In this document: piece by piece, positions 1 through 64,000 of the stretch
Layout of the letters: every line of letters begins with the position of its first letter
Position numbering within the stretch: position 1 is the stretch's first letter
Origin: Candidatus Heimdallarchaeum aukensis
Lineage (GTDB): Archaea > Asgardarchaeota > Heimdallarchaeia > Heimdallarchaeales > Heimdallarchaeaceae
DNA length: 64,000 nucleotides
Direction of reading: 5' to 3'
Assembly (NCBI GenBank): GCA_021513695.1
Contig: CP084166.1
Location: 864,001 to 928,000, forward strand
Position numbers and translations under genes: made by a program
The notes under the pieces: model-generated
The model's input: the letters and a program-made list of their open reading frames with translations, nothing else
Told to the model about the DNA's origin: nothing
Database searches by the model: none

Positions 1-1842
1 AAAATGTTCAGTTGAAAAGATGACAGAAGAAACTCTGCTTAAAGAACTAATAAAATATGAATCAGTAAAAATAGTAGAATATAATTCTATTATTGATGAA
101 TTTGCATAGCTAACAAAAAAAGAAAGATTCAGTTGTTGAATTATTGATCGAGCTTCATGTGAATCTGCTGGAAGAGAACTTAAAGTTTCTAGAATAATTC
201 TACCTGTCGAGAGATTACTAGAGAAAATGTATTGCTCCCACCACATATAAATTGGTCGTATTTTAGTTTTGTTCTCAATTGTAGATGCATTATAATAATC
301 TATTAGAAGTAAGGAAATACTATGTACATCTGCTAAATCATAACAACCAGCTAGAACAGATAGCCTTATTCCAGTTGCCCTATTACATGAGGCTATTAAA
401 CTTCCAGAAAAATTATTAAAGAACTTTGCTAGCTCTATCTCTTCTTCTGTTAATTCAGAGTTGTCAAATGGAGCATTTGTTCTAGTTCTATAATCTATTT
501 GCCAATTTAAATAATATCTGGAATGTACTAAAAGTTGAAGAACAATTAACAAAACTAATATTCGATACAAAGCCTTTTTTGATAAAATGAAATTCAATTT
601 TCCTTCAAATAGAACACCAACTGAAAAAACAAGATATGCAACTCCAAAAATTATGAAAATACTCAAATAGAATTTTATATCGCTAACATATAGGTCTAAT
701 AATAAAAAACTAAAGATTACAGAAAAAGATAAAAGGAAAAGGTAAGAGCATTTCTCAAATTTTAATATCATGTTATGTTTATAGAGAAAAACGTCTATAA
801 AATAAATTGCAAACAAAACAGGTAATAATGATAATATATATATAATATAATGATTTGAAATAAATAGAATCAGAGGAAGTTGTAAATAAGTTAATTTTTT
901 TATTCGTCTATTCAATAAAGGAGAGGTTATATTTTCATGACTAACATGTAGGAAGAAACCAAATAAAGCTAAAAGAGAAACGAAACCCCATCCATTGTAA
1001 ATAACAAAACCAAGTATGTAAAGAAAATAATTTACTAAGTCATTATTGGTATATAGTGTTTTGGAAACTCTTGTGATATTTACATATTGATTAAAAAAGA
1101 AACCAGAAAATATAAGTATCAATGCTGAAATTATAACAATATAAGAAAATTTATCATACATAAACTTTTGAACTCTTCCTTTATTTAATTTATACTTTGA
1201 ATTATTTTTAAGTAATTTTTCAATAATCAAAAAAAATCCAACTAAAAATAAAAGCAATGTGTATGCTGTACTCATTCTATGAAAAAGGGACATTAAAATA
1301 AATACCAATGTCGCTTTAAAATAAGATGAAAATTGCTTTTTTTCTACTGTTTTTAGCAAATGTATAAAAAATAGAGGAATTAGTGCAACAAATGGAAACC
1401 TTGCAGATGCTAAATTATAGCTGAAATAGATTATATATGGGATATTTATGAAAAGTAAGCTTCCGATTATTGATATTATTGGTTTTTCAAATATGAATTG
1501 AAAAAAAGTAAAAGAAGCATAAGCTGAAATAATTAACCATAAAATAACAAAAACATTAACAGCTAGAATTTCATTATGAAAGCATATTATATCTATAACT
1601 CCATATATAAATAAAGATCCTATGGGGTAAGGAGAAAATGGATAAGCTCCTAGTAAGCTGAAAGGATGAATAATTAACTTTGTTACATAGCTTGAAAAGA
1701 ATAATCTACTTTCCCAAATTAAATACCATGAATCGGTAAAAAGAGGACCTTTGTGTGTTGGAATTCTTAAAACATAAGAGATAATAATAATTATAACAAT
1801 AAATATTAATTTATTAAGATGTTTTCGTACAGTGAATTTCAT
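1..1842 (-). CDS. Large polytopic membrane protein, partial (runs off the window start); possibly a glycan-processing membrane protein (polymerase or GT-C-like)
   Basis: Hand translation of the minus strand from the ATG at ~1842 (MKFTVRKHLNKLIFIVIIIIISYV...) gives an uninterrupted hydrophobic, multi-TM protein of more than 600 aa with no stop before position 1. It is absent from the ORF track because it is truncated. Function is inferred only from context in the glycan locus. Confidence 0.45.
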   Translation of the reverse strand, partial: MKFTVRKHLNKLIFIVIIIIISYVLRIPTHKGPLFTDSWYLIWESRLFFSSYVTKLIIHPFSLLGAYPFSPYPIGSLFIYGVIDIICFHNEILAVNVFVILWLIISAYASFTFFQFIFEKPIISIIGSLLFINIPYIIYFSYNLASARFPFVALIPLFFIHLLKTVEKKQFSSYFKATLVFILMSLFHRMSTAYTLLLFLVGFFLIIEKLLKNNSKYKLNKGRVQKFMYDKFSYIVIISALILIFSGFFFNQYVNITRVSKTLYTNNDLVNYFLYILGFVIYNGWGFVSLLALFGFFLHVSHENITSPLLNRRIKKLTYLQLPLILFISNHYIIYILSLLPVLFAIYFIDVFLYKHNMILKFEKCSYLFLLSFSVIFSFLLLDLYVSDIKFYLSIFIIFGVAYLVFSVGVLFEGKLNFILSKKALYRILVLLIVLQLLVHSRYYLNWQIDYRTRTNAPFDNSELTEEEIELAKFFNNFSGSLIASCNRATGIRLSVLAGCYDLADVHSISLLLIDYYNASTIENKTKIRPIYMWWEQYIFSSNLSTGRIILETLSSLPADSHEARSIIQQLNLSFFVSYANSSIIELYSTIFTDSYFISSLSRVSSVIFSTEHF

Positions 1843-1961
1843 GAAAAATCTCCTAATCACACAAATGGCTAAAAGACAACAAAAAATATAACTAAATAAA
1901 ATTTTCTAAAAATAAATTCTAAAAAAATATTTAATTCTTAAAAAAAAATCCAAAAAAAATT

Positions 1962-3155
1962 GTGAATGCTATGAACAATGTAAAGAAAAAATTACTAGTT
2001 ATTACCCATAGTTATAACAGTTTTATAAAATATCAAATTGAATCACTTTCCAAATATTTCTCTGATATTTATGTTCTCGTAAGATATAATCCAATAGCTC
2101 AAATAGCAAATTATTTTGCAATAGATTATCTTACACCATTTAAAAAAAGTACAAGAATTAATCTTCAGCAAGTACCAACAAATATCCACATTTTTGTAAC
2201 TCCTGTTTATTATCTACCTATAAAGATTTTTGGAAATTACCTAGCTAAATCACATTTTAGAGCTGTAAAAAGAGTAATCGATATAAATAAAATTCAATTT
2301 GATTTGATCCATTGTCATTTTACTTGGAGTTCAGGTTTTGTAGGAATGAAATTAAAAGAGGAATTCAATGTACCTTTAATTATTACTGCTCATGGATATG
2401 ATATTTATTCACTTCCCTTTAAAAACAATAAATGGATGAGGAGAATACAAAAAGTATTGAATAAAGCAGATAAAATAATCACAGTGAGCAAAAGTAACAT
2501 TGATTATATTGAAAAATTGGATGTAAAAACCGATGTAACTTTAATTCCCAATGGATTTTCTCCCGATATATTCTTCCCAATAGAAAAAGATCAAGCTAGA
2601 CGAAACTTGAATATTCCGCTAAATAAATATGTTATCGTATCAATTGGAAATCTAATTAAGAATAAAGGACACAAATTTCTTGTTGATGCAATTAACATTA
2701 TCAAGAAAACATCGGATCTAGATATTATCTGTTTTATTATAGGTGGAGGAATATTAAAGAAAAAGCTTAAGAAGCAAATAAAGAGATTGGGTCTTTCCGA
2801 TAATATTTTTCTTAAGGATTATAGACCTTATAGTGAAATTCCAATTTGGATGAATTCTGCAGATCTATTTGTATTACCAAGCATCCAAGAAAGTTTTGGT
2901 GTTGTTGTATTGGAATCTTTAGCATGTGGAACACCTGTAGTGGCAACAAGAAACGGAGGAAGTGAAGAAGTACTAACTTCTAAAGAACTTGGACTTTTAT
3001 GTGAAGTTGGTAATAGCAGTAATTTAGCGAAATATATTGAACAAGCACTTGAAAAAGATTGGGATAAAAAAAGATTAGTAAAGTATGCTGAAAAATTTTC
3101 TTGGGAAAAAATATCAGAAGATTTATTTTATATTTATCAAGAAGTGTTAGATTAG
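1962..3155 (+). CDS. GT4 (group 1) glycosyltransferase
   Basis: C-terminal EX7E region ESFGVVVLESLACGTPVVATRNGG is the classic GT-B/GT4 donor-binding motif. The N-terminal half is Rossmann-like. Confidence 0.85.
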   Translation: MNAMNNVKKKLLVITHSYNSFIKYQIESLSKYFSDIYVLVRYNPIAQIANYFAIDYLTPFKKSTRINLQQVPTNIHIFVTPVYYLPIKIFGNYLAKSHFRAVKRVIDINKIQFDLIHCHFTWSSGFVGMKLKEEFNVPLIITAHGYDIYSLPFKNNKWMRRIQKVLNKADKIITVSKSNIDYIEKLDVKTDVTLIPNGFSPDIFFPIEKDQARRNLNIPLNKYVIVSIGNLIKNKGHKFLVDAINIIKKTSDLDIICFIIGGGILKKKLKKQIKRLGLSDNIFLKDYRPYSEIPIWMNSADLFVLPSIQESFGVVVLESLACGTPVVATRNGGSEEVLTSKELGLLCEVGNSSNLAKYIEQALEKDWDKKRLVKYAEKFSWEKISEDLFYIYQEVLD

Positions 3156-4714
3156 ATGTCGTCTATATATCTTATTGAGTATTCTTTTTCTATTAAAAGC
3201 TTATACAATTCTATTAATCCAAATAGAAAAAGTGGAATACTTACAATTGTCCAAGTAATTATTAAGATTAAAAACTTAATTTTATATAAAAGTAATATGA
3301 ATATAAAAGACATATAGAGAATTAATATGAACAAATGAAAACCTGATTTACCTTTTGTAAAAAGAAGGAGAAGAATTTGTAGAAAAATATTGTTAAAAAA
3401 CCCTCCTATAGCTAAACCTAAAGCAAAACCAAACATTCCAAAATCTGGAACCAATAAAATCCAAGAAATTGCTACTATAATTGCTCTAATAAAAGCTAAA
3501 ATTGGTTGAATTATAACCTTTTGTTCAGATGAAGAAAAATAGGCAGAAGTAGGAGTACCTAATAAAGAATTTATCGCATTAATTAAGAAATATACAAAAA
3601 CACTCCAATTAACTAGCATATCGTATCTGAAAAATGATAGAATATCTAACCAGATTGGAAAAGATTTCACTAATATTAATGATATACCCAACATTGGAAG
3701 TAAAATTGAGGAAAAAGACCAATTTACTTTTCTTATAAACCTAAGAGCTAATCCAGAATTTGATTTTTGAATATTTGTGATTCTAGATAAAAGAAGAGAA
3801 CCAAGAGATATTGCAATTAGGTTTATTGGAGCCATAGCAGAATTCCAAAAACCCAGAACTCCCATTTCAAAAAAGTTAAGATATTTCTCTGAAATTATTA
3901 TTTGTATCTGTGATAAACCAAGACTAAAGAGACTTCCAGTTGCTACAATAATAGCATAACGAAGAATTTTTTTGGTTTTTTTGCTGATTCGAAATTTTTT
4001 AAATTTAAGTATTGATTTTATTATTTTAACAGAAAAAAGTAAACCAAATATCAGATGGTATATCAATATTGGAACTAATAAAATGTAAATTTTACCAAAA
4101 ATTTTCTCTTGAGGAGAAAATAAAAGAGATGTTACAGAAGCTGGTAAAAAAATTAAAAATGCAATTCCTTCATACTTAAGAAGCTTAATGAAATTTTCTT
4201 CACCTTGCAGTGATTTTCTGTATACATAGTGGATTATATTAGTAAACATTGTTATATATATAAAAAATATATCTAAAGCTGAAATATTGTAAAAAAGGCA
4301 AATAAATATCAATCCAACTAATGACAAAAAAGAATAGATTAAAGTTAGAATAATACCATCATCAACAATTTTTTCTATTTCCTTTATATTACTCGCAGCA
4401 ATAAATCTAGCAATAGAAGGGGCTATACCATTTGATATTGGAATGCTAAGGAGGATTACCCACGAAAATATAAATGAAAAAGCTCCCATAACATCTGCGC
4501 TAAAGACCAAACCAACTACTAAAGGATAAATAGTATTAACAACACCAAGAATTACCGTACTTAAAATTGAATATAATATATTATTTGCTAATACTGATTT
4601 GAACATATTCGCAAAACCCTTCTTTTTACACTTCAAGAAAAAGTTAAGTATATTAATTATTCGCTTTATTAGTATCTTAATATATTCATTTAAGAGAAAA
4701 ATAACATTGAGCAT
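3152..4714 (-). CDS. Polysaccharide/oligosaccharide flippase, MOP (Wzx-like) superfamily
   Basis: About 520 aa, 12-14 predicted TM helices, no soluble domains, located in the glycan cluster. Family assignment is by topology and context only. Confidence 0.5.
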   Translation of the reverse strand: MLNVIFLLNEYIKILIKRIINILNFFLKCKKKGFANMFKSVLANNILYSILSTVILGVVNTIYPLVVGLVFSADVMGAFSFIFSWVILLSIPISNGIAPSIARFIAASNIKEIEKIVDDGIILTLIYSFLSLVGLIFICLFYNISALDIFFIYITMFTNIIHYVYRKSLQGEENFIKLLKYEGIAFLIFLPASVTSLLFSPQEKIFGKIYILLVPILIYHLIFGLLFSVKIIKSILKFKKFRISKKTKKILRYAIIVATGSLFSLGLSQIQIIISEKYLNFFEMGVLGFWNSAMAPINLIAISLGSLLLSRITNIQKSNSGLALRFIRKVNWSFSSILLPMLGISLILVKSFPIWLDILSFFRYDMLVNWSVFVYFLINAINSLLGTPTSAYFSSSEQKVIIQPILAFIRAIIVAISWILLVPDFGMFGFALGLAIGGFFNNIFLQILLLLFTKGKSGFHLFILILYMSFIFILLLYKIKFLILIITWTIVSIPLFLFGLIELYKLLIEKEYSIRYIDDI

Positions 4715-4781
4715 TCATAACATTTATTATACATTCATTGAAAAATATAAAACAACACACTTAAAGAGAGGGTACATAGAA

Positions 4782-6962
4782 ATGAAAAAATGGAAGCTTC
4801 TTTACTTCGTATCATTTGCATTTATTATATTTCTCTCAACATTATTAAATCCCCCTGATTACGTAAAACTAGCTGATAAGGAAAACTACAAAACAAAAAA
4901 TAATTTTACCGTAATAAAGTCTGAAAGTGACCCAATTTTCATTGACTCAGATGATGATTTTAGTTTAGCCTATAATTTTCCTGGGTCAGGAACAAAAGAA
5001 GATCCTTATCTCATTTCAAATCGCACTATAATAACTACTTCGGATTACGGAATCTATATTTTTAATGTATCTAAATTTTTTAAAATTCAAAATAATATAA
5101 TTAAATCCTCAAAATACTCAATATATATTGAATCAATTGCAAATAATTCAGGAACAATTTTGAATAATTCATGCGAAAATAATGCAATTGCTGGTATTTT
5201 TATAAAAAACTCAAAAAACATTGTTATTAGTAATAATAGTTGTAACTTTAATTATGAGGGAATATCTGTTATAGACTGCTATAATATTACATCAAGTTTT
5301 AATAATTGTTCATTTAATAGTTATGGAATAAAGTATAACAATTCTCCATTTTCAATAATTGAAAGTAATTTTTGTGATAACAATAGTATTTTTGGAATTG
5401 ATTGCAGATATGGTAATAAGTCACTCTTACTAAATAATCAAATGAATAATAATGCTTTCGGTCTTAGAATCGAGGAATCAGCAAATTGTAATGTAGCTTC
5501 TAATTCTATTAACAGTTCTACTAGAGCAGGAGCACTAATTTCGAAGAGTTACTATTGTGAATTTACCTACAATAATTTTACAGACAATATTGAATATGGA
5601 CTTATTTTTTCAAATTCTAAGATGAATAAGATCCATAGAAACAACTTCATCAATAATAGTAAAGAACAATCTTCTCAAGCTTTTGAAGATGATACAAATA
5701 TATGGTATGACATTGTTGCTTATAAAGGTAATTTTTGGTCAGATTATAAGGGAAAAGGCAACTATACAATCGGTGGACCAACCTTAAATTCAGATCCTTA
5801 TCCTATCTTAAATCCCACATTAGTTTATCATGATAATATCAAGATTTATTCTAACTCTCAATTTTATAAAAAATATCTGTTTCCTGGGTCAGGAACAAAA
5901 GAAGATCCTTTTATAATTGAAGATATTTTTATCTATACAAACTTTGGAATAGGAATTTATATTGGGGGGGTAAATGCATCGTTTATTATTAGAAATTGTA
6001 TTATATATTCTAGAGAATATGGTATTTACATTAACAAAGCTAGTTCAAGTAACAATGAAATAATAAACAACACCTGTAGAACTCAAAATCAGTATGGTAT
6101 ATTCATTGAAAATTCAGTAAACACCATAGTTGTAAATAATACTTGTTCTAATCAAAACCAATATTCTATATATTTGTATTATTCAGGTCATTCTTTTATT
6201 TCAAATAATACTTGCTCAAATTCAAAAATAGGTATTCAATTATATTATTCAGGAAACACAAGGATCGATAATAATCTTTGCATTTCAAATGAAGTCGGAA
6301 TTAGTTTATATGTGTCAAAAAATTGTACCATAGAAAATAACAATTGTTCTTATAATTCTTTTTCAGGGATTTATATTAGTACAACTCGCCAACTTTTTTC
6401 AGTACCAGCCATAATTATAAACAATTTTATTTATAATAATTCTTATTTTGGAATATATCTTTTTGAAGTAGATGGATCATTTATTGCTAATAATTCTATT
6501 ATTTTGAACGGCATGATTGGTATTTACTTGATTTTTTCAAAATATTGTATAATTACCTATAATAACTTTATAAATAATTTAGGATACGGACTTTCCTTAA
6601 TAGATGTAGAAAAAACAAAAATCCATCATAACAATTTTTTTCAAAATAATATCAATGGAACATCACAAGCATTTGATGATGGATGTAATAATGAGTGGTA
6701 TGACAAAGAACAACGAATTGGTAATTTCTGGTCTGACTTAAAAGATGACTTTTATGAAATTTCAGGGAATGCTAATGAGATTGATAAATATCCAGTAAAG
6801 AAACCATTCTTACCTCCTTACAATATAGAACCAATTTCGCTACTTCCAAATGATAAACTAAATACCAATGAAATTATTGTCTTTTTCATTGAAATATTTA
6901 CTTTAATTGCTATTCCTTCTTTCATATTTCTATTTAATAAAAGAATTATAAGAGGTAAATAA
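4782..6962 (+). CDS. Membrane-anchored surface protein with two right-handed parallel beta-helix (pectate-lyase/NosD-like) repeat domains, heavily sequon-decorated
   Basis: The ORF track starts at 4599, but a signal-peptide-like start MKKWKLLYFVSFAFIIFLSTLL at 4782 is preceded by agagaggg. The FPGSGTKEDP[YF] module appears twice, each followed by a long N/S/I-rich beta-helix repeat region. There is a C-terminal hydrophobic anchor plus KRIIRGK. More than 20 N-x-S/T sequons were counted by eye. Confidence 0.7.
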   Translation: MKKWKLLYFVSFAFIIFLSTLLNPPDYVKLADKENYKTKNNFTVIKSESDPIFIDSDDDFSLAYNFPGSGTKEDPYLISNRTIITTSDYGIYIFNVSKFFKIQNNIIKSSKYSIYIESIANNSGTILNNSCENNAIAGIFIKNSKNIVISNNSCNFNYEGISVIDCYNITSSFNNCSFNSYGIKYNNSPFSIIESNFCDNNSIFGIDCRYGNKSLLLNNQMNNNAFGLRIEESANCNVASNSINSSTRAGALISKSYYCEFTYNNFTDNIEYGLIFSNSKMNKIHRNNFINNSKEQSSQAFEDDTNIWYDIVAYKGNFWSDYKGKGNYTIGGPTLNSDPYPILNPTLVYHDNIKIYSNSQFYKKYLFPGSGTKEDPFIIEDIFIYTNFGIGIYIGGVNASFIIRNCIIYSREYGIYINKASSSNNEIINNTCRTQNQYGIFIENSVNTIVVNNTCSNQNQYSIYLYYSGHSFISNNTCSNSKIGIQLYYSGNTRIDNNLCISNEVGISLYVSKNCTIENNNCSYNSFSGIYISTTRQLFSVPAIIINNFIYNNSYFGIYLFEVDGSFIANNSIILNGMIGIYLIFSKYCIITYNNFINNLGYGLSLIDVEKTKIHHNNFFQNNINGTSQAFDDGCNNEWYDKEQRIGNFWSDLKDDFYEISGNANEIDKYPVKKPFLPPYNIEPISLLPNDKLNTNEIIVFFIEIFTLIAIPSFIFLFNKRIIRGK

Positions 6963-6964
6963 TA

Positions 6965-8923
6965 ATGAGATTCACTAGATTCATATACAAATTAAAAAAT
7001 TATGATATTGTATTTAGTACACTTTTTATCTTTGGAATAATTATCCAATGTCTATTTGTTTTATTTAACTGTAGTAAATTTTTTAGAGTGATTCTAGGTG
7101 TCATTATTTTTTATTTGCTTCCAGGTTATTTTTTATATTCACTTTTAGTACCAGAAAGAAAAGATGATAATGTTTTTTATTTTCTCCCTTTATTTTTTAT
7201 TATTTCATGTAGTTTTATTTCAATTATTGCAGTTTTCTATTCTACAACAAAAATAAAATTCAATATTGATTCATTTTTTGTAATTTATTTTGTTTTTATT
7301 TTGTTAATTATAAGTCTTGTATTTTTCCAATCTCTAAAAAATAATAAAAAAGTCCTTATTAGGTTCAAAGTTTCGCTAAAAAGTGAGAAAATATTAGATA
7401 CATTTTTTATTCTTGGAGTAATTTATTTTATTATATTCTTTTTATTCTTGACAATAAAAAATCCGTATTCTTTAGTTCCAGATGAGATAATGTTTGCGAA
7501 ATGGTCCTCTTATATGCTTAATAATCAAAAAATGCATCCACGTTTTACAGATTCTGCATCTGATATTATGATTATCTATCCCTATGGTTGGGTTTTTATT
7601 TTAGCAGTTTTAGAACTTTTGAGCGGAATAAAATCCATATACATTGTTATGTATGGTTCTATTTTCCTTAGTTTAATATTATTAATGTCGATCTTCGCAA
7701 TTTTTAAATCTAATCAAAATAAAGGCTTTTTTACTCTTATCGTTTTTACTACTTTAACTTTAGATGACTACATAAAACTACCAATAAGGCTAAGTTATAT
7801 GTTACCAGGAACTCTTGGTTTTATTTTTATATTGATTTTTTTTGCACACTGGAATTATGAATCAAAAGATGCTTTAAAACAAGTTTCTTACAGAAAATTA
7901 AGTTTCTTTTCTGTATTATATGGGTCTTTTTGGACAATTCATCATTTTACAAGTATTATTCTATTTCCATTAGTTGTCTTTTTAATATTTTACATTTTAA
8001 TTTTAAAAGAAAATGAAAGGCGCAGAGTTATTATGTATTTTTTTGGCCTTATGCTGCTAGTATTATTAGCTTCTCTTACATTTCTTTATAAATATATGCT
8101 TGTTTTAATAAAAGGAGGAAGTCTTACTATTGATATAATCGGAAATCCTGTATGGATTCCTATTAGTATTTTTGACTGGTTTGAAAAAAGTAGCTATTTA
8201 TTATATGGACTCCCATTTATAATTATCTTAGTCATCGGAACACTATTGGTATTTACAAATAAAAAATTTGATCAAATCTTACCTTTAATTTTTATATTAA
8301 CAATATTTACTTTCCGAATATTCACTTACTATATATATAGATCAAATACTTTATTTTATAGATTAGGAATATTCTTCAGTTTATCAATAGGTATCTTCAT
8401 CGCTAAAACTACAACATATCCAGAATTGATTTTAGATTTAAAAAAGTATAGCAAAAGAATACAGAAAATAGATCTTTCTTCAATTTTCATTATCGTTTTG
8501 TTATTATCTAATCTGTTAAATCCATTATTTTCTAAGAGTTTAGATGAAAATAGATACGATACATTTGCTTCTTTTATTTCAGAACACCCTTCTGTATATA
8601 AAGAATCAGATATAGAAATTGTTCTTTCAGTAGATATTGAAAATTGTGTGTTTATTGACTTTTACAATGTCACCCCCATTCAAGCTTTATTTGAAAATCT
8701 GTTGTTAGCTAAATGGGAAGGTACTAACTATTCTTATTATCGAATAGAAAAAGAGGTTACAATTAAAAGAATTCTTTTTTTTGTTGAATCAAACAAAACA
8801 AACTATATTTTCTTTTCTTCGGTAATGGATTTTGATCTTAAGCAAGAGCTTTTTATATCATTACAGATCTACGGATTTTCTATATACAAAATAATAGGGG
8901 AATCAATAATATTAATAAAATAA
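6965..8923 (+). CDS. GT-C fold membrane glycosyltransferase (PMT/ArnT-like, GT39/GT83-type)
   Basis: 652 aa polytopic protein. The first extracytoplasmic loop carries SLVPDEIMFAKWS, resembling the DE-x-hFgK loop-1 motif of dolichyl/undecaprenyl-phosphate-sugar-dependent GT-C enzymes. It lies immediately downstream of the sequon-rich beta-helix protein. Confidence 0.5.
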   Translation: MRFTRFIYKLKNYDIVFSTLFIFGIIIQCLFVLFNCSKFFRVILGVIIFYLLPGYFLYSLLVPERKDDNVFYFLPLFFIISCSFISIIAVFYSTTKIKFNIDSFFVIYFVFILLIISLVFFQSLKNNKKVLIRFKVSLKSEKILDTFFILGVIYFIIFFLFLTIKNPYSLVPDEIMFAKWSSYMLNNQKMHPRFTDSASDIMIIYPYGWVFILAVLELLSGIKSIYIVMYGSIFLSLILLMSIFAIFKSNQNKGFFTLIVFTTLTLDDYIKLPIRLSYMLPGTLGFIFILIFFAHWNYESKDALKQVSYRKLSFFSVLYGSFWTIHHFTSIILFPLVVFLIFYILILKENERRRVIMYFFGLMLLVLLASLTFLYKYMLVLIKGGSLTIDIIGNPVWIPISIFDWFEKSSYLLYGLPFIIILVIGTLLVFTNKKFDQILPLIFILTIFTFRIFTYYIYRSNTLFYRLGIFFSLSIGIFIAKTTTYPELILDLKKYSKRIQKIDLSSIFIIVLLLSNLLNPLFSKSLDENRYDTFASFISEHPSVYKESDIEIVLSVDIENCVFIDFYNVTPIQALFENLLLAKWEGTNYSYYRIEKEVTIKRILFFVESNKTNYIFFSSVMDFDLKQELFISLQIYGFSIYKIIGESIILIK

Positions 8924-8930
8924 AGGAGTA

Positions 8931-9434
8931 ATGTTAATGACATATAATCGTAAATTATCATCTCTGCGAAATTTTTTTCTTTCTATTAACCATGAAAGAT
9001 TTGTTAAAATCTGTAATATTATTCTCTTTTCTTTTGGAGTAATATTTGGAACAATTCTTAGAATGGATTACTTTGGCGGATGGAGTTTAGCAAATAATTT
9101 AGATACGCTAGTCTTCAAAAACTCTGTTCTTTATTCACTGCACCCTTTTAGAGTATTGTGGATTCTGCTTAGAGTTACAATAATGATATTATCATTTTCT
9201 TTTGCGATAATATTTTATTATCAAATGAAAAGGGATTGGATAAATTCAATTATTAATATCTTATCGTTTTTCATTGTCTCTTTATTAATGAGTATTTTTA
9301 TTATAATTTTTCGCCATATTAAAATAGATGCTAGTACACTTTTCACATATATCGGAATTTTTTTGGTAATAATAATTGCTATATTCAATCATTATTTTCC
9401 ATTTACTTCTCTATTTAACAAAACAAAAACTTAA
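8931..9434 (+). CDS. Small integral membrane protein, unknown function
   Basis: 167 aa, about 4 TM helices, translationally coupled downstream of the GT-C gene. Confidence 0.4.
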   Translation: MLMTYNRKLSSLRNFFLSINHERFVKICNIILFSFGVIFGTILRMDYFGGWSLANNLDTLVFKNSVLYSLHPFRVLWILLRVTIMILSFSFAIIFYYQMKRDWINSIINILSFFIVSLLMSIFIIIFRHIKIDASTLFTYIGIFLVIIIAIFNHYFPFTSLFNKTKT

Positions 9435-9460
9435 ATGAAAATTAAATGGAAATGAATATT

Positions 9461-10705
9461 CTAGTGTTTCATGAATTTTGCTTTTATTTTTTCACTATAT
9501 TTGTAAGCTAAAAATTTTCGTTCAAAACTCATTATTTTTTCTTCATTACATCCATACTTTAACTTATTATTTTTCCATTTATTATAAAGAGACCAGAGTT
9601 TTTCATAAATAGCACTTGTAGATATTTGTACTTGAGTATATTGCTGTTCGATCTCATCTAAAACAGACCAATTATCTTTTTTATAAGAAATCAGCATGAT
9701 ATGAGAATTACCTAGAATATAATCATACAGTTTTGTAGGGAGTGCATACTCAATACCTTTGGGATACAATAAAATTAAAACATTTGATTTTTGAAGTTCA
9801 CAGTGGAACTTTCTCTTACTCAAATAACCTAAATCATGAAAATAGTCTTCTATCTCAGCTTCGTGCACCATTCTTCTAATAACTTTACGTGATGTTCCCC
9901 CTGCATAATTGAATTTTACTTGATGAGGAAGAAGATTATGTTTTTTTACAAATTCTCCAAAACCTAAACAAAAAGTCCTAAATACAGGTTTATGAACTAA
10001 ATAGAAGTTCCCAAAAAAAGAAACAGTAAAAGTCTGTTTTTCTTTTTCACATTGTGTAGTGGGTATTTCTTCTTTGAAGAAACCATTATGGATGATTTCA
10101 AAAGAATCTTTTTCTAAATGCAAAGCTTTTTCTATTATTTTCGCACAGTCTTTTCCAATTGTCACCAACATTTTCGATTTCTTAACAATCTTTTTTTCTA
10201 ATTTGAGATGTTTCTTCTTTATGAATTTTGGGAACTGCAAAAAAGGACTGCCATTCCAAGGATCACGATAATCAGAGATTAAAGGAATATTAAACTTCTT
10301 AGAAAGTCTATAACCAACAACTAAAGCAGAAAGAGGAGGTTGAGTAGCTAAAATAACATCAATTTTTTCATTTTCAATAGCTTTACTACCAACTTTTACA
10401 GCTCTCGTAATCCAAGGAAAATAAATATCAGGAAAAAACAATAGTTTATCCAAATTCAATAGTTCAAGTAAAGCTAATAGTTTAATCTTATATCCTATCT
10501 CTCTTAATTTCGGCCGTTTAGCATAGTAAACCATTGAGAGATTGTACTCTTTCTGTAATTCATTATTTTCAGTTATTTCCTTATTGCTTGTAAGAAGAAA
10601 AACGTTAAGATCTTTTTCAGGAAAATATTTTGCAAAACTAGCTGCTCTATATCCTCCTGCACTTTTATCTGGAGGAAATAGATAGGATATAAGAAGAATA
10701 TTCAT
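9461..10705 (-). CDS. GT4-like glycosyltransferase
   Basis: N-terminal MNILLISYLFPPDKSAGGYRAASFAKYF matches the Glyco_trans_4 N-domain pattern. The size (414 aa) and two-Rossmann organisation fit GT-B. Confidence 0.6.
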   Translation of the reverse strand: MNILLISYLFPPDKSAGGYRAASFAKYFPEKDLNVFLLTSNKEITENNELQKEYNLSMVYYAKRPKLREIGYKIKLLALLELLNLDKLLFFPDIYFPWITRAVKVGSKAIENEKIDVILATQPPLSALVVGYRLSKKFNIPLISDYRDPWNGSPFLQFPKFIKKKHLKLEKKIVKKSKMLVTIGKDCAKIIEKALHLEKDSFEIIHNGFFKEEIPTTQCEKEKQTFTVSFFGNFYLVHKPVFRTFCLGFGEFVKKHNLLPHQVKFNYAGGTSRKVIRRMVHEAEIEDYFHDLGYLSKRKFHCELQKSNVLILLYPKGIEYALPTKLYDYILGNSHIMLISYKKDNWSVLDEIEQQYTQVQISTSAIYEKLWSLYNKWKNNKLKYGCNEEKIMSFERKFLAYKYSEKIKAKFMKH

Positions 10706-10847
10706 AACTGAATTTTTAGTTCAAATTTTTTAAAGTTTAAGGAAGAAGAAAAAATGAGAAAAGAAAGAGTTGAAGATTATATTTAAGTTCTATTTATAAA
10801 TTAATAACCTAGATAAAACAGATAATATGTCAGCTTAAATCTAATAG

Positions 10848-11852
10848 TCATCTAAATTTGACACTATCTACATTAGGCATCGAATCTGCTGAATAAATAG
10901 AATCCAACTCAAACAGAGAAAGTATATCAATTGCCCGTTCTAGTTGCTCTTTTGTAATATTTTCCTTCCATTTATCGATAATACTTCCACCGGATATTAA
11001 TGCACTTTCCTTTCTTACTTCGGGAGAAGGTTTCTTTAGAACTCTATAAATAGATTGATCATAATTTTTTCCTAAAAATTGGAATAATTTATCTATTTCT
11101 TCTTCAGGTGAAACAGCATATTTTTCATAAAAAGTTACAAGTATTTCATCTTTTGAAAACTGTTTTAGTGGGACATAATTCTCAATACACCATAAAAAGA
11201 TATTCTTCTCAAAAGTAGTCTGAGCATGTAAAATATCTTTCTTAAAGGGATTCAAGAAATCTTCCATTAGCTCTTCCTGAGAAAGTAAAACATCCAGATG
11301 GTCTTCCCAATTTAATTTTATTCTAGAGTTAGCCACTGCTCCGGGATGTCTTAGAAGTAAAATAATTTTTATTTCAGGAAACTGGGTTTTGATCCATTTT
11401 AGCATTAAATTAGCTCGGATATCTTTAACAAGCCTTTTTTTGCACAGAAACTTTTTATTAAATCTGTCTACCCATTTGTTTCTTATTTTTCCTGAAAGAA
11501 TTTTTCTTGCTGGTTCTAAATACTTTTCATCATTGTTCTCAGGTCTAAGATATTGCCTATACTTGAAATCTTTACAGACATCAACAAAGTATGAGTGAAA
11601 TGGCTCAAAAATGTACCTATAACTGTTATCATAATTAATGATATTTGAAACCCATGTTGTACCACTTCGTCCTGTTCCAGCTAGAAAAATGGTATTCTCA
11701 TAATTGCTATCTAAATTAATATATAATCTACTATGAATCTTGATTTTGATTGAATCAAGTAATGTTCCTTCATCGATTTTTCTTTTTATTTTATTTACTA
11801 TATTACTCATACAATCACTTTTTAGAATTAGATAAAACCCCATTTTTTCCAA
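10848..11852 (-). CDS. PAPS-dependent sulfotransferase
   Basis: 5-prime PSB loop AGTGRSGTTWVSNII and 3-prime PB-like LRHPGAVANSRI are characteristic of the sulfotransferase fold. Confidence 0.7.
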   Translation of the reverse strand: MEKMGFYLILKSDCMSNIVNKIKRKIDEGTLLDSIKIKIHSRLYINLDSNYENTIFLAGTGRSGTTWVSNIINYDNSYRYIFEPFHSYFVDVCKDFKYRQYLRPENNDEKYLEPARKILSGKIRNKWVDRFNKKFLCKKRLVKDIRANLMLKWIKTQFPEIKIILLLRHPGAVANSRIKLNWEDHLDVLLSQEELMEDFLNPFKKDILHAQTTFEKNIFLWCIENYVPLKQFSKDEILVTFYEKYAVSPEEEIDKLFQFLGKNYDQSIYRVLKKPSPEVRKESALISGGSIIDKWKENITKEQLERAIDILSLFELDSIYSADSMPNVDSVKFR

Positions 11853-12751
11853 TGCTCATTTAAAACTTTGATTACATTATCTGGACTGTGATATCTTAAT
11901 GCAATATCTTTTTTACCTTTTTTAGTTTCACTCTTTAGGATTTGCAGAATAGAATCTTTTAAATTATTAGGGTTTAAGAAACCAATTACCTCTTTCATCT
12001 CTTCATAATCGATATATTGCTCTGAATAGTAAGTTCCTACAGAAACGTCACAAAAAAGAGCTTCAATTGAAATCACATTATATGTCAAACCTGTGCTAGG
12101 GTTTGCATGATCAATAATCAAATCACAGAAATTTATAGTATCACATATTTTTTCTCTGGGTATTGGTTTGTTGATGAAGTGAATATTGAAAGTTTTTTCA
12201 TTATTTATTTCTTCAATTGCTTTACTAATTAGATCAGAACCTTTTATTTTTGGTGAATGAGCAAAATGACCTATAACATAATCAAATCCATTCTCATCCT
12301 TGAATTGCTCTTTTTTTTCTTTTACTTCCTCTTTCGAATAAAATTCGTCAGGATTTACACAGCGAGGAAGAAAAATAGAATTAGGACTATAATTTATTAA
12401 CTCTTTAAGTGAGACAAATGAAGGTTCTTGAGGTTTAACAGTTCCAAGTCTTAAATCAGAACCATGATAATGAAAGCAAGTATTTCTTGCTCTTACTAAT
12501 TGTGGATAAGTACCATTGACCACCTGAATATCAAATTTTCTCAACAACCAACCAAAAGCCATCCAAAACCCTGTTCTCAGATAATTTTTCCACAAAGGCC
12601 CTTGAACACTTCCTAATTTAAAATACTGTTCAGGAAGATTGGCATATTTATTGCTCTGAAGAAAATAAGTTACTTCGTGACCTTGTCTTTCTAGCTCTCT
12701 TCCAATAAGAAAATGTTGACTAGCATAGTCACCAATAATAGCAATTCTCAT
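11828..12751 (-). CDS. Uncharacterised Rossmann-like protein with HYHGSD motif, possible GT-B glycosyltransferase
   Basis: N-terminus MRIAIIGDYASQHFLIGRELERQGHEV resembles a GT4 N-domain. It shares the motif FHYHGSDLRLG with the paralog at 18457-19401 (IIHYHGSDIRFK). Confidence 0.4.
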   Translation of the reverse strand: MRIAIIGDYASQHFLIGRELERQGHEVTYFLQSNKYANLPEQYFKLGSVQGPLWKNYLRTGFWMAFGWLLRKFDIQVVNGTYPQLVRARNTCFHYHGSDLRLGTVKPQEPSFVSLKELINYSPNSIFLPRCVNPDEFYSKEEVKEKKEQFKDENGFDYVIGHFAHSPKIKGSDLISKAIEEINNEKTFNIHFINKPIPREKICDTINFCDLIIDHANPSTGLTYNVISIEALFCDVSVGTYYSEQYIDYEEMKEVIGFLNPNNLKDSILQILKSETKKGKKDIALRYHSPDNVIKVLNEHWKKWGFI

Positions 12752-12864
12752 TTTTAGTTCCTATCAGTATTCTTATTGACAACCTCAGATTTCTCTATAA
12801 AGATATTTCGCTTATATTCCTCAATAAGCATATGTATAAGAATTTCAAACTTATTTTTTTAAGT

Positions 12865-13998
12865 CTATATCATTATATTTGTCTCTATTTCTAGTTCGTG
12901 TTCTTCGTATCGTTTTATAATCTCATTTACAATTTTTGTACTGCTTTTTCCGTCTCCATAAGGATTTTCCCAATTTATGTTTTTATAATGATCCAAATTG
13001 TCTTTAATTTGTTTAATCGCTGATTTTATTCTTTCTTTTTCTGCTCCTACTAATTGATTAGCACCAATTTCAAGTGTTTCAATCCATTCAGTATTGTCTC
13101 TTAAAGTTATACAAGGAACATTTAGAGTTAAAGCTTCTTTCTGAATTCCTCCGCTGTCAGTAAGAATAGACATAGAATTTACTTCAAGAGAAATAAAATC
13201 AAGATACCCAGTAGGATCAATTGTGATAATATTCTCGTTCTCAATCAAATCTCCTAAATTGTAATCTTTAATACGATTTTTTGTTCGTGGATGAACAGGA
13301 TAAACAATAGTTTCCTCAACTTCATTTAAAGTCTCCAAAATTGTCTTTAATCTTCCTTTGTTGTCAACATTCTCTTTTCGATGGAGAGTTAACAAAAAAT
13401 ACTCTTTTGATTTTAAGCCCAACTTTTTTAGAATTGATGATTGTTTTTTTGCTTTTTTTACATTCCTTAAGATTGCATCAACCATTGTGTCTCCTGTTTC
13501 AAAAATCCATCTCTTATTTATTCCCTCTTTCAATAAATTCTCAGAAGCAGTCATAGATGTTGTAATTAACATTCTACTGATGTGGTCAGTTAACTTTCTG
13601 TTTATCTCTTCAGGCATTCTGAAATCATAGCTCCTTAAACCTGATTCAAGATGAATAACAGGATATTGCAACTTACTTGCTGCTAGAGCTCCAGCAAGAG
13701 TTGAATCAGTATCTCCAGGAACTAAAACAGCATCAGGATCCTCTTCTTTTAATTTTTCTTCTATTTTAATCATCATATTTCCGACTAGCTGAGCATGAGT
13801 TTGAGAATGAATATTTAGATTTACATCAGGAGGAGGAAGAGACAATTCTTGAAAAAATATAGAAGACATATTTTCATCAAAATGTTGGCCTGTGTGTAAA
13901 TGATAGAAATCCATTTTTGGCTCTTCTAACATATCTTGTATTATTGGTGATAGTTTGATAAATTGGGGTCTAGCTCCCGATATGATAAATACTTTCAT
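12865..13998 (-). CDS. wecB: UDP-N-acetylglucosamine 2-epimerase (non-hydrolysing), WecB/MnaA type
   Basis: MKVFIISGARPQFIKLSPII, HLHTGQHFDENMS, VPGDTDSTLAGALAAS and HLESGLRSYDFRMPEEINRKLTDHIS are diagnostic WecB blocks. The likely start is the internal MKVF (ORF track starts 14 codons earlier). Confidence 0.85.
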   Translation of the reverse strand: MKVFIISGARPQFIKLSPIIQDMLEEPKMDFYHLHTGQHFDENMSSIFFQELSLPPPDVNLNIHSQTHAQLVGNMMIKIEEKLKEEDPDAVLVPGDTDSTLAGALAASKLQYPVIHLESGLRSYDFRMPEEINRKLTDHISRMLITTSMTASENLLKEGINKRWIFETGDTMVDAILRNVKKAKKQSSILKKLGLKSKEYFLLTLHRKENVDNKGRLKTILETLNEVEETIVYPVHPRTKNRIKDYNLGDLIENENIITIDPTGYLDFISLEVNSMSILTDSGGIQKEALTLNVPCITLRDNTEWIETLEIGANQLVGAEKERIKSAIKQIKDNLDHYKNINWENPYGDGKSSTKIVNEIIKRYEEHELEIETNIMI

Positions 13999-14023
13999 TT
14001 TAACACCTTGTTTAATATACTTT

Positions 14024-15418
14024 TTATTCTCCAATTCCAACTATGACTCTTTTATCATTTTCTCTCTCATTTATATGACCAAAAATATGGCGAGTATCAA
14101 TAATAGCATAAGGATTATTTGCTTGTTCGTCAAAGAATGAGATATCTAACTCTTTGTAGTGGCTATGGTCAGTAAGAATTACTATACAGTCGCTGTTATG
14201 AATCGCTTTTTTCAAATCCTCTTCAAATTTGATATCAATTATTTCTCTTAGTTCTTCTTCTTTATAGAGTGGATCATGTAAAACAATTTTTGCTTCGTAT
14301 TCTTTTAGTCCTTTTATGACATCAAATGTTGGAGAATATCTATATTCTTTAACATTTCCTCTATAAGCTAACCCTAAAAGGGTAATTTTTGAGCCTTTAA
14401 GGTTTTTATTTACTTTATTCAGCGCAATAATTGTACGATTGACTACATGATAAGGCATTGAGAGATTGATTTCTCTCCCTTTTTTTGTTAATGCTGCACT
14501 TATTCCAAATTGGTCTGCAATATTAATTAAAAATTGTGGATAAACAGGAATACAATGTCCTCCAACTCCAGCACCAGGTCTATGAATATGGGAGAAAGGT
14601 TCACTGTTTGCAGCTTTTATCACTTCATGGACATTAACACCTATTTTTTCTGAAATTTTAGCAAATTCATTAGCCAATGCTATGTTTACATCTCGATAAA
14701 TCCCCTTAAATATCTTAACAGCTTCTGCAGCTGTCGATGAACTCATCTGAATAACACCTTTTTTAGCTATAGTCTCATAAAGCAAAGCGATTCGTTCAGT
14801 ACTTCTAGGATCTACACCACCCACAATTTTTGGATAATTATCTCTGATATCTTCTATTGCTCTACCACTATAAGTGCGTTCAGGAGCAAAACCTAACCCA
14901 AAATCTTTTCCTGCTTTAAGACTAGATATTTGTTCCAACTGCTTCTTAACGATTTGCTCAGTAGTTAAAGGAGGAACAGTACTTTCAATAACTATTAACT
15001 TCCCAGGTTTCATATAAGCTCCAATCGAATTTATTAGCTTAATTACAGGTTGAAGTTCTGGGTTTCTATATTTATCAATTAAAGTAGGGATTATGATTAT
15101 TATAACATCGGATTCATCTACAGCTTTCTCTAATGAGAGCGTGCACTCAAACTTTTTCTCTTTCAAACCTTTTCTAATTCCTTCAATAACTCCAGGTTCA
15201 CCTATTATAGGTGGATTACCTTCATTGATCTTTTGAACAGTTTCAGGGTTAACATCTACTCCAATAACTCTATACCCTGCTTCAAGAAAGACCACATCAA
15301 TTGGTAGACCCATTTTTCCTTGTCCAATAACCGCTATAGTCAAAGACCTATTTTCTAATAACTTAATGGCTTCATCTTTTGAAATTATAAAATATCCCAT
15401 GTTTTCCATTCTCTCCAC
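14024..15418 (-). CDS. wecC: UDP-sugar 6-dehydrogenase; by synteny with wecB likely UDP-ManNAc dehydrogenase (WecC-like)
   Basis: N-terminal NAD fold IAVIGQGKMGLPIDVVF and catalytic-Cys block GAGVGGHCIPVYP. It lies directly downstream of wecB on the same strand. Confidence 0.8.
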   Translation of the reverse strand: MERMENMGYFIISKDEAIKLLENRSLTIAVIGQGKMGLPIDVVFLEAGYRVIGVDVNPETVQKINEGNPPIIGEPGVIEGIRKGLKEKKFECTLSLEKAVDESDVIIIIIPTLIDKYRNPELQPVIKLINSIGAYMKPGKLIVIESTVPPLTTEQIVKKQLEQISSLKAGKDFGLGFAPERTYSGRAIEDIRDNYPKIVGGVDPRSTERIALLYETIAKKGVIQMSSSTAAEAVKIFKGIYRDVNIALANEFAKISEKIGVNVHEVIKAANSEPFSHIHRPGAGVGGHCIPVYPQFLINIADQFGISAALTKKGREINLSMPYHVVNRTIIALNKVNKNLKGSKITLLGLAYRGNVKEYRYSPTFDVIKGLKEYEAKIVLHDPLYKEEELREIIDIKFEEDLKKAIHNSDCIVILTDHSHYKELDISFFDEQANNPYAIIDTRHIFGHINERENDKRVIVGIGE

Positions 15419-15562
15419 AAAGAAATTATTAACTATTTCATCATTTCAAAACATCAAGTCTTAAATCTTTCTTTTAAAATAACAATAGGAAATGGGATGT
15501 GTTTTAGTAGATATTCTTAAATACCTCTCTCCCTCAATTGCTTTAAGTTTCGGTGAAATATC
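15419..15562. promoter_or_regulatory. Divergent promoter region between wecC (-) and the Wzx-like flippase (+)
   Basis: 144-bp AT-rich spacer between divergent genes. No confident BRE/TATA assignment. Confidence 0.25.
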
Positions 15563-17143
15563 TTGTATTCTGAAGAAAAAGGGAATCTATTAAAAAGAGG
15601 ATCAGGCTCTCACTTTGTAATCATTTTTTTCTTGTCGTTCGTTTTATCAAAACTATTCAGCATGGCCTTCAACAAGATTTTCACCAATGTGTTAACGAAA
15701 ACAGAGATGGGTAGATATGCCATTTTTATATCTGCAATTACCACAATTTTTACTTATTCAACACTGGGCTTCCCAGCGGCTTTAAATAGATTTACTGTAA
15801 CTTATAAAGAGAGAAAACAATTAGAAAATCTCAAGAATTTTCTTACTACAGGATTTATTATTTTCCTTGCAGCTGAACTGACGATAACTTCCATTCTAAT
15901 AATTCTATACTATACTACTGGTTTTACACCTAAATTTCTAAATATTGAACCTTACATCATAACTTTAATTATTGTAAGTCTAGTAGCAATAACACAGATA
16001 TTCAGTACAATGTGCTATGTTATCGCAAGTGCTTTACAGAATAGTAGATATTATGCAATAATAATGATCATGAGAGTTTTTTTACAGATACCCTTTGGAT
16101 TCTTGTTTGTAGTTTTCTTGAATTTAGGAGTATTTGGCTTAATCCTAGGCCTTCTACTTTCTGAATTCATTGTTGCATTATATAGTTTTTATTACTTGGT
16201 GAAAGATGTAGGAATTGGTAAATTTTCTTGGGAAGAGGGAAAGGCAATGCTATCCTTCTCAGTACCAGGTTACATAGCAGCCATTTTTATTAGTTCTTTT
16301 GATTTAGGTCTAAAAGTCTTTGTAGATTATGTTTTTCCTGCTGAAGGAAAAGAAATTATAGCCTTATACCAGTATGGTGCATTGGCAGTAGTAAATATTC
16401 TTTTAGTAGCTGGTAATTTATTTAGAGTTGTCTACAGGCCCATTATTTTCAAATACTTTGAACAAAAAAAGTACAGAGAAATTCAGACTCTTACAATCAC
16501 GATTTCAAAATTATTTACAATTACAATTGTTTTTTCTGCAATCTTTCTTTTTGCGTTCTCTCCACTCTTGATTCCATTTTTGACCAAGTCTTCTTATCTA
16601 TCTAGTATATCTGTAATTCCTATTCTAATGCTCTCGACTATTATAGGTTACTTAAGAACATTGATAACTTATGGACACACGTTATACTACAAGAATTATT
16701 GGAATGCTATAGCTGCAATAACTGCAATAATAATTTCAGCAATAATTGGTTATTTTATCATTCCTACTCTTGGATTGATAGGTTTAGGATTAGTTTATCT
16801 TTCACTTACGAGTATCCAATTCTTTATTTTATTCTTTGTCTCTCAACATTATTTCAAAGTAAAATTTGAAATTAAATTAATTATAAAGATTTTAGTTTTA
16901 TGCGGAGTTTCAATGGGAACAGGAATAATTTTTAATGTTACTATCTTTTCATTCTCTGAACACTCCTTAATTTACTCCTTTCTTCTAAGTTCATTTATTT
17001 ATATTATAGGCATCTTCCCTTTGAGACTCATAGGAAAAAAAGATATAGAATTCCTGAAGTCTGTAATAAAGACATATATCAATATTATTAAGTCCAAGAA
17101 TAGCTTAGAAAAAAAGAATTCAAAAAAAAAGAATAGACATTAA
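15563..17143 (+). CDS. Wzx-like oligosaccharide flippase (MOP superfamily polysaccharide biosynthesis protein)
   Basis: 526 aa with about 14 TM helices. The length and charge distribution are typical of Wzx/MurJ-type transporters. It is divergently arranged from wecC. Confidence 0.65.
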   Translation: MYSEEKGNLLKRGSGSHFVIIFFLSFVLSKLFSMAFNKIFTNVLTKTEMGRYAIFISAITTIFTYSTLGFPAALNRFTVTYKERKQLENLKNFLTTGFIIFLAAELTITSILIILYYTTGFTPKFLNIEPYIITLIIVSLVAITQIFSTMCYVIASALQNSRYYAIIMIMRVFLQIPFGFLFVVFLNLGVFGLILGLLLSEFIVALYSFYYLVKDVGIGKFSWEEGKAMLSFSVPGYIAAIFISSFDLGLKVFVDYVFPAEGKEIIALYQYGALAVVNILLVAGNLFRVVYRPIIFKYFEQKKYREIQTLTITISKLFTITIVFSAIFLFAFSPLLIPFLTKSSYLSSISVIPILMLSTIIGYLRTLITYGHTLYYKNYWNAIAAITAIIISAIIGYFIIPTLGLIGLGLVYLSLTSIQFFILFFVSQHYFKVKFEIKLIIKILVLCGVSMGTGIIFNVTIFSFSEHSLIYSFLLSSFIYIIGIFPLRLIGKKDIEFLKSVIKTYINIIKSKNSLEKKNSKKKNRH

Positions 17144-17156
17144 AGATGAAATATAA

Positions 17157-18155
17157 TCACATAAATACATTATAATCAAGAGACCTATTAAAAATATAGG
17201 TAAACAATTTCTCCTTTTTCACTGGTAAAAATCTTGATTTTCGAGGTTGTGAGAGAATTGGATAGTCATAATCATATAATATTTTTCTGAAATATTTAGT
17301 TATATAATATTTCTCAAGAGTATTGATTTCTTTCTTCCAAACTTCTAGATTATCTGCAGAGATACCTTGAAACTGTTTGTTGAGACTTGAATTTCCCAAC
17401 CACAACTTCCCTTTGATAGTTGGTTTAAGAAGAATAGGATCATATTTTACTCCAATGAAATCAGCTAATTCTTTCATAGATTTTTCAGGATTAGTCAAAA
17501 TATCTTCATATTTAATAACATGATAAGAATCAGGAAACAGCTCTAAATTACGATACATGTGGTAGAAAGAATTTTTCAGAGAAAGTAAAGGAACACTAAT
17601 TTTGGGATATTTTCCTTTATTCACAGCCTTTTGTAAATAACGTCTGTAACTAACCAGATTAGAATATGGATTGCGTAACACACGTATAAATTTGGCATCT
17701 GGAAAGAGTTTTTTCAATAAAGGTACAAATTCATCATGTTCTACAGATTTTTCTACAAAACGTTTCGTTTCTACGTAGTCTTCTTCATAAAAGGAAGCAT
17801 AAATTGCTTGGAAGTAAAGTTCAACAAGATCTTTAAAATCATCAACTTCTTTCTCAATTTTTTGATTGAATATAGAAAGGTTGAACATTCCTATTCTACT
17901 TGAAGAATCATGACTAAAATCTTGCTTTACAGTATTAATTTTTTTAATATGTTTCTTAAAATTGTCTTTTATTTCCTTAAATGAAAGATCTTGAGGGTAA
18001 GTCTTTCTCCCTCGATAATCAACCCATCGTCCAGATAATTGGAAAATGTGTGTTTCAAAAGGAATACTAAAAAGTTCAGGATGATTATCTAGTAATCTTA
18101 ATAGTAAAGTTGTACCACTCTTATGTGGACCTACAATGAAAATGGGATTATTCAT
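17157..18155 (-). CDS. PAPS-dependent sulfotransferase
   Basis: IVGPHKSGTTLLLRLL (5-prime PSB P-loop) and RVLRNPYSNLVSYRRY (3-prime PB) were read directly from the sequence. Confidence 0.7.
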   Translation of the reverse strand: MNNPIFIVGPHKSGTTLLLRLLDNHPELFSIPFETHIFQLSGRWVDYRGRKTYPQDLSFKEIKDNFKKHIKKINTVKQDFSHDSSSRIGMFNLSIFNQKIEKEVDDFKDLVELYFQAIYASFYEEDYVETKRFVEKSVEHDEFVPLLKKLFPDAKFIRVLRNPYSNLVSYRRYLQKAVNKGKYPKISVPLLSLKNSFYHMYRNLELFPDSYHVIKYEDILTNPEKSMKELADFIGVKYDPILLKPTIKGKLWLGNSSLNKQFQGISADNLEVWKKEINTLEKYYITKYFRKILYDYDYPILSQPRKSRFLPVKKEKLFTYIFNRSLDYNVFM

Positions 18156-18456
18156 TTAATTATCAAAAAAGAAAAAGTAAAACACTAAATTAAATTTTTT
18201 ATTGCAGCTATGAATGAGAATTTATTATTTTGAGGATTGGTTAGATTAATTTAGGATATCATCAAAAAGTGGTCTTCTCAATTTCAAACTAACACATCTT
18301 ATGGTTTAAATATATATAAGTGGAAAAGATGAGAACTAGAATATGGTTGTAATGAAACCAAATAGTAAATTTTGAAAGAAAAAATTTAGCTTATAAAAAC
18401 TCTGAAAAAATCAAAAAGCGATTTTCACCAGAAATTTGATTCTTTACTTTTCTTTT

Positions 18457-19401
18457 TTATCTCTTTTTGATTAACAAATTTTGATATATCTCTCTCCATT
18501 TTAGAGCAACATTTTGTGGACTATGCTCATCTGGAAATTTATCAATTTCCTTATCTTTTAATATCACTTTATTTCCAAGAGCTAAAGCTTGCAAAGCAGT
18601 TAAACTCAAGGAATCCAAAAATGTGTTACGATAAGGTTCTTGGCGAATATCGATATAATATTCATACATTTCAAGTGTTCTAGCAAAGTCTTTATAGGGG
18701 ATTATAGTTTTATTCCTTTCAATAATTGTCAGTTTTAAATTCCTTTTTTTAGCTTCTTTAATTGCTAATTTTCTAGCTTCTGTAAATCTATCATATGCTT
18801 GAATAAAGAGCGCAGTATCCTTCTTTGCATTTTTTATTCTTTTAAACAATGTAAAATCAACAGGATTAGGAACATACTCTCCCTTAATATGATCCAAAAG
18901 ATCAGGAGTGCTAACAGTTATCTTATTTGCGAATCTAAATTTGTCTTTTTTCTTTTCAGTTTTAAATCTGATATCAGAGCCATGATAATGTATTATTATA
19001 ACTTTTCTTGGATAAACGAACCTGAGATGAGGTATTATCCAATCATACCAATGAACATGTAAAATATCATATTTTTTTGCTAATTTTATAGTTTTTATGA
19101 AAAAAATAAAGAATTTTGAAGGAGTTGCAATAAAAAGCTCTGGATGTACTTCACAGAACTTTGCTTTATCTAGATCTCTTCGAGCTATAATGTCTGCTTC
19201 TATCCCTAATTTTCTCGTTTCATATGCAAGAGTGTTTGCTACTCCTGCAACATTCCATATGTGTAGAATTTTTAAAGATTTATTGCTTTGACTTCGAGAA
19301 AACAGTTTTATTACTATATTAAATATCCACATGTAGAGTTTAAAATACAATAAAACTATTGTTAATACAATGTTTTTTATTATTTCTCCTATTTTTTTCA
19401 T
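18457..19401 (-). CDS. Uncharacterised N-terminally anchored protein with HYHGSD motif (paralog of 11828-12751)
   Basis: N-terminal TM helix, then ILHIWNVAGVANTLAYE and IIIHYHGSDIRFK. This motif is shared with 11828-12751. Confidence 0.4.
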   Translation of the reverse strand: MKKIGEIIKNIVLTIVLLYFKLYMWIFNIVIKLFSRSQSNKSLKILHIWNVAGVANTLAYETRKLGIEADIIARRDLDKAKFCEVHPELFIATPSKFFIFFIKTIKLAKKYDILHVHWYDWIIPHLRFVYPRKVIIIHYHGSDIRFKTEKKKDKFRFANKITVSTPDLLDHIKGEYVPNPVDFTLFKRIKNAKKDTALFIQAYDRFTEARKLAIKEAKKRNLKLTIIERNKTIIPYKDFARTLEMYEYYIDIRQEPYRNTFLDSLSLTALQALALGNKVILKDKEIDKFPDEHSPQNVALKWREIYQNLLIKKR

Positions 19402-19536
19402 TATTCTCTCTCAATATCAGCTATTTATATAGTTTAGCAAAAATATCTTTTTTAAAAAGTTAATTTGTTATTTAGGAATAGCTTTACAATAAATGATTTT
19501 GCAAGAATTACCTTAATAAAAGAAAAAAAGAAAAAG

Positions 19537-21289
19537 TTAAGCAATTTTTTTTCTTGTTAGTATGACTAAAGTTACTAGTCCAATAATAGTAATAAAAAAT
19601 GGGAGAGAGATTGTTTTTGTAGAAGGGTGCTCACTTGGATCCAATGGATTATAACCTTTTTGAACTTCCTCACCATCCATCCAACCATCTGAATCAGTAT
19701 CTGAATTTAAAGGGTCAGTAAGGTAAATATTAACTTCTTCTCCGTCACTTAGTCCATCTGAATCAGTGTCTGAATTTAAAGGGTCAGTAAGGTAAATATT
19801 AACTTCTTCTCTGTCACTTAGTCCATCTGAATCAGTGTCATTGTTATTTGTTAGAGTTCCTATATATTGTTCATAAGCATTTGATAAACCATCATAGTCT
19901 GAATCAACATCATACAAGTTCTTAGTCCTTATGAACTTAGAAGATCCACTCATTCCTTCCCAATAAACATGTAGAGAACTTGAAGGAAAAGAAAAACAGT
20001 AGATATATTCAGTAGTATCACCTATAATAAGCTCCAAATGACCATCAGAATCAATATCACCAATAGAGGGAGAAGAATAAGCAAAAGGACCAAGAGTATA
20101 ACTCCACAATAAAGATCCATTATTACTCAAACAATATAAATTACTATCATGAGACCCAAAAATAATCTCAAAATATCCGTCTGCGTTAATATCTGCAACA
20201 GAAGGAGAAGAACGAACATTATCTCCTGTTTTGTAAGTCCATTTTATAGAACCATCATTGTTGAAACAGTACACATAATCAGAATCACTCCCCACAATAA
20301 TCTCAAAATAACCATCAGAATCTATATCTACGACAGCAGGAGAATCCCACACTCTATCTTCAGTATTGTATCGCCATTTTAAAGTACCATTATAATTTAA
20401 ACAATAGATGTAACCGTCATGGCTACCAATAATGATTTCTGATCTCCCGTCTGAATTAATATCTGCGATAGCTGGAGAAGAATAAATATCATTAGCAGTA
20501 CCGTATCGCCATTTTAAAGTACCATCATTGTTGAAACAATAAATGTAATTATCATAACTTCCGACAACAATTTCCAAGTCCCCATCAGCATCAATATCAC
20601 CGACTGAAGGTGAAGAAAGAACATTAAGACCAGTACCGTATCGCCATTTTAAAGTACCATCATTGTTTAAACAGTAGATATAATAGTCATCGCTACCAAT
20701 AATGATTTCTAAATTTCCGTCTCCGTCAATATCAAAAACAACTGGAGCAGTACGAACTTTTTCTCCTGCTTTATAAGTCCATTTTACAGTACCATCATTA
20801 TTCAAGCAGTATATGTAATTGTCATCACTTCCTACAACGATCTCCAAATTTCCGTCTTTATCAATATCTACAACTACAGGAGAAGAACGAGTGGATCCAC
20901 CTGTTTTGTAAGTCCATTTTACAGAACCATCATTGTTGAAACAATAGATGTAACTATCCAAACTCCCTTCAATGATCTCTACATTTCCATCGGCATCAAT
21001 ATCAACTATAGCAGGAGAAGAATGGATATCTCCCCCAGTTCTATAACTCCACAATAACTCAGCTTCAATACTCTTAAATGTTGAACCTTTGGGTGTTTCA
21101 AGATTAGTACTTGCATAAGAAAGAGAGTCAGTAGATAAAGAAGTTTCACCATTATAGTTTAAGGAAGTATTAAGTCTTCGATAATCAGTTTCATAATTTG
21201 ATGTTAACAAAGCAGGTGTTAACAAAATAATTAATAAAGCAACCGTGATAGTTAAACTTCTTATTCTTGAAATTTGCATTATTTTTTCT
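19537..21289 (-). CDS. Membrane-anchored secreted beta-propeller protein (9 FG-GAP/PQQ-like blades) with C-terminal TSP3-like Ca-binding repeats
   Basis: Nine repeats of the form DIDxDGxxEIxxGSxDxYIYC[FL]NNDGxxKWxYxTG. These are followed by D-rich DTDSDGLSDxEEVNIYLTDPLNS repeats and a C-terminal TM helix. The probable true start is the signal peptide MQISRIRSLTITVALLIILL (~21289), not the ORF-track start at 21450. Confidence 0.7.
19691..19840. repeat. Near-perfect 69-bp tandem duplication (2.2 copies) inside the beta-propeller gene, encoding the 23-aa DTDSDGLSDxEEVNIYLTDPLNS unit
   Basis: Units at ~19691-19759 and ~19760-19828 differ at 2 positions. A third partial unit follows. Confidence 0.8.
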
Positions 21290-22126
21290 CTAGTTTGAAA
21301 TATTTTTTGATTTTTAGCTTGCTTTTTTTTCATTATTAATTCATTCCTTTTTATTTTATGATTTTTCTGTTGCGATTTACTTGAATATTTAGAAACACTT
21401 CTTCTAAATCGTAATTTAGTAGCTGATTTTGCTCTCTGTCTAAATATCATCCATGAATTATCTTTTTGTTATCTTTTCCTACTCTATCAGTGGAATGGTA
21501 CAAACGATGAAATTTAAAGGTTTCAAAGTACTAACATCATCTAGGAATTATGAGACACTATTGAAGTATTTAACTCTTCGCTCAACGAGCAGCTATAATA
21601 TTCTGATTACTAGTGAATAGGTTGATTTAAGCATCTAGTTAAGGCACTTTTAGGAATGGTTTTTTTACATCTTTTCTCATTTCCAGTACCTCTTTTTGAA
21701 CATAGTTCGTTTCTTTTTTAGAGTAGATCACATAGTTATTACCAGAATCATATATAAACTAGACATTTTTTGAAGGAAGAAAATAACTGCAAAAAAGAAA
21801 CTCAAAGTTACATTCAGCCATTTTTTTAAATAAAATCACATTTCCCCAATATTCTAAAATCATTTTTACAACATTTTCAGGACTATGATACTTCATACAA
21901 TCACTTTAAAAAGATTTGAACTTGAATTTTTACAAAACTTAAAAAAATAGATTCATAACCGAATTTCAAGAGCTTCTGCAAAGATGCACTCTCATTAGCT
22001 ACATTTATTGTAAAGATGAAAGTAACTTAAAAACATTAACTATCATTTCTTTTTATTCCTACTATATGAATAAAACAATCAATTGTTAATAAGTAATATT
22101 TTTATTTTCTATCCTAATTTTAAATT

Positions 22127-24004
22127 GTGAGATATAAAGATCCATTTCTTATTCCAATAATGCAAATTAGTAAAAAAAAGAAATTAAGGAATGAGGAAAA
22201 GATACAATTAATAGAAAATATTTTTCAGAAAATAATAAAATTTACAGGAGAAAATAGAGAAATACGAAAAAAAATAGAAGAAATAAGAAAAATCATTGCT
22301 AAGAGCGGAATAGAAATTAATAAAGAAATCAACAATTTGAACAATTTAAACGATTTAAATAATTTAAATAATTTAAACAAGAAACTCAACTTTAGTTTAG
22401 ATGAAAGAAAATCAAATATTTTTATCACTCCTTATCATCTTTCACTAATCACAAGTATTTGCTCTACAGACCCTAAAAGCAATGGAGAGTTTAACACACC
22501 GTTCTATATAGCAGAATACTTGGCAGAAAGAGCAATAAAATACTATTTAACAGAAAACAAAGCAGAAGAAAAATCAGATAACAAAACAGAACAAAGTAAA
22601 CTACTTAGATTAAAGTTTGCAGATATAGCTAGTGGAACAGGAAACTTGATACTCGCTCTCTTATATAAATTAAAAGAAAGAATAAAAAAGGAAGAAGAGA
22701 TAGAAAATGAAGAATTAATAGAGTTTATCAGTAACAACATTTATTGTTACGATAATAACCAATTAGCACTAAAAATAAATGAGCTTAGACTATTCTTATT
22801 CATCAAATTTACTATGGAAGAAGCAGAATTAAGAAAAGTAAATTTTAAAACAATAAAAACAAATACTTTGGATAAAGAAAAAATAAAGAAAAACAATTAT
22901 TTTGATATTATTTTAATAAATCCACCTTTCAAAACTTATGGATTAAGAAATGGGCAAAAGTATAGCCAAGAATTAAAGAACTATTTAAGAAAAGAATATA
23001 AGACCGCAGAGTATAAACTTCCACTTTATCCACTATTCATGGAAAGAGCAATAGAATTGTTAAGAAAAAGAGGAGTTCTTGGAGTAGTTAGCCCAGATAG
23101 TTTTTTGTTAGGTAAATATTACTCAAAAATAAGAAGTTATATTCTCAACAATACTACAATTAAAGAAATAACACTATTAGACTATGAACCCTTTGAAAAA
23201 GTAACACTAGGAAGAACAGCGCTAAGTTTCTATATGAAAAAAAATGAAAAAGAAAAAAAACAGAATCAAATAATCACGAAAAAAATAAGCAATTACCAAA
23301 CTTTCACTCACAAAAATGAGATTGATAAGAAGTACTTGAACAATGAAAAAAAATTCCTAAAAAATGATCTAAATAGATTTTTTCTGTTCTTTAATGAGAA
23401 AGAAGAAAAGATAGTAGAGAAATGGATTGAAAAAGCAGATTGTAAACTAGAAGATCTGGTAACAATCCACACAGGAATAAGAAGTAAAATAGGCCAAAAA
23501 AAGATCATTAGCTTAAAAAAACATGATGAAAATTGGAAAAAAGGAATATTATCAGGAAAACAAATAAAACCTTTTTATTTAGAATACAAAGGACATTGGA
23601 TAAATGTTGATCCAACTATATTATGGGCAGGAGGTTATAATGAGGAGATAATAGAAAATCCTAAATTGTTAATAAGACAAACAGGAGATAAAATAATTGC
23701 ATGTGTAGATACTAATGGCTATTACCACTTGAATAATATTCACTCACTTTCTCCAAAAGACGAAACAGTTGACCTTTACTCCTTATCAGTTATCTTAAAT
23801 TCAAAAGAATTTAATCAAGTCTATAGAATTTTAAGTATGGAAAAAAAAAGAACATTTGCTCAAATAGACATAGATTTTTTCCTCAAAATGCCGATAATAT
23901 ACTTTTCAAAAGAAAAAAAAACACTTTATGAATTTTATCTAAAAGAAAGCACCAAACAGAAAAAAAGAATAGAAATAGAATCATATTTATTAGATAATAT
24001 TTAA
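22127..24004 (+). CDS. N6-adenine DNA methyltransferase (gamma-class, Eco57I/TaqI-like MTase domain plus C-terminal target-recognition region), apparently orphan
   Basis: Motif I FADIASGTGNLILALLYKL and motif IV DIILINPPF. About 350 aa of C-terminal non-catalytic sequence. No nuclease domain or neighbouring restriction gene was found. The N-terminal ~110 aa are low-complexity (NNLNNLNDLNNLNNLNKK). Confidence 0.7.
   Translation: MRYKDPFLIPIMQISKKKKLRNEEKIQLIENIFQKIIKFTGENREIRKKIEEIRKIIAKSGIEINKEINNLNNLNDLNNLNNLNKKLNFSLDERKSNIFITPYHLSLITSICSTDPKSNGEFNTPFYIAEYLAERAIKYYLTENKAEEKSDNKTEQSKLLRLKFADIASGTGNLILALLYKLKERIKKEEEIENEELIEFISNNIYCYDNNQLALKINELRLFLFIKFTMEEAELRKVNFKTIKTNTLDKEKIKKNNYFDIILINPPFKTYGLRNGQKYSQELKNYLRKEYKTAEYKLPLYPLFMERAIELLRKRGVLGVVSPDSFLLGKYYSKIRSYILNNTTIKEITLLDYEPFEKVTLGRTALSFYMKKNEKEKKQNQIITKKISNYQTFTHKNEIDKKYLNNEKKFLKNDLNRFFLFFNEKEEKIVEKWIEKADCKLEDLVTIHTGIRSKIGQKKIISLKKHDENWKKGILSGKQIKPFYLEYKGHWINVDPTILWAGGYNEEIIENPKLLIRQTGDKIIACVDTNGYYHLNNIHSLSPKDETVDLYSLSVILNSKEFNQVYRILSMEKKRTFAQIDIDFFLKMPIIYFSKEKKTLYEFYLKESTKQKKRIEIESYLLDNI
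22331..22380. repeat. 9-bp tandem repeat (aatttaaac-like, ~5 copies) encoding an (N-L-N)n tract in the MTase N-terminus
   Basis: caatttgaacaatttaaacgatttaaataatttaaataatttaaac, read directly from the sequence. Confidence 0.6.
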
Positions 24005-24327
24005 TAAATAATTGAATTAAATTAAATTATAATAATATTTTAACTTTGAATTTATTAAAACTAAAGCCTATTACTCTTTATAATATCAAGGTTTGGTATA
24101 AAAAACTGAACTTAGTACATTAATATTCTTTTCTTACAGTATTTCAAGAATCAAAAATAATTATTATCACTTTAAAAGAAGTGATATTCAAGTAAGTATA
24201 ATTACCAATAAATATTTCCTAAAAATAAATAAAGAAAAAAAGTAAGAGGAGAAAGTGAAGAAAGTGTTTAAGAACAAAGTCTAGAACTAAATAAGCATGA
24301 ATAGTAAAAAATGATTAAAAGTTAACA

Positions 24328-25395
24328 TTATATTTTTTCGTTGCTAAAATCTTTATTTTTTTTCAAGTATTCTTTAGTTTCGATATTCTTTAACCACCAC
24401 TCATTTTCTAAATACCACTCTATTGTTAGTTGAATACCTTCTTCAAAATCGATTGTTGGAAACCAGTTCAGTTCATTTTTTATCTTTGAAATATCGATCG
24501 CATATCTTCTATCATGCCCTAATCTGTCTTTAACGTGTTTAATTAAAGTTTCATTAATTTTAGTGTCTTTTGTTTTCTCATATAAATAAGAAATTATTTT
24601 TTTTACAACATATATATTCTTTCTCTCATTTTGAGCTCCAATATTATATATCTCACCTATCCTTCCTTTTTCAAAAACCAAGTCGATTGCTCTACAATGA
24701 TCAGTGACAAATATCCAATCTCTTACTTGATTTCCATCTCCATATATAGGTAGATTCTTATGGTTCAATGCATTTTGTATCATTAATGGAATTAATTTTT
24801 CGGGGAATTGGAAGGGTCCGTAGTTATTAGAACATCTAGTAATATTTACTGGCATCCTATATGTATCAAAGTACGCTTTTACTATCAAATCTGCAGATGC
24901 CTTACTTGCAGAATAAGGACTATGCGGATCAAGAGGAGTTTTTTCTGTAAAAGCACCTGTAGGACCTAGAGAACCATATACTTCATCTGTTGATATTTGC
25001 AAGAATTTCTTATTTGCAATCCATTCTTCATTGTGATACCAATTTTTTTTACATATTTCAAGAAGTGAATATGTGCCTAAAATATTTGTTTGAAGAAATA
25101 TTTGTGGATTAGCAATAGATCTATCAACATGGGATTCTGCAGCGAAATTAATAACTCCATCTATATCTTTATAGGTTTCAAATATTTTCCTTAATAACTC
25201 AAAATTATTAATATCTCCTTTAATAAAAATAAACCTTGACTTTTGATCTTCAGTTAAATTTTTCCAATTTTCAACGTTACCAGCATAAGTAAGTTTGTCG
25301 ATACCAATTATTTCTCTATCAGGATATCTATCAAGATAATAATAAAGAAAATTACTTCCAATAAATCCTGCAACGCCAGTTACTAATATTTTCAT
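24328..25395 (-). CDS. rfbB: dTDP-glucose 4,6-dehydratase
   Basis: MKILVTGVAGFIGSNF Rossmann start and YSASKASADLIVKAY (YxxxK) block. The length fits RmlB, and it is the last gene of the rfbA-C-D-B run. Confidence 0.9.
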   Translation of the reverse strand: MKILVTGVAGFIGSNFLYYYLDRYPDREIIGIDKLTYAGNVENWKNLTEDQKSRFIFIKGDINNFELLRKIFETYKDIDGVINFAAESHVDRSIANPQIFLQTNILGTYSLLEICKKNWYHNEEWIANKKFLQISTDEVYGSLGPTGAFTEKTPLDPHSPYSASKASADLIVKAYFDTYRMPVNITRCSNNYGPFQFPEKLIPLMIQNALNHKNLPIYGDGNQVRDWIFVTDHCRAIDLVFEKGRIGEIYNIGAQNERKNIYVVKKIISYLYEKTKDTKINETLIKHVKDRLGHDRRYAIDISKIKNELNWFPTIDFEEGIQLTIEWYLENEWWLKNIETKEYLKKNKDFSNEKI

Positions 25396-25418
25396 TCCTA
25401 ATACTTCCTCTATGTTTT

Positions 25419-26267
25419 TTATTTGATCAATTCAATTTCCTCTAAAAATTTGATAGTAGCATCTTGCCAAGAAGGTAGTTTGTATCCAATTACTTCTTCT
25501 AAACCAAATGGGTCTAAAACTGATAAGAAAGGTCTTTTAGCAGGTGTATTAAACTCATGAGAGAGAGCAGGAAGAAGCTCTCCTTCCCACTCTATTTTAT
25601 TTAATATATATTCAGCCCATTGATATCGTGAACAATATCCAGAATTTGTCATATGATACAACCCATAATTTTCTGTTTTTATCAAGTTGTAAGTTGCATC
25701 TACAATATCGTTTGTATAACTTGGTGATGATATCTGATCAATAACGATTCTTATTTTTTTTCTATTTCTACTCCATTTTATAGTTTTAGTTATAAAGTTT
25801 TCATTACCTTTCCCAAAGACCCAGCTTAACCTTACTAAAAAAAACCTATTAGCGATATTTTGTACATTCTTTTCACCCAGCACTTTACTTTCTCCGTATT
25901 TTGAAATGGGAGATGGTTTATCATAAATTGTATAGGGATAACCTTTACATCCATCAAAAACATAGTCAGTAGAGTAATGGACAAGTATAGCATCTAATTC
26001 ATTCGCAAGTAAAGCTAAGTTTTTTGGACCAAGCCCATTGATTCGATAAGCAGATTGCCAGTCATTTTCAGCATTGTCTACTGCATTATAGGCAGCACAA
26101 TTAATAATTATATCAATATCTTTATTTGAAACATATTCCCGTAATTTTTTAAAATTTGTAATATCTAATTCGACATCAGTAGCAAAAAAACTAATTCCCT
26201 TTTTTAAAAAAAAGGTTTGGAATGATTGACCTAATTGTCCTTTTGATCCTGTAATTAATATTCCCAT
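25419..26267 (-). CDS. rfbD: dTDP-4-dehydrorhamnose reductase
   Basis: MGILITGSKGQLGQSF N-terminus, about 280 aa, sits between rfbC and rfbB. Confidence 0.85.
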   Translation of the reverse strand: MGILITGSKGQLGQSFQTFFLKKGISFFATDVELDITNFKKLREYVSNKDIDIIINCAAYNAVDNAENDWQSAYRINGLGPKNLALLANELDAILVHYSTDYVFDGCKGYPYTIYDKPSPISKYGESKVLGEKNVQNIANRFFLVRLSWVFGKGNENFITKTIKWSRNRKKIRIVIDQISSPSYTNDIVDATYNLIKTENYGLYHMTNSGYCSRYQWAEYILNKIEWEGELLPALSHEFNTPAKRPFLSVLDPFGLEEVIGYKLPSWQDATIKFLEEIELIK

Positions 26268-26414
26268 ATAATCACCATTAAATTTTCATAAATATATCTT
26301 TTATGTGATTCAAATTTGAAATACTATAAAGCAACTCCTACGAACTAATTTCTTAATTAATGCATATATTATTCTCTTTCTTACATACCTTTTTAGCTTA
26401 ACTTCTTAATTAAA

Positions 26415-26996
26415 TCACTTTTCGTATTTAAAAGGTAATTCAATATCTTTCAAAAATGGTAATTTAGAATCTTTCTCTGAAATAATTAATCTTGAATCTT
26501 CAATCTTGTCTAAAGGCCATTTAATGTTTATATCTGGATCATTCCACCTGATTCCTCTATCATATGCTGAATAATAATAATCAGTTGTTTTGTAAACAAA
26601 TTCAGTCTCTTCAAGGGCAAGAAATCCATGAGCAAAACCTTTAGGAATATAAAACATGCGTTTGTTTTTTTCAGAAAGTTCTACACCATAATACTGACCA
26701 AAACTGGGAGAACCTACTCTTATATCAACAGCAACATCAAACACTCTTCCTTTGATTACACGTACTAATTTTCCTTGAGAGTGCTTAGATTGAAAATGTA
26801 ATCCTCGTAGAACTCCTTTTGAAGATTTAGAGTGGTTATCTTGTACAAAATCCACGTTTAATCCAATTTTGTTAAATTCCTTTTTATTATAAGTTTCCAT
26901 AAAAAATCCTCTTTCATCGTAAAAAATTACTGGTTCAATAATAAATGCCCCTTCCAATATTGTTTCAATTTTATTAAATTTTAACATATAAATCAC
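26415..26996 (-). CDS. rfbC: dTDP-4-dehydrorhamnose 3,5-epimerase
   Basis: Cupin with the RGLHFQ block and KLVRVIKGRVFDVAVDIR. 193 aa. Confidence 0.9.
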   Translation of the reverse strand: MIYMLKFNKIETILEGAFIIEPVIFYDERGFFMETYNKKEFNKIGLNVDFVQDNHSKSSKGVLRGLHFQSKHSQGKLVRVIKGRVFDVAVDIRVGSPSFGQYYGVELSEKNKRMFYIPKGFAHGFLALEETEFVYKTTDYYYSAYDRGIRWNDPDINIKWPLDKIEDSRLIISEKDSKLPFLKDIELPFKYEK

Positions 26997-27143
26997 CGTA
27001 AATCTTTACTATAATTTTTGGATTAGTTTATCTCATAATCATGTTTATTTTTTGTCACTGTTGTACTATTGAAATGAAATTAATTTTATTCTATTAAATC
27101 TATTGAATTACATTATACTTTGTAATATGTAGATGAAAAATTT

Positions 27144-28007
27144 TTAAATAAGACTTAATAAATACCTTCCATAATCAGAATTTGAGTGCTCTTTTGCTAA
27201 ATTTTTAAGTTGATCGGTGTCAATATATCCAAGTCTGAATGCAATTTCTTCTAAACAAGCAATATAATATCCTTGCCTTTTTTGAATAGCTGCAACAAAA
27301 TTACTAGCTTCTATTAAACCATCAAATGTTCCAGTATCAAACCAAGCTAATCCACGTCCTAATAATTTGACTTTCAACTTTCCTCTTTTTAAATATTCAA
27401 TATTAAGATCAGTAATTTCTAGCTCTCCTCTTGGAGATGGTTTAAGATTTTCTGCATATTTAATTACATTATTATCGTAGAAATATAAACCAGGTATAGC
27501 ATAATTTGATTTTGGAAAAGCTGGTTTCTCTTCTATGGAGATAACATCCATAGTTTCTTCATTGAATTCTACAACTCCAAAAGCGGTGGGATTATTTACA
27601 TAGTAACCAAAGATTAAGGCTCCTTCCTTTAAAGTAGTTGCTTTTCTTAAAATTGAAGAAAAACCTTGACCATAAAAGATATTATCACCTAAAATTAGTG
27701 CAACATTATCAGAACCAATAAATTCTTTACCAACAATGAAAGCATCAGCTAACCCTCTTGGTTTTTCTTGAATTTTATATGAAAACTGAACACCAAGTTG
27801 AGAACCATCTTTTAATAAATTCTTGTAGTCTATAATATCTCTTGCTGTTGAGATAATTAAAATATCTTTTATCCCAGCAAGAAGAAGTGAAGAAAGTGAG
27901 TAATAAATCATAGGTTTATCATAAACTGGTAGAATTTGTTTTGAAATTGCTTTTGTTATGGGATATAATCTTGTTCCTGTTCCTCCAGCCAATACAATTC
28001 CTTTCAT
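27144..28007 (-). CDS. rfbA: Glucose-1-phosphate thymidylyltransferase
   Basis: [36 protein letters not shown] is the canonical RmlA N-terminus. Confidence 0.9.
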
Positions 28008-28340
28008 TTTCTATTATAAGAAGAAAAACTCTATTCTATAAAATTTTCGTAATCATAAATCATTGTGAAATCATGAATTAATATTCTAAGGAAATACACT
28101 TCACATTTTTTTATTTTGTATTTATAAACCTAGTAAACATATTATCTATTAAGAGAAAAAAATGGAATACTAAAACATTATTAGAAACTATAATCTATTA
28201 ATGTTAGATTTGCTCGCTAACTAAAAAAATCATTGCTTATTCCTAAACAATAAAAAGAACAACTAGAAAAATAAGTATCAAAGCATTATGTTTTAAAATT
28301 TTATGTATAATACTATTTCACGTATCATGATAAGCATAAA

Positions 28341-28500
28341 CTTGGTCTAACCTACTGTAACTCCGATCTTTTTTCAACCTCTCTTACTACAATTTTAGCC
28401 TTGCTCACCAGTCTATTAACTTCCTAACTTTGGAAAATAATTTATGAACCAACCCTAAGTTTTTGACATTCAAAAGTGTAACCCCCTATAGAGAGTGAAT
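28341..28500. repeat. Intergenic repeated element, copy A (intact); a homologous copy at 43246-43317 plus 44081-44200 is split by the IS6-like insertion
   Basis: Shared core cttggtctaacctactgtaactc[c/a]gatct...tttt...cctctcttactacaatttt. The downstream cttcctaac...aataatttat...caaaagt[gt]taaccc blocks align by eye between the two loci. Confidence 0.5.
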
Positions 28501-28773
28501 ATAAGAAATAAAAGCAAAAATCAATAAAAATTTTCTTATAGGTATTGTTTCTTTTTCTAAATTACACTTCTGAATCAGAAGCTGAAGTTGTATCAGAATA
28601 ACTGTTTAAATACAAATATGATGTTACAGACTTCATAAATTGTATTTCTTGGAGTTACATCAACTTATATAATAAAATCATAATACATAGTTTAACAAAG
28701 CTGGTGACTGATAACTTATTTTAGTAAAATGTATTCTTATTTTTCATATCAATTGTTGAAAATTTTATTATTT

Positions 28774-29658
28774 TTATTCATCAAATGAATACCAATTATG
28801 TAAATCAATCTCAAATAATTTTTCGAATTTAATAATATCATCTAAAAAGTATTCATTAATTAGTTTTTCTTTTAATTCAACATTTATTTTTTTCTTGTCA
28901 AGTGGTTTTTTATTAAAGTTCATCAGTAATTTAGATAGTTTGTATCTAAAAGTTTCATCCGGAATAATACATCTGATTATTTTTTTAGCAAAATTATCTT
29001 TGTATATAAAATCTCGTATAAATTTGTTCTTTGATTCATAAGCTTCATTCTTTAAAATGTTTAAATTAAGGTCGTATTTTGGAATATCAAGAAAAGAAAA
29101 TAATTTATCGATCATCTTTTTAATGTTTAAACATAAATCGTATTCAAAATTAAAAATTATAAAATTCTTCTTATGGAAAAAATCTAGATATTTTTGAATG
29201 TTTAGATAATACATTCCTTTTTCAAGATAATTATATCTTTGATAATAGGGATGATTTGCATTTAATTCTTTTATCTCCCTTTGGATAGCTTCTTCAAAAG
29301 TTAATTTTTCATAACCTCGTCGAACATTCATTAAATAGTGAGAATATGCTCGTTCCACAGGATCTCTTACAATTAAGATAAATTTTACACCATTTCCAAA
29401 AGCATTATAGATTCTTTTTGGTACTTGCTTATAGTACAAATATTCAGGTGCTACTTCACCTAAATAGGAACTTTCATCACATTTAAAGAACGTTGAGAAA
29501 TACCAATCTAAACCTTTCTTGAACTTTCTGTCTAAATCAAAGAATCTAGTTTCTTTGATATCAGGAAGACATAACTTTGGATGCTGTTTTAGAATAGAAT
29601 GAATTGTTGTTGTTCCTGCTTTTTGAGCACCTATACAGAAGAAAGATACCTTTGGCAT
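28774..29658 (-). CDS. PAPS-dependent sulfotransferase
   Basis: FFCIGAQKAGTTTIHSIL (5-prime PSB) and ILIVRDPVERAYSHY (3-prime PB). Confidence 0.7.
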   Translation of the reverse strand: MPKVSFFCIGAQKAGTTTIHSILKQHPKLCLPDIKETRFFDLDRKFKKGLDWYFSTFFKCDESSYLGEVAPEYLYYKQVPKRIYNAFGNGVKFILIVRDPVERAYSHYLMNVRRGYEKLTFEEAIQREIKELNANHPYYQRYNYLEKGMYYLNIQKYLDFFHKKNFIIFNFEYDLCLNIKKMIDKLFSFLDIPKYDLNLNILKNEAYESKNKFIRDFIYKDNFAKKIIRCIIPDETFRYKLSKLLMNFNKKPLDKKKINVELKEKLINEYFLDDIIKFEKLFEIDLHNWYSFDE

Positions 29659-29841
29659 AAGTTATTATTGGATATTTATTTTTAAAATGTTATGTAATTT
29701 TAGCAATGTTATAATACCAACAATAGAAATGAAATAACAACAAATTGTCCTACAAATACAATTTAAATGCTTTTATGTCAAGATAATTCTTTTTTAATAT
29801 TACTGGAAAATGATATAAATAACAAAAAATATTGAATATAG
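29659..29841. promoter_or_regulatory. Divergent promoter region between the sulfotransferase (-) and GT2 (+)
   Basis: AT-rich 183-bp spacer between divergently oriented genes. No specific BRE/TATA element could be assigned with confidence. Confidence 0.25.
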
Positions 29842-30810
29842 ATGTATATTTCAAAGATATTTGAAAAAACAAATGGACAAATATTTAATATAAAAGTATC
29901 TATTCTCCTACTTAATTATAAAAACTCAGAAGATACAATAAGGTGCTTAAAAACTATAGAAGAACTTAATTATAAAAACTTTGAAGTATTAATATTCGAT
30001 AATGCATCTGAACAAGACCAAGTATTTTTATTGAAAAACTATCTTAAGAATATGAACAATCCAAAAAATATAAGATATTATTATTCAAAGTATAATTTAG
30101 GATTCAGTAAAGCCAATAATTATTTAGTAGAAAAATCCAATGGAGAGCTAATTTGGTTTTTAAATAATGACACAATTGTAGAAAAAAACTCATTGAAAGT
30201 TCTAGTTAAAATATATAAAAAATATCAAAATGCTGGAACAGTAAGTTGTACAATACCATTTATGCAAAAACCAGAAATTGTTTGGTCAGCAGGATGCATT
30301 TATTATAGGGGTATAAGCCTTGTTAGATCTATTGGAAAATTTCAAAGTATAAAAAAATGGTCTAAAAAAGATACTTTGTTAAAAGTAGATTTTAATACAG
30401 GATGTGCATTACTGATAAAAAGAACAATATTCGATAAAGTAGGAAGATTTAATGAAGAATATTTTGTTTATAATGAAGATCTTGAATTGGGGTTGAAAAT
30501 CAAAGAATTAGGATTAGATAACATTGTTTTACTTTGTCCTCTAGTTCTTCATGATGAATCAGCTTCCACCAAAGGAAAAAGAAGTAGTGAAAAAGAAAAA
30601 TGGTCATACACAAAAATCTATTTAATGCTTAAAACGCGATTAATTTTTTTAAGTAAAAATGGTTTAAGTATCAAAAATATTTTAATTTCTCTTTCTTTTT
30701 TGTTCATACACTTCTTTTTATTTTTTTATTATTCTAAAGAAAAAAATATATTGTGCTTAGGAAAAATATTTAGAAGAGCGATAAATGATTCACGATTATT
30801 TAAAACATAA
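29842..30810 (+). CDS. GT2 glycosyltransferase
   Basis: N-terminal GT-A block LLLNYKNSEDTIRCLKTIEELNYKNFEVLIFDNAS and downstream NEDLELGLK acidic motif. Confidence 0.75.
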   Translation: MYISKIFEKTNGQIFNIKVSILLLNYKNSEDTIRCLKTIEELNYKNFEVLIFDNASEQDQVFLLKNYLKNMNNPKNIRYYYSKYNLGFSKANNYLVEKSNGELIWFLNNDTIVEKNSLKVLVKIYKKYQNAGTVSCTIPFMQKPEIVWSAGCIYYRGISLVRSIGKFQSIKKWSKKDTLLKVDFNTGCALLIKRTIFDKVGRFNEEYFVYNEDLELGLKIKELGLDNIVLLCPLVLHDESASTKGKRSSEKEKWSYTKIYLMLKTRLIFLSKNGLSIKNILISLSFLFIHFFLFFYYSKEKNILCLGKIFRRAINDSRLFKT

Positions 30811-31257
30811 ATTTAATAATGTTCAGTAATAAAAAAAATATGGTAAAGGTATTATAAGTAGAAAAACCTTCAACTACTACTTTGAACAATTATAAAAAAC
30901 AAACACGAATAAAGAATTTTATTAGAAAGTGAATGTTAAGTTTGATATTCTCCCTCAAACCATAATAAAAACTAATATTTTCTTTGATACAATTTATTTC
31001 ATTCCTCAAGTAGTAAATGAAAATAAAAGAGCTAATAGTTATCCTTATATTGTAATCATTATTATGATTTATATAAAAACAAATAAAATTATCTAATGAA
31101 ACAGAACTTCATATTGTTTTAGTTAAGAATTAAAAAAGAAAAATTATTTAGAATAATCAGAAGATGAATATTCTAAAAACATTAATTACTTGTAACTTTA
31201 GAAAGTTTAATTGTATAGAGAAATTTTTATAAGCAGAAAAATATCAATTAAAATGCT

Positions 31258-33324
31258 TTGAAAATAACAATTTTATTAGCGATATATCTTATAACAATTC
31301 CAGGATTAGTAATTTATTTATGGTTCATTAGTTTGAATAAAAAAGTAGAATTTTTAAATTATGATATAAAAAAATTAAACTTTACAGATATTATGATTTT
31401 AATTATCTTTATTTCCATTTCTGAAATATCGTTATTAGTATATTTCCTCTTATTATTAAATTTAAAGTATGATAAAATAACTATAATTTTATTAATATTA
31501 CAGTTGATTATCGCATTCCCTTTAATTTTTTATATAAATAAAAAATCTGATTATAAAAAAGATTTCATCACCAAAATTAAGGAAAATATTTCTGTTTATT
31601 ATACTAAACAATTAATGTTAAATAGAAAAGCGATCCCTTTAATTTCTCTATTAATTATAGAATTGATATATGTTATTATAAAAATAAATTCATTCAGTGG
31701 TTTTTATTATAAATATTTAATTGATTTAGGTCCTTTTAATTACTTATCATGGTACTATTGGATAATTTTGTTTGCTCAAATATCCATTTGGATCTATTTC
31801 AACTTGAAGAATAACTTAGAGTGTATAAAGTATTCAGTAGTTTTGTCTTGTCTCATTTTCTTTCATGTATATATTTTCCCTGTTATTTATTACCAAAATA
31901 TGCGATACCTAGACGTATATTTTCATACAATGATTTCTATTTTAGAATTAAATACACAAAAAGTTCATGGATTTTATTTTGGATCTTATGATAAAAAACC
32001 TCTTTCTTACATCTTTTTTTCATTCATGCAATATACACTTCAAGTTAATTGGACTTTATTCTCAAAGATATACTTTATATTCTTAATGATACTTGTTTTA
32101 AAGTCTCTAAACATTATCGTAAGAATTGTATATAAAAGAAATAAAAGAAAGTTATTAAATGATAATAATAAATTAACATACGAAAAACATTATTTTCGTG
32201 TATTATCTTATTCAATACTAATTTTTTCATTAACTTGGATACAAGAATTTCATTTAAGCAGACAAAGCTTTTCTTTTTTATTTTTTTTAGCCTTTATAAT
32301 AATAATATTTACTACAAGAAGTGTAATCAAATATTTTTTAGTTTTCATAATACTTATTATAACATGTCTGTCTCATTTTGTTACACCAATTATAATCTGT
32401 ACAATTTTTATTATTAATGAAATTGTAGAACAATGGAAAAAATATCAGAATAAAGCAATTATAAAAAACTTATTAAGCAAAAAAAAGCATTTGTATTTTT
32501 TCACATTAATTTTTATATTGTTAATTTTTTCAGTATCTATTAGTTTTCATTTAATTAGTTTAAGAAATATATATAATAGTTTTTTAAATGCATTTATTGG
32601 AACTCAGCCTAGTACAGGTCATTTTATTGTCATCTCTGTGCGAATATTAGTGATTATAGTACAAATATCAATTTTTTTATACTCAATATTAAAGAAAGAA
32701 AAAAGTAGCGATAAGATTTTTATAGTAAAGTTTGTTATAATTTCACTAATCTCAATCCTTGGGCCACTTGGTTACTCATTAATATTCGTAGGAGGATATG
32801 TAATTTCTAGGTTCTTATTATTTATGTCTGTTTTTGTTTCTTCATCTATTGCGTATATACGAGTAAGTAAGAAAATAAATGTGATATTGCTTATATTTTT
32901 ATCAATTTCTACTATTATAGCACCCATAGCAAAATATGGTTCCGATTCTACTGAGATGATGTCAACTAAGGAAGAAGAGATATATGCGCTATTTATTAAC
33001 AAATACGAAAATGTTACTATTCATTGTTTTACTCCTTCAAAGATTTTTATCTCATATCTTTCAGCGCTTAAAAACAAATCAACTTATTATCAGATTTACG
33101 ACATAAAATTGCAGAATAAAGAAAGTTTTAATCCAAAGTTATTATTAAATTTTAGTTTATTTATAAACGACTTTATCTGTTTTTCTATTTCAGACTATCA
33201 TTTTATTGATATTAGGTACGGTTGGGGACAAGAATATTTGAATATATGGAAAATATATAATGAAACAAACTATTACATTATGGGGAATGAATATATTTCT
33301 TTTTATTTTATTGATAAAATATAA
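31258..33324 (+). CDS. Large polytopic membrane protein, unknown function (candidate glycan polymerase or ligase)
   Basis: 688 aa, more than 14 hydrophobic segments, no recognisable catalytic motif. Context only. Confidence 0.4.
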   Translation: MKITILLAIYLITIPGLVIYLWFISLNKKVEFLNYDIKKLNFTDIMILIIFISISEISLLVYFLLLLNLKYDKITIILLILQLIIAFPLIFYINKKSDYKKDFITKIKENISVYYTKQLMLNRKAIPLISLLIIELIYVIIKINSFSGFYYKYLIDLGPFNYLSWYYWIILFAQISIWIYFNLKNNLECIKYSVVLSCLIFFHVYIFPVIYYQNMRYLDVYFHTMISILELNTQKVHGFYFGSYDKKPLSYIFFSFMQYTLQVNWTLFSKIYFIFLMILVLKSLNIIVRIVYKRNKRKLLNDNNKLTYEKHYFRVLSYSILIFSLTWIQEFHLSRQSFSFLFFLAFIIIIFTTRSVIKYFLVFIILIITCLSHFVTPIIICTIFIINEIVEQWKKYQNKAIIKNLLSKKKHLYFFTLIFILLIFSVSISFHLISLRNIYNSFLNAFIGTQPSTGHFIVISVRILVIIVQISIFLYSILKKEKSSDKIFIVKFVIISLISILGPLGYSLIFVGGYVISRFLLFMSVFVSSSIAYIRVSKKINVILLIFLSISTIIAPIAKYGSDSTEMMSTKEEEIYALFINKYENVTIHCFTPSKIFISYLSALKNKSTYYQIYDIKLQNKESFNPKLLLNFSLFINDFICFSISDYHFIDIRYGWGQEYLNIWKIYNETNYYIMGNEYISFYFIDKI

Positions 33325-33427
33325 CATAAACAAAGTGTTTATTGGTTTAATTTCATATAATTTAGCCTTAGTTAATAACTTTCATCAACCCCCCAGATAT
33401 TAATTAAAGTAGATTCATATATCAAAT

Positions 33428-34687
33428 TTAATTAGATAGATCAGATTCTCTGTTTTTAAGACATATTAAGATCACCGCTAAAAATTCTACAATATTTGCA
33501 ATCAAAATAGAATATCCAACAGCTAAATAACCAATATATATCACGCCTATAATCATCGTTGGAATACAAGTAATTGCATATATTAAATGAAGCTTAAATG
33601 CATATTTTGATTCTCCTTTAGAATTCTTATACATTATAAAGACAAAATTGAACACGGAGAAAAAAATACCTAAAGAAAGCAACATTAAGAGTTTAAAACT
33701 ATATACAGAATAATTTACGCCAAAAAAGTTTAAAAAAAAGTCGCCAAAAATAAAAATTATTATAATTCCAATCACAACGAGTATTAATGCAAAAAATAAT
33801 GTTTCTAAAGCATTCCTTTTACTTGAATCATGTGAAACATGCGCAAGCATAGTTTGCGAAATAATTTTAGGAATCATTGCAATTATAGCGCTAAAAGTCC
33901 CTGCAATAAAGAGATAAGCTGAATATTCAACTCCGACTATTTTTGCAACGATTGTAGGTGCCAATAATCCGGGTACCCTATAAAAAATGGTGGCAAAATA
34001 ATTATCAAACGAAAAATTAAATGTGTCTTTCAGTAAACGAATATTCACTCTACTAGTAATAAAAGCACTAAAAAGGAATTTAAAATTAACGAAAAATAGA
34101 GATAAAACTAGAATCGTGATACCTATAGCTACTCCCCAACTAAGGAGAAGACCAAATACATCTATATCTTTAGTGATAAAAATAAGACCAATTTTTAATG
34201 ATGAAGCTAACGATGCAGAAATCAGGCTATACTTACTTTTATTTGATGCCAAGAAGTACGAATCATAGAAAACATAAGTTACTTGGAAAATGGAAGTAAT
34301 TACAAAAAACAATATTATGGAAAAAGGCAAGTAATATAATAGTTCTTTCATAGTAAGTAAAAGTATTATAATTACTACTGTACTTGTTACTGTGCTGTTA
34401 CATAATAGTAATTTCAAATAGGTTCCAAATAATTCTTCTATTTTATATTGTTCTTTAAATTTAAGTATCGAGATATTTAATCCAATCATAGAAATTAATG
34501 TTATTAGATTAATATTTGATACTAAAGTTGAATTTATACCAATAATATTAGGTGGATATATCCTTGAACCTATTAGCCAAAATATAAAACCTGAAATCGA
34601 ATTTATTGCGAATGAAAGCATTTGATAAATACTATTTTGATATAACGGTTGTTTAATGAAATCTTTCATTGATTTTCTTAATGTCAC
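33428..34687 (-). CDS. MOP-superfamily (Wzx-like) flippase
   Basis: 419 aa, about 12 TM helices, with polysaccharide-biosynthesis-protein-like topology. Confidence 0.55.
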   Translation of the reverse strand: MTLRKSMKDFIKQPLYQNSIYQMLSFAINSISGFIFWLIGSRIYPPNIIGINSTLVSNINLITLISMIGLNISILKFKEQYKIEELFGTYLKLLLCNSTVTSTVVIIILLLTMKELLYYLPFSIILFFVITSIFQVTYVFYDSYFLASNKSKYSLISASLASSLKIGLIFITKDIDVFGLLLSWGVAIGITILVLSLFFVNFKFLFSAFITSRVNIRLLKDTFNFSFDNYFATIFYRVPGLLAPTIVAKIVGVEYSAYLFIAGTFSAIIAMIPKIISQTMLAHVSHDSSKRNALETLFFALILVVIGIIIIFIFGDFFLNFFGVNYSVYSFKLLMLLSLGIFFSVFNFVFIMYKNSKGESKYAFKLHLIYAITCIPTMIIGVIYIGYLAVGYSILIANIVEFLAVILICLKNRESDLSN

Positions 34688-35740
34688 AAGTATTTAGCAA
34701 AAAAGTTTTTTTATATATTTATTGATATTGTTAACTCAACAGATACAAGTTACACTCACGGAGAGATAAAGAGTCAAGAAGACATTCATAAATCTTTTAT
34801 TTTACCAAGGGTAAAGAGACTATGCCTTTAAGGGGACAGGATGTTGTAATAATCACAAAAACGTTGAAGGACAGTGTTACTTACACTAAGTGAGATCTAT
34901 ACGGTTCATCTCTTGGACAATAACTCCAAGGAGATGTTCAACTCTTCAATAAGTTTCAAGGTGATGGATCTGTGAGCTGATGCAGCCGATAACATGGGTT
35001 TGACACCGTTTATCACCATTAGAAGAAGGTACTCGTTTCTCTTTGTATTGTGTGAAAGAGTACTCCATCGTTGGTTAGAATCTGTTGAGGAAGAGCATAG
35101 TTTTGCATAGCTTGATCTAAAAATTGGGACATATCTAAAGTTTTAACTGTGTGAGAATAGAATTTTGTTGCTACATATATCGAACCGTAGGTGATTACTA
35201 ATTACACTCACGAAGTAGAGGTGTTGGCCTTATTCTTCTACCCGAAGGGCGCTCTAATAGATATTCGTCAAAAGTCGTTAGGTTTAGTTTTCTCGAATCT
35301 TTTTGTTCTCTTGTAAAATTAGCTGTTTTTCTCTATTTCTTTTCACTCTTTTTTTATAGTACTTTATTTATTATAAATGCCCCTCCTGTCTTAAGAATAA
35401 GCAATCTTGACTATATTAACTTTATATTTGCTCCTACCTATGATTGTATGTCTTCTTTCTATAACTTTCTTCTTTATTCACTTATTGATGATTTTTCTAC
35501 TTACTATATATTCTCTTGCTATTTAAGCTACTCTCACCCTTACAAAACTTCTTTAACTACTCTTTTCTAAGTTTTCTAGTTTACGTTTAGGTTTCATGTT
35601 TAATTAGTCACTTGCTCTTTGTAACCCTTTCTTTTACACCATTATCAAGGCTGGTTTAGTAAACAAGGGGTTTCAATTTAAAACATACTATTTAAAAATC
35701 AAATCTAAATTATTTTAAATGCTTTACAATAGTTGTATTT

Positions 35741-36790
35741 ATGGAGAAAAAATTCAAAAAAATTGCAATAGTAGAATTCGTGAGAACTCATTATGATTTT
35801 ATAATTTCAGTTCACGAATATTTATATAAAAAAGGATATAGAGATATTAAAATTCTAACATCATCAGAAATTTGGAAAGATATAGAATATCAACTAATAA
35901 AAATTGAAAATCATATTAATCCTACAAATGTATTTACAGCAGGTAAAGTAAAAAATTATTTCTATATTCTAAAGAATAATTTTGATGTTATTTATTTTAA
36001 TAGTTTTTACTATAGTTGGAAGAATATTATTGGTTTATTATTGCTAAAAATTTTAAAAAGAGACACAGATATAATATTAACTTTACACAATATTAGACGT
36101 CATTTTGAATATAAATCCAAGTTTAAATTTGCTCCTTTGAAAAAAATACTTATAACTGTTATAGATAAAAAAATCAATAAATATATTGTGCTTAACGAAA
36201 AATTGAAAGAATTTGCATCAAAATATACTAAAAAAGAAATTCTTGTAATACCCTTTAAAATACCCCTCAAACAAGAGATACTAACTGTTTACAAATATTC
36301 TTCTAGTTTTTATAAAATAATTATACCTGGTATAATTTCAAATAAAAGAAGAAATTATGATGAGTTAATCAAAGTAATAAAAAATGTTTTAAGTAAACGA
36401 ACAGATTTTAAATTTATACTTCTAGGAAGAATCGTATCAAAAGAGTTAATAGTCCCCCTTACACGTCTCAAACAACAGTTCCCCCAAAACATACAATTTT
36501 TCAGTAGTTATATCGAACAAGAATTGTTTGAAAAATACGTAATTGAATCAGATATTATTTTAGCGCCAATTAGGAAAAATGTCGATAGCAACCCTCAAGA
36601 ACAATATGGTTTAACAAAAGCTTCTGGTATTGAATTTGATGCTTATAAATATAAAAAACCAATATTAATTCCCAGTTTCTATGAAATACAAAATGATAAT
36701 ATTGATGTTACATATTTCAATACATATGATGATCTGACAAAAATACTGTTAAAATATCCGAAAAAAGATAGCTTTTTAATGAGTGCTTAA
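35741..36790 (+). CDS. Hypothetical protein, possibly a glycosyltransferase-like Rossmann protein
   Basis: 349 aa soluble K/I-rich ORF in the glycan locus with no diagnostic motif. Confidence 0.35.
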   Translation: MEKKFKKIAIVEFVRTHYDFIISVHEYLYKKGYRDIKILTSSEIWKDIEYQLIKIENHINPTNVFTAGKVKNYFYILKNNFDVIYFNSFYYSWKNIIGLLLLKILKRDTDIILTLHNIRRHFEYKSKFKFAPLKKILITVIDKKINKYIVLNEKLKEFASKYTKKEILVIPFKIPLKQEILTVYKYSSSFYKIIIPGIISNKRRNYDELIKVIKNVLSKRTDFKFILLGRIVSKELIVPLTRLKQQFPQNIQFFSSYIEQELFEKYVIESDIILAPIRKNVDSNPQEQYGLTKASGIEFDAYKYKKPILIPSFYEIQNDNIDVTYFNTYDDLTKILLKYPKKDSFLMSA

Positions 36791-37529
36791 AGGCTTCTAA
36801 AAACTCTAAGATAATAAATAGTGCTGAGTATAGTGTCGTATGTTCAATTTATAAAGCATAGACTCAGAAAAATAGATGAACACCCACAATTACTTAAACC
36901 TTTATTTCAACCTAGATTCCTTGATACCCCTACTAACAAACAGGTCGAGAAGGAAGATTAAAACAGTGAGAACGGGCTGGATAGTAGCCTTAGCGCTGAT
37001 ATGTGCGTCTTTTTCTACGAGATAAGAACAGTATACAGAGCGGTTAAACCTTGTGAATAAGAAAATACAAAGTATAACACAACATACATTCCGCAAAAAA
37101 CATCCATCTTCAACGTTTGCACAGAGATAAAAAACTCCAAATAGTCCACACAATCACGTTAATAGTAAGAATGCTTTGCTCTTCTCCCGAAACAGTAGAA
37201 GAGGACAGGACAGGATTCAAGGTAAAAGGGGGTTGATTTAGAGTATTGCTAATGGAGTCACGCTTTACATAAAAACAAAGTCATTTTGGAAAGTCCACAA
37301 GATTATAGATTCCCCGATATTCATCCTCTCGGTTGCCCTCTCTCATTTCTACCGTTATAACCCCACACGAACAAGAGCATTTTTCAGAACCTAGAGAAAA
37401 AGACTTCTATGTAGAATTAGAAGATTTCATGCAGATAAAGCCCATCATAACAACAAACTGGGAGGGGGTTTCTCATCCAAGAGAGAATCAAATTTATTAT
37501 CGAACTAAAACGTAAACGTCGATCATGAC

Positions 37530-38330
37530 CTAATTATATAAATCACCTTTTTTTCCTTTGGGGATTGCTAATAAATAACCTTGTATCGTATCTCTAATGT
37601 CTGTGAAATCTCTAAATGGATTAGGATTACCTATAATTATTTCCTTATTTTCGCTTTTAAGAATCTTTGCAATCTGATTAAAAATTACTAAAGTTACAAA
37701 CATAATTTCTCTGTTTGGTCCAGTATTATTATATCCTCTTGTAACAACAATAGGCAATCCATACATACTATGATATTTAAGACTAAATTGTTCAGTAGCT
37801 ACCTTACTAGCTTCATATGGAGACTGTGGTCTAAGCGAATTGTTTTCATTAATAGGTATTTCGCCTAGAGATGGTAATCCATATTCTACACTACTCTCTG
37901 CAATCTGAATATCAATATCTAAATCTGAATTTCTTATTATTTCTAAAAGATTTACAGTACTTTCAATATTTGTACGTACAGCTTCAATAGGCCCCCAAAA
38001 TGAGAAAAGAACAAGACTGTGCTGGTAAGTGAAAGATATAACTTGGTTGGACTTCTTTGATAGTTATTTCTAATGATGAATAATCAATAAGATTAGCTTC
38101 CTTAAGTATAGTTTTATTAAGAAATTTATCAATTTTTGGATTTATTGGATTAGATTGTCTTCTTACAATACTATAAATTTCAACTTCTTGTTCCACAGAT
38201 AGTATTTTTTCTACTAAAGAGCTACCTACAAATCCTAATGTGCCAGTAATCAGAACCTTTTCTTGATGAAAACATGATTTGTCATACAGATCTCTTTTTT
38301 CTTTAGAAAATTTATTTTTATATTCATTAA
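37530..38330 (-). pseudogene. Degraded paralog of the Gmd-like GDP-mannose 4,6-dehydratase at 48601-49704
   Basis: Fragments in different frames align to the intact gene. KVLITGTLGFVGSSLVEK matches RVLITGITGFVGSHLAEK. VRRQSNPINPKI...EANLIDYSSLE...PSYIFHLPAQS matches VVRRQSVPNFPNI...EANLIDYSSLE...PDYIFHLAAQS. YGLPIVVTRGYNNTGPNRE...IIIGNPNPFRDFTDIRDTIQGY matches YGLPIVITRGFNHTGPRRG...IIIGNPKPIRDFTFIEDMIQGY. Frameshifts and stops interrupt them. Confidence 0.75.
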
Positions 38331-38688
38331 TATTGTCTGGATATATTAAGAATTTGCTTGTTTCTCATATATTTCTCAGTAAATTTTATCTTCAAAGAGC
38401 ATAAATAAACTAACGCTTTCTTAGTTTTTAAATTTAATAGCAAGTATTTTAATTTAAACTCATTATTTTTTCAATTTTTTTTTAAAAAAATTTGAAGAAT
38501 AAAATGTAAGAATGAACAAACTTAAAATTAATAATTAAATTCTGCTTCATTAAAATGCATTATTTACTATTTAAATTGTAACTAAATACATAAATACATA
38601 TATACACATATTATTGAAAATAATAAGATAACTTTAACAAACAAATTTATTACAAAAAATAAGAAAAACTTCACATTGGGGGAAATTT

Positions 38689-39387
38689 ATGACAGAAGGA
38701 AAATACAATAATCTAGTTATATTAATTCCAACGCTAAATGAGGAAGATTCTATTGGTTATTTAGTGAACTCATGTAAAAAATTGACAGATAATGTAATTG
38801 TTGTTGATGGGTTATCAATTGATGATACAGTGGTAATCTCTAAGAAAGAAGGGGCAGAAGTGATTTATTGCAAGAAAAAGGGAAAAGGTAATGCTATTAT
38901 AGACGGTTTAAAATACGTATTGAAGAAACCAAATATTGAATATATCGCATATTTGGATGGAGATAGTACATATGACCCTTATGACATAAAAATTCTGTTA
39001 GACAAGATGTTAAATGAAAAAAAACTTGATGTAATAATTGGTAACAGATTACCAAAAAGAGAAAAAGGTTCTATAAAATTTATAAATATAATTGGCAATT
39101 ATTTATTTTCTTTTTTAATTAGTCTAATAAGTAGGGTAAAAATAAGTGATTCACAATCAGGTCTTCGTTTATTATCTAAAAAAGCAACTATGATATATTC
39201 AGATTGTCTAGAGTCTTCTGGTTTTGATATTGAAACTGAAATGATCATTAAAGGGTCGAGAAAAGGTATTAAATTTGGTGAAGTTCCTGTTAGCTATAGG
39301 TGTCGTGAAGGAAATTCTAAACTTAATCCTTTTAGAGATGGATTTAAGATTTTAAAAACGATTATAAAATATAGTTTTAAAAGATAG
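38689..39387 (+). CDS. GT2 dolichyl-phosphate sugar synthase-like glycosyltransferase (Dpm1/AglD/AglJ-type)
   Basis: LVILIPTLNEEDSIGYLVNSCKKL...VVDGLSIDDT...YLDGDSTYDP matches the GT-A architecture of polyprenyl-phosphate glycosyltransferases. 232 aa. Confidence 0.75.
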   Translation: MTEGKYNNLVILIPTLNEEDSIGYLVNSCKKLTDNVIVVDGLSIDDTVVISKKEGAEVIYCKKKGKGNAIIDGLKYVLKKPNIEYIAYLDGDSTYDPYDIKILLDKMLNEKKLDVIIGNRLPKREKGSIKFINIIGNYLFSFLISLISRVKISDSQSGLRLLSKKATMIYSDCLESSGFDIETEMIIKGSRKGIKFGEVPVSYRCREGNSKLNPFRDGFKILKTIIKYSFKR

Positions 39388-39479
39388 AATTTATATTCAT
39401 CTTACACTAAACTATAGTAATCAGATTTCTTTATATAAAACTATTTTTAATCCTTCATTCTATAACATTATAAAATTCT

Positions 39480-40309
39480 CTCCACGTTGATGTTTTAAAT
39501 TTATAAATGATATTAAAAAACTCTTATGGTGCACTTCCAAGGTGTTACAAATACAGACATAGATTGTACTTGAAATAATAGAGAATAAGACGCTTATGAT
39601 GATGGAAGAGAAGACGGTCACGCAACGAGATGAATACAAGTTTGATGAAAACAAAAATGTTTTCTACGGCAGATTTACAGGACACACAGAAGTGTTTTTA
39701 TTTACACAACCAGTGATAAGACTGTTAAAGACGTATTGAACGGTCTTGGAGATAACCTGTCTCATGGGTGGATTCGTGAAAGAAACGATAAAAATGAGTT
39801 AGCAAAAAAATACAAACATATTGATCCAAGATTTCTTTTTGTAAAAAAAAGATATAATTTAAGACCAACTGAAATACAAGGAGCATTTGGAATTCAACAA
39901 CTCAAGAAACTTGAAATATTCTTACGAACTAGAGAAGAAAATGCAAAATTTTGGATAGATAATTTGAACAAATATAGAAGCCTTATTCACATTCCAAAGA
40001 CTGAAACAAATATAAGACATGCATGGTTTGGATTTCCAATAGTTATTTATGAAAAAGCTGGATTTAAACATGATGATTTCATTAAAATATCTTGAAAACA
40101 ATAATATTGAAACTCGTCCAATTATGGCAGGAGATATAATTGAACACCCCGCTATGCACTATTATAACTGGAAACAAGTAAGAACACTAGAAAACTCTTC
40201 AAAGATAATAAAAAATGTTTTCTTCGTTGGAAATCATAGTAGCATTAAACAAAAAGAAAGAGAATACATTATGGATGTAATGAAATCATTTTTGGAAAAA
40301 AACACCTAA
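39480..40309 (+). pseudogene. Degraded C-terminal half of a DegT-family enzyme, paralog of 49730-50998
   Basis: TSDKTVKDVLNGLGDNLSHGWIRERNDKNELAKKY...RYNLRPTEIQGAFGIQQLKKLEIF...NNIETRPIMAGDIIEHPAMHYYNWKQ aligns to the intact copy (HGWIRERKDRSILAKKY...GYNLRPTELQGAFGIHQIKKLDDF...NNIETRPIMSGNITEHPALKYFKWRK). It is split over two frames. The upstream part is a GC-elevated, stop-rich remnant. Confidence 0.7.
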
Positions 40310-40344
40310 CTTTTTTTTAAATATTCATTAAAATCTTTTCTTTT

Positions 40345-41349
40345 AAAGCATGTCCAAAAATTAATTTTTATTAATGTGGGGGTTTATGTCGGAAGTATGA
40401 GTTTCTTTCAGATCATAGACCCCCACAAAGCAAGAGAATTCATAATCATTAATGAACCTTTCCTTAAGAAACTGGTGAAAGAGGAACCGAGAGAAAGTAA
40501 GAGAGGGAGAAAAAGAATAGCAGAAAGGTGGGTGATACTGGCTTTAGCGATCATTGCGAGAATAGAAGGAATTGCTTGGAGGAAGTTAGAGGAAAAGTTG
40601 TCTTTATGCGATTTTTTGATAGAAGAGGGGTGGATGAAGAAGATTCCTTCCAAATCTACTTTTCATGCAGTGTGGAGAGCGACAGAAAGTAAGTTGCTGG
40701 AGCGGTGGATAATAGATTTAGGTAGGGAAATAGTAAGGAAAAAAGGGTTGAAAGCTATGTCGGTGGATAGTTCAGGTTTTAAAATTCGTCAAGCTTCTGT
40801 TTGGCGTTTTCTCAAGTGGGCAAGAGGAGGACTAAAGAAAACCTCCAAACTTTTCTGGAAGATACACCTTATAGTTGGTTTACCCTCTCGAGCTATAGTC
40901 TCTCTTGCTCATTCTGCTAGTAACACTCACGATAGTAAAGTCTTCGGTTTACTATGGCAGAAACTTCCTTCTGCACTCTTGAGACCTTTCTTGAGATTCT
41001 ATGGAGACTGCGCTTACTGGACAGAAAATATCGTGGGACTTCTTAGCCAACATTCCTTTTTTCCTGTTATTCCTCCAAAAAGTAATGCTCGTTATCCCTC
41101 TCCTCCTCCTCTTGGACCAATAGTTCAAGCTCATCGTCTCTACCCTGGTCTCTATCGTCATAATCACCACCCCGAGTATCGTAGTAGTATTGAACATGTC
41201 TTTGGTCTCCTCAAACTCTCTCTTCCCCCGATTCTTGATCGCTTACCCTCCACCATCCTCTCTACCTTGTACAGTTCTCTTCTCTGTTACAACTACCTTT
41301 TACTCCTTCGGACTGTATAGTTGGTGAAAAAGAATTTTTGGACATGCTT
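40345..41349 (+). mobile_element. IS4/IS5-superfamily insertion sequence, copy 1 (about 1005 bp, 18-bp perfect terminal inverted repeats AAAGCATGTCCAAAAATT)
   Basis: Identical to the copy at 47464-48469 over its whole length except for one A insertion in copy 2. The inverted repeats were read at both ends. Flanks suggest a 3-bp duplication (TTT here, AAT at copy 2), but AT-rich flanks make that weak. Confidence 0.85.
40376..41320 (+). CDS. DDE transposase of the IS4/IS5 superfamily
   Basis: C-terminal YRSSIEHVFGLLK fits the R-x3-E-x6-K (YREK) signature of IS4/IS5 transposases. The ORF fills the element. Confidence 0.8.
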   Translation: MGVYVGSMSFFQIIDPHKAREFIIINEPFLKKLVKEEPRESKRGRKRIAERWVILALAIIARIEGIAWRKLEEKLSLCDFLIEEGWMKKIPSKSTFHAVWRATESKLLERWIIDLGREIVRKKGLKAMSVDSSGFKIRQASVWRFLKWARGGLKKTSKLFWKIHLIVGLPSRAIVSLAHSASNTHDSKVFGLLWQKLPSALLRPFLRFYGDCAYWTENIVGLLSQHSFFPVIPPKSNARYPSPPPLGPIVQAHRLYPGLYRHNHHPEYRSSIEHVFGLLKLSLPPILDRLPSTILSTLYSSLLCYNYLLLLRTV

Positions 41350-41397
41350 TTTTAATAGAACATTAAATATTTATATCTATATATTATGTAACTATCA

Positions 41398-42543
41398 ATG
41401 AAAATAGCTATAATTAATCAATTTACCACACCAGAAGCTGGAGGGCACGAAATAAATTTAGCCAAACTATTACATAAAAAAGGACATGAACCTGTAATAA
41501 TAACTTCTGAATATAAGAATCCTAACCTAACCAATTATAAACTTATTAAGGCAGATGTGAAGAAGGATAAAGAACTCTGTTCTTTTAAAATTATAAGACT
41601 AAAAACTATATTTGCCTATTCAGAATTCCCAATTGTGACAGGAATGGATAAAATAATAGCTGAACTTAAACCAGACATTATTAATATTCATGAATTTTTT
41701 CAATACACTAGCTATAAAGGATACAAGTTAGCGAAAAAAAACAAAATACCTATTGTATTAACTCAACACTGTTATTACTTTCCACCCAGTTTTTTGAATA
41801 GATTAGGTATGAAAATTACAACTAAACTTTGGGGAAAAAAAATAATCAAGAATAGTGATGGACTTATAGCTATAGCTGAAAGCTCTAGTAAATTTCTAAA
41901 GGAAGTATCAAAAAATCCAAGATTGAAAGTAAACATAATACCAACGCCATTAGAATTGGATCAATTTCTTGAAATTATACCAGATTTTACTAAAAAATCA
42001 GAAAGTGATATTTTTAGAATATTATATGTTGGAAGAGTAGATGAGAGAAAAGGGATAAAATATTTGTTAGATGCTATGTCAATAGTAACAAAAAGATTCT
42101 ATAAACAAAAAATTGTTTTAGATATTGTTGGAAGAGGAGCAGATTTAAAGAAGTTTAAAAGATATGCAAGAGACAGAAATATTTGTGCAAAATTTCATGG
42201 ATTTGTTGAACATCAAAACATTTCAAAATTTTATAAAAAAGCTAATGTTTTTGTTTTACCCACAATTACAAAAGAACCATTCGGCAACGTAGCAGTTGAA
42301 GCTTTAGCGTCTGGGATCCCAGTTATTGCAAGCAAATTAGGAGGACTAGTAAATATTGTTCAAGAAGGTGCAGGATTTTTAGTTCAACCAAAAAATGCAG
42401 AAGAAATAGCTAATGCAATTACAAAGTTTTTAGATAATCCACTCTTATTAAAAAATTACAGTAAGAATGCAAAAGATCTTGGGTTCAGATTTGCAAATGA
42501 GCCTATAAATTCAATTATAGAGTTATTTCAGAATCTTATTTAA
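41398..42543 (+). CDS. GT4 glycosyltransferase
   Basis: EPFGNVAVEALASGIPVIASKLGG EX7E motif. N-terminal MKIAIINQFTTPEAGGHEINLAKLLHKKGHEPVII matches the GT4 N-domain. Confidence 0.85.
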   Translation: MKIAIINQFTTPEAGGHEINLAKLLHKKGHEPVIITSEYKNPNLTNYKLIKADVKKDKELCSFKIIRLKTIFAYSEFPIVTGMDKIIAELKPDIINIHEFFQYTSYKGYKLAKKNKIPIVLTQHCYYFPPSFLNRLGMKITTKLWGKKIIKNSDGLIAIAESSSKFLKEVSKNPRLKVNIIPTPLELDQFLEIIPDFTKKSESDIFRILYVGRVDERKGIKYLLDAMSIVTKRFYKQKIVLDIVGRGADLKKFKRYARDRNICAKFHGFVEHQNISKFYKKANVFVLPTITKEPFGNVAVEALASGIPVIASKLGGLVNIVQEGAGFLVQPKNAEEIANAITKFLDNPLLLKNYSKNAKDLGFRFANEPINSIIELFQNLI

Positions 42544-42585
42544 ACATGTTTCTGAACTAAATATTGTTTAAGTAATCACAAAGAG

Positions 42586-43030
42586 ATGGATATAAAAATG
42601 GACATTAATAAATTCAAAAATCAAAACATCTTGATAATTAGTGAAAATGGTTTTATTGGTTCTCACCTTTTTCTAAAGCTTAGACATTTATCTAAAAATA
42701 TTATTAGAACAGTTTATTCACATAATTCAGAGAAAAATCAATTGTACAAATTTTACTATATCCATGTATTATTTGTTCAGCTGATGATTTAGAAGATGAA
42801 TATGCAATTGATGGGATTTAATAGATGTGTTTCATCTATAGGTAAATATTTAGTTTTTCCATAAACCAGACCAGATGATGAAAATACAAATTTTGAATCC
42901 TCTTGATATTTTCTAATGTTTTCCATTATATTTAAAGTTCCAAAAGTATTGACTTGATAACAAAGCTCTGGCTTTTTTATTGATTCATAAACATCAATTA
43001 AACTTGCTAGGTAATATATGATATTGAAAT
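42586..43030. pseudogene. Disrupted NAD-dependent sugar epimerase/dehydratase: N-terminal fragment on + strand (42586-42792) and the following mid-gene segment inverted on - strand (~43030 to 42790)
   Basis: The + strand encodes NILIISENGFIGSHLFLKL (Rossmann GxxGxxG start). The - strand encodes YLASLIDVYESIKKPELCYQVNTFGTLNIMENIRKYQEDSKFVFSSSGLVYGKTKYLPIDETH, which is the segment that normally follows in the same orientation. The C-terminal part is absent. Confidence 0.55.
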
Positions 43031-43245
43031 TTTAAAATTATTACAATAATATCCTACAAACGATTTGGTTATACTATTAAGATATATAAGTGAAGTAGAT
43101 AAAATAAATAAAAACTACCTCACTTTTAAATCTTTATAAGTTTAGTTCTTTATAAATTTTGGTTAATCTTACTACATTTTTCTCATTATAATACTTTTTT
43201 TTATTATTTTTTTATTTATCATGAGACATTCATGAAATGTAGAGA

Positions 43246-43317
43246 CTAGGTCTAACCTACTGTAACTCAGATCTCTTTTTTTCTTCCTCTCTTATTACAA
43301 TTTTCCCCCTTCACTAG
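43246..43317. repeat. Left half of repeated intergenic element copy B; the right half resumes at 44081
   Basis: ctaggtctaacctactgtaactcagatctc...cctctcttattacaatttt matches 28341-28395. Confidence 0.45.
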
Positions 43318-44080
43318 GGTAGTGTCTAGTTTTTATACCACCTCCTAGGTAAAAAGGAACTAAGGGGAGGATGTCCCAAGCTCTGATGAGGACGAACGAA
43401 ATTATAATGGAGCATAAAGAGAGTAAGAAAACCAGAAAGATGAGTAGAGCCATAGACGGCACGGATAGGACAAGTGCAGTGGAGAATAGAATGAAACCAA
43501 CGATAACTCTTAAGAGTAGCATTAAAACGTTCAATATAGGAGCGTAAACCACCTTTGATAACGGAGATTTTGATACCTAGACGAAGTAAGACAGGATACC
43601 ATACCCCTGCATCTGTAACGACAATACGGGGCTTAAAACCCCAACATTTGAGCCAATAACGGAAAGTTAGTAAACATTCAAGATTACTCCGTCCTTTAGT
43701 AATACTAAAACCCAGTAAAGTCTTGTTGTAAGGATCTAACGCGAACCACAGATATATTGAGCCTTGAGAGGTCCTAATCTCTGTTTCATCTACTACTATA
43801 ATCTCTGGTATTCCCCCTCTCTCTGCTACAACTCTATGTAAACTTTCCCTAAAGAGCCTGAACTTCTTTACCCAATACCATAATGTTTGATGCGTTAAAC
43901 CATTCTTCCATGCTACTGTCCTCAACCCATTCTTTGAACCAATATATTCATAAATCGCTTTTATTATTATTTTTTTGGGGACTCTGCATCTCTTAAAAAG
44001 AGCAGATAGTTTTTGTGTTTTCATATCTTACTATTAGAGTCCCCACAAATATTTTTGTCGGAAGAAAACTAGACACTACC
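43318..44080 (-). mobile_element. IS6-family-like insertion sequence (about 763 bp, 16-bp perfect terminal inverted repeats GGTAGTGTCTAGTTTT, 9-bp direct target duplication CTTCACTAG)
   Basis: The inverted repeats start with GG as in the IS6 family. The CTTCACTAG duplication sits at 43309-43317 and 44081-44089. The single ORF spans almost the whole element. Confidence 0.75.
43326..44024 (-). CDS. DDE transposase, IS6-family-like
   Basis: 232 aa. VVDETEI, VVTDAGVWY and IERFNATLKSYRW blocks resemble the D, D and E/K regions of IS6/IS26-type transposases. There is an N-terminal HTH-like region. Confidence 0.7.
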   Translation of the reverse strand: MKTQKLSALFKRCRVPKKIIIKAIYEYIGSKNGLRTVAWKNGLTHQTLWYWVKKFRLFRESLHRVVAERGGIPEIIVVDETEIRTSQGSIYLWFALDPYNKTLLGFSITKGRSNLECLLTFRYWLKCWGFKPRIVVTDAGVWYPVLLRLGIKISVIKGGLRSYIERFNATLKSYRWFHSILHCTCPIRAVYGSTHLSGFLTLFMLHYNFVRPHQSLGHPPLSSFLPRRWYKN

Positions 44081-44437
44081 CTTCACTAGCCTCCTAACCT
44101 TCTTATATTAGAGAAATAATTTATTAAAAGAAACATTTTTCTAGTACCCAAAAGTATAACCCATGTCTATCGAGTGAACAACTAGGGAAATAGTAATCAA
44201 AAATTCTTCATATATTGAATAATCTGATATTGGATATTTGAAATTAAGTCCAATTTCCGCTTACAAATTCCTCTTTTGAAGTTTTGTATATACTTCTTTA
44301 TACATGCATATTATAAAATGAAAACATAAGCTTAATTTATATTCTTCTTTTTGACATATTATTTTAATCATTATAGAGAAAAATAGAGTTTCAATTAGAA
44401 AAAATAAATTTTTATTATAGAAAAAAAATATTAACTT

Positions 44438-45394
44438 GTGAGTTTTATATTGCGTGAGATGATAACAATGAATTCAGATTTATCACTAAAAGACAAGAAA
44501 ATTTTATTAACAGGTGGTAGTGGTTTTTTTGGAAGTTTTATTCTTGATGAATTAAATAAAGAGGAAGTTTCTGAAATTATTGTACCAAGGTCATCAAGGC
44601 ATGATTTACGTAATAGAGATGATGTACAAGATGTAATGGACGGAGTTGACATCGTAATACATGCTGCAGGAATTGTATCTGGTATTGGGGGAATTCAAGA
44701 AATACCTGCAAAAATTTTTTATGATAACGCAATAATGGGCTTGCATATAATGGAAGAAGCAAAAAATTTTGGAATTAAGAAATTAGTAAATATAGGTACT
44801 GCTTGTTCATATCCCAAATTTGCACCTATACCCTTAAAAGAGAAAGATTTATGGGCTGGATATCCTGAAGAAACCAAAGCTTCTTATGGTATCGCTAAAC
44901 GTTTACTAGTAGAAGGTGCAAGAGTTTATCATCATCAATATAATTTAAATGTTATCCCACTAATAATATTTAATCTATATGGACCTCGTGACAATTTTGA
45001 TTTAGCTACCTCTCATGTAATACCTGCTTTAATTCGAAAATGCTTAGAATCAAACAAGTTAGTGGTTTGGGGAGATGGAACTCCAACAAGAAGTTTTTTG
45101 TATGTCAAAGACGCAGCAAAAGCTGTGATATTGGCAACAAAAAAATATAATAAACATTACCCTGTAAATATAGGTACATCTGAAGAAACTAGTATTAAAA
45201 ATCTTGTAGAATTAATAGCTGAATTAACTGGTTTTAATGGTGAAATAATCTATGATAAAACAAAACCTAATGGACAACCTAGGCGATGTGCAGATGTTTC
45301 GTTAGCAAAAAAAGAATTTAATTTTGAAGCTAAATATTCATTAAAACAAGGATTAAAGGAAACAATTGATTGGTATAAAAAAAATTTTAACTGA
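44438..45394 (+). CDS. GDP-4-keto-6-deoxy-D-mannose 3,5-epimerase/4-reductase family (GDP-L-fucose synthase Fcl/WcaG or GDP-colitose synthase ColC-like)
   Basis: KKILLTGGSGFFGS Rossmann start. NIGTACSYPKFAPIPLKEKDLWAGYPEETKASYGIAKRLLVEG...LYGPRDNFDLATSHVIPALIRK aligns closely with the Fcl blocks (SSCIYPK...EPTNEPYAIAK...LYGPHDNF...SHVIPALLRR) from memory. Confidence 0.75.
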   Translation: MSFILREMITMNSDLSLKDKKILLTGGSGFFGSFILDELNKEEVSEIIVPRSSRHDLRNRDDVQDVMDGVDIVIHAAGIVSGIGGIQEIPAKIFYDNAIMGLHIMEEAKNFGIKKLVNIGTACSYPKFAPIPLKEKDLWAGYPEETKASYGIAKRLLVEGARVYHHQYNLNVIPLIIFNLYGPRDNFDLATSHVIPALIRKCLESNKLVVWGDGTPTRSFLYVKDAAKAVILATKKYNKHYPVNIGTSEETSIKNLVELIAELTGFNGEIIYDKTKPNGQPRRCADVSLAKKEFNFEAKYSLKQGLKETIDWYKKNFN

Positions 45395-45559
45395 AAATTT
45401 TGACTTTTTTGTTTAATTTTAATTAATTACTGTTATATCACGATATTCATAAATAAAAGTTATTGATAACAATGTAGAAATAATTAATTATTAGAAATCT
45501 CAATTTTAATTCTTCAGTGATCCTTCTGGAGGAAGTTTTATGTTTTCAGAAAAAAAATA

Positions 45560-45830
45560 TAAATCCATCCCTACCATAAATGATGCGTAAAATCCACGAT
45601 CATAAATCTTTCGCCATACATATGAATTATTTTTGTTTGGTGGATAATTAATAATACAGGATTTATGATTTTAGGGAGAATTAGTGGTAGCAGCATATTT
45701 ATCAATCTTTAAAATTGGCTAACATATACATTAGCATTCTGCATTGTTAGAATATAGCAAAGATAAGAACCAAGAAAAACTGAACCACCAGTTACAAAAA
45801 TACTTTGATTCTCAATTTTTATTTCTCTCT
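45560..45830 (-). pseudogene. Fragment of another NAD-dependent sugar epimerase/dehydratase (N-terminal Rossmann segment only)
   Basis: The minus strand encodes EKREIKIENQSIFVTGGSVFLGSYLCYILTMQNANVYVSQF followed by stops and frame changes. No intact start or continuation. Confidence 0.45.
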
Positions 45831-46202
45831 TTTTTAAATTATTGTATTTTAATCTTCATTGATGAATATAAAAATTAATTTGGTTATATATAAAAATCTA
45901 TATCAATTTTAATATGGCTTTTAGAAAATAAAATTTATTTTAGTTTTAAAACAATGAAGAGGATTATTTAAAAGAAAATTGTTAAAAGAAAAAATTAATA
46001 TTCATAAGTTCACATAAAATAGCCACAAACTATTAAGATAATGGAATAAATAGGAAACAGATATTCATATGACTATAAAAGTATATGATTTTTGTCTTTT
46101 AGAATAGAAAATACAAATTTTTTTTGTAGATGTAATTCTAAATATCCCTTTACTTTTAATAAAAACCTAATCTTTATAATAAGATTAGTAATTATTCTTC
46201 AT

Positions 46203-47333
46203 ATGGATAAAGTTATAATAATTGGTCCCTCTTCAAAATTCTTAAGTGGTATCACATATTATACAATTAATATAGCAAATTTGTTAAGAAAAGATAAAAA
46301 AATTTTTATTTTTGAAATAGATCAATTATTACCAAAATTTTTATTTCCTGGGTCAGGAAGAGTGGGTAAAATACAAACAATCTCTACTTATAAAGAAGAA
46401 GTCTCAGTTAGCCATATTAAAATGAAATATTATTCAATACCTTCAATAATTAAAGCAGCAAAGTCTATAAACATGTTAAAACCAAAGGTAGTAATCTTTC
46501 AATGGTGGTCTTGTACAGTAGCACACATTTATTATTTTTTAATAAAACTTATTTCAAAAGAGATTAAAATCATTTTTGAGTTTCATGAAATTTTAGATAC
46601 AAGCGAAGCTTCATTTTTTCTTCTAAAAATTTATACGAGTTTGATGATGAAATTGTTGTTAAAGGAAGTTACAATATTTATAACTCATTCAGTTTCCGAT
46701 AAGAAAAAAGTAATAAAAACTTATAAAATAGATGAAAGCAAAATTCAAGTTATACCTCATCTTACAACAACTACCTATTCTTTAATAAGTAAAAATATTG
46801 CTAGAAAAAAATTTAATTTACCAATGAACTCAATCGTCTTGGTATTTTTTGGATTAATTAGAAAATATAAAGGAATCAACATTTTAGTTAAAGCTTTTGA
46901 ACAATTAAAAATAAACAGCTTAAAAAAGCCATTACTTATTATTGCTGGAGAGATATGGGATCCATTAGACAAGAAAACTAACAAGATAATAAATGAAAAT
47001 AGAAATATTATTCTTATTAACAAATACTTATCAGATGAGGAGGTAGAATATTTAATCTCTGCTGCAGATTGTTTTGTATTACCATATACTAGAGCATCTC
47101 AGAGTGGAGTATTAAGTATAATACATAATACAGGCAAACCTGTAATATTATCTGACATAAAAGAATTCGTGGAAGCTTCAAAACATTATAGTAATTCTAT
47201 TTTCTTTAAGAGAAATGATATTATAGATTTAAAATCAAAAATAGAAAAATTCACTAAAAATCATAATGATTTTAATATTAAGCCAGTTAACAACAATGAA
47301 AGAGTTAAAGAATTATATCTTTCTGTAATGTAA
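46203..47333 (+). CDS. GT-B (GT4-like) glycosyltransferase
   Basis: Likely start MDKVIIIGPSSKFLSGITYY; the ORF track begins 37 codons earlier. The C-terminal nucleotide-sugar-binding-like region ISAADCFVLPYTRASQSGVLSIIHNTGKPVILSDI is a degenerate EX7E. Confidence 0.55.
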   Translation: MDKVIIIGPSSKFLSGITYYTINIANLLRKDKKIFIFEIDQLLPKFLFPGSGRVGKIQTISTYKEEVSVSHIKMKYYSIPSIIKAAKSINMLKPKVVIFQWWSCTVAHIYYFLIKLISKEIKIIFEFHEILDTSEASFFLLKIYTSLMMKLLLKEVTIFITHSVSDKKKVIKTYKIDESKIQVIPHLTTTTYSLISKNIARKKFNLPMNSIVLVFFGLIRKYKGINILVKAFEQLKINSLKKPLLIIAGEIWDPLDKKTNKIINENRNIILINKYLSDEEVEYLISAADCFVLPYTRASQSGVLSIIHNTGKPVILSDIKEFVEASKHYSNSIFFKRNDIIDLKSKIEKFTKNHNDFNIKPVNNNERVKELYLSVM

Positions 47334-47463
47334 TTATATATTTCTAAAAGAGGAGATAAAATCATTGTTACGCTTACAGACAAGCTATTATGAATCGAAA
47401 TTCTCAAATGAAAGTAATATTATATGTTTTTGTCTATCTTCAATTAAATATTAAATAATTAAT

Positions 47464-48469
47464 AAAGCATGTCCAAAAATTAATTTTTATTAATGTGGGG
47501 GTTTATGTCGGAAGTATGAGTTTCTTTCAGATCATAGACCCCCACAAAGCAAGAGAATTCATAATCATTAATGAACCTTTCCTTAAGAAACTGGTGAAAG
47601 AGGAACCGAGAGAAAGTAAGAGAGGGAGAAAAAGAATAGCAGAAAGGTGGGTGATACTGGCTTTAGCGATCATTGCGAGAATAGAAGGAATTGCTTGGAG
47701 GAAGTTAGAGGAAAAGTTGTCTTTATGCGATTTTTTGATAGAAGAGGGGTGGATGAAGAAGATTCCTTCCAAATCTACTTTTCATGCAGTGTGGAGAGCG
47801 ACAGAAAGTAAGTTGCTGGAGCGGTGGATAATAGATTTAGGTAGGGAAAATAGTAAGGAAAAAAGGGTTGAAAGCTATGTCGGTGGATAGTTCAGGTTTT
47901 AAAATTCGTCAAGCTTCTGTTTGGCGTTTTCTCAAGTGGGCAAGAGGAGGACTAAAGAAAACCTCCAAACTTTTCTGGAAGATACACCTTATAGTTGGTT
48001 TACCCTCTCGAGCTATAGTCTCTCTTGCTCATTCTGCTAGTAACACTCACGATAGTAAAGTCTTCGGTTTACTATGGCAGAAACTTCCTTCTGCACTCTT
48101 GAGACCTTTCTTGAGATTCTATGGAGACTGCGCTTACTGGACAGAAAATATCGTGGGACTTCTTAGCCAACATTCCTTTTTTCCTGTTATTCCTCCAAAA
48201 AGTAATGCTCGTTATCCCTCTCCTCCTCCTCTTGGACCAATAGTTCAAGCTCATCGTCTCTACCCTGGTCTCTATCGTCATAATCACCACCCCGAGTATC
48301 GTAGTAGTATTGAACATGTCTTTGGTCTCCTCAAACTCTCTCTTCCCCCGATTCTTGATCGCTTACCCTCCACCATCCTCTCTACCTTGTACAGTTCTCT
48401 TCTCTGTTACAACTACCTTTTACTCCTTCGGACTGTATAGTTGGTGAAAAAGAATTTTTGGACATGCTT
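47464..48469 (+). mobile_element. IS4/IS5-superfamily insertion sequence, copy 2 (identical to copy 1 apart from a single extra A)
   Basis: Same inverted repeats and internal sequence as 40345-41349. gggaaaatag here versus gggaaatag in copy 1 (~47836). Confidence 0.85.
47495..48440 (+). pseudogene. IS4/IS5 transposase gene, frameshifted (split into 47495-47890 and 47868-48440)
   Basis: A 1-nt insertion in an A-run breaks the reading frame relative to copy 1. This could be a genuine inactivating mutation or a homopolymer sequencing error. Confidence 0.75.
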
Positions 48470-48600
48470 TAATAATTAAATACTAAATAATAATTTAATA
48501 ATTAAATATTAAATAATAAAAAAATTTATTTTGGAATACATATTCTATTTTAATTTCTAAAAGAAAAAAATATAAAAATATTTGAATCTTTACATTAAGT

Positions 48601-49704
48601 ATGTTATCAGAAAAAGAAATTTTCCGTGAAATAAATGCTAAACATAAAAAAATTCTTATAGATCCTGAAAATTTAGATTCTTATTTGTCAAATTTTGATA
48701 AAGAAAAAAAAGATTTATTTGATCCAAAAAAACTAGAAGGTTCTAGGGTTTTAATTACCGGTATTACCGGATTTGTAGGAAGTCATTTAGCAGAGAAACT
48801 TGTAGGATTAGACTCTGATATTGATGTTTATGGTGTTGTGCGAAGACAATCTGTACCTAACTTCCCAAATATTAAACATATTGTTAATGACATAAATCTA
48901 ATAGAAGCAAATTTGATAGATTATTCTTCTTTAGAACATACTATTAATAATGTAGAACCAGACTATATTTTCCATCTAGCAGCTCAATCTTTTGTACCAA
49001 CTTCTTTTATTGCACCAATTGAGTCTGTAACAATAAACATTCAAGGAACAGTAAATTTACTTGAAATTCTTCGTAAAAGTGAAATTAATTTCAGTGGAAT
49101 TCAAGTTGCCTGCAGTAGTGAGCAATATGGACTTGTCTATCCTGATGAAGTTCCAATAAATGAGAACAATCCATTTAGACCACAATCACCTTATGCTGTT
49201 AGTAAAATAGCAACTGAAAAATATAGTTTAACTTATCATAGAGCTTATGGTTTACCAATTGTAATTACAAGAGGTTTTAATCATACAGGTCCAAGAAGAG
49301 GAATAAAGTTTGTTACTTCAGTAATCGCAAGTCAAATCGCAAATATTATTAATGGCAAAGGAAATAAGATAATAATCGGAAACCCCAAACCAATAAGAGA
49401 TTTTACATTTATTGAAGATATGATACAAGGATATATTTTATCAATAATAAAAGGAAAAAGAGGTGAGGTTTACAATCTTGGTCATGGATTTGGAATTAGT
49501 ATAGAGAATTTGATTAAACTTACTGCATCTATTTACGATGTTAGCTATGAAATTGAAATTGATAAATCAAGATATCGACCAGCAGAGGTAAACATTCTTG
49601 TATGTGATTATTCAAAAGCTAAAAAAGAACTAGGTTATTATCCACAATATTCGTTAGTTGAGACTATCAGAAAAATTGTTGAATTTTACTTAGAAAAAAC
49701 GTAA
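48601..49704 (+). CDS. gmd: GDP-mannose 4,6-dehydratase-like (Gmd family) NDP-sugar dehydratase
   Basis: RVLITGITGFVGSHLAEKL, VVRRQS, DYIFHLAAQSFV, PYAVSKIATEKY (YxxxK) and especially GFNHTGPRRGIKFVT resemble Gmd blocks (IVRRSS, YNLGAQSHV, FNHESPRRG) recalled from memory. It has a 45-aa N-terminal extension. Confidence 0.7.
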   Translation: MLSEKEIFREINAKHKKILIDPENLDSYLSNFDKEKKDLFDPKKLEGSRVLITGITGFVGSHLAEKLVGLDSDIDVYGVVRRQSVPNFPNIKHIVNDINLIEANLIDYSSLEHTINNVEPDYIFHLAAQSFVPTSFIAPIESVTINIQGTVNLLEILRKSEINFSGIQVACSSEQYGLVYPDEVPINENNPFRPQSPYAVSKIATEKYSLTYHRAYGLPIVITRGFNHTGPRRGIKFVTSVIASQIANIINGKGNKIIIGNPKPIRDFTFIEDMIQGYILSIIKGKRGEVYNLGHGFGISIENLIKLTASIYDVSYEIEIDKSRYRPAEVNILVCDYSKAKKELGYYPQYSLVETIRKIVEFYLEKT

Positions 49705-49729
49705 TCTTAAATTATAGGGTGATTTTATA

Positions 49730-50998
49730 ATGAAGTTAGAAACAGCATTGAATGAAATTAAGAATATTGTAGATATGTATTTCTCTGAAAATGATATTTA
49801 TAAAGATGAAACGAAGATAAGGCTTATTGCTCCTTCATATGGAACTAAAGAAGTGATAGAAGTAATAGAATCACTTCTTTCCACTAATGTAACAATGGGT
49901 AAAAAAGTTAGTGAATTTGAAAATATGTTTTCAACATACTTAAATGTGAAATATGGTACTATGGTAAATTCTGGTTCAAGTGCAAATTTAATAGCTCTTC
50001 AAATTTTATCAAATCCTGCTATTAGAAATAATATTAAACCTAAAGACGAAATTATTACTCCAGCTTTAACTTGGTCTACTACTGTTTTTCCAATGTTTGA
50101 TATTCATGCAGTTCCTGTATTTGTTGATGTGGATCCTAAAACTTTGACTATTGATGTTAACCAACTAAAAAGCGCTTTATCTAAGAAAACTAAGGCAATA
50201 ATGCCAGTTCATCTTTTAGGTCATCCATGTGATATGGACTACATAACAGAATTTGCTGAAGATAATTCATTGTACATAATTGAAGATTGTTGTGAAGCTC
50301 ATGGAGCAATGTGGAAAGGTAAGAAAGTTGGTAGTTTTGGTGATATCGGTACTTTTAGTTTCTTTTTTTCTCATCATATATCTACGATAGAGGGTGGGAT
50401 TGTTGTTACTAATAACGAAGAATATAATCTTTTATCAAAATCTTTGAGGGCCCATGGTTGGATTCGAGAGAGAAAAGATAGGTCGATTTTAGCTAAAAAA
50501 TATCCTTTTATCAGTGAAAAATATCTTTTTATAAATAAAGGATATAATTTAAGACCTACAGAACTTCAAGGCGCATTTGGAATACATCAAATTAAGAAAT
50601 TAGATGATTTCATTAAAATTAGAGAAGAAAATGCAAAATATTGGTTATCTGAACTTGATGAAATAAAGCATCTTATACAGTTACCAACCATTAAGAAAGA
50701 TGTTAAGCATTCATGGTTTGGTTTTCCCTTAATAGTTAAAGATGAAGCTCCATTTAAAAAAGATGACTTAATTCAATATCTTGAATTAAATAACATTGAA
50801 ACTCGTCCAATTATGTCAGGTAACATTACAGAACATCCAGCTTTAAAATATTTCAAATGGCGTAAGATCGGTAATTTGGAAGTATCCTCGAAAGTTATGA
50901 AGAATGGCTTTTTCTTTGGTAATCATCTAGGTATTAAAAACTACGAAAGAGAATTTATTGCGGAGAAAATTAGAGAGTTCATAGATTATAAAACTTAG
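49730..50998 (+). CDS. DegT/DnrJ/EryC1-family PLP enzyme with His replacing the Schiff-base Lys: ColD-like NDP-4-keto-6-deoxyhexose 3-dehydratase rather than a classical aminotransferase
   Basis: The block GSFGDIGTFSFFFSHHISTIEGGIVVTN aligns to the family consensus ...SFhgnKiittgEGG... with H at the K position, read by eye. The remaining blocks (HGWIRER, NIETRPIM) are standard DegT. Confidence 0.65.
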   Translation: MKLETALNEIKNIVDMYFSENDIYKDETKIRLIAPSYGTKEVIEVIESLLSTNVTMGKKVSEFENMFSTYLNVKYGTMVNSGSSANLIALQILSNPAIRNNIKPKDEIITPALTWSTTVFPMFDIHAVPVFVDVDPKTLTIDVNQLKSALSKKTKAIMPVHLLGHPCDMDYITEFAEDNSLYIIEDCCEAHGAMWKGKKVGSFGDIGTFSFFFSHHISTIEGGIVVTNNEEYNLLSKSLRAHGWIRERKDRSILAKKYPFISEKYLFINKGYNLRPTELQGAFGIHQIKKLDDFIKIREENAKYWLSELDEIKHLIQLPTIKKDVKHSWFGFPLIVKDEAPFKKDDLIQYLELNNIETRPIMSGNITEHPALKYFKWRKIGNLEVSSKVMKNGFFFGNHLGIKNYEREFIAEKIREFIDYKT

Positions 50999-51081
50999 AT
51001 ATCCTTTAAAATAAACTGTTAAATAATATAGAAATTTCCTAAAAAATACTTCTAACATTTTTTATTTTGTTTTTCTGCTAA

Positions 51082-51903
51082 TTATCTTTCTATAATTATT
51101 ATGTATCTTTTTCTTGTTCCTGCTTTGATTTCTATATAACCACACTCTTTTTTTTCACAAAACAACCTACGTAATTTCTCCAATTGGTTTTTGTTCATTA
51201 ATTGTAAAGTAATCAAATTAATTCTAACGTCATTATTATTCATTGCTTCATTCAGCAATTTAATAGCAAAATCTAACTCTCTCTCTCCAGCAATAAGTTC
51301 AGATTGTACTCCTTTCCACCCCCTTTGTTTTTCAAGTTTCGTCAAATCTGCAGGATAGATGGGTGGGTAACACATTAAAGCTGTGTATTTTCCTTCAGGT
51401 ACAATTTCTTTTATTATTTGCCCTTCTGATTTAATCAAAGTTATTAAGCTGCTTAATTTATTTTTCACTATATTTCTTTGTGCTAGTTGATAAGATATTT
51501 CATTTATTTCTGTAGCTAAAACTTTTCTCTTGTATTTTTTAGCGAGTAGCATTGCTATTGCTGCACTGGCTCCTGTCCCAATCTCGATTATAGGGTAGGA
51601 AAAGTTTGCAATTTTACTTGTGAGCAGTTCATTTATTGCTTCGACGTAAGCCATTCTTAGACTATAAGAAGGAATTAAGTGCCCTTTTGGTAGTTCAATA
51701 TCTAAATCTGCTAATTCTTTAAACAAGCACTTATTAAGTTCTGATAGAGTTTCAGGATCACCCAAATCAAATTTAGGAGGATTTTTGCTTATTAAGTATT
51801 TCTCCAATTTAGGGTATTTAGCAACTAATTTTTCGAATTTCATCCCTAAATGCTTAGCTTCTATAATTTTTAGTGGTTCTTTAATCATGCTTAGTCCTAT
51901 CAT
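51082..51903 (-). CDS. Class I SAM-dependent methyltransferase, RlmF/METTL16-like (N6-adenine RNA MTase type)
   Basis: SAM motif IIEIGTGASAAIAMLLAKK and an NPPF-like MCYPPIYPAD motif. Confidence 0.5.
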   Translation of the reverse strand: MIGLSMIKEPLKIIEAKHLGMKFEKLVAKYPKLEKYLISKNPPKFDLGDPETLSELNKCLFKELADLDIELPKGHLIPSYSLRMAYVEAINELLTSKIANFSYPIIEIGTGASAAIAMLLAKKYKRKVLATEINEISYQLAQRNIVKNKLSSLITLIKSEGQIIKEIVPEGKYTALMCYPPIYPADLTKLEKQRGWKGVQSELIAGERELDFAIKLLNEAMNNNDVRINLITLQLMNKNQLEKLRRLFCEKKECGYIEIKAGTRKRYIIIIER

Positions 51904-52102
51904 TTACTAACTATATAATAATCTAGTTATATTTTGGCTAACTAATTTTTTAACAATAAAGGCTTGATAAAAATCCTCTCATTTTTCATAGTTAATATAT
52001 TGAAAATACCAAAAATGCAACAATTTTTTGAACACTAAAAAAGAGTACAAATTAATTTGAAAAAAAAATATTAATTAGAAATAAAAAGTGAAGAAAGTAA
52101 AG

Positions 52103-53059
52103 TTAAATTTTTGCTTTTGATCTAAAAGGTAATTTAGCAGAAATAGCTTTCCAATCCATGATAAAGTATTCTATTACCAAATCAATAACTAGTACAATAA
52201 TAGAAACTATACCAACCAAAGGAATAGTACTGAAAAATCCTAGAGCAAAATAAGTTGCCAGGTAGAGTAAATGAAAACTTGTAAATAAAGCAAAAGGAAG
52301 AATATTAGTTATTTTTTCGATTCTAAAATGTCCCGCAAAAATAGAGATTAGTATAACTGTTAAAGCAATAAAAACAAACAACAGAACAAGATAAAACCAA
52401 TACCAAACAACAATTATTCCTTTAGCAAGAAGAAATAGATTAAAGCGATAAGTTCCTTCAAAAGCTAAATAAAGAGGAATGTAACCCAAAAAAGGAACAA
52501 TTAAGTGATAAACAATTACAAGTAAATTTACTTTGTCTCTCCAAATTTTACGCTCTAAACGTAGTATAGAACTGAAAATTAAAACAATAAAAAACCAACC
52601 CATGTAATTAGTCCAAATAACACCAAAGTAAGTAAGAGGAGAAATATAAGTAGGCAAACCATATCCCCAATCCCAAAATCCACCATCAATTCTAATAGCA
52701 ATAGCATCCATAGTTAGATCAAGTGTTAAAGCTAACAAAGTGTCTAAAAAAGGGCGAGATATAGGATGCAAACCAAAATGGTCAGTAGTATCCATTGAAC
52801 AGGTAATAATCATTGCCCAACAAAAAGCAACAACTAATGGGACATTGTTGGGAGCACGACCAAACTGTAATAGAAAAAGAGTTGAATAGTGATAACTGTC
52901 ATATAAGAAGATACTCAGATACTCAATACTCAAACCAAATAAAGTAGCGGAAAGGAAATTCAACAAACGAGACCATCGCTTAAGAAAAATAAATCTGACT
53001 AGAAATACAAGATAAAGGACTTCAAAATAAATCTCAAAAAAATAAGTAAGCCAAACCAT
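52103..53059 (-). CDS. Polytopic membrane protein, unknown function
   Basis: 318 aa, 8-9 hydrophobic segments, W/Y/F-rich, no assignable motif. Confidence 0.4.
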   Translation of the reverse strand: MVWLTYFFEIYFEVLYLVFLVRFIFLKRWSRLLNFLSATLFGLSIEYLSIFLYDSYHYSTLFLLQFGRAPNNVPLVVAFCWAMIITCSMDTTDHFGLHPISRPFLDTLLALTLDLTMDAIAIRIDGGFWDWGYGLPTYISPLTYFGVIWTNYMGWFFIVLIFSSILRLERKIWRDKVNLLVIVYHLIVPFLGYIPLYLAFEGTYRFNLFLLAKGIIVVWYWFYLVLLFVFIALTVILISIFAGHFRIEKITNILPFALFTSFHLLYLATYFALGFFSTIPLVGIVSIIVLVIDLVIEYFIMDWKAISAKLPFRSKAKI

Positions 53060-53285
53060 TAAGTATTAAAAGAGAGTTTTTTAAAAAAACCTTTTGGGTA
53101 TAGTAAAAAATAGCAAGGGAAAACAATAATTCTAAACATGTTTATGTTATGTTTTCTTGCGTCAAAAGTAGATGGAATAACAATTAGAGTTATTGGGTAT
53201 TTAATTTATAACATATTTCCAAGATAGCTCTTGTTTGGCTAATTTAAAAAACTGTAAATCTATTTGGTGTAAATTACATAACAGC

Positions 53286-53930
53286 TTAAATTTTCTTTGA
53301 TATTGCGTAAGCAGTATATCCTCCAAATGCACTATTAACTAACAACCAAGGTAAACCAAAGTAAGCTATGCCTAGAAACGAACCAGATCCTGTTTGGGGG
53401 TTGACATAAAAAAATGTAAGAGCTACGAGTGTTAGTATAAAATTAGTTAGTCCCATAATTATTCCAGTCAATATTGTACGATTACGCAGATTTAGGTTTG
53501 AGGGAAGAAACTTAAATGAAAGATCTGCTGAAAAACCTGTTGCCAGTCCAAAAACGCACCAACCTACCACTGCCCAAGGACTTACTAAAGACTTTGTTTT
53601 TATCAACTCGTAATAATATTCTACAAAGAAACCAATTATTGCATAAGGCAAATATATTGCTGTTCCCATTCCAAACTGTCTTATTTTAAGAATAGGTAAG
53701 ATAATTATTAGTGCATTAAAATAACCTACCATATATACAAAAAACATTCCTGTTCCTTCTATCTCGCCCATTTTACCGAATCCTACTGTTGCACTTCCTG
53801 CAAAAAAGTCAAAGAAGTATGTTCCTATAGCTGTTACTGTGGATTGTAGGAATCCAAAAATGAGTATAATTTGCCATACTTTTATTTTTTCTTTTTTTTC
53901 TGGTTGTGTAATTCTATCTTTTTTTCTCAT
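53286..53930 (-). CDS. Small 6-TM membrane protein, ECF-transporter S-component-like (tentative)
   Basis: 214 aa. The size and glycine-rich TM pattern resemble substrate-capture components. No ATPase or T component is nearby. Confidence 0.3.
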   Translation of the reverse strand: MRKKDRITQPEKKEKIKVWQIILIFGFLQSTVTAIGTYFFDFFAGSATVGFGKMGEIEGTGMFFVYMVGYFNALIIILPILKIRQFGMGTAIYLPYAIIGFFVEYYYELIKTKSLVSPWAVVGWCVFGLATGFSADLSFKFLPSNLNLRNRTILTGIIMGLTNFILTLVALTFFYVNPQTGSGSFLGIAYFGLPWLLVNSAFGGYTAYAISKKI

Positions 53931-54355
53931 TTTATCTTACTTTTTATTTTTTTTCTAATAAGTTGTTAGTTTTTAGCTTTTTCCAACTTTTTATTTTTGT
54001 ATAAATATCTTTGATTTGTTTCTTGTTGTTTTTTATAATGTGAGATTATCTTTCATCAGTTAGAATCTAGTTGTTGTTTTCACAAATGGTTTTTTTTACA
54101 ACATGGGGTTCTTTTAGTTCTTGATTGTTTCAATTTTCTTTTTTTTTAGAAAAACTTTAGTGATAATTATTACTTGAGAACTTTTGTTTCTAGTTTTTTT
54201 ATAGTTGATTTAAGCGATAACCTATTATTGATTTTACTGCATTTCCTTCTTTCTCTTTTTTCCATAATTATTCTTTGACTAGTAGAATAGTATTCTTTTT
54301 ATTCTCTAGTTTAGCTATTTTACTCAGTAAGCATCGCTTTAGGAGAAGTGTAGGA

Positions 54356-55588
54356 ATGGAAGAAAGTAAAGACTACTTTTACGACATCCAATTAGATAAA
54401 AAAAATTCTTTAAATAATCAAATGAGAGAAACTCTTCAATCCTTTATTAATTCATTTCCTTTCTATGTTATGCTTATTGACGAGGATCATCACATTCAGC
54501 TTGCTAACAACGCTATCTTAGACCAATTGAAAATGGATCCTACTGCTATTGTTGGTTGTTATTGTCCTTCCAAAATTCACGGTTTAGATTCTCCTTTTGC
54601 TGGTTGTCCTCTTGAAGCATCTAAATCTTCTCTTAAAGCTATTGAACGAGAATATTATTTTAAAGAAGAAGACAGGTGGGTTCGCTCTACTGCTTATCAT
54701 ACTAATATTTTTACTCCTGAAAACAAACGTCTTTTTATTCATCTTACTATTGACATTACTGCTCAGAAGAATGCTGAAAATAAATTGAAGCGTTCTGAGG
54801 AGAAGTATCGTCTTCTTGCTTCTAAATTACAAAAGCTTAATGATTTACATAAGAAATTGAATGAGATCCAAGAGATTTTTATTTACGAACGAGATAAGAC
54901 TTCTTTAATTCATCGTATATGTTCAAAGTTGTCAGAACTTATTAGTTATGATCTTTGTTGGATAGGTATTTTAGATTCAGGTAAGTTAAAGATTTTGGCT
55001 AGTTCTAGTTCTGATTCTGATTCTGGTTCTAGTTCAAGTTCTAGAATTAAAGACTTTTTTACTACTGAAATTGACCTTCATTCCGATGGTCGTTATTCTT
55101 GTTTACATAAGGTTATTGAGCAAAAACAATTAATTGTTATTAACAAGGATAATTTTTCTTGTTCTGATTGTCTATTCCACGACACTTCTTCACCTAATTC
55201 TATCTTAATCTTTCCTATGATTGTTAACGACAATGTTTATGGTATTATCAGTTTATATAAGTCTGAGAGTCACATCTCTGAAAACGAGATATCTATTTTA
55301 CAGACTGTTGCTAATGCTTTAGCTTTTGCTCTTCAATCTATTGAATTAATTGAAAGTCAGAATGAAGCTTTTTCTCAGCTTAAGAGAAATATTGATTATT
55401 TAGAAGATATAATCGATAAAATTAGAAATCCTCTTACTGTTATTCAAGGTTTCGTTGAACTTTATATGAAAGATAAAAGCAGTGCAGCTATCATTAAAGA
55501 ACATATTAACCAAATTGTAGAGATTCTTTCTAAAGTTGACGAAAAATATATTCGTTCTACTGACTTATTCAAACAGTATACTGAATAA
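54356..55588 (+). CDS. PAS plus GAF domain sensor protein without recognisable kinase or output domain
   Basis: The ORF track starts at 54275; the likely start MEESKDYFY at 54356 is preceded by aggagaagtgtagga. A PAS-like N-terminal half (FPFYVMLIDEDHHIQLANNAIL...GCPLEASK...TIDITAQKNAE) is followed by a coiled linker and a GAF-like C-terminal half. It is a paralog of 61883-63076. Confidence 0.6.
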   Translation: MEESKDYFYDIQLDKKNSLNNQMRETLQSFINSFPFYVMLIDEDHHIQLANNAILDQLKMDPTAIVGCYCPSKIHGLDSPFAGCPLEASKSSLKAIEREYYFKEEDRWVRSTAYHTNIFTPENKRLFIHLTIDITAQKNAENKLKRSEEKYRLLASKLQKLNDLHKKLNEIQEIFIYERDKTSLIHRICSKLSELISYDLCWIGILDSGKLKILASSSSDSDSGSSSSSRIKDFFTTEIDLHSDGRYSCLHKVIEQKQLIVINKDNFSCSDCLFHDTSSPNSILIFPMIVNDNVYGIISLYKSESHISENEISILQTVANALAFALQSIELIESQNEAFSQLKRNIDYLEDIIDKIRNPLTVIQGFVELYMKDKSSAAIIKEHINQIVEILSKVDEKYIRSTDLFKQYTE

Positions 55589-55864
55589 ATAATTTTAACT
55601 TTCTTTTGCAGCTCTATTATAGTTAACAGTCTTAACAATTAATTTATTTTGTCTGTACTTATGATTTTTACTTTTTATGTTTCTTACCTGTTGAAGAGAT
55701 AAGAAAACATTTGAACATTAGTAATAATGTAAATGGTTCTATAGAAAAATCTCTATTTACGCTTGAGATTTAAATGAATTAAAAAACTCTTTTCAAATAT
55801 CTCAAATTTACTTAAATATTTCTAAGCTTTGATTTTTTGGAGTAAACCTCGATTTAATTTTTTA

Positions 55865-56068
55865 CTATCCTTCTGTTATCTTTCGCTTTTTGACCTTTGT
55901 GATTTGAATAGTTCCATCATAAAAAAGTATCCATCTAATTTTATCTCCATTTTTAAGTTCTAGAGCTTCCACAATCTCTTTTGGGACAGTTGTTCTTCTC
56001 CTACTTTCGCGTATTGTCAATGTTGTTTCTGTTACAAATTCTACTTCGTCTAAATCTACTTTTGGCAT
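55865..56068 (-). CDS. AbrB/MazE/SpoVT-type swapped-hairpin DNA-binding protein
   Basis: 67 aa. TVPKEIVEALELKNGDKI fits the looped-hinge helix motif (v.IPkeiRe.lgikeGD.l). No partner toxin ORF was found on either side. Confidence 0.55.
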   Translation of the reverse strand: MPKVDLDEVEFVTETTLTIRESRRRTTVPKEIVEALELKNGDKIRWILFYDGTIQITKVKKRKITEG

Positions 56069-56276
56069 GTTTATGTGATTAATTTATAACATATATATTT
56101 TTTGGTTGTAATCCAAACTGTTTTGCTAATAAGATAATTAATGTTATCAGAACACATACATGTATTGTCAATTTTTATTCGTCACAAGAACTATCTTATA
56201 CTCCACATTACATTGGTGTGACGTAATACTTATATGGACAATTACCAATGGCCATCAAAACAAGGATAGTGAGATA

Positions 56277-57221
56277 ATGATGGATGCTATTACAACCTTT
56301 TCATTTGGATTATATCTTTTATTTGCATTTATAGCTTTAATTTGTGAATATATTGATTCAGCTTTAGGTGGGGGATATGGAACTATTCTTGTTCCTGTAA
56401 TGATGATCGCCTTTAATATTGATAAGAAATTCCTTATTCCTGCTGTTCTTGTCAGCGAGACAGTCACTGGTCTTGGTTCAGCATTGCTTCATCATTATGT
56501 AGGCAATGCGAATTTTAATATACGAAAAAAGAATAATTCAAGTGAATTCAATAAAACAAATGATATTCTAAAGAGATACAATTCTCCATCTAGTATAATT
56601 AAAGAAAACGGTTACTGTCAAAATTTCTTCTATAGATCTCTAATTACTCGTGCTAAAGATTTTCTTAATAGTTTTAAGGTTTCAGACGACTTTAAAGTTT
56701 CAATGATTTTAGGTTTCTTTGGTATTATTGGTGGCATTTCAGCTGCTTTTCTTTCTTTAAGATTATCTCAAACTTTTGTCAAGATATATATTGGAGCACT
56801 TGTCTTTTTAGTCGGTTTGTTTGTTTTAATAGGTTTCAAATGGAAATTCACGTGGGTTAAAATCTCCATTATTGGTCTAGTTGCAGCGTTTAATAAAGGT
56901 TTATCAGGTGGAGGATATGGACCTCTTATTTCCTCAGGTCAGATTGTTGTAAACCGCAATCCTCGCCAAGCTGTTGCTTCAACTTCACTAGCTGAAGCTT
57001 TAGTATGTATCTCTTCCTTGGTTGTTTATTTTTCTTGCCCAGAAATTACCTTTAATTTTGGTTTCTTGTTTCTCTTACTTTCTCTTTTTATAGGAGCAAC
57101 CCTTTCTGCTCCTCTAGCGGTTCTAACTGTAAAGTATATACCACTTAAGAAAATGCAACCAATTGTTGGACTTGTAACCATGTTATTAGGAATTTTTACG
57201 TTGGTTAAGGTCTTCATTTGA
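56277..57221 (+). CDS. TauE/SafE (DUF81) family anion exporter (sulfite/sulfonate-type permease)
   Basis: Two internal repeats each carry the G-rich signature (ALGGGYGTILVPVMM and GLSGGGYGPLISSGQ), separated by a long hydrophilic loop. The start is taken at 56277 (the ORF-track ORF begins earlier at 56160). Confidence 0.6.
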   Translation: MMDAITTFSFGLYLLFAFIALICEYIDSALGGGYGTILVPVMMIAFNIDKKFLIPAVLVSETVTGLGSALLHHYVGNANFNIRKKNNSSEFNKTNDILKRYNSPSSIIKENGYCQNFFYRSLITRAKDFLNSFKVSDDFKVSMILGFFGIIGGISAAFLSLRLSQTFVKIYIGALVFLVGLFVLIGFKWKFTWVKISIIGLVAAFNKGLSGGGYGPLISSGQIVVNRNPRQAVASTSLAEALVCISSLVVYFSCPEITFNFGFLFLLLSLFIGATLSAPLAVLTVKYIPLKKMQPIVGLVTMLLGIFTLVKVFI

Positions 57222-57665
57222 AACAAATTTTTATTAATTATTTTATTTTCAGCAAAAGTTCTCTTACTTCAGGTGGGGATAGTTCATACTGCAATTTTCA
57301 CTTTTCACTTGGTGGATACAAAAAGCGAAATAGTAAATTAGTAAAGTAAAAGCAAATAAAACTAGACTTCTTCACTAAAGAATATGATATACTAAATCTC
57401 TATACTCTATTCTCTTCTCTTCTCTTTTCTTTTCTTTTCTTTTCTTGGTTGTATGCATGACTTATTTTTTTACGTAAGTTTGTAAAAATTGAATTGAGGG
57501 AGGAGTGAATGTAAAAAAGAAAAAAGAAAAAAGAAAGGAGGAAGGGAGAAGAGAGGAAAATGAGGGGTTTTTATAAGGAAAAAAGGTATAAGTAAGTAAG
57601 AAGAGAAGAAGAAAAGTAAAAAAAAGAAAGAAAAAAAAAGAAAAAAAAGGAAGGAGTAAAGAAGG

Positions 57666-59126
57666 ATGGAGGGCGTCGTTAAAACCTTGAAAGTGAGAAT
57701 AAAGAATGAGGTGTTGACGACTAGAAAAAAGCTAAGGTTAAGGAGAATAACGGGGAGAGACACAAGGATTATAGAAAAGTATGTGAGAATAATACACCAT
57801 AACAGAAGAAAGATATGTATACGAACCAAAAAAGGGAAAATAAGAGTACATAGAGGAAAATTAGATGAGTTGACGCTTACTACTTCAAAAGTTAAAGAAG
57901 AAGAGATGAGAACGACTGTTCCTCACGACCTTAAGAAAATGTTTCCTTACTGTTCTCACAATGAGTTTCAAGAGTGTAGAGATATAGCTGTGCAACTGTA
58001 CGAGCAAGGATATCGACCCAGTTCTAAACGTCCTCTCATAAAGAGAGTAAGAAGGCAACTAATTAATGGAAAAAGATTCATCCTTGTTCATCTACCAAAA
58101 GAAAAGAATAACACTCTTACTCGTTGGTGGGTGGGAATAAGAGACTCGTTAGACACGTGGAAAAGAAATACCCCCTACCATCAGAAGTTGTGGTTACCTT
58201 TAGAGATAAGCACTTTTCATCAGAAAGAGTTGAAAAAAGGACAAGTGAAAAGCCTAGAATTAAGATATAAGCATTCTACACGTGAGTGGTGGGTGTATTT
58301 TCAACTAAAAGTTCTCCCTCCTTCTTCTTTTCTAAGCGATAATTCCTCTTCTTCTTCTCTTCCTCCAGCTGTGCTGGGAATAGATCTGGGGATAAACATT
58401 CCAGGTGCAGGAGTGCTTCTAGCCCCTAAAAAGAAGTTAACTATTAAAGAGATAAAATTCTGGTATACCAAACAGTGGAATAAATTTAATCATAGATATA
58501 AACTTAAACTTTCCCGTCTTCAGAGGAAAGCGGCTTTAAATGACCAGTCGGGTAAAAAACACCAAATTTATCGTTTTCTTGGATATCTTCGAAGAAGATA
58601 TAGAAACGTTAAACGAGCCTATATTCACCAATTTGTAAGCGATATTGTGCGGACAATAGAGAGTTATGCGCAAGTGTATGATCTTTTTGTCGTCGTAGGT
58701 TACCCCAAAAATGTTAGAAAAGGAAAAGGAAAAGAAAAAGGGAAAAGTAAAAGTACTCGTTATTTTCGCAGAAAACTTCATCAGTGGAACTATGCTCATG
58801 TTCTTGGTCTTCTCCGTCGAGCATTGATATTAAGAGGTTTTGCTCCTCACCGCATTCTTATAATAGACGAAAGAGGAACATCTTCTCATTGTTCACGTTG
58901 TGGAAAAGAAGTTTCTCGTCCCGTCAGAGGGTTAGTCTCTTGTCCCTCTTGTAACTATACCTTCCACTCTGATTTAACAGGAGCTAGAAATATTGCTCTT
59001 AAGTTCCTTAGTCATCTTTTTCGTCCCCGTGTTACAACTATTACTGATTACTTTACTGGTCAAAAATTCAGTCTTACCCATTACACTGTTTGCCGAGGGC
59101 TCAGCCATTGGTTGCAGTCCCAGTAG
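57666..59126 (+). CDS. tnpB: TnpB (OrfB_IS605) RuvC-like RNA-guided endonuclease
   Basis: RuvC-I GIDLGINIPGAG, RuvC-II IIDERGTS, the zinc finger CSRCGKEV...CPSCNY and RuvC-III HSDLTGARNIAL near the C-terminus. The N-terminal half matches the OrfB_IS605 wedge/REC-like region. Confidence 0.85.
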   Translation: MEGVVKTLKVRIKNEVLTTRKKLRLRRITGRDTRIIEKYVRIIHHNRRKICIRTKKGKIRVHRGKLDELTLTTSKVKEEEMRTTVPHDLKKMFPYCSHNEFQECRDIAVQLYEQGYRPSSKRPLIKRVRRQLINGKRFILVHLPKEKNNTLTRWWVGIRDSLDTWKRNTPYHQKLWLPLEISTFHQKELKKGQVKSLELRYKHSTREWWVYFQLKVLPPSSFLSDNSSSSSLPPAVLGIDLGINIPGAGVLLAPKKKLTIKEIKFWYTKQWNKFNHRYKLKLSRLQRKAALNDQSGKKHQIYRFLGYLRRRYRNVKRAYIHQFVSDIVRTIESYAQVYDLFVVVGYPKNVRKGKGKEKGKSKSTRYFRRKLHQWNYAHVLGLLRRALILRGFAPHRILIIDERGTSSHCSRCGKEVSRPVRGLVSCPSCNYTFHSDLTGARNIALKFLSHLFRPRVTTITDYFTGQKFSLTHYTVCRGLSHWLQSQ

Positions 59127-59400
59127 ATAAAAAAGTTCCTTTCTTTTATATCAAGGGATAGGTTCTTTTTTGTCTCTCGTGGAGTGAAGAAAGAAAAAGT
59201 TCTTTTCTTCTTTATGATTCCCATGATTCGTGTATGAGGTCTGTCTCAACCCCTCCCATTCATTGTATTATTGGTTGAGTTCGCAAGAGATCAAACTTTC
59301 TCCTTGCTTGTTTTTTCTCTTGAAAGACTGAGTGCGAAAAACTTACGTAAAAAAGTAAATCATAATCTCTTAATTTGTTAATAACCACACTTATCATTCA
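59127..59400 (+). ncRNA. Candidate omega-RNA (reRNA) region at the 3-prime end of the tnpB element
   Basis: Known TnpB systems transcribe a guide RNA that overlaps the tnpB 3-prime end and the right end of the element. This stretch has elevated GC and stem-forming segments, e.g. gttgagttcgcaagag...ctccttgcttg. Extent and strand are inferred, not demonstrated. Confidence 0.3.
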
Positions 59401-59466
59401 TTCAAGTTGTCTAATAAATGCCTATAGAAATACTCTTTAAGTGATGTTGTTAGATTTTATTTACTT

Positions 59467-60027
59467 ATGCATTTTGTAATTATTTTTGGTCCTCCTGCTG
59501 TTGGTAAAATGTCTGTTGGTAAAGAACTAGCCAATATTACCGGTTTCAAATTATTTCATAATCATATGTCTATTGAACTCGTTTTGACTCTTTTTGATTA
59601 TGGTACTCCTGAATTTAAGCAACTGAATTCTTCTATCCGCAGATTAATTTTCGAAACTGTTTCTTCTAGTAACTTAAGTGGTTTTATTTTTACTTTTGTT
59701 TGGGCTTTTAACATCCCTGAAGATAAACAATATGTTGAATTTGTTTCTGAAATTTTCAGAAAGAATAATTGGAAAGTTTATTTTGTTGAATTACAGTGTA
59801 GTCTTCAAGAGCGTTTAAGAAGAAATAAAACTGAAGAACGATTAAGAGAAAAACCTTCCAAACGCTCAATTAAAGAATCAGAGCAAAGGTTATTGGAGTG
59901 CGAAAAAAAATATGTTTTAAACACTCAGGGAGATTTTTATTTTCCTGAAAAATATATTAAAATTGATAATACTTCCCTTTCTGCTATTGAAGTAGCGGAG
60001 AGAATTAAGAGTTATTTCAACTTTTAA
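59467..60027 (+). CDS. P-loop NTPase/small-molecule or nucleotide kinase-like protein (AAA_33-like) with atypical Walker A (GPPAVGKM)
   Basis: MHFVIIFGPPAVGKMSVGKELA, then a lid-like basic region. 186 aa. Family placement is tentative. Confidence 0.4.
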   Translation: MHFVIIFGPPAVGKMSVGKELANITGFKLFHNHMSIELVLTLFDYGTPEFKQLNSSIRRLIFETVSSSNLSGFIFTFVWAFNIPEDKQYVEFVSEIFRKNNWKVYFVELQCSLQERLRRNKTEERLREKPSKRSIKESEQRLLECEKKYVLNTQGDFYFPEKYIKIDNTSLSAIEVAERIKSYFNF

Positions 60028-60314
60028 GTCGTATAGTATTTTATTGTGTGTTCTTTGCTATTTTTACTATTTTTTATAGTTACTAATTTTTTTCTCAAGT
60101 GTTATTTTTCTTGTTCTTTCAGGTTTGGAAGATTTGTTTATTAGGATCCTTTATTTCATACAGTTGATTTTTTCTAATAAACTATCAAGTGTAAGGAAAA
60201 CAACTAATTCAATTTAATCAAATAAATTTTCTTTAGCTTCTGACTCTTCTCTTATTCTCAAAATTCTCATTTTTTTAACTAAAAACTTTTAAGATTTATT
60301 CAGATAATAACTAT

Positions 60315-61418
60315 ATGGGTCAACTTAACAAACCCCTTGAGCTATTAACCACCTTAAGCAACCATAATGGTTCTATTTCATCTATTAGAGCTGATAAAAC
60401 TTATCTTTACTCTGGTTCGAAAGATGATACTTTAAGAATTTTTAAAAAGAGTAGTTGGGAAGAGGTTACTTCTTTAGTTCATTCGTCTTGGGTTAATTGT
60501 ATAGAAGTAGACACTGAAAAGGTTTACTCTGGCTCTAGTGATTCAACTGTTCGAGTTTGGAAAAAAGGTTCCTGGGGTTTAATTTCTTCCATTAAACATT
60601 CTCGTTTTTCTATTGTTAAAGACATTGCCGTTGATAAAGAGCACTGCTATGTTGTTCTAACTGATCGCTCTTTGATTATCTATTCTAAACAAAAGTTTGT
60701 TGAACAGGATAAACTTACTCATACTGGCATAGTTCAATCAGTAGAGGTTGATAACACTAATATTTATTCATCTCTAAGCGATGGAACAGTTGTTATCTGG
60801 ACTAAGAATAATTACGAAGTGGAGAAAGTATTAACTCTTTCTTCTTTTAAAACAGTAGAACAGCTGGAAATAGATAATGCTTACATTTATACTTCTGTTG
60901 GCAAGAACATTAAAGTTTTTGATAAGAAAAAAAAGGAAGTGGTTAAAGAATTAAAAATCAACAAAGGTATAGTTTCTTTAACAGTCGACGACTCACTTTT
61001 ACTTGTAGCTTCTAAAGACAAGAAAGTTTACATGTGGAAGAAAGAAACATACAAAGAATACTCTCCTCTAATTATTGATAAAGCAATTACTTATATCTAT
61101 TCTGACAATGAATTTATTTATGTGGGTTGCAAAAATGGAGAAATAAAGATTTATACCCATCCAATAAAAAGAAAAACTATAAAAAAACAACCAACAAGAA
61201 CAAAAAAGGTTACTAAAAAAGCTGAAAAAGCCCAAAAAACAGAAGAGCCTATTAAAAAAACTAAAGAAGATAAAAAAGAAAAGAAAAAATCAAAGGATTA
61301 CACTGTCAAAGAAGCAAAAGAGCTTATGAGTAAAATGAGCAATGAAGAGATACTAGAGTTTACAGAAGGAGATAAAAGAGTAACAATACAGAAATATCGA
61401 GAAAAAGAACAAAAATAA
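60315..61418 (+). CDS. Seven-bladed WD40-type beta-propeller protein with a about 90-aa lysine-rich (histone H1/HMG-like) C-terminal tail
   Basis: Seven ~40-aa repeats end in motifs such as TLRIFKKSSWEE, TVRVWKKGSWG, TVVIWTKNNYE, KVYMWKKETYK and EIKIYTHP. The tail reads KKQPTRTKKVTKKAEKAQKTEEPIKKTKEDKKEKKKSKD. Confidence 0.6.
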   Translation: MGQLNKPLELLTTLSNHNGSISSIRADKTYLYSGSKDDTLRIFKKSSWEEVTSLVHSSWVNCIEVDTEKVYSGSSDSTVRVWKKGSWGLISSIKHSRFSIVKDIAVDKEHCYVVLTDRSLIIYSKQKFVEQDKLTHTGIVQSVEVDNTNIYSSLSDGTVVIWTKNNYEVEKVLTLSSFKTVEQLEIDNAYIYTSVGKNIKVFDKKKKEVVKELKINKGIVSLTVDDSLLLVASKDKKVYMWKKETYKEYSPLIIDKAITYIYSDNEFIYVGCKNGEIKIYTHPIKRKTIKKQPTRTKKVTKKAEKAQKTEEPIKKTKEDKKEKKKSKDYTVKEAKELMSKMSNEEILEFTEGDKRVTIQKYREKEQK

Positions 61419-61882
61419 CTATTTTGCTTTTTTTCTTCTAACACCTTTTTATTTCTTTAATTTTAATATTGGCTATTTTCTTAAATTAGAAAAATAATAC
61501 ATTTTCATAAAGGAAGAAAAGCAGAAATTGACATTGTAATAAAGACTGGCTTCAATTTAACCGTAGTTTCTGTAACAACAAGTAGAACAATAGGTTTGAT
61601 TAAATTAAAACTGTTTGAAGTTCTGCATGTTCTCTTAACCCAGTCCTCACAACTTTCGATATGTTTGTTGACCGGTTGGGTAGAGTCCTGAAGAAATTAA
61701 GTAAAATTTCAACTCATGGAACAAATCAAATTGGAGGAATTCATTCAATGGTTGTTTTGGTCACATTATTGGAAAAATAGCAAGTAGAACAGCTAAAGAG
61801 AGATATCTCTGTTTGAGTTAAAAAATAGAATAAAAATTGTAGGAAAAGAAAAAATAGGTAAGTTATCTGAAATATTACACGT

Positions 61883-63076
61883 TTAAGGTTGATTATACAT
61901 ATCTTGCTCTTTTAGCATTTTTGTTGTTTCTTTATATTTTTTATCTATTTTTTTCATTTTTTTAATAATTTTGTCTATTTGTTCGCGAAAAAGTTGATAC
62001 ATTCCATTTGTTTCGAATTTTAAATCGCTCATTCCTTTCATTACCGTTAAGGGATTTACTATTTGGTCTAGTAATTCTTCTAGTTCTTTTTTGTTCTGTA
62101 ATAATTGGTTTAGCGCTTTTTCTCTTTCTTCGTTAATTTCCAGCATTTCTATGGAAAAACCTAATTCGTTCGCTATTGTGCTAAGAATCACTTCTTCATG
62201 TTCAAAGAACTCTTCCCGTTCTGTTAATAATACCATTATCCCAAATTGTTTCTGTGCTGCGAACATTGGAATAATGACTATATAGCGTGGAGTTTTTCTC
62301 TGTAAAATTGTTGAAGGTACAGCAAGTTCTCTTGCAGAAAAAATTGCATTCTGGTCAAGTTTTACTTTTCTGTTCAATTTATCTAAAAAATTGTATAACT
62401 CTTGTTTTTCTACTTCAGTCAAGTGAGGTCTTGAATTGAGCAATTCTAGCTTTTCATCTTTTTTTCTCAAAATAAAACAATATGTGTAATCGCGGAACTT
62501 ACTTAGTTCTCTAGAGATTGTATCAACCAATACTTGTTTATCTTTAATGTAAATTAGTTTGTTTTGCACAGAAACAGTTACTTTTCCTAACTCGTATATT
62601 TTTTCCAGTTTTTTGGAAAGAAGTTCGAACTTTTCACTTGCTTCAATTAGTTTTTCCTCAGCAAGTTTTCTTTTGGTTATATCAACAGTATAACAAATAA
62701 AGACTCTTTTTCCTTCGTATGTGTAAAAGTTGCTAAAATAAACTCCTGAAATCAACCAACTTTTTTCACCGTATTTGATCTCTCGTTGCACATTTTTTGA
62801 AATCGCTATAGCTTTTTCCAATGGACATCCGCGAAATAGATTATTGACCCCGTGAACAAGATGAGAACAATATCTTCCTATAATTTGTTTTTTTTCTAAA
62901 CCCAATTTTTTTTGGAAAATATCATTAACTAACAGTATGTTATGCTTTTCATCTACTAAAATTATTGGATAAGAAAAACTATCTATGAAACTCTGGATTA
63001 TTGCTATACATTCTTTTGTTAGAATAATTTTCTCTTTTGGTAAACTTACTGGAAAAGTAACATCTTCTCTAATCAT
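61883..63076 (-). CDS. PAS plus GAF domain sensor protein (paralog of 54356-55588), no output domain
   Basis: Shares blocks with the other copy: F[PS][FY][YP]...L[IV]DE.H.I.L.N....GCPLE....ITKRK/ITAQK...plus a coiled linker, and C-terminal ...NPLTV[MI][QK]G... It has host-like NNA codon usage. Confidence 0.6.
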   Translation of the reverse strand: MIREDVTFPVSLPKEKIILTKECIAIIQSFIDSFSYPIILVDEKHNILLVNDIFQKKLGLEKKQIIGRYCSHLVHGVNNLFRGCPLEKAIAISKNVQREIKYGEKSWLISGVYFSNFYTYEGKRVFICYTVDITKRKLAEEKLIEASEKFELLSKKLEKIYELGKVTVSVQNKLIYIKDKQVLVDTISRELSKFRDYTYCFILRKKDEKLELLNSRPHLTEVEKQELYNFLDKLNRKVKLDQNAIFSARELAVPSTILQRKTPRYIVIIPMFAAQKQFGIMVLLTEREEFFEHEEVILSTIANELGFSIEMLEINEEREKALNQLLQNKKELEELLDQIVNPLTVMKGMSDLKFETNGMYQLFREQIDKIIKKMKKIDKKYKETTKMLKEQDMYNQP

Positions 63077-63131
63077 AGTTTTATGTTTAATTTTTTTTTT
63101 TACTTTTAAAGCTCACTATTTAGGAAAAAGG

Positions 63132-63977
63132 TTATCTTTTGCCTTTGAATTTTTTCTTTTTTCTTCTAACCATTAAAAGTACAAAACTTAGAGTTGCAAA
63201 AAAACCTAAATAGACTATCAACTCAAGAGCTGTTGGTTTGTCTTGATAACCAAATAACGATCTTAAGAATCGCCCTATTTCTGTATTTTTATCATCTATA
63301 AATCCACTAGTATCCCATAACTGTTTTTGTAGCCAATATGTTTCTGGCCCAAACCAGTTTATTTCTTGTAGTTCATGTATTCCATAAGTAAACATTCCTG
63401 CAGCAAAGAAAACTAGAAGAATACCTGTTGTTATGAAAAAAGCTTTTATGTTTATTCTCTTTCCTGATAGGAAAACTAAAGCAGCTACTATCAACGCTAC
63501 AACTAGACCTAATACCCCTGACCAAAGCATAGTAAAATAGTTTCCTTCTATTGCTTCTACTCCTGATAGAAACAGAACTGTCTCTACTCCTTCTCTTAGG
63601 ACAGAAAAAACTGTTAATAATAACACCCCGTATTTCTTGCTCTCTTCTAATGTTTGGTCAACCTTTCTTTCTAATCCTTCTTTTATTTTTGACCCCTCTG
63701 AGCTCATCCAGATTATCATCCAACCTAATAGGAGTGAAGCAATGATCATTGTAAAACCTTCAAATATTTCTTCATATCCGCTAAACCCACCTAGTAATAG
63801 TTGGAATAAGACTGCGAAAACGATTGATAGGACTATTCCTATTACCGTTCCTACCCATATCTGTTTTTTCAACTTTCTTTGCTCTATTTTAGAAACATAA
63901 ACTAAAAGTATTCCTACTATTAAAGCAGCTTCCAGAACTTCTCTGAAAGTTATTAGAAAACTGGCTGTGCTAAACAT
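63132..63977 (-). CDS. FTR1/EfeU-family high-affinity iron permease
   Basis: Two RExxE motifs in TM helices, FREVLEAALIVG and LREGVETVLFLSG. About 7 TM, 281 aa. Confidence 0.75.
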   Translation of the reverse strand: MFSTASFLITFREVLEAALIVGILLVYVSKIEQRKLKKQIWVGTVIGIVLSIVFAVLFQLLLGGFSGYEEIFEGFTMIIASLLLGWMIIWMSSEGSKIKEGLERKVDQTLEESKKYGVLLLTVFSVLREGVETVLFLSGVEAIEGNYFTMLWSGVLGLVVALIVAALVFLSGKRINIKAFFITTGILLVFFAAGMFTYGIHELQEINWFGPETYWLQKQLWDTSGFIDDKNTEIGRFLRSLFGYQDKPTALELIVYLGFFATLSFVLLMVRRKKKKFKGKR

Positions 63978-64000
63978 TAGACATTTCCATCCTTTTTCAT

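Follow-up and report, generated by a model that had tools for sequence, protein, structure and literature searches.

A tandem beta-helix surface protein and a neighboring orphan membrane protein in a surface-glycan island of Candidatus Heimdallarchaeum aukensis

In the Asgard archaeon Candidatus Heimdallarchaeum aukensis, a gene for a sequon-rich beta-helix protein (gene 1, product P1) is followed by a gene for a polytopic membrane protein (gene 2, product P2). At first inspection, the two resemble a substrate and its enzyme. Indeed, the original prediction was that P1 is a heavily N-glycosylated S-layer protein or adhesin and P2 its dedicated GT-C transferase of the PMT/ArnT type. Does the locus bear this out? 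Genes 1 and 2 belong to a tightly packed, same-strand unit of three genes (4782-9434), with gaps of 2 nt and 7 nt and Shine-Dalgarno-like motifs. The unit sits within an approximately 50-kb island of surface-glycan biosynthesis genes in the window (the whole stretch of 64,000 nt that was analyzed), and glycan genes flank the gene 1/gene 2 pair on both sides. The island encodes several GT4 or GT4-like and two GT2 glycosyltransferases, three Polysacc_synt flippase candidates, three sulfotransferases, RmlABCD, WecB/WecC-like enzymes and DegT, one protein of the GT-C clan according to Pfam, and a set of mobile or defense genes (a DDE transposase, an rve integrase, a TnpB-like gene and a restriction-modification gene). 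Because both genes sit in this island, it is reasonable to suppose that the pair has a role related to glycans. The genes discussed here are as follows.

1..1842, minus strand: polytopic protein, 614 aa or longer (Pfam PTPS_related PF10131, E 1.4e-7, 30.8 bits, cut-off 26.4)
3152..4714, minus strand: candidate Wzx/MOP-type flippase (Polysacc_synt, Pfam PF01943, E 5e-7, 29.9 bits, cut-off 28.2)
4782..6962, plus strand: gene 1 (ATG at 4782), P1, tandem NosD/CASH right-handed beta-helix surface protein of 726 aa
6965..8923, plus strand: gene 2, P2, near-orphan polytopic membrane protein of 652 aa with 15 predicted transmembrane (TM) helices
8931..9434, plus strand: gene 3, P3, small membrane protein of 167 aa with about four hydrophobic segments, read by eye
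31258..33324, plus strand: second orphan polytopic protein, 688 aa, built like P2, with no Pfam or NCBIfam match

The flippase candidate is divergent to gene 1 and lies 67 bp from its start. P3 has no family match, and an AGGAG motif suggests that its true start may be the ATG at 8937.

P1, named "right-handed parallel beta-helix repeat-containing protein" in GenBank and 100% identical to a Ca. Heimdallarchaeum aukensis protein (P0004), matches the Pfam models NosD (E 2.4e-52) and Beta_helix (E 4.9e-48). The predicted double beta-helix is real: two modules of about 300 aa share 37% identity (E 2e-59 as an internal repeat). Its parts, with the module limits set by the internal repeat and rung register, are these.

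4782..4850, plus strand: N-terminal basic and hydrophobic segment, MKKWK followed by LLYFVSFAFIIFLSTLL, with a hydropathy peak at aa 4-22
4929..5816, plus strand: beta-helix module A, aa ~50-345, beginning FPGSGTKEDPY and closing GNFWSDY...DPYP
5817..6851, plus strand: beta-helix module B, aa ~346-690, which aligns with NosD at the C-terminal cap motif GNYWSDY
6858..6959, plus strand: C-terminal TM anchor (hydropathy 2.56 at aa 698-716) and basic tail NKRIIRGK, ending in IIVFFIEIFTLIAIPSFIFLFNKRIIRGK

Of the two membrane signals predicted earlier, the C-terminal anchor stood. The N-terminal segment may be either a Sec signal peptide or a signal anchor; read by eye, it has no obvious small-x-small cleavage site. 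The sequence thus supports a membrane-anchored, outward-facing double beta-helix of the NosD/CASH kind. With 299 matches at E <= 1e-10, P1 is, by sequence, an ordinary member of a several-hundred-strong paralogous family of Asgard surface proteins, often encoded in arrays, in which no member has a known activity. Glycan clusters are not the usual setting of its homologs, and the presence of gene 1 in this island may be incidental.

Two characterized systems share this fold. NosD (Pfam PF05048; the NosDFY complex, PDB 7O0Y) is likewise a right-handed parallel beta-helix with PbH1-type rungs, and its structure is matched by the P1-family profile at E 1.3e-21. However, P1 scores 107 bits against an NCBIfam NosD_copper_fam cut-off of 300, contains just 5 His and 4 Met residues, is built from two tandem modules, carries a C-terminal TM anchor, and is accompanied by no nosZ, nosF, nosY or nosL within the window. 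An adhesion role has been proposed for NosD-like proteins without canonical features (PMC13452462). The AlgG/AlgE mannuronan C5-epimerases and CASH-domain polysaccharide lyases (PDB 4NK6, 4NK8, 2PYG and 7O79) share the CASH beta-helix, and the P1-family profile matches epimerase and mannuronate lyase structures at E values from 2e-16 to 1e-4 (AlgG 4NK8, 2.2e-16). AlgG/AlgE and related lyases are products of exopolysaccharide gene clusters that work outside the cytoplasm, and P1 shares this genomic location. Unlike them, P1 is duplicated and membrane-anchored, and its sequence lacks the DPHD catalytic motif of the epimerases. An alternative raised earlier, that P1 binds or processes glycans, is consistent with these nearest solved structures, NosD and then the epimerases and lyases.

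The case for heavy N-glycosylation had been built on sequon saturation. P1 does contain more than 20 N-x-S/T sequons: 24 were counted, for a raw density of 3.3 per 100 aa versus ~0.5 in the other ORFs of the window (about 5-6 times). Composition predicts 16 (observed/expected 1.5, shuffle p ~0.014), versus a pooled ratio of 0.82 for the other 41 ORFs. However, a single rung-turn motif, N-N-[S/T], accounts for all of the excess: it occurs 11 times against 2.5 expected, whereas sequons outside it number 13 against 13.5 expected. The same turn is 4-fold enriched over the Asgard family, in which sequons outside the motif are depleted (0.68), and the closest homologs have fewer sequons than their composition predicts (observed/expected 0.5-0.7). 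Of the two Asn of this turn, only the second is kept at the aligned positions of bacterial NosD and AlgG. Asn at -1 and Ser/Thr at +1 tend to occur together (odds ratio 8, a value confounded by rung classes and rung duplication). The sequon count of P1 is thus the product of an N/S/T-rich composition and a family-wide turn motif. Because sequons outside that motif match the compositional expectation, the saturation does not argue for special glycosylation, and this part of the original prediction is not supported.

P2 is close to an orphan. Its one relative among 1.84 billion representatives, P0002, is a truncated protein of 358 aa that aligns to aa 3-344 with 32% identity and shares the motifs PDE, YPYGW, RLxYxLPxTxG and FWxIH. 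Because P0002 aligns from aa 3, we judge the GenBank start, M184, to be probably too far downstream, by 183 codons; ATG 6965 lies 2 nt past the gene 1 stop, with a Shine-Dalgarno-like AGAGG 8 nt upstream. The features of gene 2 are listed below.

7007..7327, plus strand: N-terminal four-TM module with a conserved LPGYF, weakly DUF1616-like (Pfam E 0.005, 16.5 bits, cut-off 31.6)
7475..7504, plus strand: VPDEIMFAKW motif, aa 171-180, in a predicted extracytoplasmic loop after TM5
7514..7516, plus strand: M184, GenBank start codon of K9W45_03570 (469-aa product); P0001 matches aa 184-652
8531..8920, plus strand: C-terminal soluble domain of ~130 aa, extracytoplasmic in the predicted topology

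Hydropathy and a positive-inside tally predict that the N-terminus is inside and the C-terminus outside. K+R make up 29/102 residues of inside loops and 15/122 of outside loops, obeying the positive-inside rule, and the conserved charged residues D173, E174, R275 and H326 are all predicted at the outer membrane face. The C-terminal domain carries three sequons (aa 568, 588 and 610) and has no family match; AlphaFold2 models of P2 reached pLDDT 40 and 35 in two runs. The only weak family matches, DUF1616 and DUF6541, are domains whose function is unknown. Like archaeal DUF1616 membrane proteins (Pfam PF07760), P2 has an N-terminal four-TM region with an LPGY motif, and in a database-wide search a P2+P0002 profile finds P0003, a DUF1616 protein, at E 5e-3. 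Unlike a full DUF1616 protein, it falls below the Pfam cut-off, and the match is confined to the first ~110 positions of a 307-position profile. One DUF1616 protein, HVO_2173 of Haloferax volcanii, is a glycoprotein whose glycosylation depends on AglB (PMC8241124).

The GT-C assignment was based on a DE motif in loop 1. The motif is there, P172-D173-E174 and F177 are invariant in P0002, the sole homolog, and the site, upstream of the GenBank start, is predicted to face outward. However, it follows the fifth predicted TM helix rather than the first, because of the extra DUF1616-like module. GT-C-A lipid-linked-sugar transferases of GT39/GT83 (PMT and ArnT; Pfam PMT and PMT_2) are likewise polytopic with a C-terminal extracytoplasmic domain and an acidic P-D-E right after a TM helix, and by eye the P2 spacing looks similar to that of ArnT (PDE..[YF]A.....ML ... 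P..W). The best local alignments that BLASTP, hhalign and HMMER give with GT39/ArnT all place a P2 helix and its PDE on ArnT TM1 and PDE, but none is significant: the hhalign score of 19.0 (E 0.21) compares with 18.4 for the reversed-sequence control and 18.1 for an unrelated TauE permease, and 7% of shuffles fit a loop-1-only HMM no worse than P2. No Pfam PMT, PMT_2, STT3 or Wzy model matched P2 at E <= 10. On this evidence GT-C membership of P2 is plausible but unproven. The member of the island that Pfam does place in the clan is the 1..1842 protein, not P2; clan CL0111 includes PF10131 (PMC7801869). Its gene extends past the left end of the window, and the protein is one of two island polytopic proteins, besides P2, that have a C-terminal soluble domain.

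The specificity of the proposed enzyme raises a further difficulty. N-x-S/T sequons are glycosylated by AglB/STT3, whereas PMT-type enzymes add O-mannose to Ser/Thr and the target of ArnT is lipid A; a sequon-rich substrate and a PMT/ArnT-like transferase do not belong together. P2 resembles AglB/STT3 in its polytopic membrane part and C-terminal outside domain, but with neither an STT3 Pfam match nor the WWDxG motif it is, by sequence, not such an enzyme and therefore could not serve sequons. Moreover, STT3, OST3 and ribophorin are reported for Asgard genomes (PMC8813620). Nor is the pairing conserved: none of six gene-1 homolog contexts has a polytopic neighbor, and the P0002 locus lacks the pair. 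That P2 is a dedicated sugar transferase of P1 could not be confirmed.

The reading we prefer, at somewhat short of even confidence, is that P1 is an outward coat protein and P2 a transferase or polymerase that uses lipid-linked sugar, both encoded within the glycan island. P1 would be glycan-binding or glycan-decorated, with any N-glycosylation carried out by a general AglB/STT3 enzyme rather than by gene 2. P2 would face outward, be GT-C-like in a broad sense, and act on a glycan built by the island GT4/GT2 enzymes and exported by the adjacent Wzx-like flippase. The genes may be co-transcribed, and the pair may be functionally coupled.

Against this, the substrate-and-dedicated-transferase model retains the 24 sequons of an exported P1, genes 2 nt apart, a conserved PDE predicted outward, and the possibility that the Asgard N-N-[S/T] turn, with its odds ratio of 8, is a selected "sequon ladder" where NosD and AlgG kept only the second Asn. 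It must contend with non-turn sequons at or below expectation in P1, its family and its nearest homologs, with the confounding of that odds ratio, with insignificant PMT/ArnT membership, with sequons being the province of AglB/STT3, and with the missing pairing, and we consider it quite improbable. Unlikely too, though less so, is a Wzx/Wzy-type module in which P2 is a Wzy-like repeat-unit polymerase or WaaL-like ligase of a heteropolysaccharide and P1 is either an AlgG-like enzyme that processes the chain on the periplasmic side, as epimerase, lyase or trimmer, or a chain-length factor. Wzy proteins are notoriously sequence-orphan, which P2 fits; this orphan-like polytopic protein belongs to a variable glycan island and has a Wzx-type flippase candidate as a direct neighbor, and its conserved R275 and H326, predicted to face outward, recall WaaL/Wzy loops. 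The epimerase and lyase matches of the P1 family point the same way, as does a second such arrangement at 31258-34687, where a flippase candidate (33428-34687, minus strand) adjoins the second orphan polytopic protein; the best hhalign local alignment of the latter falls, without significance, on ArnT loop 1 (columns 31-79). However, P2 matches none of Wzy_C, O-ag_pol_Wzy and EpsG at E <= 10, and it has a C-terminal soluble domain and exceeds the 380-480 aa typical of Wzy. P1, for its part, lacks the DPHD motif, and its paralogs lie mostly outside glycan clusters.

Chance adjacency would make gene 1 just one member of a mobile and expanding family of surface proteins that had landed in a variable island and gene 2 a non-glycan membrane protein or a decaying gene. 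The mobile and defense genes of the island suit this account, as do the transposases that adjoin NosD-like paralogs elsewhere and the single truncated relative of a P2 that belongs to no family. We give it as little credence as the dedicated-transferase model: the P2 ORF is intact, its polar residues are conserved in that relative at 32% identity, its predicted topology follows the positive-inside rule, and the genes are tightly spaced, with ribosome-binding motifs, between glycan genes on both flanks.

Genes 1 and 2 (4782-6962 and 6965-8923, both plus strand; products P1 and P2) lie in a glycan-biosynthesis island that, by Pfam scans, occupies roughly the first 51 kb of the window. The window has a G+C content of about 27%, and an Rfam scan of it gave no match. 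On one side the pair has a flippase candidate in divergent orientation, on the other a GT4-like gene in convergent orientation. Pfam also assigns to the island several GT4 and GT4-like enzymes, two GT2 enzymes, genes for sugar-nucleotide synthesis (RmlA, RmlB, RmlC, RmlD, a UDP-GlcNAc 2-epimerase and a UDP-sugar dehydrogenase), SDR epimerases, and a DegT aminotransferase. The three sulfotransferases, together with RmlABCD, the 2-epimerase and the dehydrogenase, suggest a sulfated, acidic, rhamnose-containing surface glycan. The methylase, transposase, integrase and TnpB-like genes within or beside the island are consistent with a variable locus rich in mobile elements. The features concerned are as follows.

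1-1842, running past the left window edge, minus strand: PTPS_related protein, polytopic, 614 aa or more, ending in a soluble domain (PF10131, E = 1.4e-7; exceeds the gathering score)
3152-4714, minus strand: Polysacc_synt (Wzx/MOP-like) flippase candidate, just above the Pfam cut-off
10848-11852, minus strand: sulfotransferase-domain gene
15563-17143: Polysacc_synt (Wzx/MOP-like) flippase candidate, just below the Pfam cut-off
17157-18155, minus strand: sulfotransferase-domain gene
22127-24004: Eco57I-type methylase with a TaqI_C domain
28774-29658, minus strand: sulfotransferase-domain gene
31258-33324, plus strand: second family-less polytopic protein (after P2), 688 aa, with a C-terminal soluble domain and 7 sequons, adjoining the next flippase candidate
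33428-34687, minus strand: Polysacc_synt (Wzx/MOP-like) flippase candidate, just below the Pfam cut-off
40376-41320: DDE transposase
43326-44024: rve integrase
57666-59126: TnpB/Cas12f-like gene

The PTPS_related family has been assigned to the GT-C clan CL0111 (PMC7801869). The gene at 1-1842 (minus strand), which lies outside the reported interval 4782-8923, is the sole Pfam-supported GT-C-clan gene in the island.

Gene 1 starts at ATG 4782, with GAGAGGG upstream, and encodes a protein of 726 aa identical to a Ca. Heimdallarchaeum aukensis "right-handed parallel beta-helix repeat-containing protein" (P0004). The original prediction that P1 combines a double beta-helix with signal and membrane-anchor segments is borne out. 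P1 scores 177.9 bits against Pfam NosD (cut-off 23.6, E = 2.4e-52) and 163.2 bits against Beta_helix (cut-off 25.9, E = 4.9e-48), and NCBIfam recognizes eight para_beta_helix repeats. P1 is a tandem duplication: its two modules, at about aa 50-345 and 346-690, share 37% identity (E = 2e-59), and in each FPGSGTKEDP[YF] marks the start and GNFWSD...D.YP the end. They are framed by a hydrophobic segment at the N-terminus (aa 4-22) and, towards the C-terminus, by a strong transmembrane (TM) segment (aa 698-716) with a basic tail. Searches with P1 gave 299 matches at E <= 1e-10, of which the named ones are nearly all from Heimdallarchaeia or other Asgard archaea, and the best non-self match has only 38% identity. 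Against solved structures, the P1-family profile matches NosD (7O0Y, E = 1.3e-21), then AlgG/AlgE mannuronan epimerases (2e-16 to 5e-5; AlgG 4NK8 at E = 2.2e-16), a mannuronate lyase, fructotransferases and glycosidases. Judged by these profiles, P1 is a member of the CASH carbohydrate-binding/processing superfamily, with a predicted right-handed beta-helix of the NosD/CASH kind.

Two specific roles were considered for P1 and rejected. The DPHD catalytic motif is the defining feature of AlgG-type mannuronan C5-epimerases, and P1 contains no DPHD-like string. As a canonical NosD, acting in N2O-reductase maturation, P1 falls far short of the NCBIfam model (TIGR04247, 107.4 bits against a cut-off of 300), and no nosZ, nosF, nosY or nosL was found among the window ORFs scanned with Pfam. 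Canonical NosD carries a His-Met-Met copper-binding motif (PMC13452462); by overall content, His (5) and Met (4) are scarce in the 726 aa of P1. NosD-like proteins that do not have the canonical features have been argued to function in cell-surface adhesion (PMC13452462).

We inspected the surroundings of six P1 homologs. These consist of arrays of NosD-like paralogs, giant FG-GAP neighbors, transposase neighbors or unrelated genes, and in none of the six does the homolog adjoin a polytopic GT-C-like protein or a glycan cluster. At one locus, in Ca. Heimdallarchaeum endolithica (CP084167.1, 618766-642146), a 23-kb stretch contains at least six NosD-like paralogs (845 to 1126 aa) with rve-type transposase genes between them, and the family appears to expand in arrays. 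At another, giant FG-GAP proteins adjoin the gene 1 homolog; the island itself contains a 637-aa FG-GAP/beta-propeller protein with bacterial TSP3 repeats (19537-21450, minus strand). So highly paralogous a family would be unusual for a single S-layer gene. We regard gene 1 as one ordinary paralog within a surface-protein family that has expanded in Asgard archaea; the presence of gene 1 in the island may or may not have functional significance.

P1 had been described as saturated with sequons, and at first inspection it is: it has 24 N-x-S/T sites (3.3 per 100 aa), against about 0.5 per 100 aa in the other 41 window ORFs. With a composition of 15% Asn and 15% Ser+Thr, 16.0 sequons are expected; shuffled sequences gave 16.0 ± 3.4 and reached 24 in 1.4% of cases (p ~0.014), and the pooled observed/expected ratio in the other 41 ORFs is 0.82. 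Some excess thus survives correction for composition, but all of it resides in a single motif. The rungs of P1 are 22-23 residues long, and within them the sequons recur at set positions, most of all as I-x-N-N-[S/T]-C. NN[ST] occurs 11 times against 2.5 expected (0 of 5000 shuffles scored as high), whereas the count of the remaining sequons, 13, is close to the 13.5 predicted. What looked like saturation is thus the product of composition and a single repeat motif, with no protein-wide enrichment. Across 119 family members, NN[ST] is enriched 4.0-fold and NNT 7.9-fold, while the remaining sequons are depleted to 0.68; the overall observed/expected ratio has a family median of 1.15 and is 0.5-0.7 in the four nearest homologs of P1. 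A sequon excess of such size can arise without glycosylation, as another protein of the window illustrates (59467-60027, plus strand, 186 aa; sub-threshold kinase-like Pfam matches to AAA_18 and cytidylate kinase, no export sign noticed): it has 5 sequons against 1.4 expected, a 3.7-fold excess.

The reading frame of gene 2 begins at ATG 6965, 2 nt past the gene 1 stop and 8 nt past AAGAGGT, and encodes 652 aa. Residues 184-652 are 100% identical to the Ca. Heimdallarchaeum aukensis hypothetical protein K9W45_03570, encoded on a 3.08-Mb contig, which in GenBank begins at M184 and has 469 aa. The only relative found (P0002; 358 aa, from a 1.8-kb JGI metagenome contig of 29% G+C) aligns to P2 aa 3-344 with 32% identity (E = 1.7e-37). 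Because aa 1-183 are conserved in P0002 and a Shine-Dalgarno-like motif precedes the longer frame (window 6965-7513), the GenBank start is probably wrong, and 183 codons too short. The correction matters, since the motif on which the original prediction relied (aa 171-180) lies upstream of the annotated start.

Apart from this relative P2 is an orphan. When 1.84 billion representatives were searched exhaustively with phmmer, P2 itself and P0002 were the sole matches, back-translated pattern scans of genome and metagenome contigs gave no confirmed relative, sequence and profile searches of the PDB gave nothing at E <= 10, and tblastn against plasmids gave chance matches only. Word-index searches with P2 and with a P2+P0002 profile added one protein, a DUF1616 protein (P0003), retrieved by the profile at E = 5e-3. 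This agrees with a sub-threshold Pfam match of P2 aa 22-118 to DUF1616 (PF07760; 16.5 bits against a cut-off of 31.6, E = 0.005). DUF6541 gives weak matches over the same stretch in P2 and P0002 (E = 0.045 and 0.09, respectively), and a literature search on DUF6541, PF20176 and PF07760 found nothing.

Gene 2 had been taken for a PMT/ArnT-like GT-C transferase on the strength of a DE motif in loop 1. By eye the resemblance looks good, with similar spacing: PDETRYAEISREML...KPIAGYW in ArnT and PDEIMFAKWSSYML...YPYGW in P2. BLASTP, hhalign and HMMER each place the best local alignment of P2 on ArnT loop 1, but none is significant. Against a GT39/ArnT profile, built in-house from a 12-sequence alignment of E. 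coli ArnT and plasmid-borne relatives, hhalign scored P2 at 19.0 (E = 0.21); the controls were close to this, the reversed sequence at 18.4 and an unrelated TauE permease at 18.1. HMMER domain E-values were 0.016-0.057 in a search space of one, and 7% of shuffled P2 sequences scored as well as P2 with an HMM of loop 1 only. In hhalign, the 31258-33324 protein likewise aligned best with ArnT loop 1, and here too the alignment fell short of significance. The test has little power, since the Pfam-supported GT-C-clan protein encoded at 1-1842 itself scored at noise level (15.2) with the same profile. No match at E <= 10 was obtained for P2, P0002 or sub-fragments with the Pfam PMT, PMT_2, STT3, Wzy_C and other GT-C models, or for P2 with NCBIfam. 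AlphaFold2 models of P2 were unusable (pLDDT 40.5 from the single sequence and 35.3 from a two-sequence alignment), and Foldseek with the poor model gave nothing at E <= 0.001. The motif itself is real, conserved in P0002 and predicted to lie outside after a TM helix; what did not hold is its significance in the GT39/ArnT alignment, and GT-C membership of P2 is unproven.

An AglB/STT3 oligosaccharyltransferase was also considered for P2 and rejected. With neither an STT3 match nor a WWDxG motif (no W[WYF]D.G or WWD string), P2 does not belong to the enzyme class that glycosylates sequons.

Hydropathy indicates about 15 TM segments in P2. With the N-terminus inside, Lys+Arg account for 29 of 102 residues in short inside loops, against 15 of 122 in outside loops, and by this positive-inside tally the strongly basic loops (aa 122-145, 348-354, 431-437 and 481-503) are all inside. 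The parts predicted to be outside are a loop at aa 165-204 carrying P-D-E, the conserved R275 and H326, and a 130-residue C-terminal domain. The residues invariant between P2 and P0002 cluster in PDE, YPYGW, RLxYxLPxTxG and FWxIH; P172-D173-E174 is among them, in a loop that follows TM5 of the full ORF, not TM1. Conserved polar residues placed in this way along the outer interface would be expected of an outward-facing enzyme.

In its setting P2 resembles a Wzy polymerase or WaaL ligase: it lies one gene from the flippase candidate at 3152-4714, in a repeat-unit glycan cluster. P2 had no match at E <= 10 to Pfam Wzy_C, O-ag_pol_Wzy or EpsG. Since the Wzy and WaaL families are very divergent, this is weak evidence. 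Two more proteins of the island (1-1842 and 31258-33324) are polytopic and carry a soluble domain at the C-terminus; P2 has no significant similarity to either. Their presence raises the prior that P2 is an outward-facing glycan transferase or polymerase. In variable surface-glycan clusters such as those for O-antigen and capsule, conservation is lowest for the membrane polymerase or transferase; by analogy, such a role for P2 would fit this general picture.

The gaps between genes 1 and 2 (2 nt) and between genes 2 and 3 (7 nt), with their ribosome-binding-like motifs, suggest that 4782-9434 would be co-expressed. Gene 3 (8931-9434, plus strand) encodes a small protein with about four hydrophobic segments. 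In the bacterial plasmid loci inspected, GT39 occurs as one of a set of three, together with GT2 and a GtrA-family protein; the gene 3 product is small but has no GtrA match. An AGGAG within window 8924-8939 lies 2 nt before ATG 8931 and 8 nt before ATG 8937, so gene 3 may start two codons after the longest-ORF start. The adjacency of genes 1 and 2 is not conserved, since none of the six gene 1 homolog contexts has such a neighbor and the 394 nt upstream of P0002 contain no coding frame in any of the frames.

Our preferred reading, which we hold tentatively and at slightly less than even confidence, is that gene 1 is a surface beta-helix paralog co-expressed with an orphan that is probably an outward-facing lipid-linked-glycan transferase or polymerase; the gene 2 product would act for the island's glycan. 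Chance adjacency of the two genes, against which the tight spacing speaks, seems to us improbable. A Wzy-like polymerase with P1 as an AlgG-like processing partner would draw on the position of gene 2 near a flippase candidate and on the AlgG matches of the P1 family; P2 lacks a Pfam Wzy match and P1 the DPHD string, and we consider this pairing unlikely, if somewhat less so than chance.

The original prediction, with gene 1 as the substrate and gene 2 as its dedicated PMT/ArnT transferase, retains some support in the rungs. In bacterial NosD (7O0Y) and AlgG (4NK8), whose PDB alignments make up the whole of the bacterial comparison, the rung turns that align with those of P1 share only the second Asn, without the N and T on either side of it. 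In the Asgard family, the odds ratio for N at -1 occurring together with S/T at +1 is 8, a value confounded by distinct rung classes and by rung duplication. The N-N-T motif may reflect either the structure of this subfamily or selection for a ladder of sequons. Against the substrate-transferase model stand the sequon richness of gene 1, reducible to composition and one repeat motif, and the placement of P2 outside the sequon-glycosylating class; we judge the model improbable. A bolder version appears equally hard to credit: that P2 and P0002 represent an unrecognized, extremely divergent archaeal family of outward-facing lipid-linked-sugar transferases, with a DUF1616-like four-TM module before a GT-C-like core, and that together with gene 1, bearing its family-specific N-N-T "sequon ladder" along one beta-helix edge, P2 forms a dedicated surface-coat glycosylation module in Heimdallarchaeia. 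If true, the transferase-family reading of P2 and P0002 would provide DUF1616 with its first link to a function.

For the most part the result corrects earlier views: the sequon richness has an explanation in composition and one repeat motif, the GT-C label of gene 2 lacks proof, gene 2 probably starts upstream of where GenBank places it, and the island's sole Pfam-supported GT-C-clan gene is located outside the reported interval. To our knowledge, the cell envelope of Heimdallarchaeia is barely characterized. If NosD-like paralogs are the main coat and the orphan polytopic proteins are outward-facing glycan transferases, the locus would be a concrete starting point for asking how these archaea assemble a sulfated surface glycan that contains rhamnose and ManNAcA. 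Heimdallarchaeia rank with the nearest known relatives of eukaryotes within the archaea (PMC8813620).

Elsewhere in the island, a 1.9-kb stretch without long ORFs surrounds 37533-38364 (minus strand), where two open frames overlap in different phases, the upstream one with a Rossmann-like VLITGTLGFVGSSLVEKIL motif. It looks like a frameshifted SDR epimerase/dehydratase pseudogene.

Follow-up and report, generated by a model that had tools for sequence, protein, structure and literature searches.

A probable cell-surface glycan island with three PAPS-type sulfotransferase genes in the Asgard archaeon Candidatus Heimdallarchaeum aukensis

Candidatus Heimdallarchaeum aukensis PM71 is an Asgard archaeon whose genome (GCA_021513695.1) contains a probable cell-surface glycan island of about 50 kb on contig CP084166.1. 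Here we describe the 64,000 nt from position 864,001 to 928,000 of this contig, referred to as the window. Three ORFs on the minus strand, named ST1, ST2 and ST3, encode sulfotransferases and lie exactly where the original prediction had placed them (Table 1). At least two of the three (ST2 among them) are already labelled "sulfotransferase" in GenBank, and no fourth sulfotransferase was detected in the window by six-frame phmmer. The start of ST1 is uncertain: a TTG start at 11852 would lie within the upstream gene, and gene prediction programs begin a few codons downstream.

Table 1. Features of the glycan island, with positions in the window
Feature	Position	Strand	Evidence
GT4 glycosyltransferase	1962-3155	+	Pfam Glycos_transf_1 5e-44
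Wzx-type flippase 1	3152-4714	-	Pfam Polysacc_synt 5e-07
NosD/beta-helix protein, candidate glycoprotein, 24 N-X-S/T sequons	4599-6962	+	Pfam NosD 4e-52, Beta_helix
Polytopic membrane protein	6965-8923		Unassigned; no Pfam/NCBIfam match to Wzy or O-antigen ligase
GT4-like glycosyltransferase downstream of ST1	9461-10705	-	Pfam Glyco_transf_4 6e-08
ST1, PAPS-type sulfotransferase, about 320-334 aa	10848-11852	-	Pfam, motifs, AF2
GT4-like protein, 307 aa, stop overlapping ST1 ORF	11828-12751	-	Weak Glyco_transf_4 match
UDP-GlcNAc 2-epimerase, WecB-like	12865-14040	-	Pfam Epimerase_2 7e-111
UDP-sugar dehydrogenase, WecC-like	14024-15418	-	Pfam UDPG_MGDP_dh N, central and C domains
Wzx-type flippase 2, convergent with ST2, 14 nt apart	15563-17143	+	Polysacc_synt 5.9e-06
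ST2, PAPS-type sulfotransferase, 332 aa, UJG41559.1	17157-18155	-	Pfam; exact match to NCBI 'sulfotransferase'
GT4-like protein upstream of ST2	18457-19401	-	Pfam Glyco_transf_4 1.6e-06
rmlB-rmlD-rmlC-rmlA, dTDP-L-rhamnose synthesis, downstream of ST3 (RmlA, UJG41566.1)	24328-28007	-	Pfam GDP_Man_Dehyd/Epimerase, RmlD_sub_bind, dTDP_sugar_isom, NTP_transferase
ST3, PAPS-type sulfotransferase, 294 aa, UJG41567.1	28774-29658	-	Pfam Sulfotransfer_1; resembles heparan-sulfate 3-OST/NDST
GT2 glycosyltransferase, divergent from ST3	29842-30810	+	Pfam Glycos_transf_2 3.8e-19
Polytopic membrane protein, 688 aa	31258-33324	+	No Pfam, NCBIfam or PDB match
Wzx-type flippase 3	33428-34687	-	Pfam Polysacc_synt 3.2e-06
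Further glycan genes: GT4-like, GT2 (DPM1/AglJ-like size), two GT1, epimerase, GMD-like and DegT aminotransferase	35741-50998		Pfam
TauE/SafE (TSUP) anion transporter	56160-57221	+	Pfam TauE 1.3e-21

The island holds three Polysacc_synt proteins, at least ten glycosyltransferase-like genes, of which five are clear GT1/GT2 members and the others weak GT4-like matches, and the three sulfotransferases. The interleaving with flippases, glycosyltransferases and nucleotide-sugar genes that had been described was recovered, with three Wzx-type genes, GT4, GT2 and GT1 enzymes, WecB/WecC-like proteins, rmlABCD and a GMD/DegT pair. Two of the three flippases match Polysacc_synt just under the Pfam cut-off, flippase 2 scoring 26.3 bits against a threshold of 28.2 bits. 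ST1 and ST2 share a module with the order GT4-like, ST2, Wzx, WecC, WecB, GT-like, ST1, GT4-like. ST3 sits apart in the rhamnose (rml) module, which has a separate flippase and a GC content of 0.22-0.25 vs 0.284 window-wide. The GT4-like protein whose stop overlaps ST1 is probably co-translated with it, and the WecB/WecC-like gene pair implies a UDP-ManNAcA pathway. By its position, the 688-aa membrane protein is a candidate polymerase or GT-C. IS activity is evident among the further glycan genes, as two identical DDE IS copies, one rve IS and decayed GMD/DegT fragments.

All three proteins were placed in Pfam sulfotransferase families by the profile search that the original prediction had called for, above the curated gathering cut-offs of 22 bits for Sulfotransfer_1 (PF00685) and 27 bits for Sulfotransfer_3 (PF13469). 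The respective matches to the two families were 2.8e-13 (50.3 bits) and 2.1e-10 (41.7 bits) for ST1, 7.6e-14 (52.2 bits) and 2.3e-28 (100.4 bits) for ST2, and 1.5e-14 (54.4 bits) and 8.1e-12 (46.3 bits) for ST3. The only NCBIfam match was to NoeE, at 17-24 bits and far under the family cut-off of 500. The three are distant paralogues with less than 25% identity to one another, and come from three different subfamilies that are widespread and largely bacterial-like. They lack TM segments (maximum KD19 at most 1.04 vs more than 2.6 for membrane proteins) and are predicted to be soluble and cytoplasmic.

The P-loops of the form xGxxxSGTT and the 3'-PB motifs that had been reported are present in all three proteins, except that ST3 has Ala (KAGTT) where Ser had been written. 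ST1 carries AGTGRSGTTW (5'-PSB R48-S49-G50-T51-T52) and RHPGAVANS (3'-PB R154-H155-P156...S162); ST2 carries GPHKSGTT (K12-S13-G14-T15) and RNPYSNLVSYR (R161-N162-P163...S169, R171); ST3 carries GAQKAGTT (K13, T16) and RDPVERAYS (R98-D-P100-x-x-R103-x-x-S106). These PAPS-binding motifs are kept in at least 90% of family members (120-147 sequences per family). The candidate catalytic Glu is E69 in ST1 (invariant in 120 homologues), E34 in ST2 (invariant, and aligned with the CurM sulfotransferase at the Glu of its 'ELHLL' stretch) and E68 in ST3 (60-90% conserved, and aligned with the Glu of 'IEKSPAY' in 3-OST); we take the aligned residues to be catalytic in these reference enzymes.

AF2 models of ST1 and ST2 were confident (pLDDT 92.4 and 93.6, respectively) and predict a sulfotransferase fold, and the top 50 PDB matches listed by Foldseek comprised only PAPS-dependent sulfotransferases and proteins closely related in fold (retinol dehydratase, for example). 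The assignment as PAPS-type sulfotransferases is therefore supported by profiles and motifs for all three proteins and by predicted fold for ST1 and ST2. In structure, ST1 and ST2 come closest to sulfotransferases acting on protein tyrosines and polyketides rather than to carbohydrate enzymes, so that their acceptor class is read entirely from gene context. For ST2 the best Foldseek matches were CurM/OLS ST and TPST, which are also its best matches in sequence. ST1 and ST2 share with these enzymes the R/K-SG-T/S-T loop followed by a conserved Glu about 21 residues on; however, identity is 15-20%, the acceptors of CurM/OLS and TPST are acyl-ACP beta-hydroxyls or peptide tyrosines, and the window has no PKS or secretory-pathway features.

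ST3 aligned end to end with PDB 3rnl (6e-28) and also with heparan-sulfate 3-OST-5, -1 and -3 (1e-14 to 1e-11) and NDST (1e-9), the nearest characterised enzymes, whose acceptors are carbohydrate. The shared core includes the 5'-PSB Lys, the Glu position (GEvaPeY vs IEKSPAY) and the RDPxxRxxS 3'-PB, and the residues conserved in the ST3 family are K13, T16, E36, E68-P71-Y73 and R98-P100-R103-S106. Identity is nevertheless about 25-30%, the protein nearest to ST3 comes from bacteria and is itself uncharacterised, and ST3 is predicted to be cytoplasmic, not a Golgi type-II membrane protein, in a window without a glycosaminoglycan synthase. No ST3 homologue above 44% identity was found among 1.84 billion representatives.

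Several sulfotransferases in one archaeal glycan locus had been considered uncommon, but the arrangement is recurrent rather than unusual in Heimdallarchaeaceae: among sibling contigs, L009 carries four such genes and the JGI contigs L003 and L004 two. The ST2-Wzx-GT-ST1 module is kept at 91-96% amino-acid identity in L003/L004, including the GT-ST1 pair, and a counterpart of the GT4-like gene upstream of ST2 adjoins ST2 there. The counterpart of the GT4-like gene downstream of ST1 adjoins the ST1 orthologue in L004 and L009, and the ST2-Wzx adjacency is kept in L003, L004, L005 and L006. Values of dN/dS were 0.17 for ST1 (0.06 against L009), 0.09 for ST2, 0.07 for the GT4-like gene overlapping ST1 and 0.055 for flippase 2. 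The range of 0.06-0.17 for the sulfotransferases, over dS of up to about 2, indicates that ST1 and ST2 are functional and under long-term purifying selection in Heimdallarchaeaceae.

Glycan genes also surround the homologues outside this family. In Hodarchaeota (L005), an ST2 homologue lies beside Wzx, GT2, GT1 and epimerase genes, 3.6-6.7 kb from an APS kinase and an ATP sulfurylase and about 9 kb from TauE. The ST2 homologue of Virgibacillus (L013) is accompanied by a second sulfotransferase, Alg13/14-like genes, GT4s, an O-antigen-ligase-like gene and LCP, as well as ATP sulfurylase, a Na/sulfate symporter, APS kinase and a CysQ-like gene; that of Thorarchaeota (L012) occurs with Alg13/14-like genes and GT2s. 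In the cyanobacterium Gloeocapsopsis, an ST1 homologue (58% identity) directly follows GT2-GT4-GT4 and an ABC exporter. Since glycan loci also house the homologues from four other phyla, two of these loci with Sat and CysC, sugars are the most likely acceptors of ST1-ST3.

The reported absence of PAPS synthesis genes from the window was confirmed: neither ATP sulfurylase nor APS kinase was found by Pfam in ORFs of at least 90 aa (except a few short, overlapping or IS-derived ones), nor Sat or CysC by tblastn with Asgard queries over all 64 kb. Other Heimdallarchaeaceae and Hodarchaeales carry both Sat and CysC. Among the 120 top-ranking relatives listed for an Asgard CysC, which reach down to 61% identity, are Hod-, Heimdall- and Promethearchaeota proteins and none named Heimdallarchaeum. 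The TauE/SafE protein is a possible sulfate carrier, a weak link: TauE-family genes flank Sat/CysC or sulfotransferase loci in L005, in L009 and in Heimdallarchaeia MAGs from the literature, and no similarity was detected between the window protein and the partial TauE sequences of L005 and L009.

A characterised parallel is the synechan (xss) cluster of Synechocystis PCC 6803, a Wzx/Wzy cluster with two sulfotransferases of different subfamilies and about 2 sulfates per repeat (PMC8205485). Both loci combine several PAPS-type sulfotransferases of distinct subfamilies (PF00685/PF13469) with many glycosyltransferases, Wzx and rhamnose, and homologues of ST1 at 55-60% identity occur in other cyanobacteria. 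Synechan has as many sulfotransferases as sulfates per repeat; ST1 and ST2 together could put two sulfates on one repeat. The archaeal host differs in having no outer membrane and no PCP/OPX genes, and the window, known here from its genes, has no recognisable Wzy, priming transferase or XssQRS-like regulator set; the comparison with xss is one of cluster content, not of XssA/XssE sequence. Among archaea, a glycosylation cluster of Halobacterium salinarum also encodes more than one sulfotransferase: Agl30 and Agl31 act on a lipid-linked oligosaccharide before its transfer, each sulfating a different one of its sugars (PMC11980604). They belong, however, to the alkaline-phosphatase/sulfatase superfamily and not to the P-loop PAPS fold of ST1-ST3 (PMC11980604); no Sulfatase or Phosphodiest domain was found by Pfam in the window ORFs, and the haloarchaeal cluster is anchored by aglB, which the window lacks. 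The rhizobial and mycobacterial carbohydrate sulfotransferases NodH, NoeE and Stf0/Stf1/Stf9 are PAPS-dependent enzymes acting on glycolipid or oligosaccharide acceptors, often from loci with dedicated PAPS genes (nodPQ), as is the case for the L005 and L013 homologues of ST2. The fold matches include Stf1 and Stf9, and the likeness to NoeE, at the low scores given above, falls short of showing orthology.

With three PAPS-type sulfotransferase genes intact among sugar-building genes, sulfated surface glycans are probable, and their production by three cytoplasmic PAPS-type enzymes is the best explanation of the locus, one we consider fairly likely. It is unlikely that the enzymes are active on non-glycan acceptors (small metabolites, sugar-free membrane lipids or protein tyrosines) in a coincidental glycan neighbourhood. 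Such a role would agree with TPST1/2, CurM/OLS ST domains and cytosolic SULTs being the structures that ST1 and ST2 match best, and with the lack of assignable acceptor-binding residues, but the glycan context of ST1 and ST2 homologues recurs in five independent lineages, a GT-like gene has its stop inside the ST1 ORF and ST3 aligns best with carbohydrate sulfotransferases. Also against such a role, known TPSTs work in a secretory compartment, whereas ST1-ST3 have neither signal peptide nor TM segment. Intact motifs, purifying selection, the four genes retained in the sibling MAG (L009) and the Sat and CysC of other Heimdallarchaeaceae and Hodarchaeales make it very unlikely that the genes are horizontally acquired passengers, non-working in a host that makes no PAPS, even though relatives of all three families are mostly bacterial (ST1 being 55-60% identical to cyanobacterial and planctomycete proteins), the ST3 module is low in GC, the island is riddled with IS elements and Heimdallarchaeum is missing from the 120 CysC relatives.

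The final carrier is a matter on which the sulfated-glycan explanation allows two readings. Multiply sulfated sugars on adjacent sequon-rich surface proteins had been proposed; there are, though, at least two modules with separate flippases, and only the NosD-like protein is sequon-rich (3.0 per 100 aa, z 2.2 vs shuffles), the FG-GAP surface protein having 4 sequons, below expectation (z -1.7). No AglB/STT3 was found in the window by Pfam on its ORFs or by comparing large membrane proteins with PDB AglB/PglB, which leaves N-glycan, polysaccharide and glycolipid as alternatives. It is a real possibility, if somewhat short of even, that the sulfated products are glycolipids or a polysaccharide, whether secreted or capsular, in place of N-glycans on neighbouring proteins; this would agree with the main explanation in all but the final carrier. 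The lack of AglB/STT3, three Wzx-type flippases with two large polytopic membrane proteins as possible polymerases, the ABC exporter beside the Gloeocapsopsis ST1 homologue, the sequon-poor FG-GAP protein and the exopolysaccharide nature of synechan (PMC8205485) all favour such products. Wzy, O-antigen ligase and priming phosphoglycosyltransferase (Bac_transf, Glycos_transf_4) had no Pfam/NCBIfam match in the window. Against glycolipids or a polysaccharide stands the sequon-rich NosD-like protein inside the island; moreover, archaeal AglB is often encoded away from agl genes, and N-glycosylation also uses Wzx-like flippases. Against sulfated glycans of any kind stand the absence of Sat and CysC from the window and the only published Asgard glycoproteome, that of P. 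syntrophicum, which does not report them (PMC11284389).

Under the sulfated-glycan explanation, dTDP-rhamnose, UDP-ManNAcA and a GDP-amino-deoxyhexose would be produced and assembled by GT4/GT2/GT1 enzymes into lipid-carrier-bound oligosaccharides on the cytoplasmic side of the membrane. We infer that the sulfotransferases would transfer sulfate from PAPS to particular sugar hydroxyls of these lipid-linked intermediates before export, after which adjacent Wzx-type flippases would flip the product, which would then be attached to a protein, a lipid or a polymer. Judged from sequence, such glycans would be a plausible extension of a known kind of system. To our knowledge, the only proven archaeal glycan sulfotransferases have a sulfatase-like fold. 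It is conceivable, though quite unlikely, that Heimdallarchaeum lacks the Sat/CysC of its relatives' glycan loci and serves its three to four maintained P-loop sulfotransferases with activated sulfate from an unrecognised route, such as a non-orthologous kinase/sulfurylase or a partner's donor. If so, making sulfated surface glycans with the classical PAPS-type fold would be a trait of the Heimdallarchaeia lineage as a whole.

ST1, ST2 and ST3 are predicted PAPS-type sulfotransferases. Their coordinates in the original prediction were exact, with every ORF on the minus strand, and each scored above curated Pfam thresholds for the sulfotransferase families (Sulfotransfer_1 and Sulfotransfer_3); the sole NCBIfam match for the three was the Nod-factor sulfotransferase NoeE, far below threshold. 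The PAPS-binding motifs are kept in at least 90% of members in the family alignments, built from 120 homologues of ST1, 120 of ST2 and 146 ST3 representatives. E34 of ST2 aligns to the glutamate of 'ELHLL' in the CurM sulfotransferase and E68 of ST3 to that of 'IEKSPAY' in heparan-sulfate 3-OST-5, residues that we take to be catalytic in those reference enzymes. AlphaFold2 models generated from the family alignments reached pLDDT values of 92.4 (ST1) and 93.6 (ST2), and the Foldseek PDB matches listed for them were all PAPS sulfotransferases or close fold relatives, including TPST1/2, CurM/OLS ST, SULT1 and SULT2 enzymes, Stf1/Stf9, NDST and 3-OSTs. The fold of ST1 and ST2 was thereby confirmed, but these fold searches did not distinguish carbohydrate from other acceptor classes. 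ST3 aligned over nearly its full length with 3rnl, a bacterial sulfotransferase (6e-28), and also with heparan-sulfate 3-OST-5/-1/-3 and NDST (1e-14 to 1e-9). A fourth sulfotransferase or a recent duplication was considered and rejected, since a six-frame phmmer search of the window found none and pairwise identity among ST1, ST2 and ST3 is below 25%.

Pfam scans of window ORFs of at least 90 aa placed a glycan island at roughly 2-51 kb, and the interleaving of sulfotransferases with glycan genes proved to be accurately described. In module B, the stop of the GT-like gene overlaps the ST1 ORF, while Wzx-type flippase 2 and ST2 are convergent and 14 nt apart; the epimerase/dehydrogenase pair suggests UDP-ManNAcA as a product. 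The ST3 module has a GC content of 0.22-0.25 versus 0.284 in the window, and because ST3 lies upstream of the rml genes, a rhamnose-containing glycan is a reasonable guess for it. The three sulfotransferases nevertheless fall into two or more modules, each with a flippase of its own, and not into one pathway.

Features of the glycan island and its surroundings (window coordinates)
Feature	Position	Strand	Content or properties
Module A	2-9.4 kb		GT4, Wzx-type flippase 1, NosD/beta-helix protein, two membrane proteins
Module B	9.4-19.4 kb		First part: GT4-like, ST1, GT-like, UDP-GlcNAc 2-epimerase, UDP-sugar dehydrogenase; remainder: Wzx-type flippase 2, ST2, another GT4-like gene
Between modules B and C			FG-GAP/TSP3 surface protein, Eco57I-like methyltransferase
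Module C	24.3-39.4 kb		First part: rmlB-D-C-A, ST3 upstream on same strand, divergent GT2; remainder: 688-aa membrane protein, Wzx-type flippase 3, GT4-like, short GT2
Module D	39.7-51 kb		GT1 genes, epimerase, GMD-like and DegT pair
ST1	10848-11852	minus	5'-PSB R48-S-G-T-T; 3'-PB R154-H-P...S162; downstream Glu E69, invariant
ST2	17157-18155	minus	5'-PSB K12-S-G-T; 3'-PB R161-N-P...R171; downstream Glu E34, invariant; GenBank UJG41559.1, 'sulfotransferase'
ST3	28774-29658	minus	5'-PSB K13...T16; 3'-PB R98-x-P-x-x-R103-x-x-S106; downstream Glu E68, 60-90% conserved; GenBank UJG41567.1, 'sulfotransferase'
Large polytopic membrane protein	6965-8923		652 aa, inside glycan island
Large polytopic membrane protein	31258-33324		688 aa, inside glycan island
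FG-GAP/TSP3 surface protein	19537-21450	minus	C-terminal TM anchor
FG-GAP propeller repeats	20104-21048		7 x 135-nt tandem repeats
TSP3 repeats	19663-19800		2 x 69 nt
Eco57I-like methyltransferase	22127-24004		
Methyltransf_10 RNA methyltransferase	51082-51903		
Decayed GMD-like/DegT duplicate	37530-38196	minus	
Decayed GMD-like/DegT duplicate	39736-40095	plus	
Intact GMD-like and DegT genes	48601-50998		
DDE (DDE_Tnp_1) IS, first copy	40344-41350		GC 0.42
DDE (DDE_Tnp_1) IS, second copy	47463-48470		GC 0.42; transposase split (47495-47890 / 47868-48440)
Insertion relative to H. endolithica	57427-59360		1,934 nt; TnpB/Cas12f-like ORF at 57666-59126
P-loop kinase	59467-60027		186 aa

Neither of the two large polytopic membrane proteins could be assigned as AglB, Wzy or GT-C by a significant Pfam, NCBIfam or PDB match (the 652-aa protein gave a weak Pfam match to DUF1616, E 0.005), and either may be a novel polymerase/ligase or GT-C enzyme. 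No AglB/STT3 was found in the window. The surface proteins nearby had been called sequon-rich, which holds for the NosD-like protein (24 sequons or 3.0 per 100 aa; z 2.2 relative to shuffles of matched composition) but not for the FG-GAP protein, whose 4 sequons fall below expectation. The products of the ST modules may be N-glycans, a polysaccharide or a glycolipid. The FG-GAP protein itself has a propeller of seven blades encoded by tandem repeats, together with bacterial TSP3 calcium-binding repeats.

Related loci were compared for gene order and selection. In JGI contigs of a closely related strain (L003/L004), identity to the window is 96% for ST2 and 91% for ST1, and the gene order GT4-like, ST2, Wzx, GT-like, ST1, GT4-like is kept. 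Nei-Gojobori dN/dS values versus L003 were 0.09 (ST2) and 0.17 (ST1), and 0.06 for ST1 versus another Heimdallarchaeaceae MAG (L009), similar to the values for the flippase and GT next to them; purifying selection acts on ST1 and ST2. Besides an ST1 orthologue (80%), L009 carries three sulfotransferase-like genes from other subfamilies; these are interspersed with GT4/GT1 genes and a Wzx, and a TauE gene comes next. Glycan loci with several sulfotransferase genes are thus recurrent in Heimdallarchaeaceae, and within this family the view that such a locus is uncommon was not upheld.

The ST2 family extends to Thor- and Hodarchaeota (43-48% identity) and many bacteria (35-44%), and the homologues examined beyond the family Heimdallarchaeaceae lie consistently within glycan loci. 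The Thorarchaeota homologue (L012) is accompanied by Alg13/14-like genes and GT2s, and that of Virgibacillus by a second sulfotransferase, Alg13/14-like genes, GT4s, an O-antigen-ligase-like protein, LCP and DegT, as well as ATP sulfurylase, a Na/sulfate symporter, APS kinase and a CysQ-like phosphatase. In Hodarchaeota GCA_048886445.1 (L005), the homologue occurs with Wzx, GT2, GT1 and an epimerase, and within 10 kb of it are APS kinase, ATP sulfurylase, TauE and two Phosphodiest (alkaline-phosphatase superfamily) genes, the latter interleaved with the other three (L005 14601-20999). This superfamily is common to the haloarchaeal sulfotransferases Agl30/31, so enzymes of two types may handle sulfate at the L005 locus. 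The ST1 family is large and unusually conserved (1555 matches), with 55-65% identity in cyanobacteria, Scalindua, KSB1 and Actinomycetota; in Gloeocapsopsis the homologue comes after GT2-GT4-GT4 and an ABC exporter. The ST3 superfamily is very large (33,573 representatives at E <= 1e-3), none of these representatives exceeding 44% identity to ST3.

No TM-compatible hydrophobic segment was detected in ST1, ST2 or ST3, so they should act in the cytoplasm. There they would modify lipid-linked oligosaccharides built by neighbouring GTs, and the adjacent Wzx-type flippases would then export the sulfated products. The ST2-Wzx adjacency, conserved from Heimdallarchaeaceae to Hodarchaeales, fits sulfation before flipping, the order proposed here. 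Sulfation before export is established in Halobacterium, where it takes place on the complete dolichol-phosphate-bound tetrasaccharide (PMC11980604), and the general Wzx/Wzy model applied to synechan also has this order (PMC8205485).

Ca. Heimdallarchaeum aukensis PM71 is an Asgard archaeon from an Auka vent sediment enrichment with a closed genome of 3,081,793 bp (PMC8813620). ATP sulfurylase (Sat) and APS kinase (CysC) had been reported as absent from the window, and Pfam scans of its ORFs of at least 90 aa and tblastn with Asgard Sat/CysC were both negative. With the L005 CysC as query, a clear Asgard CysC clade was found in Hod-, Heimdall- and Promethearchaeota (73-96% identity), and no entry named Heimdallarchaeum occurred among the best 120 matches, down to 61% identity. 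This hints weakly that the Asgard-type CysC may be missing from the genus, with which a fused or divergent enzyme would still be compatible. H. endolithica has neither Sat nor CysC within 10 kb of TauE, a TauE-based search of metagenome contigs returned two short contigs, and the tables supplementing Wu et al. 2022 contain no Sat/CysC-relevant annotation (PMC8813620). Sat, CysC and CysH are reported to be widespread in MAGs of cold-seep Heimdallarchaeia including Heimdallarchaeaceae, often beside TauE, whereas a Kariarchaeaceae MAG from a vent lacks them (PMC11193907). In Heimdallarchaeota GCA_046759345.1 (L014), Sat-CysC lie amid glycan genes and not cysteine-synthesis genes, adjoining a UDP-sugar dehydrogenase, two large PF05935 (arylsulfotransferase-like) proteins and a PMT-like GT-C (L014 8793-19496). 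That ST1 and ST2 are under purifying selection argues that a sulfate donor is available to them.

The 186-aa P-loop kinase beside TauE was considered as a replacement APS kinase, for which support is lacking: it matched only AAA_18 in Pfam and nothing in NCBIfam, its PDB matches were limited to the P-loop, and hhalign against a CysC profile of 120 sequences gave a probability of 2% with similarity likewise limited to the P-loop. The kinase comes after TauE in both Heimdallarchaeum genomes (L002, H. endolithica, 11383-11943), and some other Heimdallarchaeia MAGs have CysC in that position. TauE was also rejected as a shared marker, as no similarity was detected between the window TauE and the partial TauE fragments of L005 and L009 that neighbour ST or Sat/CysC genes; judged by sequence, its link to such loci is at the family level only.

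The island also bears traces of mobile elements. Module D is interrupted by two identical DDE IS copies in direct orientation, an rve IS and decayed GMD/DegT fragments. The DDE copies, the second with a 1-nt indel that splits its transposase, flank a 6-kb segment of GT1, rve-IS, epimerase and GT1 in a composite-transposon-like arrangement. The DegT fragment has 77-79% nucleotide identity to positions 50518-50860, and these fragments point to a probable IS-associated duplication and decay inside the island. The Eco57I-like and Methyltransf_10 genes are adjacent in H. endolithica (L002 135-2362) and L009 (4005-6698), where the pair borders the glycan locus; in the window they stand in opposite orientation, separated by 27 kb that hold modules C and D. 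The window becomes collinear with H. endolithica again only from 54242 onward, apart from an insertion with a TnpB/Cas12f-like ORF between the TauE gene and the P-loop kinase.

By mechanism, the closest characterised analogue is the synechan xss cluster, which combines two sulfotransferases from distinct subfamilies with eight GTs, Wzx/Wzy and rhamnose, and whose product has two sulfates per repeat (PMC8205485). Among Archaea, sulfated N-glycans are known from Halobacterium, and its Agl30/31, so far the only proven glycan sulfotransferases of the domain, have the sulfatase fold and not the PAPS type (PMC11980604). Sulfolobus uses sulfoquinovose instead, as cited in PMC11284389. The sole Asgard glycoproteome to date reports no sulfated glycans (PMC11284389). 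None of the papers searched treated Asgard sulfotransferases. PAPS-type sulfotransferases in glycan clusters are thus of a known kind, computationally well supported here; new is the Heimdallarchaeum lineage, where such clusters had no description and GenBank annotation was already present in generic form. The original observation is confirmed and its interpretation partly supported.

The ST families look bacterial-like and special affinity to eukaryotic enzymes was not observed, for which reason the finding reveals little on how eukaryotic sulfation arose. Heimdallarchaeia are the closest archaea to eukaryotes, and to our knowledge almost nothing is known of their cell surface. If the genes work as inferred, Heimdallarchaeaceae and Hodarchaeales would bear strongly anionic, sulfated surface glycoconjugates, made with a fold shared with eukaryotic glycosaminoglycan and tyrosine sulfation enzymes. 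Several relatives have PAPS synthesis genes inside the glycan loci themselves. A mass shift of +79.957 Da is a concrete glycoproteomics target in existing enrichments. Such a surface would affect the binding of metals, minerals, partners and viruses by an organism whose source site is barite-rich.

Follow-up and report, generated by a model that had tools for sequence, protein, structure and literature searches.

A solitary, predicted adenine-N6 DNA methyltransferase family conserved among surface-glycan genes of Heimdallarchaeia

Candidatus Heimdallarchaeum aukensis carries, within a surface-glycan locus, a complete gene whose product is very probably a functional gamma-class DNA adenine-N6 methyltransferase of the Eco57I/TaqI_C type that is solitary ('orphan') and persistent. 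The gene lies in the 64-kb stretch of DNA analysed here, referred to as the window, and its product is 100% identical to P0001, recorded as 'hypothetical protein K9W45_03625, Candidatus Heimdallarchaeum aukensis'. Both the gene and its locus are absent from the text of the genome paper (PMC8813620), and a literature search returned no paper connecting Heimdallarchaeum with a methyltransferase.

The domains and fold of the protein suggest how it would act. Its catalytic domain, with motifs X, I and IV (NPPF), would bind SAM and a flipped-out adenine, its C-terminal TaqI_C domain would read a short DNA sequence, and the enzyme is probably monomeric, as are CamA, M.BseCI and M.TaqI. Because it has no cleavage partner, it would mark the chromosome with m6A rather than shield it against a matching nuclease; a house-keeping or regulatory function is probable for this mark. 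Given a vertically inherited family with a conserved recognition domain, we infer that one shared m6A motif is probably methylated across Heimdallarchaeia; two closed Heimdallarchaeum genomes exist.

Among archaeal DNA methyltransferases, orphan adenine enzymes are the commonest kind, and taken alone the protein is one more example of an ordinary enzyme, with its conserved location unexplained. It also defines a persistent, lineage-specific family in Heimdallarchaeia, whose epigenetics is essentially unstudied. Heimdall-group Asgard archaea are the closest archaeal relatives of eukaryotes.

Architecture and fold of the methyltransferase

The protein displays the gamma-class order of motif X, motif I, motif IV and a C-terminal recognition domain (Table 1). 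In an alignment of 19 family members, the invariant residues are G120, T124 and P125 of motif X, D166, G170, G172 and N173 of motif I, and N265, P266 and P267 of motif IV; position 268 is F or Y, and NPPF lines up with the NPPY of M.TaqI. The catalytic core scores 76 bits against PF07669, passing the curated threshold (25.3), and TaqI_C scores 53.3 bits against a cut-off of 26.5. The TaqI_C match lies C-terminal to the catalytic domain, in a part of the protein that also aligns with the C-terminal domain of M.TaqI. Upstream of motif X, the FSLDE...ITPYHLS segment holds six residues invariant in the family (E93, T101, P102, H104, L105 and S106). Superfamily members and other outside relatives align to the family profile only from position about 95–100.

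Table 1 Features of the methyltransferase gene and its immediate neighbours (positions in the window)
Feature	Residues (aa)	Position	Strand	Evidence
Solitary gamma-class N6-adenine DNA methyltransferase, complete gene	1-625	22127..24004	+	GTG start; ORF list
Family-specific N-terminal helical region, weakly conserved	1-87	22127..22387	+	AF2 helices only; no Pfam match
Imperfect, in-frame 9-bp tandem repeat, AACAATTTA, 5.6 copies, encoding (NLN)n	69-85	22331..22380	+	TRF
FSLDE...ITPYHLS segment, conserved; start of similarity to wider Eco57I/TaqI_C superfamily	88-106	22388..22444	+	
Motif X, GEFNTPFYIAEYL, preceding motif I as in gamma-class enzymes	120-132	22484..22522	+	Direct reading
Motif I, SAM-binding loop DIASGTGNL	166-174	22622..22648	+	Direct reading
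Eco57I-type catalytic core, Pfam PF07669	203-351	22733..23179	+	E 4.8e-21
Motif IV, catalytic NPPF	265-268	22919..22930	+	Direct reading
TaqI_C target-recognition domain, Pfam PF12950	474-590	23546..23896	+	E 4.1e-14
FG-GAP/beta-propeller surface protein, upstream of methyltransferase		19537..21450	-	
rmlB-D-C-A, downstream of methyltransferase		24328..28007	-	

An AlphaFold 2 (AF2) model of the protein (pLDDT 82, pTM 0.83) has solved, DNA-bound adenine methyltransferases as its best PDB matches. Foldseek places CamA of C. difficile (PDB 7LT5, 7LNI) first, at E 2e-25 and TM 0.62–0.71 across about 560–600 columns, followed by M.BseCI, BrxX and M.TaqI; CamA, M.BseCI and M.TaqI are matched at probability 1.00. 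Motifs, the Eco57I and TaqI_C domains and the fold thus agree with the gamma-class N6-adenine assignment that an earlier note had made from motifs I and IV. The same note had foreseen a recognition domain of about 350 aa. Such a domain is present, but it measures approximately 185–225 aa, from roughly aa 400/440 to 600–625; the larger figure is an overestimate because the first ~130 aa past NPPF still belong to the catalytic domain. Profile scans of the protein matched TaqI_C in this C-terminal region, for which the note had proposed such a search, and no nuclease domain.

CamA resembles the Heimdallarchaeia protein over nearly its full length, being about 580 aa (versus 625 aa) with its gamma-class catalytic domain ahead of a C-terminal DNA-recognition domain, and it is likewise an orphan without a nuclease partner, conserved in one lineage (PMC8187626). 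The two differ in that CamA is bacterial and species-specific, whereas the present family is spread over many Heimdallarchaeota species, with a helical N-terminus of 90 aa that is its own; the sporulation role of CamA also lacks a counterpart here. Sequence identity is only 17–20%, so the target motif cannot be deduced from solved homologs, and the CamA target, CAAAAA, does not transfer to the archaeal enzyme. Among solved structures, the best sequence matches are the Type II gamma-class m6A enzymes M.TaqI (TCGA; E 2.5e-8) and M.BseCI (ATCGAT; E 1.5e-6), which share the NPPY/F motif, the TaqI_C recognition domain and the fold. Both are paired with cognate restriction endonucleases, unlike the solitary Heimdallarchaeia enzyme, and M.TaqI, shorter by 200 aa, has no counterpart of the N-terminal region.

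A vertically inherited family among glycan and sulfation genes

The family is specific to Heimdallarchaeia and vertically inherited. It occurs in at least 23 Heimdallarchaeota species (23 species-representative genomes) and has a sharp boundary, members scoring 680–848 bits against the family profile and everything else at most 440 bits. Purifying selection acts on the gene (dN/dS 0.16 against the H. endolithica ortholog), and the best-conserved part of the family is the recognition domain, with a dN/dS of 0.07 and a mean pairwise identity of 58% versus 47% for the catalytic part. The methyltransferase co-diverges with the adjacent CysQ and PAPS synthase, and family members group by gene context in a neighbour-joining tree. 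Vertical descent within one clade, selection, the conserved recognition domain and co-divergence with neighbours all argue against the idea that the gene is recent or variable cargo of a defence and anti-defence hotspot.

With no nuclease partner, conservation across 23 species of one clade, vertical inheritance and purifying selection, the family belongs to the persistent orphan methyltransferases. This is an established archaeal category, exemplified by the Halobacteria enzyme for CTAG (m4C) and the Natrialbales enzyme for CATTC (m6A), which share clade-wide conservation, vertical inheritance and the lack of a nuclease partner with the present family but belong to another protein family and another phylum; Asgard archaea were barely covered in that survey (PMC10609329). 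Purifying selection and a recognition domain that is the best-conserved part fit a persistent orphan with one conserved target. Two paralogs lie 24 kb apart in H. endolithica and two in tandem in locus L025, and duplication at 47% identity could instead mean diversified specificities. In the window, tblastn matched a single gene and no second paralog, and the site syntenic to the second H. endolithica paralog, between DegT (49730..50998) and Methyltransf_10 (51082..51903), spans just 84 nt.

The GTG start is supported by the peptide VRYKDPFLIPI, which lies 5′ of the first ATG and is kept in orthologs, and by the H. endolithica ortholog, in which the codon matching that ATG encodes Thr. At 25.7% GC (28.4% for the window), the gene is no outlier, which rules out a foreign composition. 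Rfam and tRNA scans of the window gave no matches.

The placement between a surface-protein gene and a rhamnose operon, as the earlier note had described it, was borne out. Within ~8 kb lie a sulfotransferase, a GT4, the FG-GAP surface protein, RmlB/D/C/A, a second sulfotransferase and a GT2, all with glycan or surface-protein functions by Pfam. This setting recurs in related genomes: the methyltransferase sits among glycan/sulfation genes in every locus with readable flanks but one (L025, a partial exception). Fifteen loci share one order downstream of the methyltransferase, all on its strand: zero to two arylsulfotransferases, then CysQ (PAP phosphatase), then ATP-sulfurylase/APS-kinase (PAPS synthase), with gaps of 12–56 nt in most; in one of the 15, L017, an unlabelled gene takes the arylsulfotransferase place. 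The association outlasts reshuffling of the intervening glycan genes and is kept in the genus Heimdallarchaeum, where sulfotransferases and rml genes are the neighbours instead. Furthermore, 8 of the 23 species-representative loci have a divergent TFB-like zinc-ribbon gene upstream of the methyltransferase. Such a fixed location has not been described for the CTAG and CATTC orphans (PMC10609329). The regularity, in which the gene often leads a PAPS-synthesis operon, could be a sign that the cell surface is under epigenetic control.

A generic house-keeping DNA methyltransferase does not predict this embedding. The enzyme may be functionally coupled to the sulfated-glycan pathway, as an epigenetic regulator of variable surface-glycan and sulfation genes or, less likely, through exaptation, its NPPF pocket then working on an amino group outside DNA or on an adenine nucleotide such as PAP or PAPS. 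The near-universal setting of the readable loci, the same-strand arrangement with CysQ and PAPS synthesis, its survival of reshuffling and the TFB-like neighbour are all consistent with such coupling, which we nevertheless consider unlikely. Synteny in those genomes extends to the CysQ-PAPS-TauE-unk480 block itself, and a position next to CysQ and PAPS synthase may therefore reflect nothing more than inherited gene order. In the window, the gene forms a transcription unit of its own; one neighbour is divergent to it, the other convergent. The fold and recognition domain match DNA-bound enzymes, and we know of no precedent for a non-DNA substrate in any Eco57I/TaqI_C protein.

It is correspondingly doubtful that the family is best described as a Heimdallarchaeia-wide orphan m6A methyltransferase with a functional link to the making of sulfated surface glycans, one that heads an arylsulfotransferase/PAP phosphatase/PAPS synthase operon in many species and keeps its place in the glycan island when the operon has come apart. 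If it were, the methyltransferase could govern expression of surface-glycan and sulfation genes epigenetically; a more radical version has the adenine-binding NPPF pocket working on some substrate of the sulfation pathway other than DNA. The persistent orphan DNA methyltransferase remains the preferred reading.

The search for a nuclease partner

A persistent orphan has no nuclease partner, and none was detected. Within the protein, Pfam, NCBIfam, PADLOC, a PDB sequence search, the AF2 model and Foldseek gave no nuclease domain. Pfam profiles run on 31 window ORFs, including every ORF of at least 100 aa from 3152 to 36790, found no nuclease gene nearby, and the flanking gaps hold no ORF longer than 55 aa. 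Across 23 related loci, no recurring unlabelled neighbour family or candidate nuclease lies beside the gene. These scans, the helical character of the N-terminus in the AF2 model and the glycan or surface functions of the neighbours uphold the earlier description of an orphan without a cognate nuclease.

Against this stands the reading of a Type II or Type IIG/IIL restriction-modification system to which the gene would contribute the methyltransferase; such a system would either still be active, its nuclease having escaped detection, or persist as a recent remnant. Because Type II restriction endonucleases change rapidly and are often missed by profiles, their absence is never fully provable, but here each neighbour has a clear function of another kind. 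Difficulty in recognising restriction nucleases from sequence is also documented (PMC10609329). PADLOC and NCBIfam returned partial matches to Type IIG, PglX and MAD2 methyltransferase modules, but these are limited to the methyltransferase core and fall far under the curated cut-offs (60 versus 500 bits for PglX; 47 versus 720 bits for MAD2). Eco57I, MmeI (Type IIG/IIL), BREX PglX, DISARM DrmMI and MADS MAD2 share the Eco57I-type core and a TaqI_C-type recognition domain; they differ by 400–600 aa of N-terminal nuclease and helical parts that the Heimdallarchaeia protein lacks. With 625 aa rather than the typical 900–1300 aa, and without a nuclease domain, the protein does not qualify as Type IIG/IIL. 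It has no adjacent cognate restriction endonuclease gene as in classical Type II systems, although novel nucleases can escape detection. Full-length matches over the cut-offs for PglX, MAD2 or DrmMI were likewise absent, as were BREX, DISARM or MADS partner genes in the window.

The nearest non-family relatives among those examined (P0025 and P0026) are ~1010 aa long, with about 430 additional N-terminal residues, an architecture like that of Type IIG/IIL and PglX-type proteins. One of them, of 1012 aa, lies 4 nt 3′ of a PLD-nuclease/SNF2-helicase gene in a defence-type operon, yet no homolog of this partner occurs in the window (by tblastn) or in any of the loci. Distant descent from a defence methyltransferase is therefore plausible, and to that extent the suggestion of a Type IIG/IIL remnant holds. 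A recent remnant does not fit, because the solitary 600-aa form is conserved family-wide and is old, orthologs being 40–50% identical and all ~600 aa. Recognition domains of restriction-modification enzymes typically diversify, the opposite of what is seen here, where the recognition domain is the most conserved part. Together with the missing nuclease fold, the glycan-related neighbours and the lack of a recurrent unknown neighbour in 23 loci, this makes a restriction-modification role highly improbable.

The N-terminal region and its repeat tract

Residues 1–87 share a mean pairwise identity of just 19% within the family, and residues 1–110 have a dN/dS of 0.20 against a close ortholog. As residues 1–160 are modelled as purely helical, the N-terminal region is, by the AF2 model, not a nuclease. 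It contains the (NLN)n tract, whose 9-bp tandem repeat, reported in the earlier note, was recovered by TRF (87% matches, score 72) as the sole short-period array of such a score in the 64-kb window. Model confidence is low across the tract (pLDDT 53–67).

The repeat had also been put forward as a possible phase-variable switch, an idea that our analysis corrects. Its unit is a multiple of three and its copies are imperfect, no more than two in a row being identical, which rules it out as an on/off switch by frameshift. Close relatives vary in the tract, L010 having equal length with NLK units, P0002 being two units shorter and P0003 one residue longer, and all of these length changes preserve the reading frame. 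The NLN repeat is a length-variable, in-frame, low-complexity linker inside the family-specific helical region.

Phasevarion-like variation driven by this repeat or by poly-A tracts is accordingly very hard to credit: copy number does vary between close relatives and the gene holds seven A-runs of 8–9 nt (3.7 per kb versus 0.83 per kb in the window), with A9 tracts at 23841 and 23913, but the 9-bp unit leaves the frame intact, the A-runs are short and mostly not at the same positions in the ortholog, and the 90% identity cluster is one sequence, hence without recorded variants. Lys-rich coding at a gene GC of 26% accounts for the A-runs.

Domain architecture and the search for a nuclease

The methyltransferase gene is a real and intact open reading frame (26% GC in a window of 28%), as the earlier note had reported, and its product matches, at 100% identity, a Candidatus Heimdallarchaeum aukensis entry annotated 'hypothetical protein' on a 3.08-Mb contig, which identifies the window as Asgard archaeal chromosome. 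We prefer the GTG start over the first ATG because the peptide encoded from it, VRYKDPFLIPI, is conserved in orthologs and because Thr replaces the first Met in the H. endolithica ortholog. Motifs X, I and IV follow in gamma-class order, with key residues invariant across 19 members of the Heimdallarchaeia-specific family to which the gene belongs, and among solved structures M.TaqI and M.BseCI match best by sequence. The family alignment gave a good AlphaFold model (pLDDT 82, pTM 0.83); the closest PDB fold to this predicted structure over nearly its full length is DNA-bound CamA (E 2e-25, TM 0.62-0.71), followed by M.BseCI, BrxX and M.TaqI. The catalytic domain still covers the first ~130 aa past NPPF, so that the recognition domain comprises ~185-225 aa, and the ~350 aa proposed earlier was an overstatement.

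No nuclease profile matched the 625-aa protein in Pfam, NCBIfam and PADLOC scans. The PADLOC Type IIG/PglX and NCBIfam PglX/MAD2 matches were confined to the methyltransferase core, and the NCBIfam scores fell far under the curated cut-offs (60 versus 500 bits and 47 versus 720 bits). Residues 1-160 are helical throughout in the predicted model and would thus be without the β-sheet core of a nuclease fold, and the C-terminal part matched the TaqI-like specificity domain and no nuclease domain. For each gene within ~8 kb another function is clear, the flanking gaps hold no ORF longer than 55 aa, and the remainder of the window consists of glycan genes and a few insertion elements. With neither a nuclease domain found in the protein nor a missed restriction gene found in the ~8 kb around it, the description of a solitary gamma-class m6A methyltransferase without a nuclease stands.

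Features of the methyltransferase, the window and homologous loci (L numbers)
Feature	Position	Details
Methyltransferase gene	22127..24004(+)	625 aa; GTG start (ORF list); first ATG 22160
Eco57I methylase domain	aa 203-351	Pfam, 76 bits, well above threshold
TaqI-like C-terminal specificity domain	aa 474-590	Pfam, 53 bits, well above threshold
Motif X		GEFNTPFYIAEYL, read from sequence
Motif I		DIASGTGNL, read from sequence
Motif IV		NPPF, read from sequence
Flanking gaps	21451-22126; 24005-24327	
Upstream neighbours		sulfotransferase, GT4, FG-GAP/beta-propeller surface protein
Downstream neighbours		RmlB, RmlD, RmlC, RmlA, second sulfotransferase, GT2
9-bp array	22331..22380	5.6 copies, 87% matches (TRF)
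Seven A8-A9 runs	22172..23921	A9 at 23841 and 23913
Surface protein	19537..21450(-)	tandem repeats 19685..19839, 20156..21022
DegT fragment	39736..40095	119 aa
DDE transposase	40376..41320	
rve integrase-like ORF	43326..44024	
Two overlapping small ORFs	47495..48440	131 and 190 aa
DegT	49730..50998	
Methyltransf_10 homolog	51082..51903(-)	273 aa
TnpB/Cas12f-like ORF	57666..59126	
H. endolithica ortholog	L010 10001-11833	CP084167
H. endolithica paralog	L011 10001-11854	CP084167
H. endolithica island ORF	L010 16426-17007	
Eco57I/TaqI_C gene pair	L025 6010-7968; 9779-11686	uncultured archaeon; 1.8 kb apart
Long-relative locus	L034 601-7077	Patescibacteria JAQVFY010000003

Family, selection and origin

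A word-indexed search returned ~24 homologs at 38-86% identity, the full-length ones ~600-650 aa long and all those with a source name labelled Heimdallarchaeota; below them came two 1010-aa proteins and then weak matches only. In an exhaustive profile search, family representatives scored 680-848 bits and all others at most 440 bits (937 clusters below E 1e-30), a gap that confirms the discontinuity between the family and all else. Outsiders align only from profile position ~95; the first ~90 aa are therefore family-specific. Scanning one genome per species placed the gene in 23 loci of Heimdallarchaeota genomes (22 distinct), with one further match, at 27% identity, in Lentisphaeria.

Relative to the H. 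endolithica ortholog (84% amino-acid identity), dN/dS is 0.16 overall, at 0.20 in the N-terminus, 0.23 in the catalytic part and 0.07 in the recognition part. Sequence conservation within the family peaks in the recognition domain (mean pairwise identity 58% versus 47% for the catalytic domain). The methyltransferase diverges in parallel with its neighbours CysQ and PAPS synthase, and members cluster by genomic context in a rough neighbour-joining tree. Together, the dN/dS values, the conservation of the recognition domain, the divergence in step with neighbours and the tree support purifying selection and vertical inheritance. They bear the hallmark of a persistent orphan methyltransferase whose target is conserved, and are the reverse of what a rapidly diversifying restriction-modification enzyme or recent hotspot cargo would show; the latter, a reading in the earlier note, is wrong or unsupported. 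The protein is thus probably an orphan DNA adenine methyltransferase that persists in Heimdallarchaeia, for which we infer a conserved target motif. Such enzymes have precedents in other archaea (PMC10609329), and CamA is an example (PMC8187626).

A Type IIG/IIL remnant had also been proposed. The two closest non-family proteins examined, P0025 and P0026 (~1010-1012 aa), share 38-42% identity over the C-terminal 56-59% and carry ~430 additional N-terminal residues. P0026 starts 4 nt past a 1144-aa PLD-nuclease/SNF2-helicase gene. In the Patescibacteria locus, the nearest long relative (1012 aa) is followed by a DUF3644 gene. PLD-nuclease/SNF2-helicase, long relative and DUF3644 form a compact defence-type operon; no homolog of the PLD-SNF2 partner was found in the window or any fetched locus. 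The long relatives and the operon of P0026 make an ancient derivation of the family from a defence methyltransferase plausible. The label 'remnant' is misleading, given the age and conservation of the solitary form.

Repeat tract and A-runs

The 9-bp array, the window's only short-period array of its score, consists of imperfect units (AACAATTTG, AACAATTTA, AACGATTTA, AATAATTTA, AATAATTTA). Among close relatives at 83-86% identity, the tract is equal in length in the H. endolithica ortholog (units NLK), two units shorter in homolog P0002 and one residue longer in homolog P0003, and is therefore evolutionarily length-variable. Since the unit spans three codons, every length change is in-frame, and the repeat cannot provide the on/off gene switching of Mod-type phasevarions; the phase variation that the earlier note had raised as a possibility for this repeat is wrong or unsupported. 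It sits in a low-confidence helical stretch of the predicted model (pLDDT 53-67), within an N-terminal region that is family-specific and just 19% conserved across the family. The only frameshift-capable tracts within the gene are the A8-A9 runs (3.7/kb versus 0.83/kb in the window, ~4.5-fold), with the A9 tracts close to its 3' end. Most of the A8-A9 runs are not conserved in position in the ortholog, and they probably reflect a Lys-rich coding sequence at 26% GC.

Glycan and sulfation surroundings

Glycan-synthesis or sulfation genes surround the methyltransferase in 7/7 homologs with precomputed Pfam contexts, and these served as references for labelling, by similarity, the ORFs in the 23 loci that represent one species each. 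With L003 and L005 added to the count, a same-strand series follows the gene in 15 loci (L003, L005, L013, L014, L016-L019, L021, L023, L026 and L029-L032; 2-9 kb downstream), after a gap of mostly 12-56 nt (range 12-280 nt). It comprises zero to two arylsulfotransferases of ~1050 aa (an unlabelled 366-aa gene takes that place in L017), the PAP phosphatase CysQ, a bifunctional ATP sulfurylase/APS kinase and often a TauE-type exporter, and resembles an operon for PAPS supply and sulfation headed by a DNA methyltransferase. Three lineages (L001/L011, L008 and L027) instead carry, 1-45 nt downstream, a gene of Methyltransf_10, the RlmF/METTL16-like N6-adenine RNA methyltransferase family; the window's own Methyltransf_10 homolog is 62% identical to it. 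The commonest upstream neighbour is a divergent TFB-like zinc-ribbon gene (8/23 loci).

Within the genus Heimdallarchaeum, the gene has other neighbours and is embedded in a glycan island exceeding 50 kb; in the window it is a separate transcription unit flanked by the surface protein and rml genes. H. endolithica has its ortholog (84% identical to the gene in the window) and its paralog (47%) ~24 kb apart in one glycan island, and a Methyltransf_10 gene follows the paralog. The window slot syntenic to the paralog, from DegT to the Methyltransf_10 homolog, measures only 84 nt, and the paralog is therefore absent from H. aukensis at that position. A partial exception is L025, where two tandem family-like genes with a GT2 gene between them lie among LRR and DUF285 surface proteins, a context unlike all other loci; the pair is further separated by a 166-aa ORF, with an isoleucyl/valyl-type tRNA synthetase gene close by.

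The CysQ-PAPS-TauE block is conserved in its own right, so inherited synteny accounts for part of this pattern. Beyond synteny, the methyltransferase appears to stay in glycan/sulfation surroundings while the genes around it reshuffle. Its conserved association with sulfated-glycan loci, in a group that comprises the archaea closest to eukaryotes, adds slightly to its significance.

The window's upstream surface protein has a C-terminal transmembrane anchor, and its 135/270-bp repeats correspond to FG-GAP/beta-propeller blades and its 69-bp repeats to TSP3-type calcium-binding motifs. Mobile elements of raised GC (0.38-0.42) lie within the glycan island at 39736..44024 and 57666..59126. The DegT fragment, 80% identical to H. 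endolithica DegT, adjoins the DDE element and looks like a gene remnant. The two overlapping small ORFs have the window's highest GC (0.41-0.43), and the 190-aa one is 72% identical to the H. endolithica island ORF.

Follow-up and report, generated by a model that had tools for sequence, protein, structure and literature searches.

Two GC-rich gaps in a polysaccharide gene cluster of Candidatus Heimdallarchaeum aukensis as probable halves of one decayed IS5-like insertion sequence

Insertion sequences (IS) of the archaeal ISH1-like group, which ISfinder places in the IS5 family, are ~1 kb long and create 8-bp duplications. In both bacteria and archaea, gene clusters for surface polysaccharides undergo decay and rearrangement associated with IS. 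For Candidatus (Ca.) Heimdallarchaeum, 11 transposase/integrase families have been reported, with as many as 27 copies in one genome (Wu et al. 2022, PMC8813620).

Here, we describe a window of the Ca. H. aukensis genome, by which is meant the whole 64-kb stretch of DNA that was analysed. It holds a polysaccharide cluster with IS copies, truncated duplicates, and blocks that appear to be rearranged. In these respects the locus is like other IS-decayed polysaccharide clusters, whereas the breakpoints here lie inside an IS and not at IS ends. Two IS copies of the window serve as the reference for what follows.

40344-41352, + strand: IS5-like IS copy 1, intact; transposase at 40376-41320; no target duplication
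47463-48471, + strand: IS5-like IS copy 2, differing from copy 1 only in a 1-nt insertion, which breaks the ORF in two; perfect 8-bp duplication ATAATTAA

As in the IS5 family (DDE_Tnp_1, PF01609), the element is ~1 kb long, encodes a single transposase of about 310 aa with a DDE triad, and has short terminal inverted repeats (TAAAGCATG...); copy 2 also has the 8-bp duplication, and transpos_IS5_2 is the best NCBIfam model for the intact transposase. In contrast to recognized family members, the intact transposase scores below or near the NCBIfam and Pfam curated cut-offs (67 bits versus 140 for IS5_2), and membership in an IS5 subgroup is therefore not established. The protein shares 98% identity with a transposase of Ca. 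H. endolithica and has 48 relatives, almost all of them from Heimdallarchaeia; the sequence cluster that contains P0001 has 70 members. The intact copies thus belong to a multi-copy family of the kind described by Wu et al. (2022, PMC8813620) for the same genus. As far as the account of multi-copy families in that paper extends, however, it counts intact repeats of at least 95% identity and does not describe decayed relics and a rearrangement such as those found here.

GC-rich stretches of the window

The GC content of the window is 28% overall, and the mean in 300-nt sliding windows is 0.284 (sd 0.051). All IS elements of the window have a GC content of 37-41%, compared with 28% for the genome. 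Apart from the stretches listed below, every block with a peak GC of at least 0.39 is an insertion sequence.

33428-34684: flippase, 100% identical to a Ca. H. aukensis protein; its promoter region adjoins segment 1
34744-35295 (or 34750-35295), no strand assigned: segment 1, GC 0.379 (~38%) over either span, ORF-free (none of at least 50 aa), between the flippase promoter region and the pyrimidine-rich spacer
35296-35740, no strand assigned: pyrimidine-rich spacer, GC 0.265, upstream of the glycosyltransferase-like gene
35741-36790, + strand: glycosyltransferase-like gene between segments 1 and 2, 349 aa, intact, orphan, GC 0.233; weak Pfam match to Glyco_transf_4 (E=7.6e-4)
36851-37529: segment 2, GC 0.378 (~38% at 36852-37529)
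39503-39769: third stretch, GC 0.352 (~35% at 39494-39769)

A sequence-only reading of this DNA had pointed to segments 1 and 2 as GC-elevated and free of ORFs of at least 60 aa, and to a third, similar stretch in front of a DegT-like pseudogene. The raised GC of both segments was confirmed (0.379 and 0.378 versus the mean of 0.284), and so was that of the third stretch (0.352). The absence of ORFs holds for segment 1 and not for segment 2, which contains two mechanical TTG-start ORFs, one of 83 aa (36902-37153, - strand) and one of 60 aa (37333-37515, + strand).

Transposase homology of segment 2 and the third stretch

Segment 2 is what is left of a DDE_Tnp_1/IS5-like transposase gene, and so is the third stretch; both belong to the transposase family of the IS at 40344-41352 and 47463-48471. 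The homology was measured with a family profile of 309 columns made from 36 sequences. In an hmmsearch, the profile matched 37272-37466 on the + strand (columns 148-213, E=2.4e-6) and 39539-39769 on the - strand (E=5.4e-7). By frameshift-aware profile-to-DNA alignment, segment 2 scores 74.9 bits versus 17.1 +/- 2.4 for shuffles (z=24), and the third stretch 40.5 bits versus about 16 +/- 2 (z=10.5); on the opposite strand of each, the profile alignment is no higher than for shuffles. Single-sequence alignment controls gave z=12 and z=7, respectively. The idea of a degraded foreign insertion, also raised by the sequence-only reading, is upheld by this homology for segment 2 and the third stretch, and segment 1 lacks such support.

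36844-36851, no strand assigned: left target-duplication-like flank of the IS relic, TCAATTTA; 7/8 match to the reverse complement of 39486-39493
36852-37527, + strand: 5' part of the IS relic (segment 2), transposase profile columns 10-233, ~7 frameshifts and 4 stops; left end TAAAGCATAGAC
39486-39493, no strand assigned: right target-duplication-like flank of the IS relic, TAAATTTA
39494-39766, - strand: 3' part of the IS relic (third stretch), profile columns 232-304, 2 stops and 0 frameshifts; right end TAAATGATA (+ strand)

The elevated GC of both pieces is due to their IS origin, and GC peaks in the Ca. H. aukensis genome are a good flag for IS-derived DNA. Two of the three unannotated GC-rich gaps in this circularised Asgard genome are explained as mobile-element debris. 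Six-frame searches miss heavily frameshifted relics, whether run against Pfam, NCBIfam, or billions of proteins; decayed relics were recovered only by family-specific, frameshift-aware alignment.

Segment 2 and the third stretch are likely to be inert DNA, left over from the decay of a single IS5-like (DDE_Tnp_1) IS of which each makes up one half. The profile coverage of the two pieces is complementary (columns 10-234 on the + strand and 232-304 on the - strand), and re-inverting 37528-39762 in silico yields a single in-frame element of 945 bp. The rejoined element follows an uninterrupted path from column 10 to column 304, in frame over the junction, with 111.3 bits versus 18.2 +/- 2.9 for shuffles. 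The homology of both pieces, the complementary coverage, the opposite strands, and the in-frame restoration were all computed directly. The rejoined element aligns over 282 columns by hhalign (probability 99.6%, E=1e-23) and has DDE_Tnp_1 as its sole Pfam match (E=0.025), two results that are not fully independent because the corrected frames were picked with the same profile.

The relic keeps the DDE triad (D of EEDRTGF, D of HADKAH, and E of AVENIF), which aligns with D131, D211, and E273, residues that are invariant in the family. Its ends, TAAAGCATAGAC on the left and TAAATGATA on the right, show a possible resemblance to the inverted repeats of the family (TAAAGCATGTCC in the intact IS), and only about 8 of 10 positions agree between the left and the right end. 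After re-inversion, the outer flanks TCAATTTA and TAAATTTA match at 7 of 8 positions; the sequence is AT-rich, and the chance of such a match is roughly a few percent. With 7 frameshifts, 6 in-frame stops, and a split in two, the transposase ORF is not translatable, and the relic is therefore not an active element. It differs from IS5-family elements in being non-functional, in its division into two inverted pieces, and in its identity of 26-29%, measured end-to-end on the rejoined relic, to members of the family.

Breakpoints, pseudogenes, and the proposed rearrangement

The points at which the IS relic is split coincide with the truncated ends of two pseudogenes, both of which have intact paralogs in the window.

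37525-38402, - strand: NDP-sugar 4,6-dehydratase ("Gmd-like") pseudogene, residues 1-295 of about 367; 3 frameshifts and 1 stop
37528-39762, no strand assigned: block that was probably inverted, bounded by CATG at 37524-37527 and 39763-39766
38689-39387, + strand: family-2 glycosyltransferase (GT2) gene, intact, inside this block; Pfam E=2e-18
39763-40309, + strand: sugar aminotransferase (DegT family) pseudogene, residues 242-422; 1 frameshift; begins at the junction B CATG
48601-50998, + strand: intact dehydratase-aminotransferase operon, paralog of both pseudogenes, with CATGG at the breakpoint-homologous codons

The neighbours suspected of being Gmd-like and DegT-like pseudogenes are indeed frameshifted, truncated copies of the 48601-50998 operon. 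The dehydratase pseudogene shares about 55% aa identity (170/309) with the product of 48601-49704 and stops at the CATG of junction A (37524-37527), with no DNA homology beyond it. The aminotransferase pseudogene is about 79% identical in places to 49730-50998 at the nucleotide level. The truncation points of both pseudogenes, also computed directly, fall at codons where both intact paralogs have CATGG. The aminotransferase pseudogene seemed to continue into the third stretch (+ strand), but this was rejected as an alignment artefact (z=1.1-1.6). As to the proposal that an insertion inactivated the Gmd-like gene, the IS itself did not disrupt the dehydratase; what stands is that both pseudogenes are truncated at the breakpoints of the rearrangement that split the IS.

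In the proposed history, a ~1-kb IS of a family still active in the Ca. H. aukensis genome would have inserted between two convergent glycosyltransferase genes and created an 8-bp target duplication. A subsequent rearrangement may have taken place at three CATG sites, one each in the IS, the duplicated 4,6-dehydratase gene, and the aminotransferase gene beside it. It would have deleted about 0.96 kb, comprising the 3' end of the dehydratase and the 5' 57% of the aminotransferase, and inverted the 2.24-kb block 37528-39762, which would leave the 5' part of the IS on the + strand and its 3' part on the - strand. Frameshifts and stops would later have built up in all disabled sequences. For a simple inversion, the truncated dehydratase and aminotransferase would have to be joined beforehand, and an extra deletion or a three-break event is therefore assumed. 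The breakpoints fall on a 4-nt palindrome within the IS, away from its ends, and the element is therefore regarded as a passive target of the inversion rather than its agent. The history of the relics is one of ordinary genome decay, and the loss of a duplicated sugar-modification operon is documented at the locus.

We infer the inversion itself, the order of events, and the role of CATG; the inversion is read from one genome because no syntenic uninverted copy was found in close relatives among representative genomes and metagenomes. When RmlA was used to look for synteny, the only loci obtained were distant ones from bacteria and methanogens. The homologous polysaccharide cluster of Ca. H. 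endolithica contains IS relics too. Its GT2 ortholog (locus L085, 2142-2834; 84% identical to 38689-39387) is divergent from the ortholog of 46092-47333, which corresponds to the restored orientation and not to the present one. The restored gene order, dehydratase followed by aminotransferase, is that of the intact operon 48601-50998.

The two pieces could instead be separate, opposite-oriented IS copies, each truncated by its own deletion, with no inversion, in a locus that is rich in IS and for a family whose copies are abundant. Such copies would have to agree by accident in their truncation points, within 2 of 309 profile columns, on opposite strands, and in a frame that joins with no residues missing or duplicated; the joint chance of this coincidence in truncations, strands, and frame is well under 1%. 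Outer flanks that are 7/8 alike, as from a single insertion, and a restored order that matches both the intact paralogous operon and the Ca. H. endolithica orientation also make this explanation unlikely, even though copy 1, intact and without a target duplication, shows that other IS-linked rearrangements occurred at the locus. Some room is left to it by an ambiguous zone of 45 nt at junction A (37480-37523), across which the truncation points could differ by about 16 codons. An extension of the dehydratase through this zone on the other strand scores 7.0 bits at the protein level, a value reached in 0 of 200 null trials, and at the DNA level the extension is not significant (P=0.10 and 0.42). 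If 37480-37523 belongs to the dehydratase, the 5' piece of the IS ends near column 216, and the fit of the two halves of one IS is less exact.

The CATG at the breakpoints is only 4 nt long and, like the AT-rich 7/8 flanks, is a weak supporting detail.

Segment 1 and its surroundings

Segment 1 is the only loose end of a finding that bears on no open biological question. It contains two copies of the motif TTACACTCACG[GA]AG.

34750-34763, + strand: motif copy 1, TTACACTCACGGAG
35202-35215, + strand: motif copy 2, TTACACTCACGAAG

These copies had been placed at 34751 and 35197, about 445 bp apart, in the sequence-only reading; they are present, with positions that differ by 1 and 5 nt and a spacing of 452 bp. 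Over 20 nt, the two copies agree at 17 positions (17/20), around an exact core of 11 nt. As a noteworthy feature it does not hold up, being no more than expected by chance: when the same 1053 nt are dinucleotide-shuffled, 25% of the shuffles contain an exact direct repeat of at least 11 nt, and a 17/20 repeat occurs in 35% of real 1-kb tiles of the window. A 10-nt identity of the motif with the intact IS (ACACTCACGA) is likewise expected by chance.

Homologs of segment 1 were not found in six-frame scans of Pfam, NCBIfam, and PHROGs or in a PDB sequence search, nor in comparisons with plasmids (tblastn), with plasmids and phages (blastn), and with viral contigs (one pattern scan). A six-frame concatenated word search of 5.8 billion proteins also gave no match, a result of little weight given that true relics are missed by it too. 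The longest open piece, of 78 aa, had no match by exhaustive phmmer, and frameshift-aware alignment to all ORFs of the window and to 1872 ORFs of other loci produced no outlier. Against the IS5-like transposase profile, the two strands of segment 1 score 18.9 and 14.5 bits, which is the shuffle level (single-sequence z=-0.2 and -0.5). Proteins of the IS6-like and TnpB/IS605-like elements of the window and of an IS4/ISH3-like element of Ca. H. endolithica also gave shuffle-level scores, with working positive controls. The residual codon signal is z=-0.3 and -0.7 in a weak test, in which true relics reach only about z=2.

Several candidates were rejected. Relics of rve/IS6, IS630, or DDE type, suggested by eye from "ILTNDG", "IEELN", and "GSIY", have shuffle-controlled z values of about 0-1. 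A weak match to a WD40-like ORF was judged to be a multiple-testing effect. The similarity of the right edge of segment 1 to L085 3571-3688 (123 nt, 64%) is mostly T-rich low complexity, in an orientation that is wrong for synteny.

From composition only, we infer that segment 1, too, most likely derives from foreign or mobile DNA that has decayed; anything said of this segment is to be read in the same way. It is doubtful that it is the leftover of a site-specifically integrated element or a non-autonomous transposon, with the ~20-nt repeats at 34744-34763 and 35196-35215 as att sites or a target duplication. The repeat is real, with its 17/20 identities and exact core, but at chance level; the left copy is at the left edge of the GC-rich block, but the right copy is about 80 nt inside it and not at an edge; and segment 1 resembles the mobile elements of the window in GC, but it has no terminal inverted repeats, no second copy in the window, and no match in viral contigs, plasmids, or phages. 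Equally doubtful are two further ideas, that segment 1 is not debris but an unrecognised noncoding element of Heimdallarchaeum, and, separately, that the CATG breakpoints arose by restriction-endonuclease-type cleavage and mis-ligation and not by random microhomology joining. A noncoding segment 1 could be a ~550-nt transcript starting just downstream of a TATA-like box at 34709-34716, or a new non-autonomous mobile element.

Structured noncoding RNA genes, which are conspicuous by their GC in AT-rich archaeal genomes and had been offered as another possibility for the GC-rich blocks, are a very improbable explanation: the blocks are about 10 points above background in GC, and a putative segment 1 transcript of ~550 nt could lie between the TATA-like TTTATATA (34709-34716) and T-runs at 35293-35357, but a scan with Rfam 15 covariance models found no family at the gathering threshold or even at E<=10, there are no tRNAs, whole-segment folding energies (MFE) have z-scores of +0.54, +0.33, -0.23, and +0.63, 98 local windows of 120 nt have a mean z of +0.12 and a minimum of -2.68, and segment 2 and the third stretch are accounted for by transposase homology.

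An open frame of 122 codons at 35202-35567, which overlaps the pyrimidine-rich spacer, has no early start codon, and matches nothing in Pfam, is probably a composition artefact. The 349-aa gene that follows (35741-36790) has no relatives in representative genomes and a single 26% match in metagenomes, and it shows a strong coding signal.

A decayed IS in two pieces

The sequence-only reading had proposed GC elevation in three stretches flanking or following an intact gene, and this elevation is real and sharp: the three have a GC content of 0.352–0.379, against a mean of 28.4% for the window.

34750-35295: segment 1, GC 0.379
35741-36790: enclosed gene, GC 0.233
36851-37529: segment 2, GC 0.378
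39503-39769: third stretch, GC 0.352

All blocks in the window that peak at a GC of at least 0.39 are an IS or an IS relic, with the exception of segment 1. Segment 2 and the third stretch together represent an ordinary IS, heavily decayed and rearranged, and the overall finding is a useful annotation rather than a discovery. Ordinary six-frame searches of the stretches gave no match. With the window's own ORFs as queries, tblastn placed the transposase of the intact IS on the segment 2 + strand in a weak colinear match. An HMM built from 36 aligned family members and run on six-frame translations found two matches in addition to the intact IS copies, and both pieces were also scored by a purpose-written, frameshift-tolerant profile-to-DNA alignment, in which dinucleotide shuffles reach about 16–17 ± 2.4 bits.

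37272-37466, + strand: HMM match, columns 148-213, E=2.4e-6
39539-39769, - strand: HMM match, columns 232-307, E=5.4e-7
Segment 2, + strand: frameshift-tolerant alignment, 74.9 bits, z=24
Third stretch, - strand: frameshift-tolerant alignment, 40.5 bits, z=10.5

In this alignment the opposite strands of both pieces and both strands of segment 1 stayed at shuffle level. When a single intact transposase with BLOSUM62 replaced the profile as a control, the relics still reached z=12 and z=7, which shows that the method has power.

Both pieces belong to a single element. Segment 2 covers profile columns 10–234, ending at 37529, and the third stretch continues from column 232 at 39769 on the opposite strand. 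Joining 36830–37528 to the reverse complement of 39440–39761 restores a single uninterrupted alignment over columns 10–304, with the reading frame kept over the junction (...ELKRN-VDHETGYLQDR...) and a score of 111.3 bits, against 18.2 ± 2.9 for shuffles. The restored element carries 7 frameshifts and 6 stops. In hhalign its corrected peptide fits the family alignment (probability 99.6%, E=1e-23, 282 columns); the sole Pfam match of this peptide is DDE_Tnp_1, below threshold (E=0.025). The relic is 26–29% identical to family members end to end, keeps the catalytic D, D and E, and is 945 bp long when restored, compared with 1009 bp for the intact IS. Its ends, TAAAGCATAGAC at 36852 and TAAATGATA at 39494–39502 (+ strand), are similar to the family terminus TAAAGCATGTCC. 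Outside these ends, the flanks TCAATTTA and TAAATTTA match at 7/8 positions; intact copy 2 is flanked by a perfect 8-bp target duplication, ATAATTAA. Despite its frameshifts and stops, the relic still has a GC of about 37% (genome 28%); either GC loss in decay is slow here, or the original GC was above that of the intact copies (41%). On the + strand of the third stretch, an apparent continuation of the DegT-like aminotransferase pseudogene was not significant (z=1.1–1.6).

Junctions and a proposed rearrangement

The neighbouring "Gmd-like" gene is, as proposed, a pseudogene, and the break in the IS lies where it ends.

37524-37527: junction A, CATG
37525-38402, - strand: "Gmd-like" pseudogene, paralog of the intact 4,6-dehydratase 48601-49704
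39763-39766: junction B, CATG

It matches the product of 48601-49704 at 170/309 aa, with 3 frameshifts and 1 stop, and its last residue is 295 (...YNLGH). The DegT-like pseudogene has as its first residue 242 (HGWIRER) of the intact paralog 49730-50998. In both intact paralogs CATGG stands at exactly these truncation codons; the IS is likewise broken at CATG (GAT CATG AGACAGG in the restored element), and one CATG is left at each present junction. Re-inverting 37528–39762 gives the following order: glycosyltransferase-like gene (+), complete IS (+), family-2 glycosyltransferase GT2 (-), AT-rich divergent spacer, dehydratase' (+), aminotransferase' (+). This is the order of the intact operon, minus the ~964 bp that separate the two CATGG sites. 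In the Ca. H. endolithica locus L085 (CP084167.1, 980920-1001486), the GT2 ortholog (84% identical) is divergent and adjoins a 77%-identical ortholog of 46092-47333; its relative orientation fits the restored arrangement and conflicts with the present one. We infer that the rearrangement would have taken place at CATG microhomologies, either in one event with three breaks or as a deletion and then an inversion.

In the 45 nt that adjoin junction A on its left, the IS alignment has an above-null extension (7.9 bits), and so, on the other strand, does that of the dehydratase (7.0 bits). Since the dehydratase extension is not significant at the DNA level (P=0.10 and 0.42), this zone is assigned to the IS.

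Segment 1 and the alternative readings

Structured noncoding RNA, the other reading offered for these segments, found no support. Rfam at gathering thresholds had no match in the whole window and, at E<=10 over 34400–40000, nothing beyond a chance snoRNA match within a coding gene; ARAGORN found no tRNA. Folding energies of both segments on both strands equal those of shuffles (z -0.23 to +0.63), and across 98 local 120-nt windows z averages +0.12 and is -2.68 at its lowest, as chance predicts. The repeated motif has copies at 34750 and 35202, but direct repeats of the same quality are common. An exact one of at least 11 nt occurs in 25% of region shuffles and 68% of real 1-kb window tiles, and a 17/20 direct repeat in 6% and 35%, respectively; the motif therefore carries no information. 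The absence of ORFs holds for segment 1 (none of at least 50 aa) and fails for segment 2, where two mechanical ORFs, 83 and 60 aa long, start at TTG.

A degraded foreign insertion was the right description for segment 2 and the third stretch, by transposase homology; for segment 1 no homology was found. Segment 1 had no match in protein-family libraries, PDB, a word search over 5.8 billion proteins, plasmid and phage BLAST, one viral-contig scan or the rest of the window, and its longest open piece had none in an exhaustive phmmer search of 1.84 billion representatives. Frameshift-aware alignment gave no outlier against the products of the window's 65 long ORFs, the IS6-like, TnpB and IS5-like proteins, or an IS4/ISH3-like element from H. 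endolithica; against 1872 ORFs from 81 polysaccharide-cluster loci the maximum was 32 bits, on a smooth tail with no outlier. Residual codon signal, a weak test, was absent. Segment 1 shows no sign of function. Its GC is like that of the mobile elements of the same genome, the sole and circumstantial reason to regard it as a remnant of foreign DNA.

A polysaccharide cluster with mobile elements

The surface-polysaccharide gene cluster in this region includes RmlA-D-like genes, several glycosyltransferases, a sulfotransferase and a flippase, and is broken up by IS5-like, IS6-like and TnpB mobile elements. The flippase (33428-34684) is 100% identical to a Candidatus Heimdallarchaeum aukensis protein. 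According to Wu et al. (PMC8813620), Ca. Heimdallarchaeum genomes contain abundant multi-copy transposase families.

40344-41352 and 47463-48471: 1009-bp IS with DDE_Tnp_1 transposase, copies 1 and 2
~43306-44090: IS6-like element
~57471-59350: TnpB element
L085 2841-4158: ORF-free gap, 1.3 kb, downstream of the GT2 ortholog
L085 4159-5304, - strand: IS4/ISH3-like gene broken into three ORFs
L085 7899-8114 (within 7650-8114): decayed IS5-like relic, E=2e-6

The related cluster of the sister species H. endolithica likewise holds decayed transposase fragments. L085 3571-3688 and window 35234-35354 share a 123-nt match (64%) that is largely T-rich. The intact transposase 40376-41317 is 98% identical to one on CP084167.1 and has 48 relatives, nearly all in Heimdallarchaeia. 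Besides the last base of copy 1, the sole difference between the two IS5-like copies is one additional A within the A-run near 47850; it breaks the copy 2 transposase ORF into 47495-47890 and 47868-48440. Copy 1 has no target duplication and a different final base, which suggests that it was involved in a later rearrangement.

A ~110-nt repeat at 28322-28430 and 43227-43326 has an exact 20-nt core, GGTCTAACCTACTGTAACTC, with none expected by chance. At 43.3 kb the repeat continues into the IS6-like element's left inverted repeat. The copy at 28.3 kb, which has rmlA on one side and the sulfotransferase gene on the other, resembles a solo end of this element; otherwise the element reaches farther left than its obvious inverted repeat. 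Adjoining the same element is a 68-aa ORF (42586-42792) whose start resembles an NAD-dependent epimerase/dehydratase (…ISENGFIGSHL…) and which then stops short, probably a further truncated sugar-pathway gene. The 57471-59350 element is TnpB-only: its 486-aa protein matches NCBIfam guided_TnpB (E=1e-21), TTACGTAA stands at either end, and a nearly pure purine leader of ~190 nt runs from the left end to the start codon.

Among 185,579 representative genomes, the closest relatives of RmlA (27144-28007) are in Methanobrevibacter and Clostridia (68–70% identity), with zero Asgard among the best 80 matches; the rhamnose genes of the cluster look horizontally acquired. The 637-aa ORF at 19537-21450 (-) has tandem repeats of 135 nt (45 aa) in seven or eight copies, 63–76% identical, and three 69-nt repeats, which suggests a repeat-domain surface protein.
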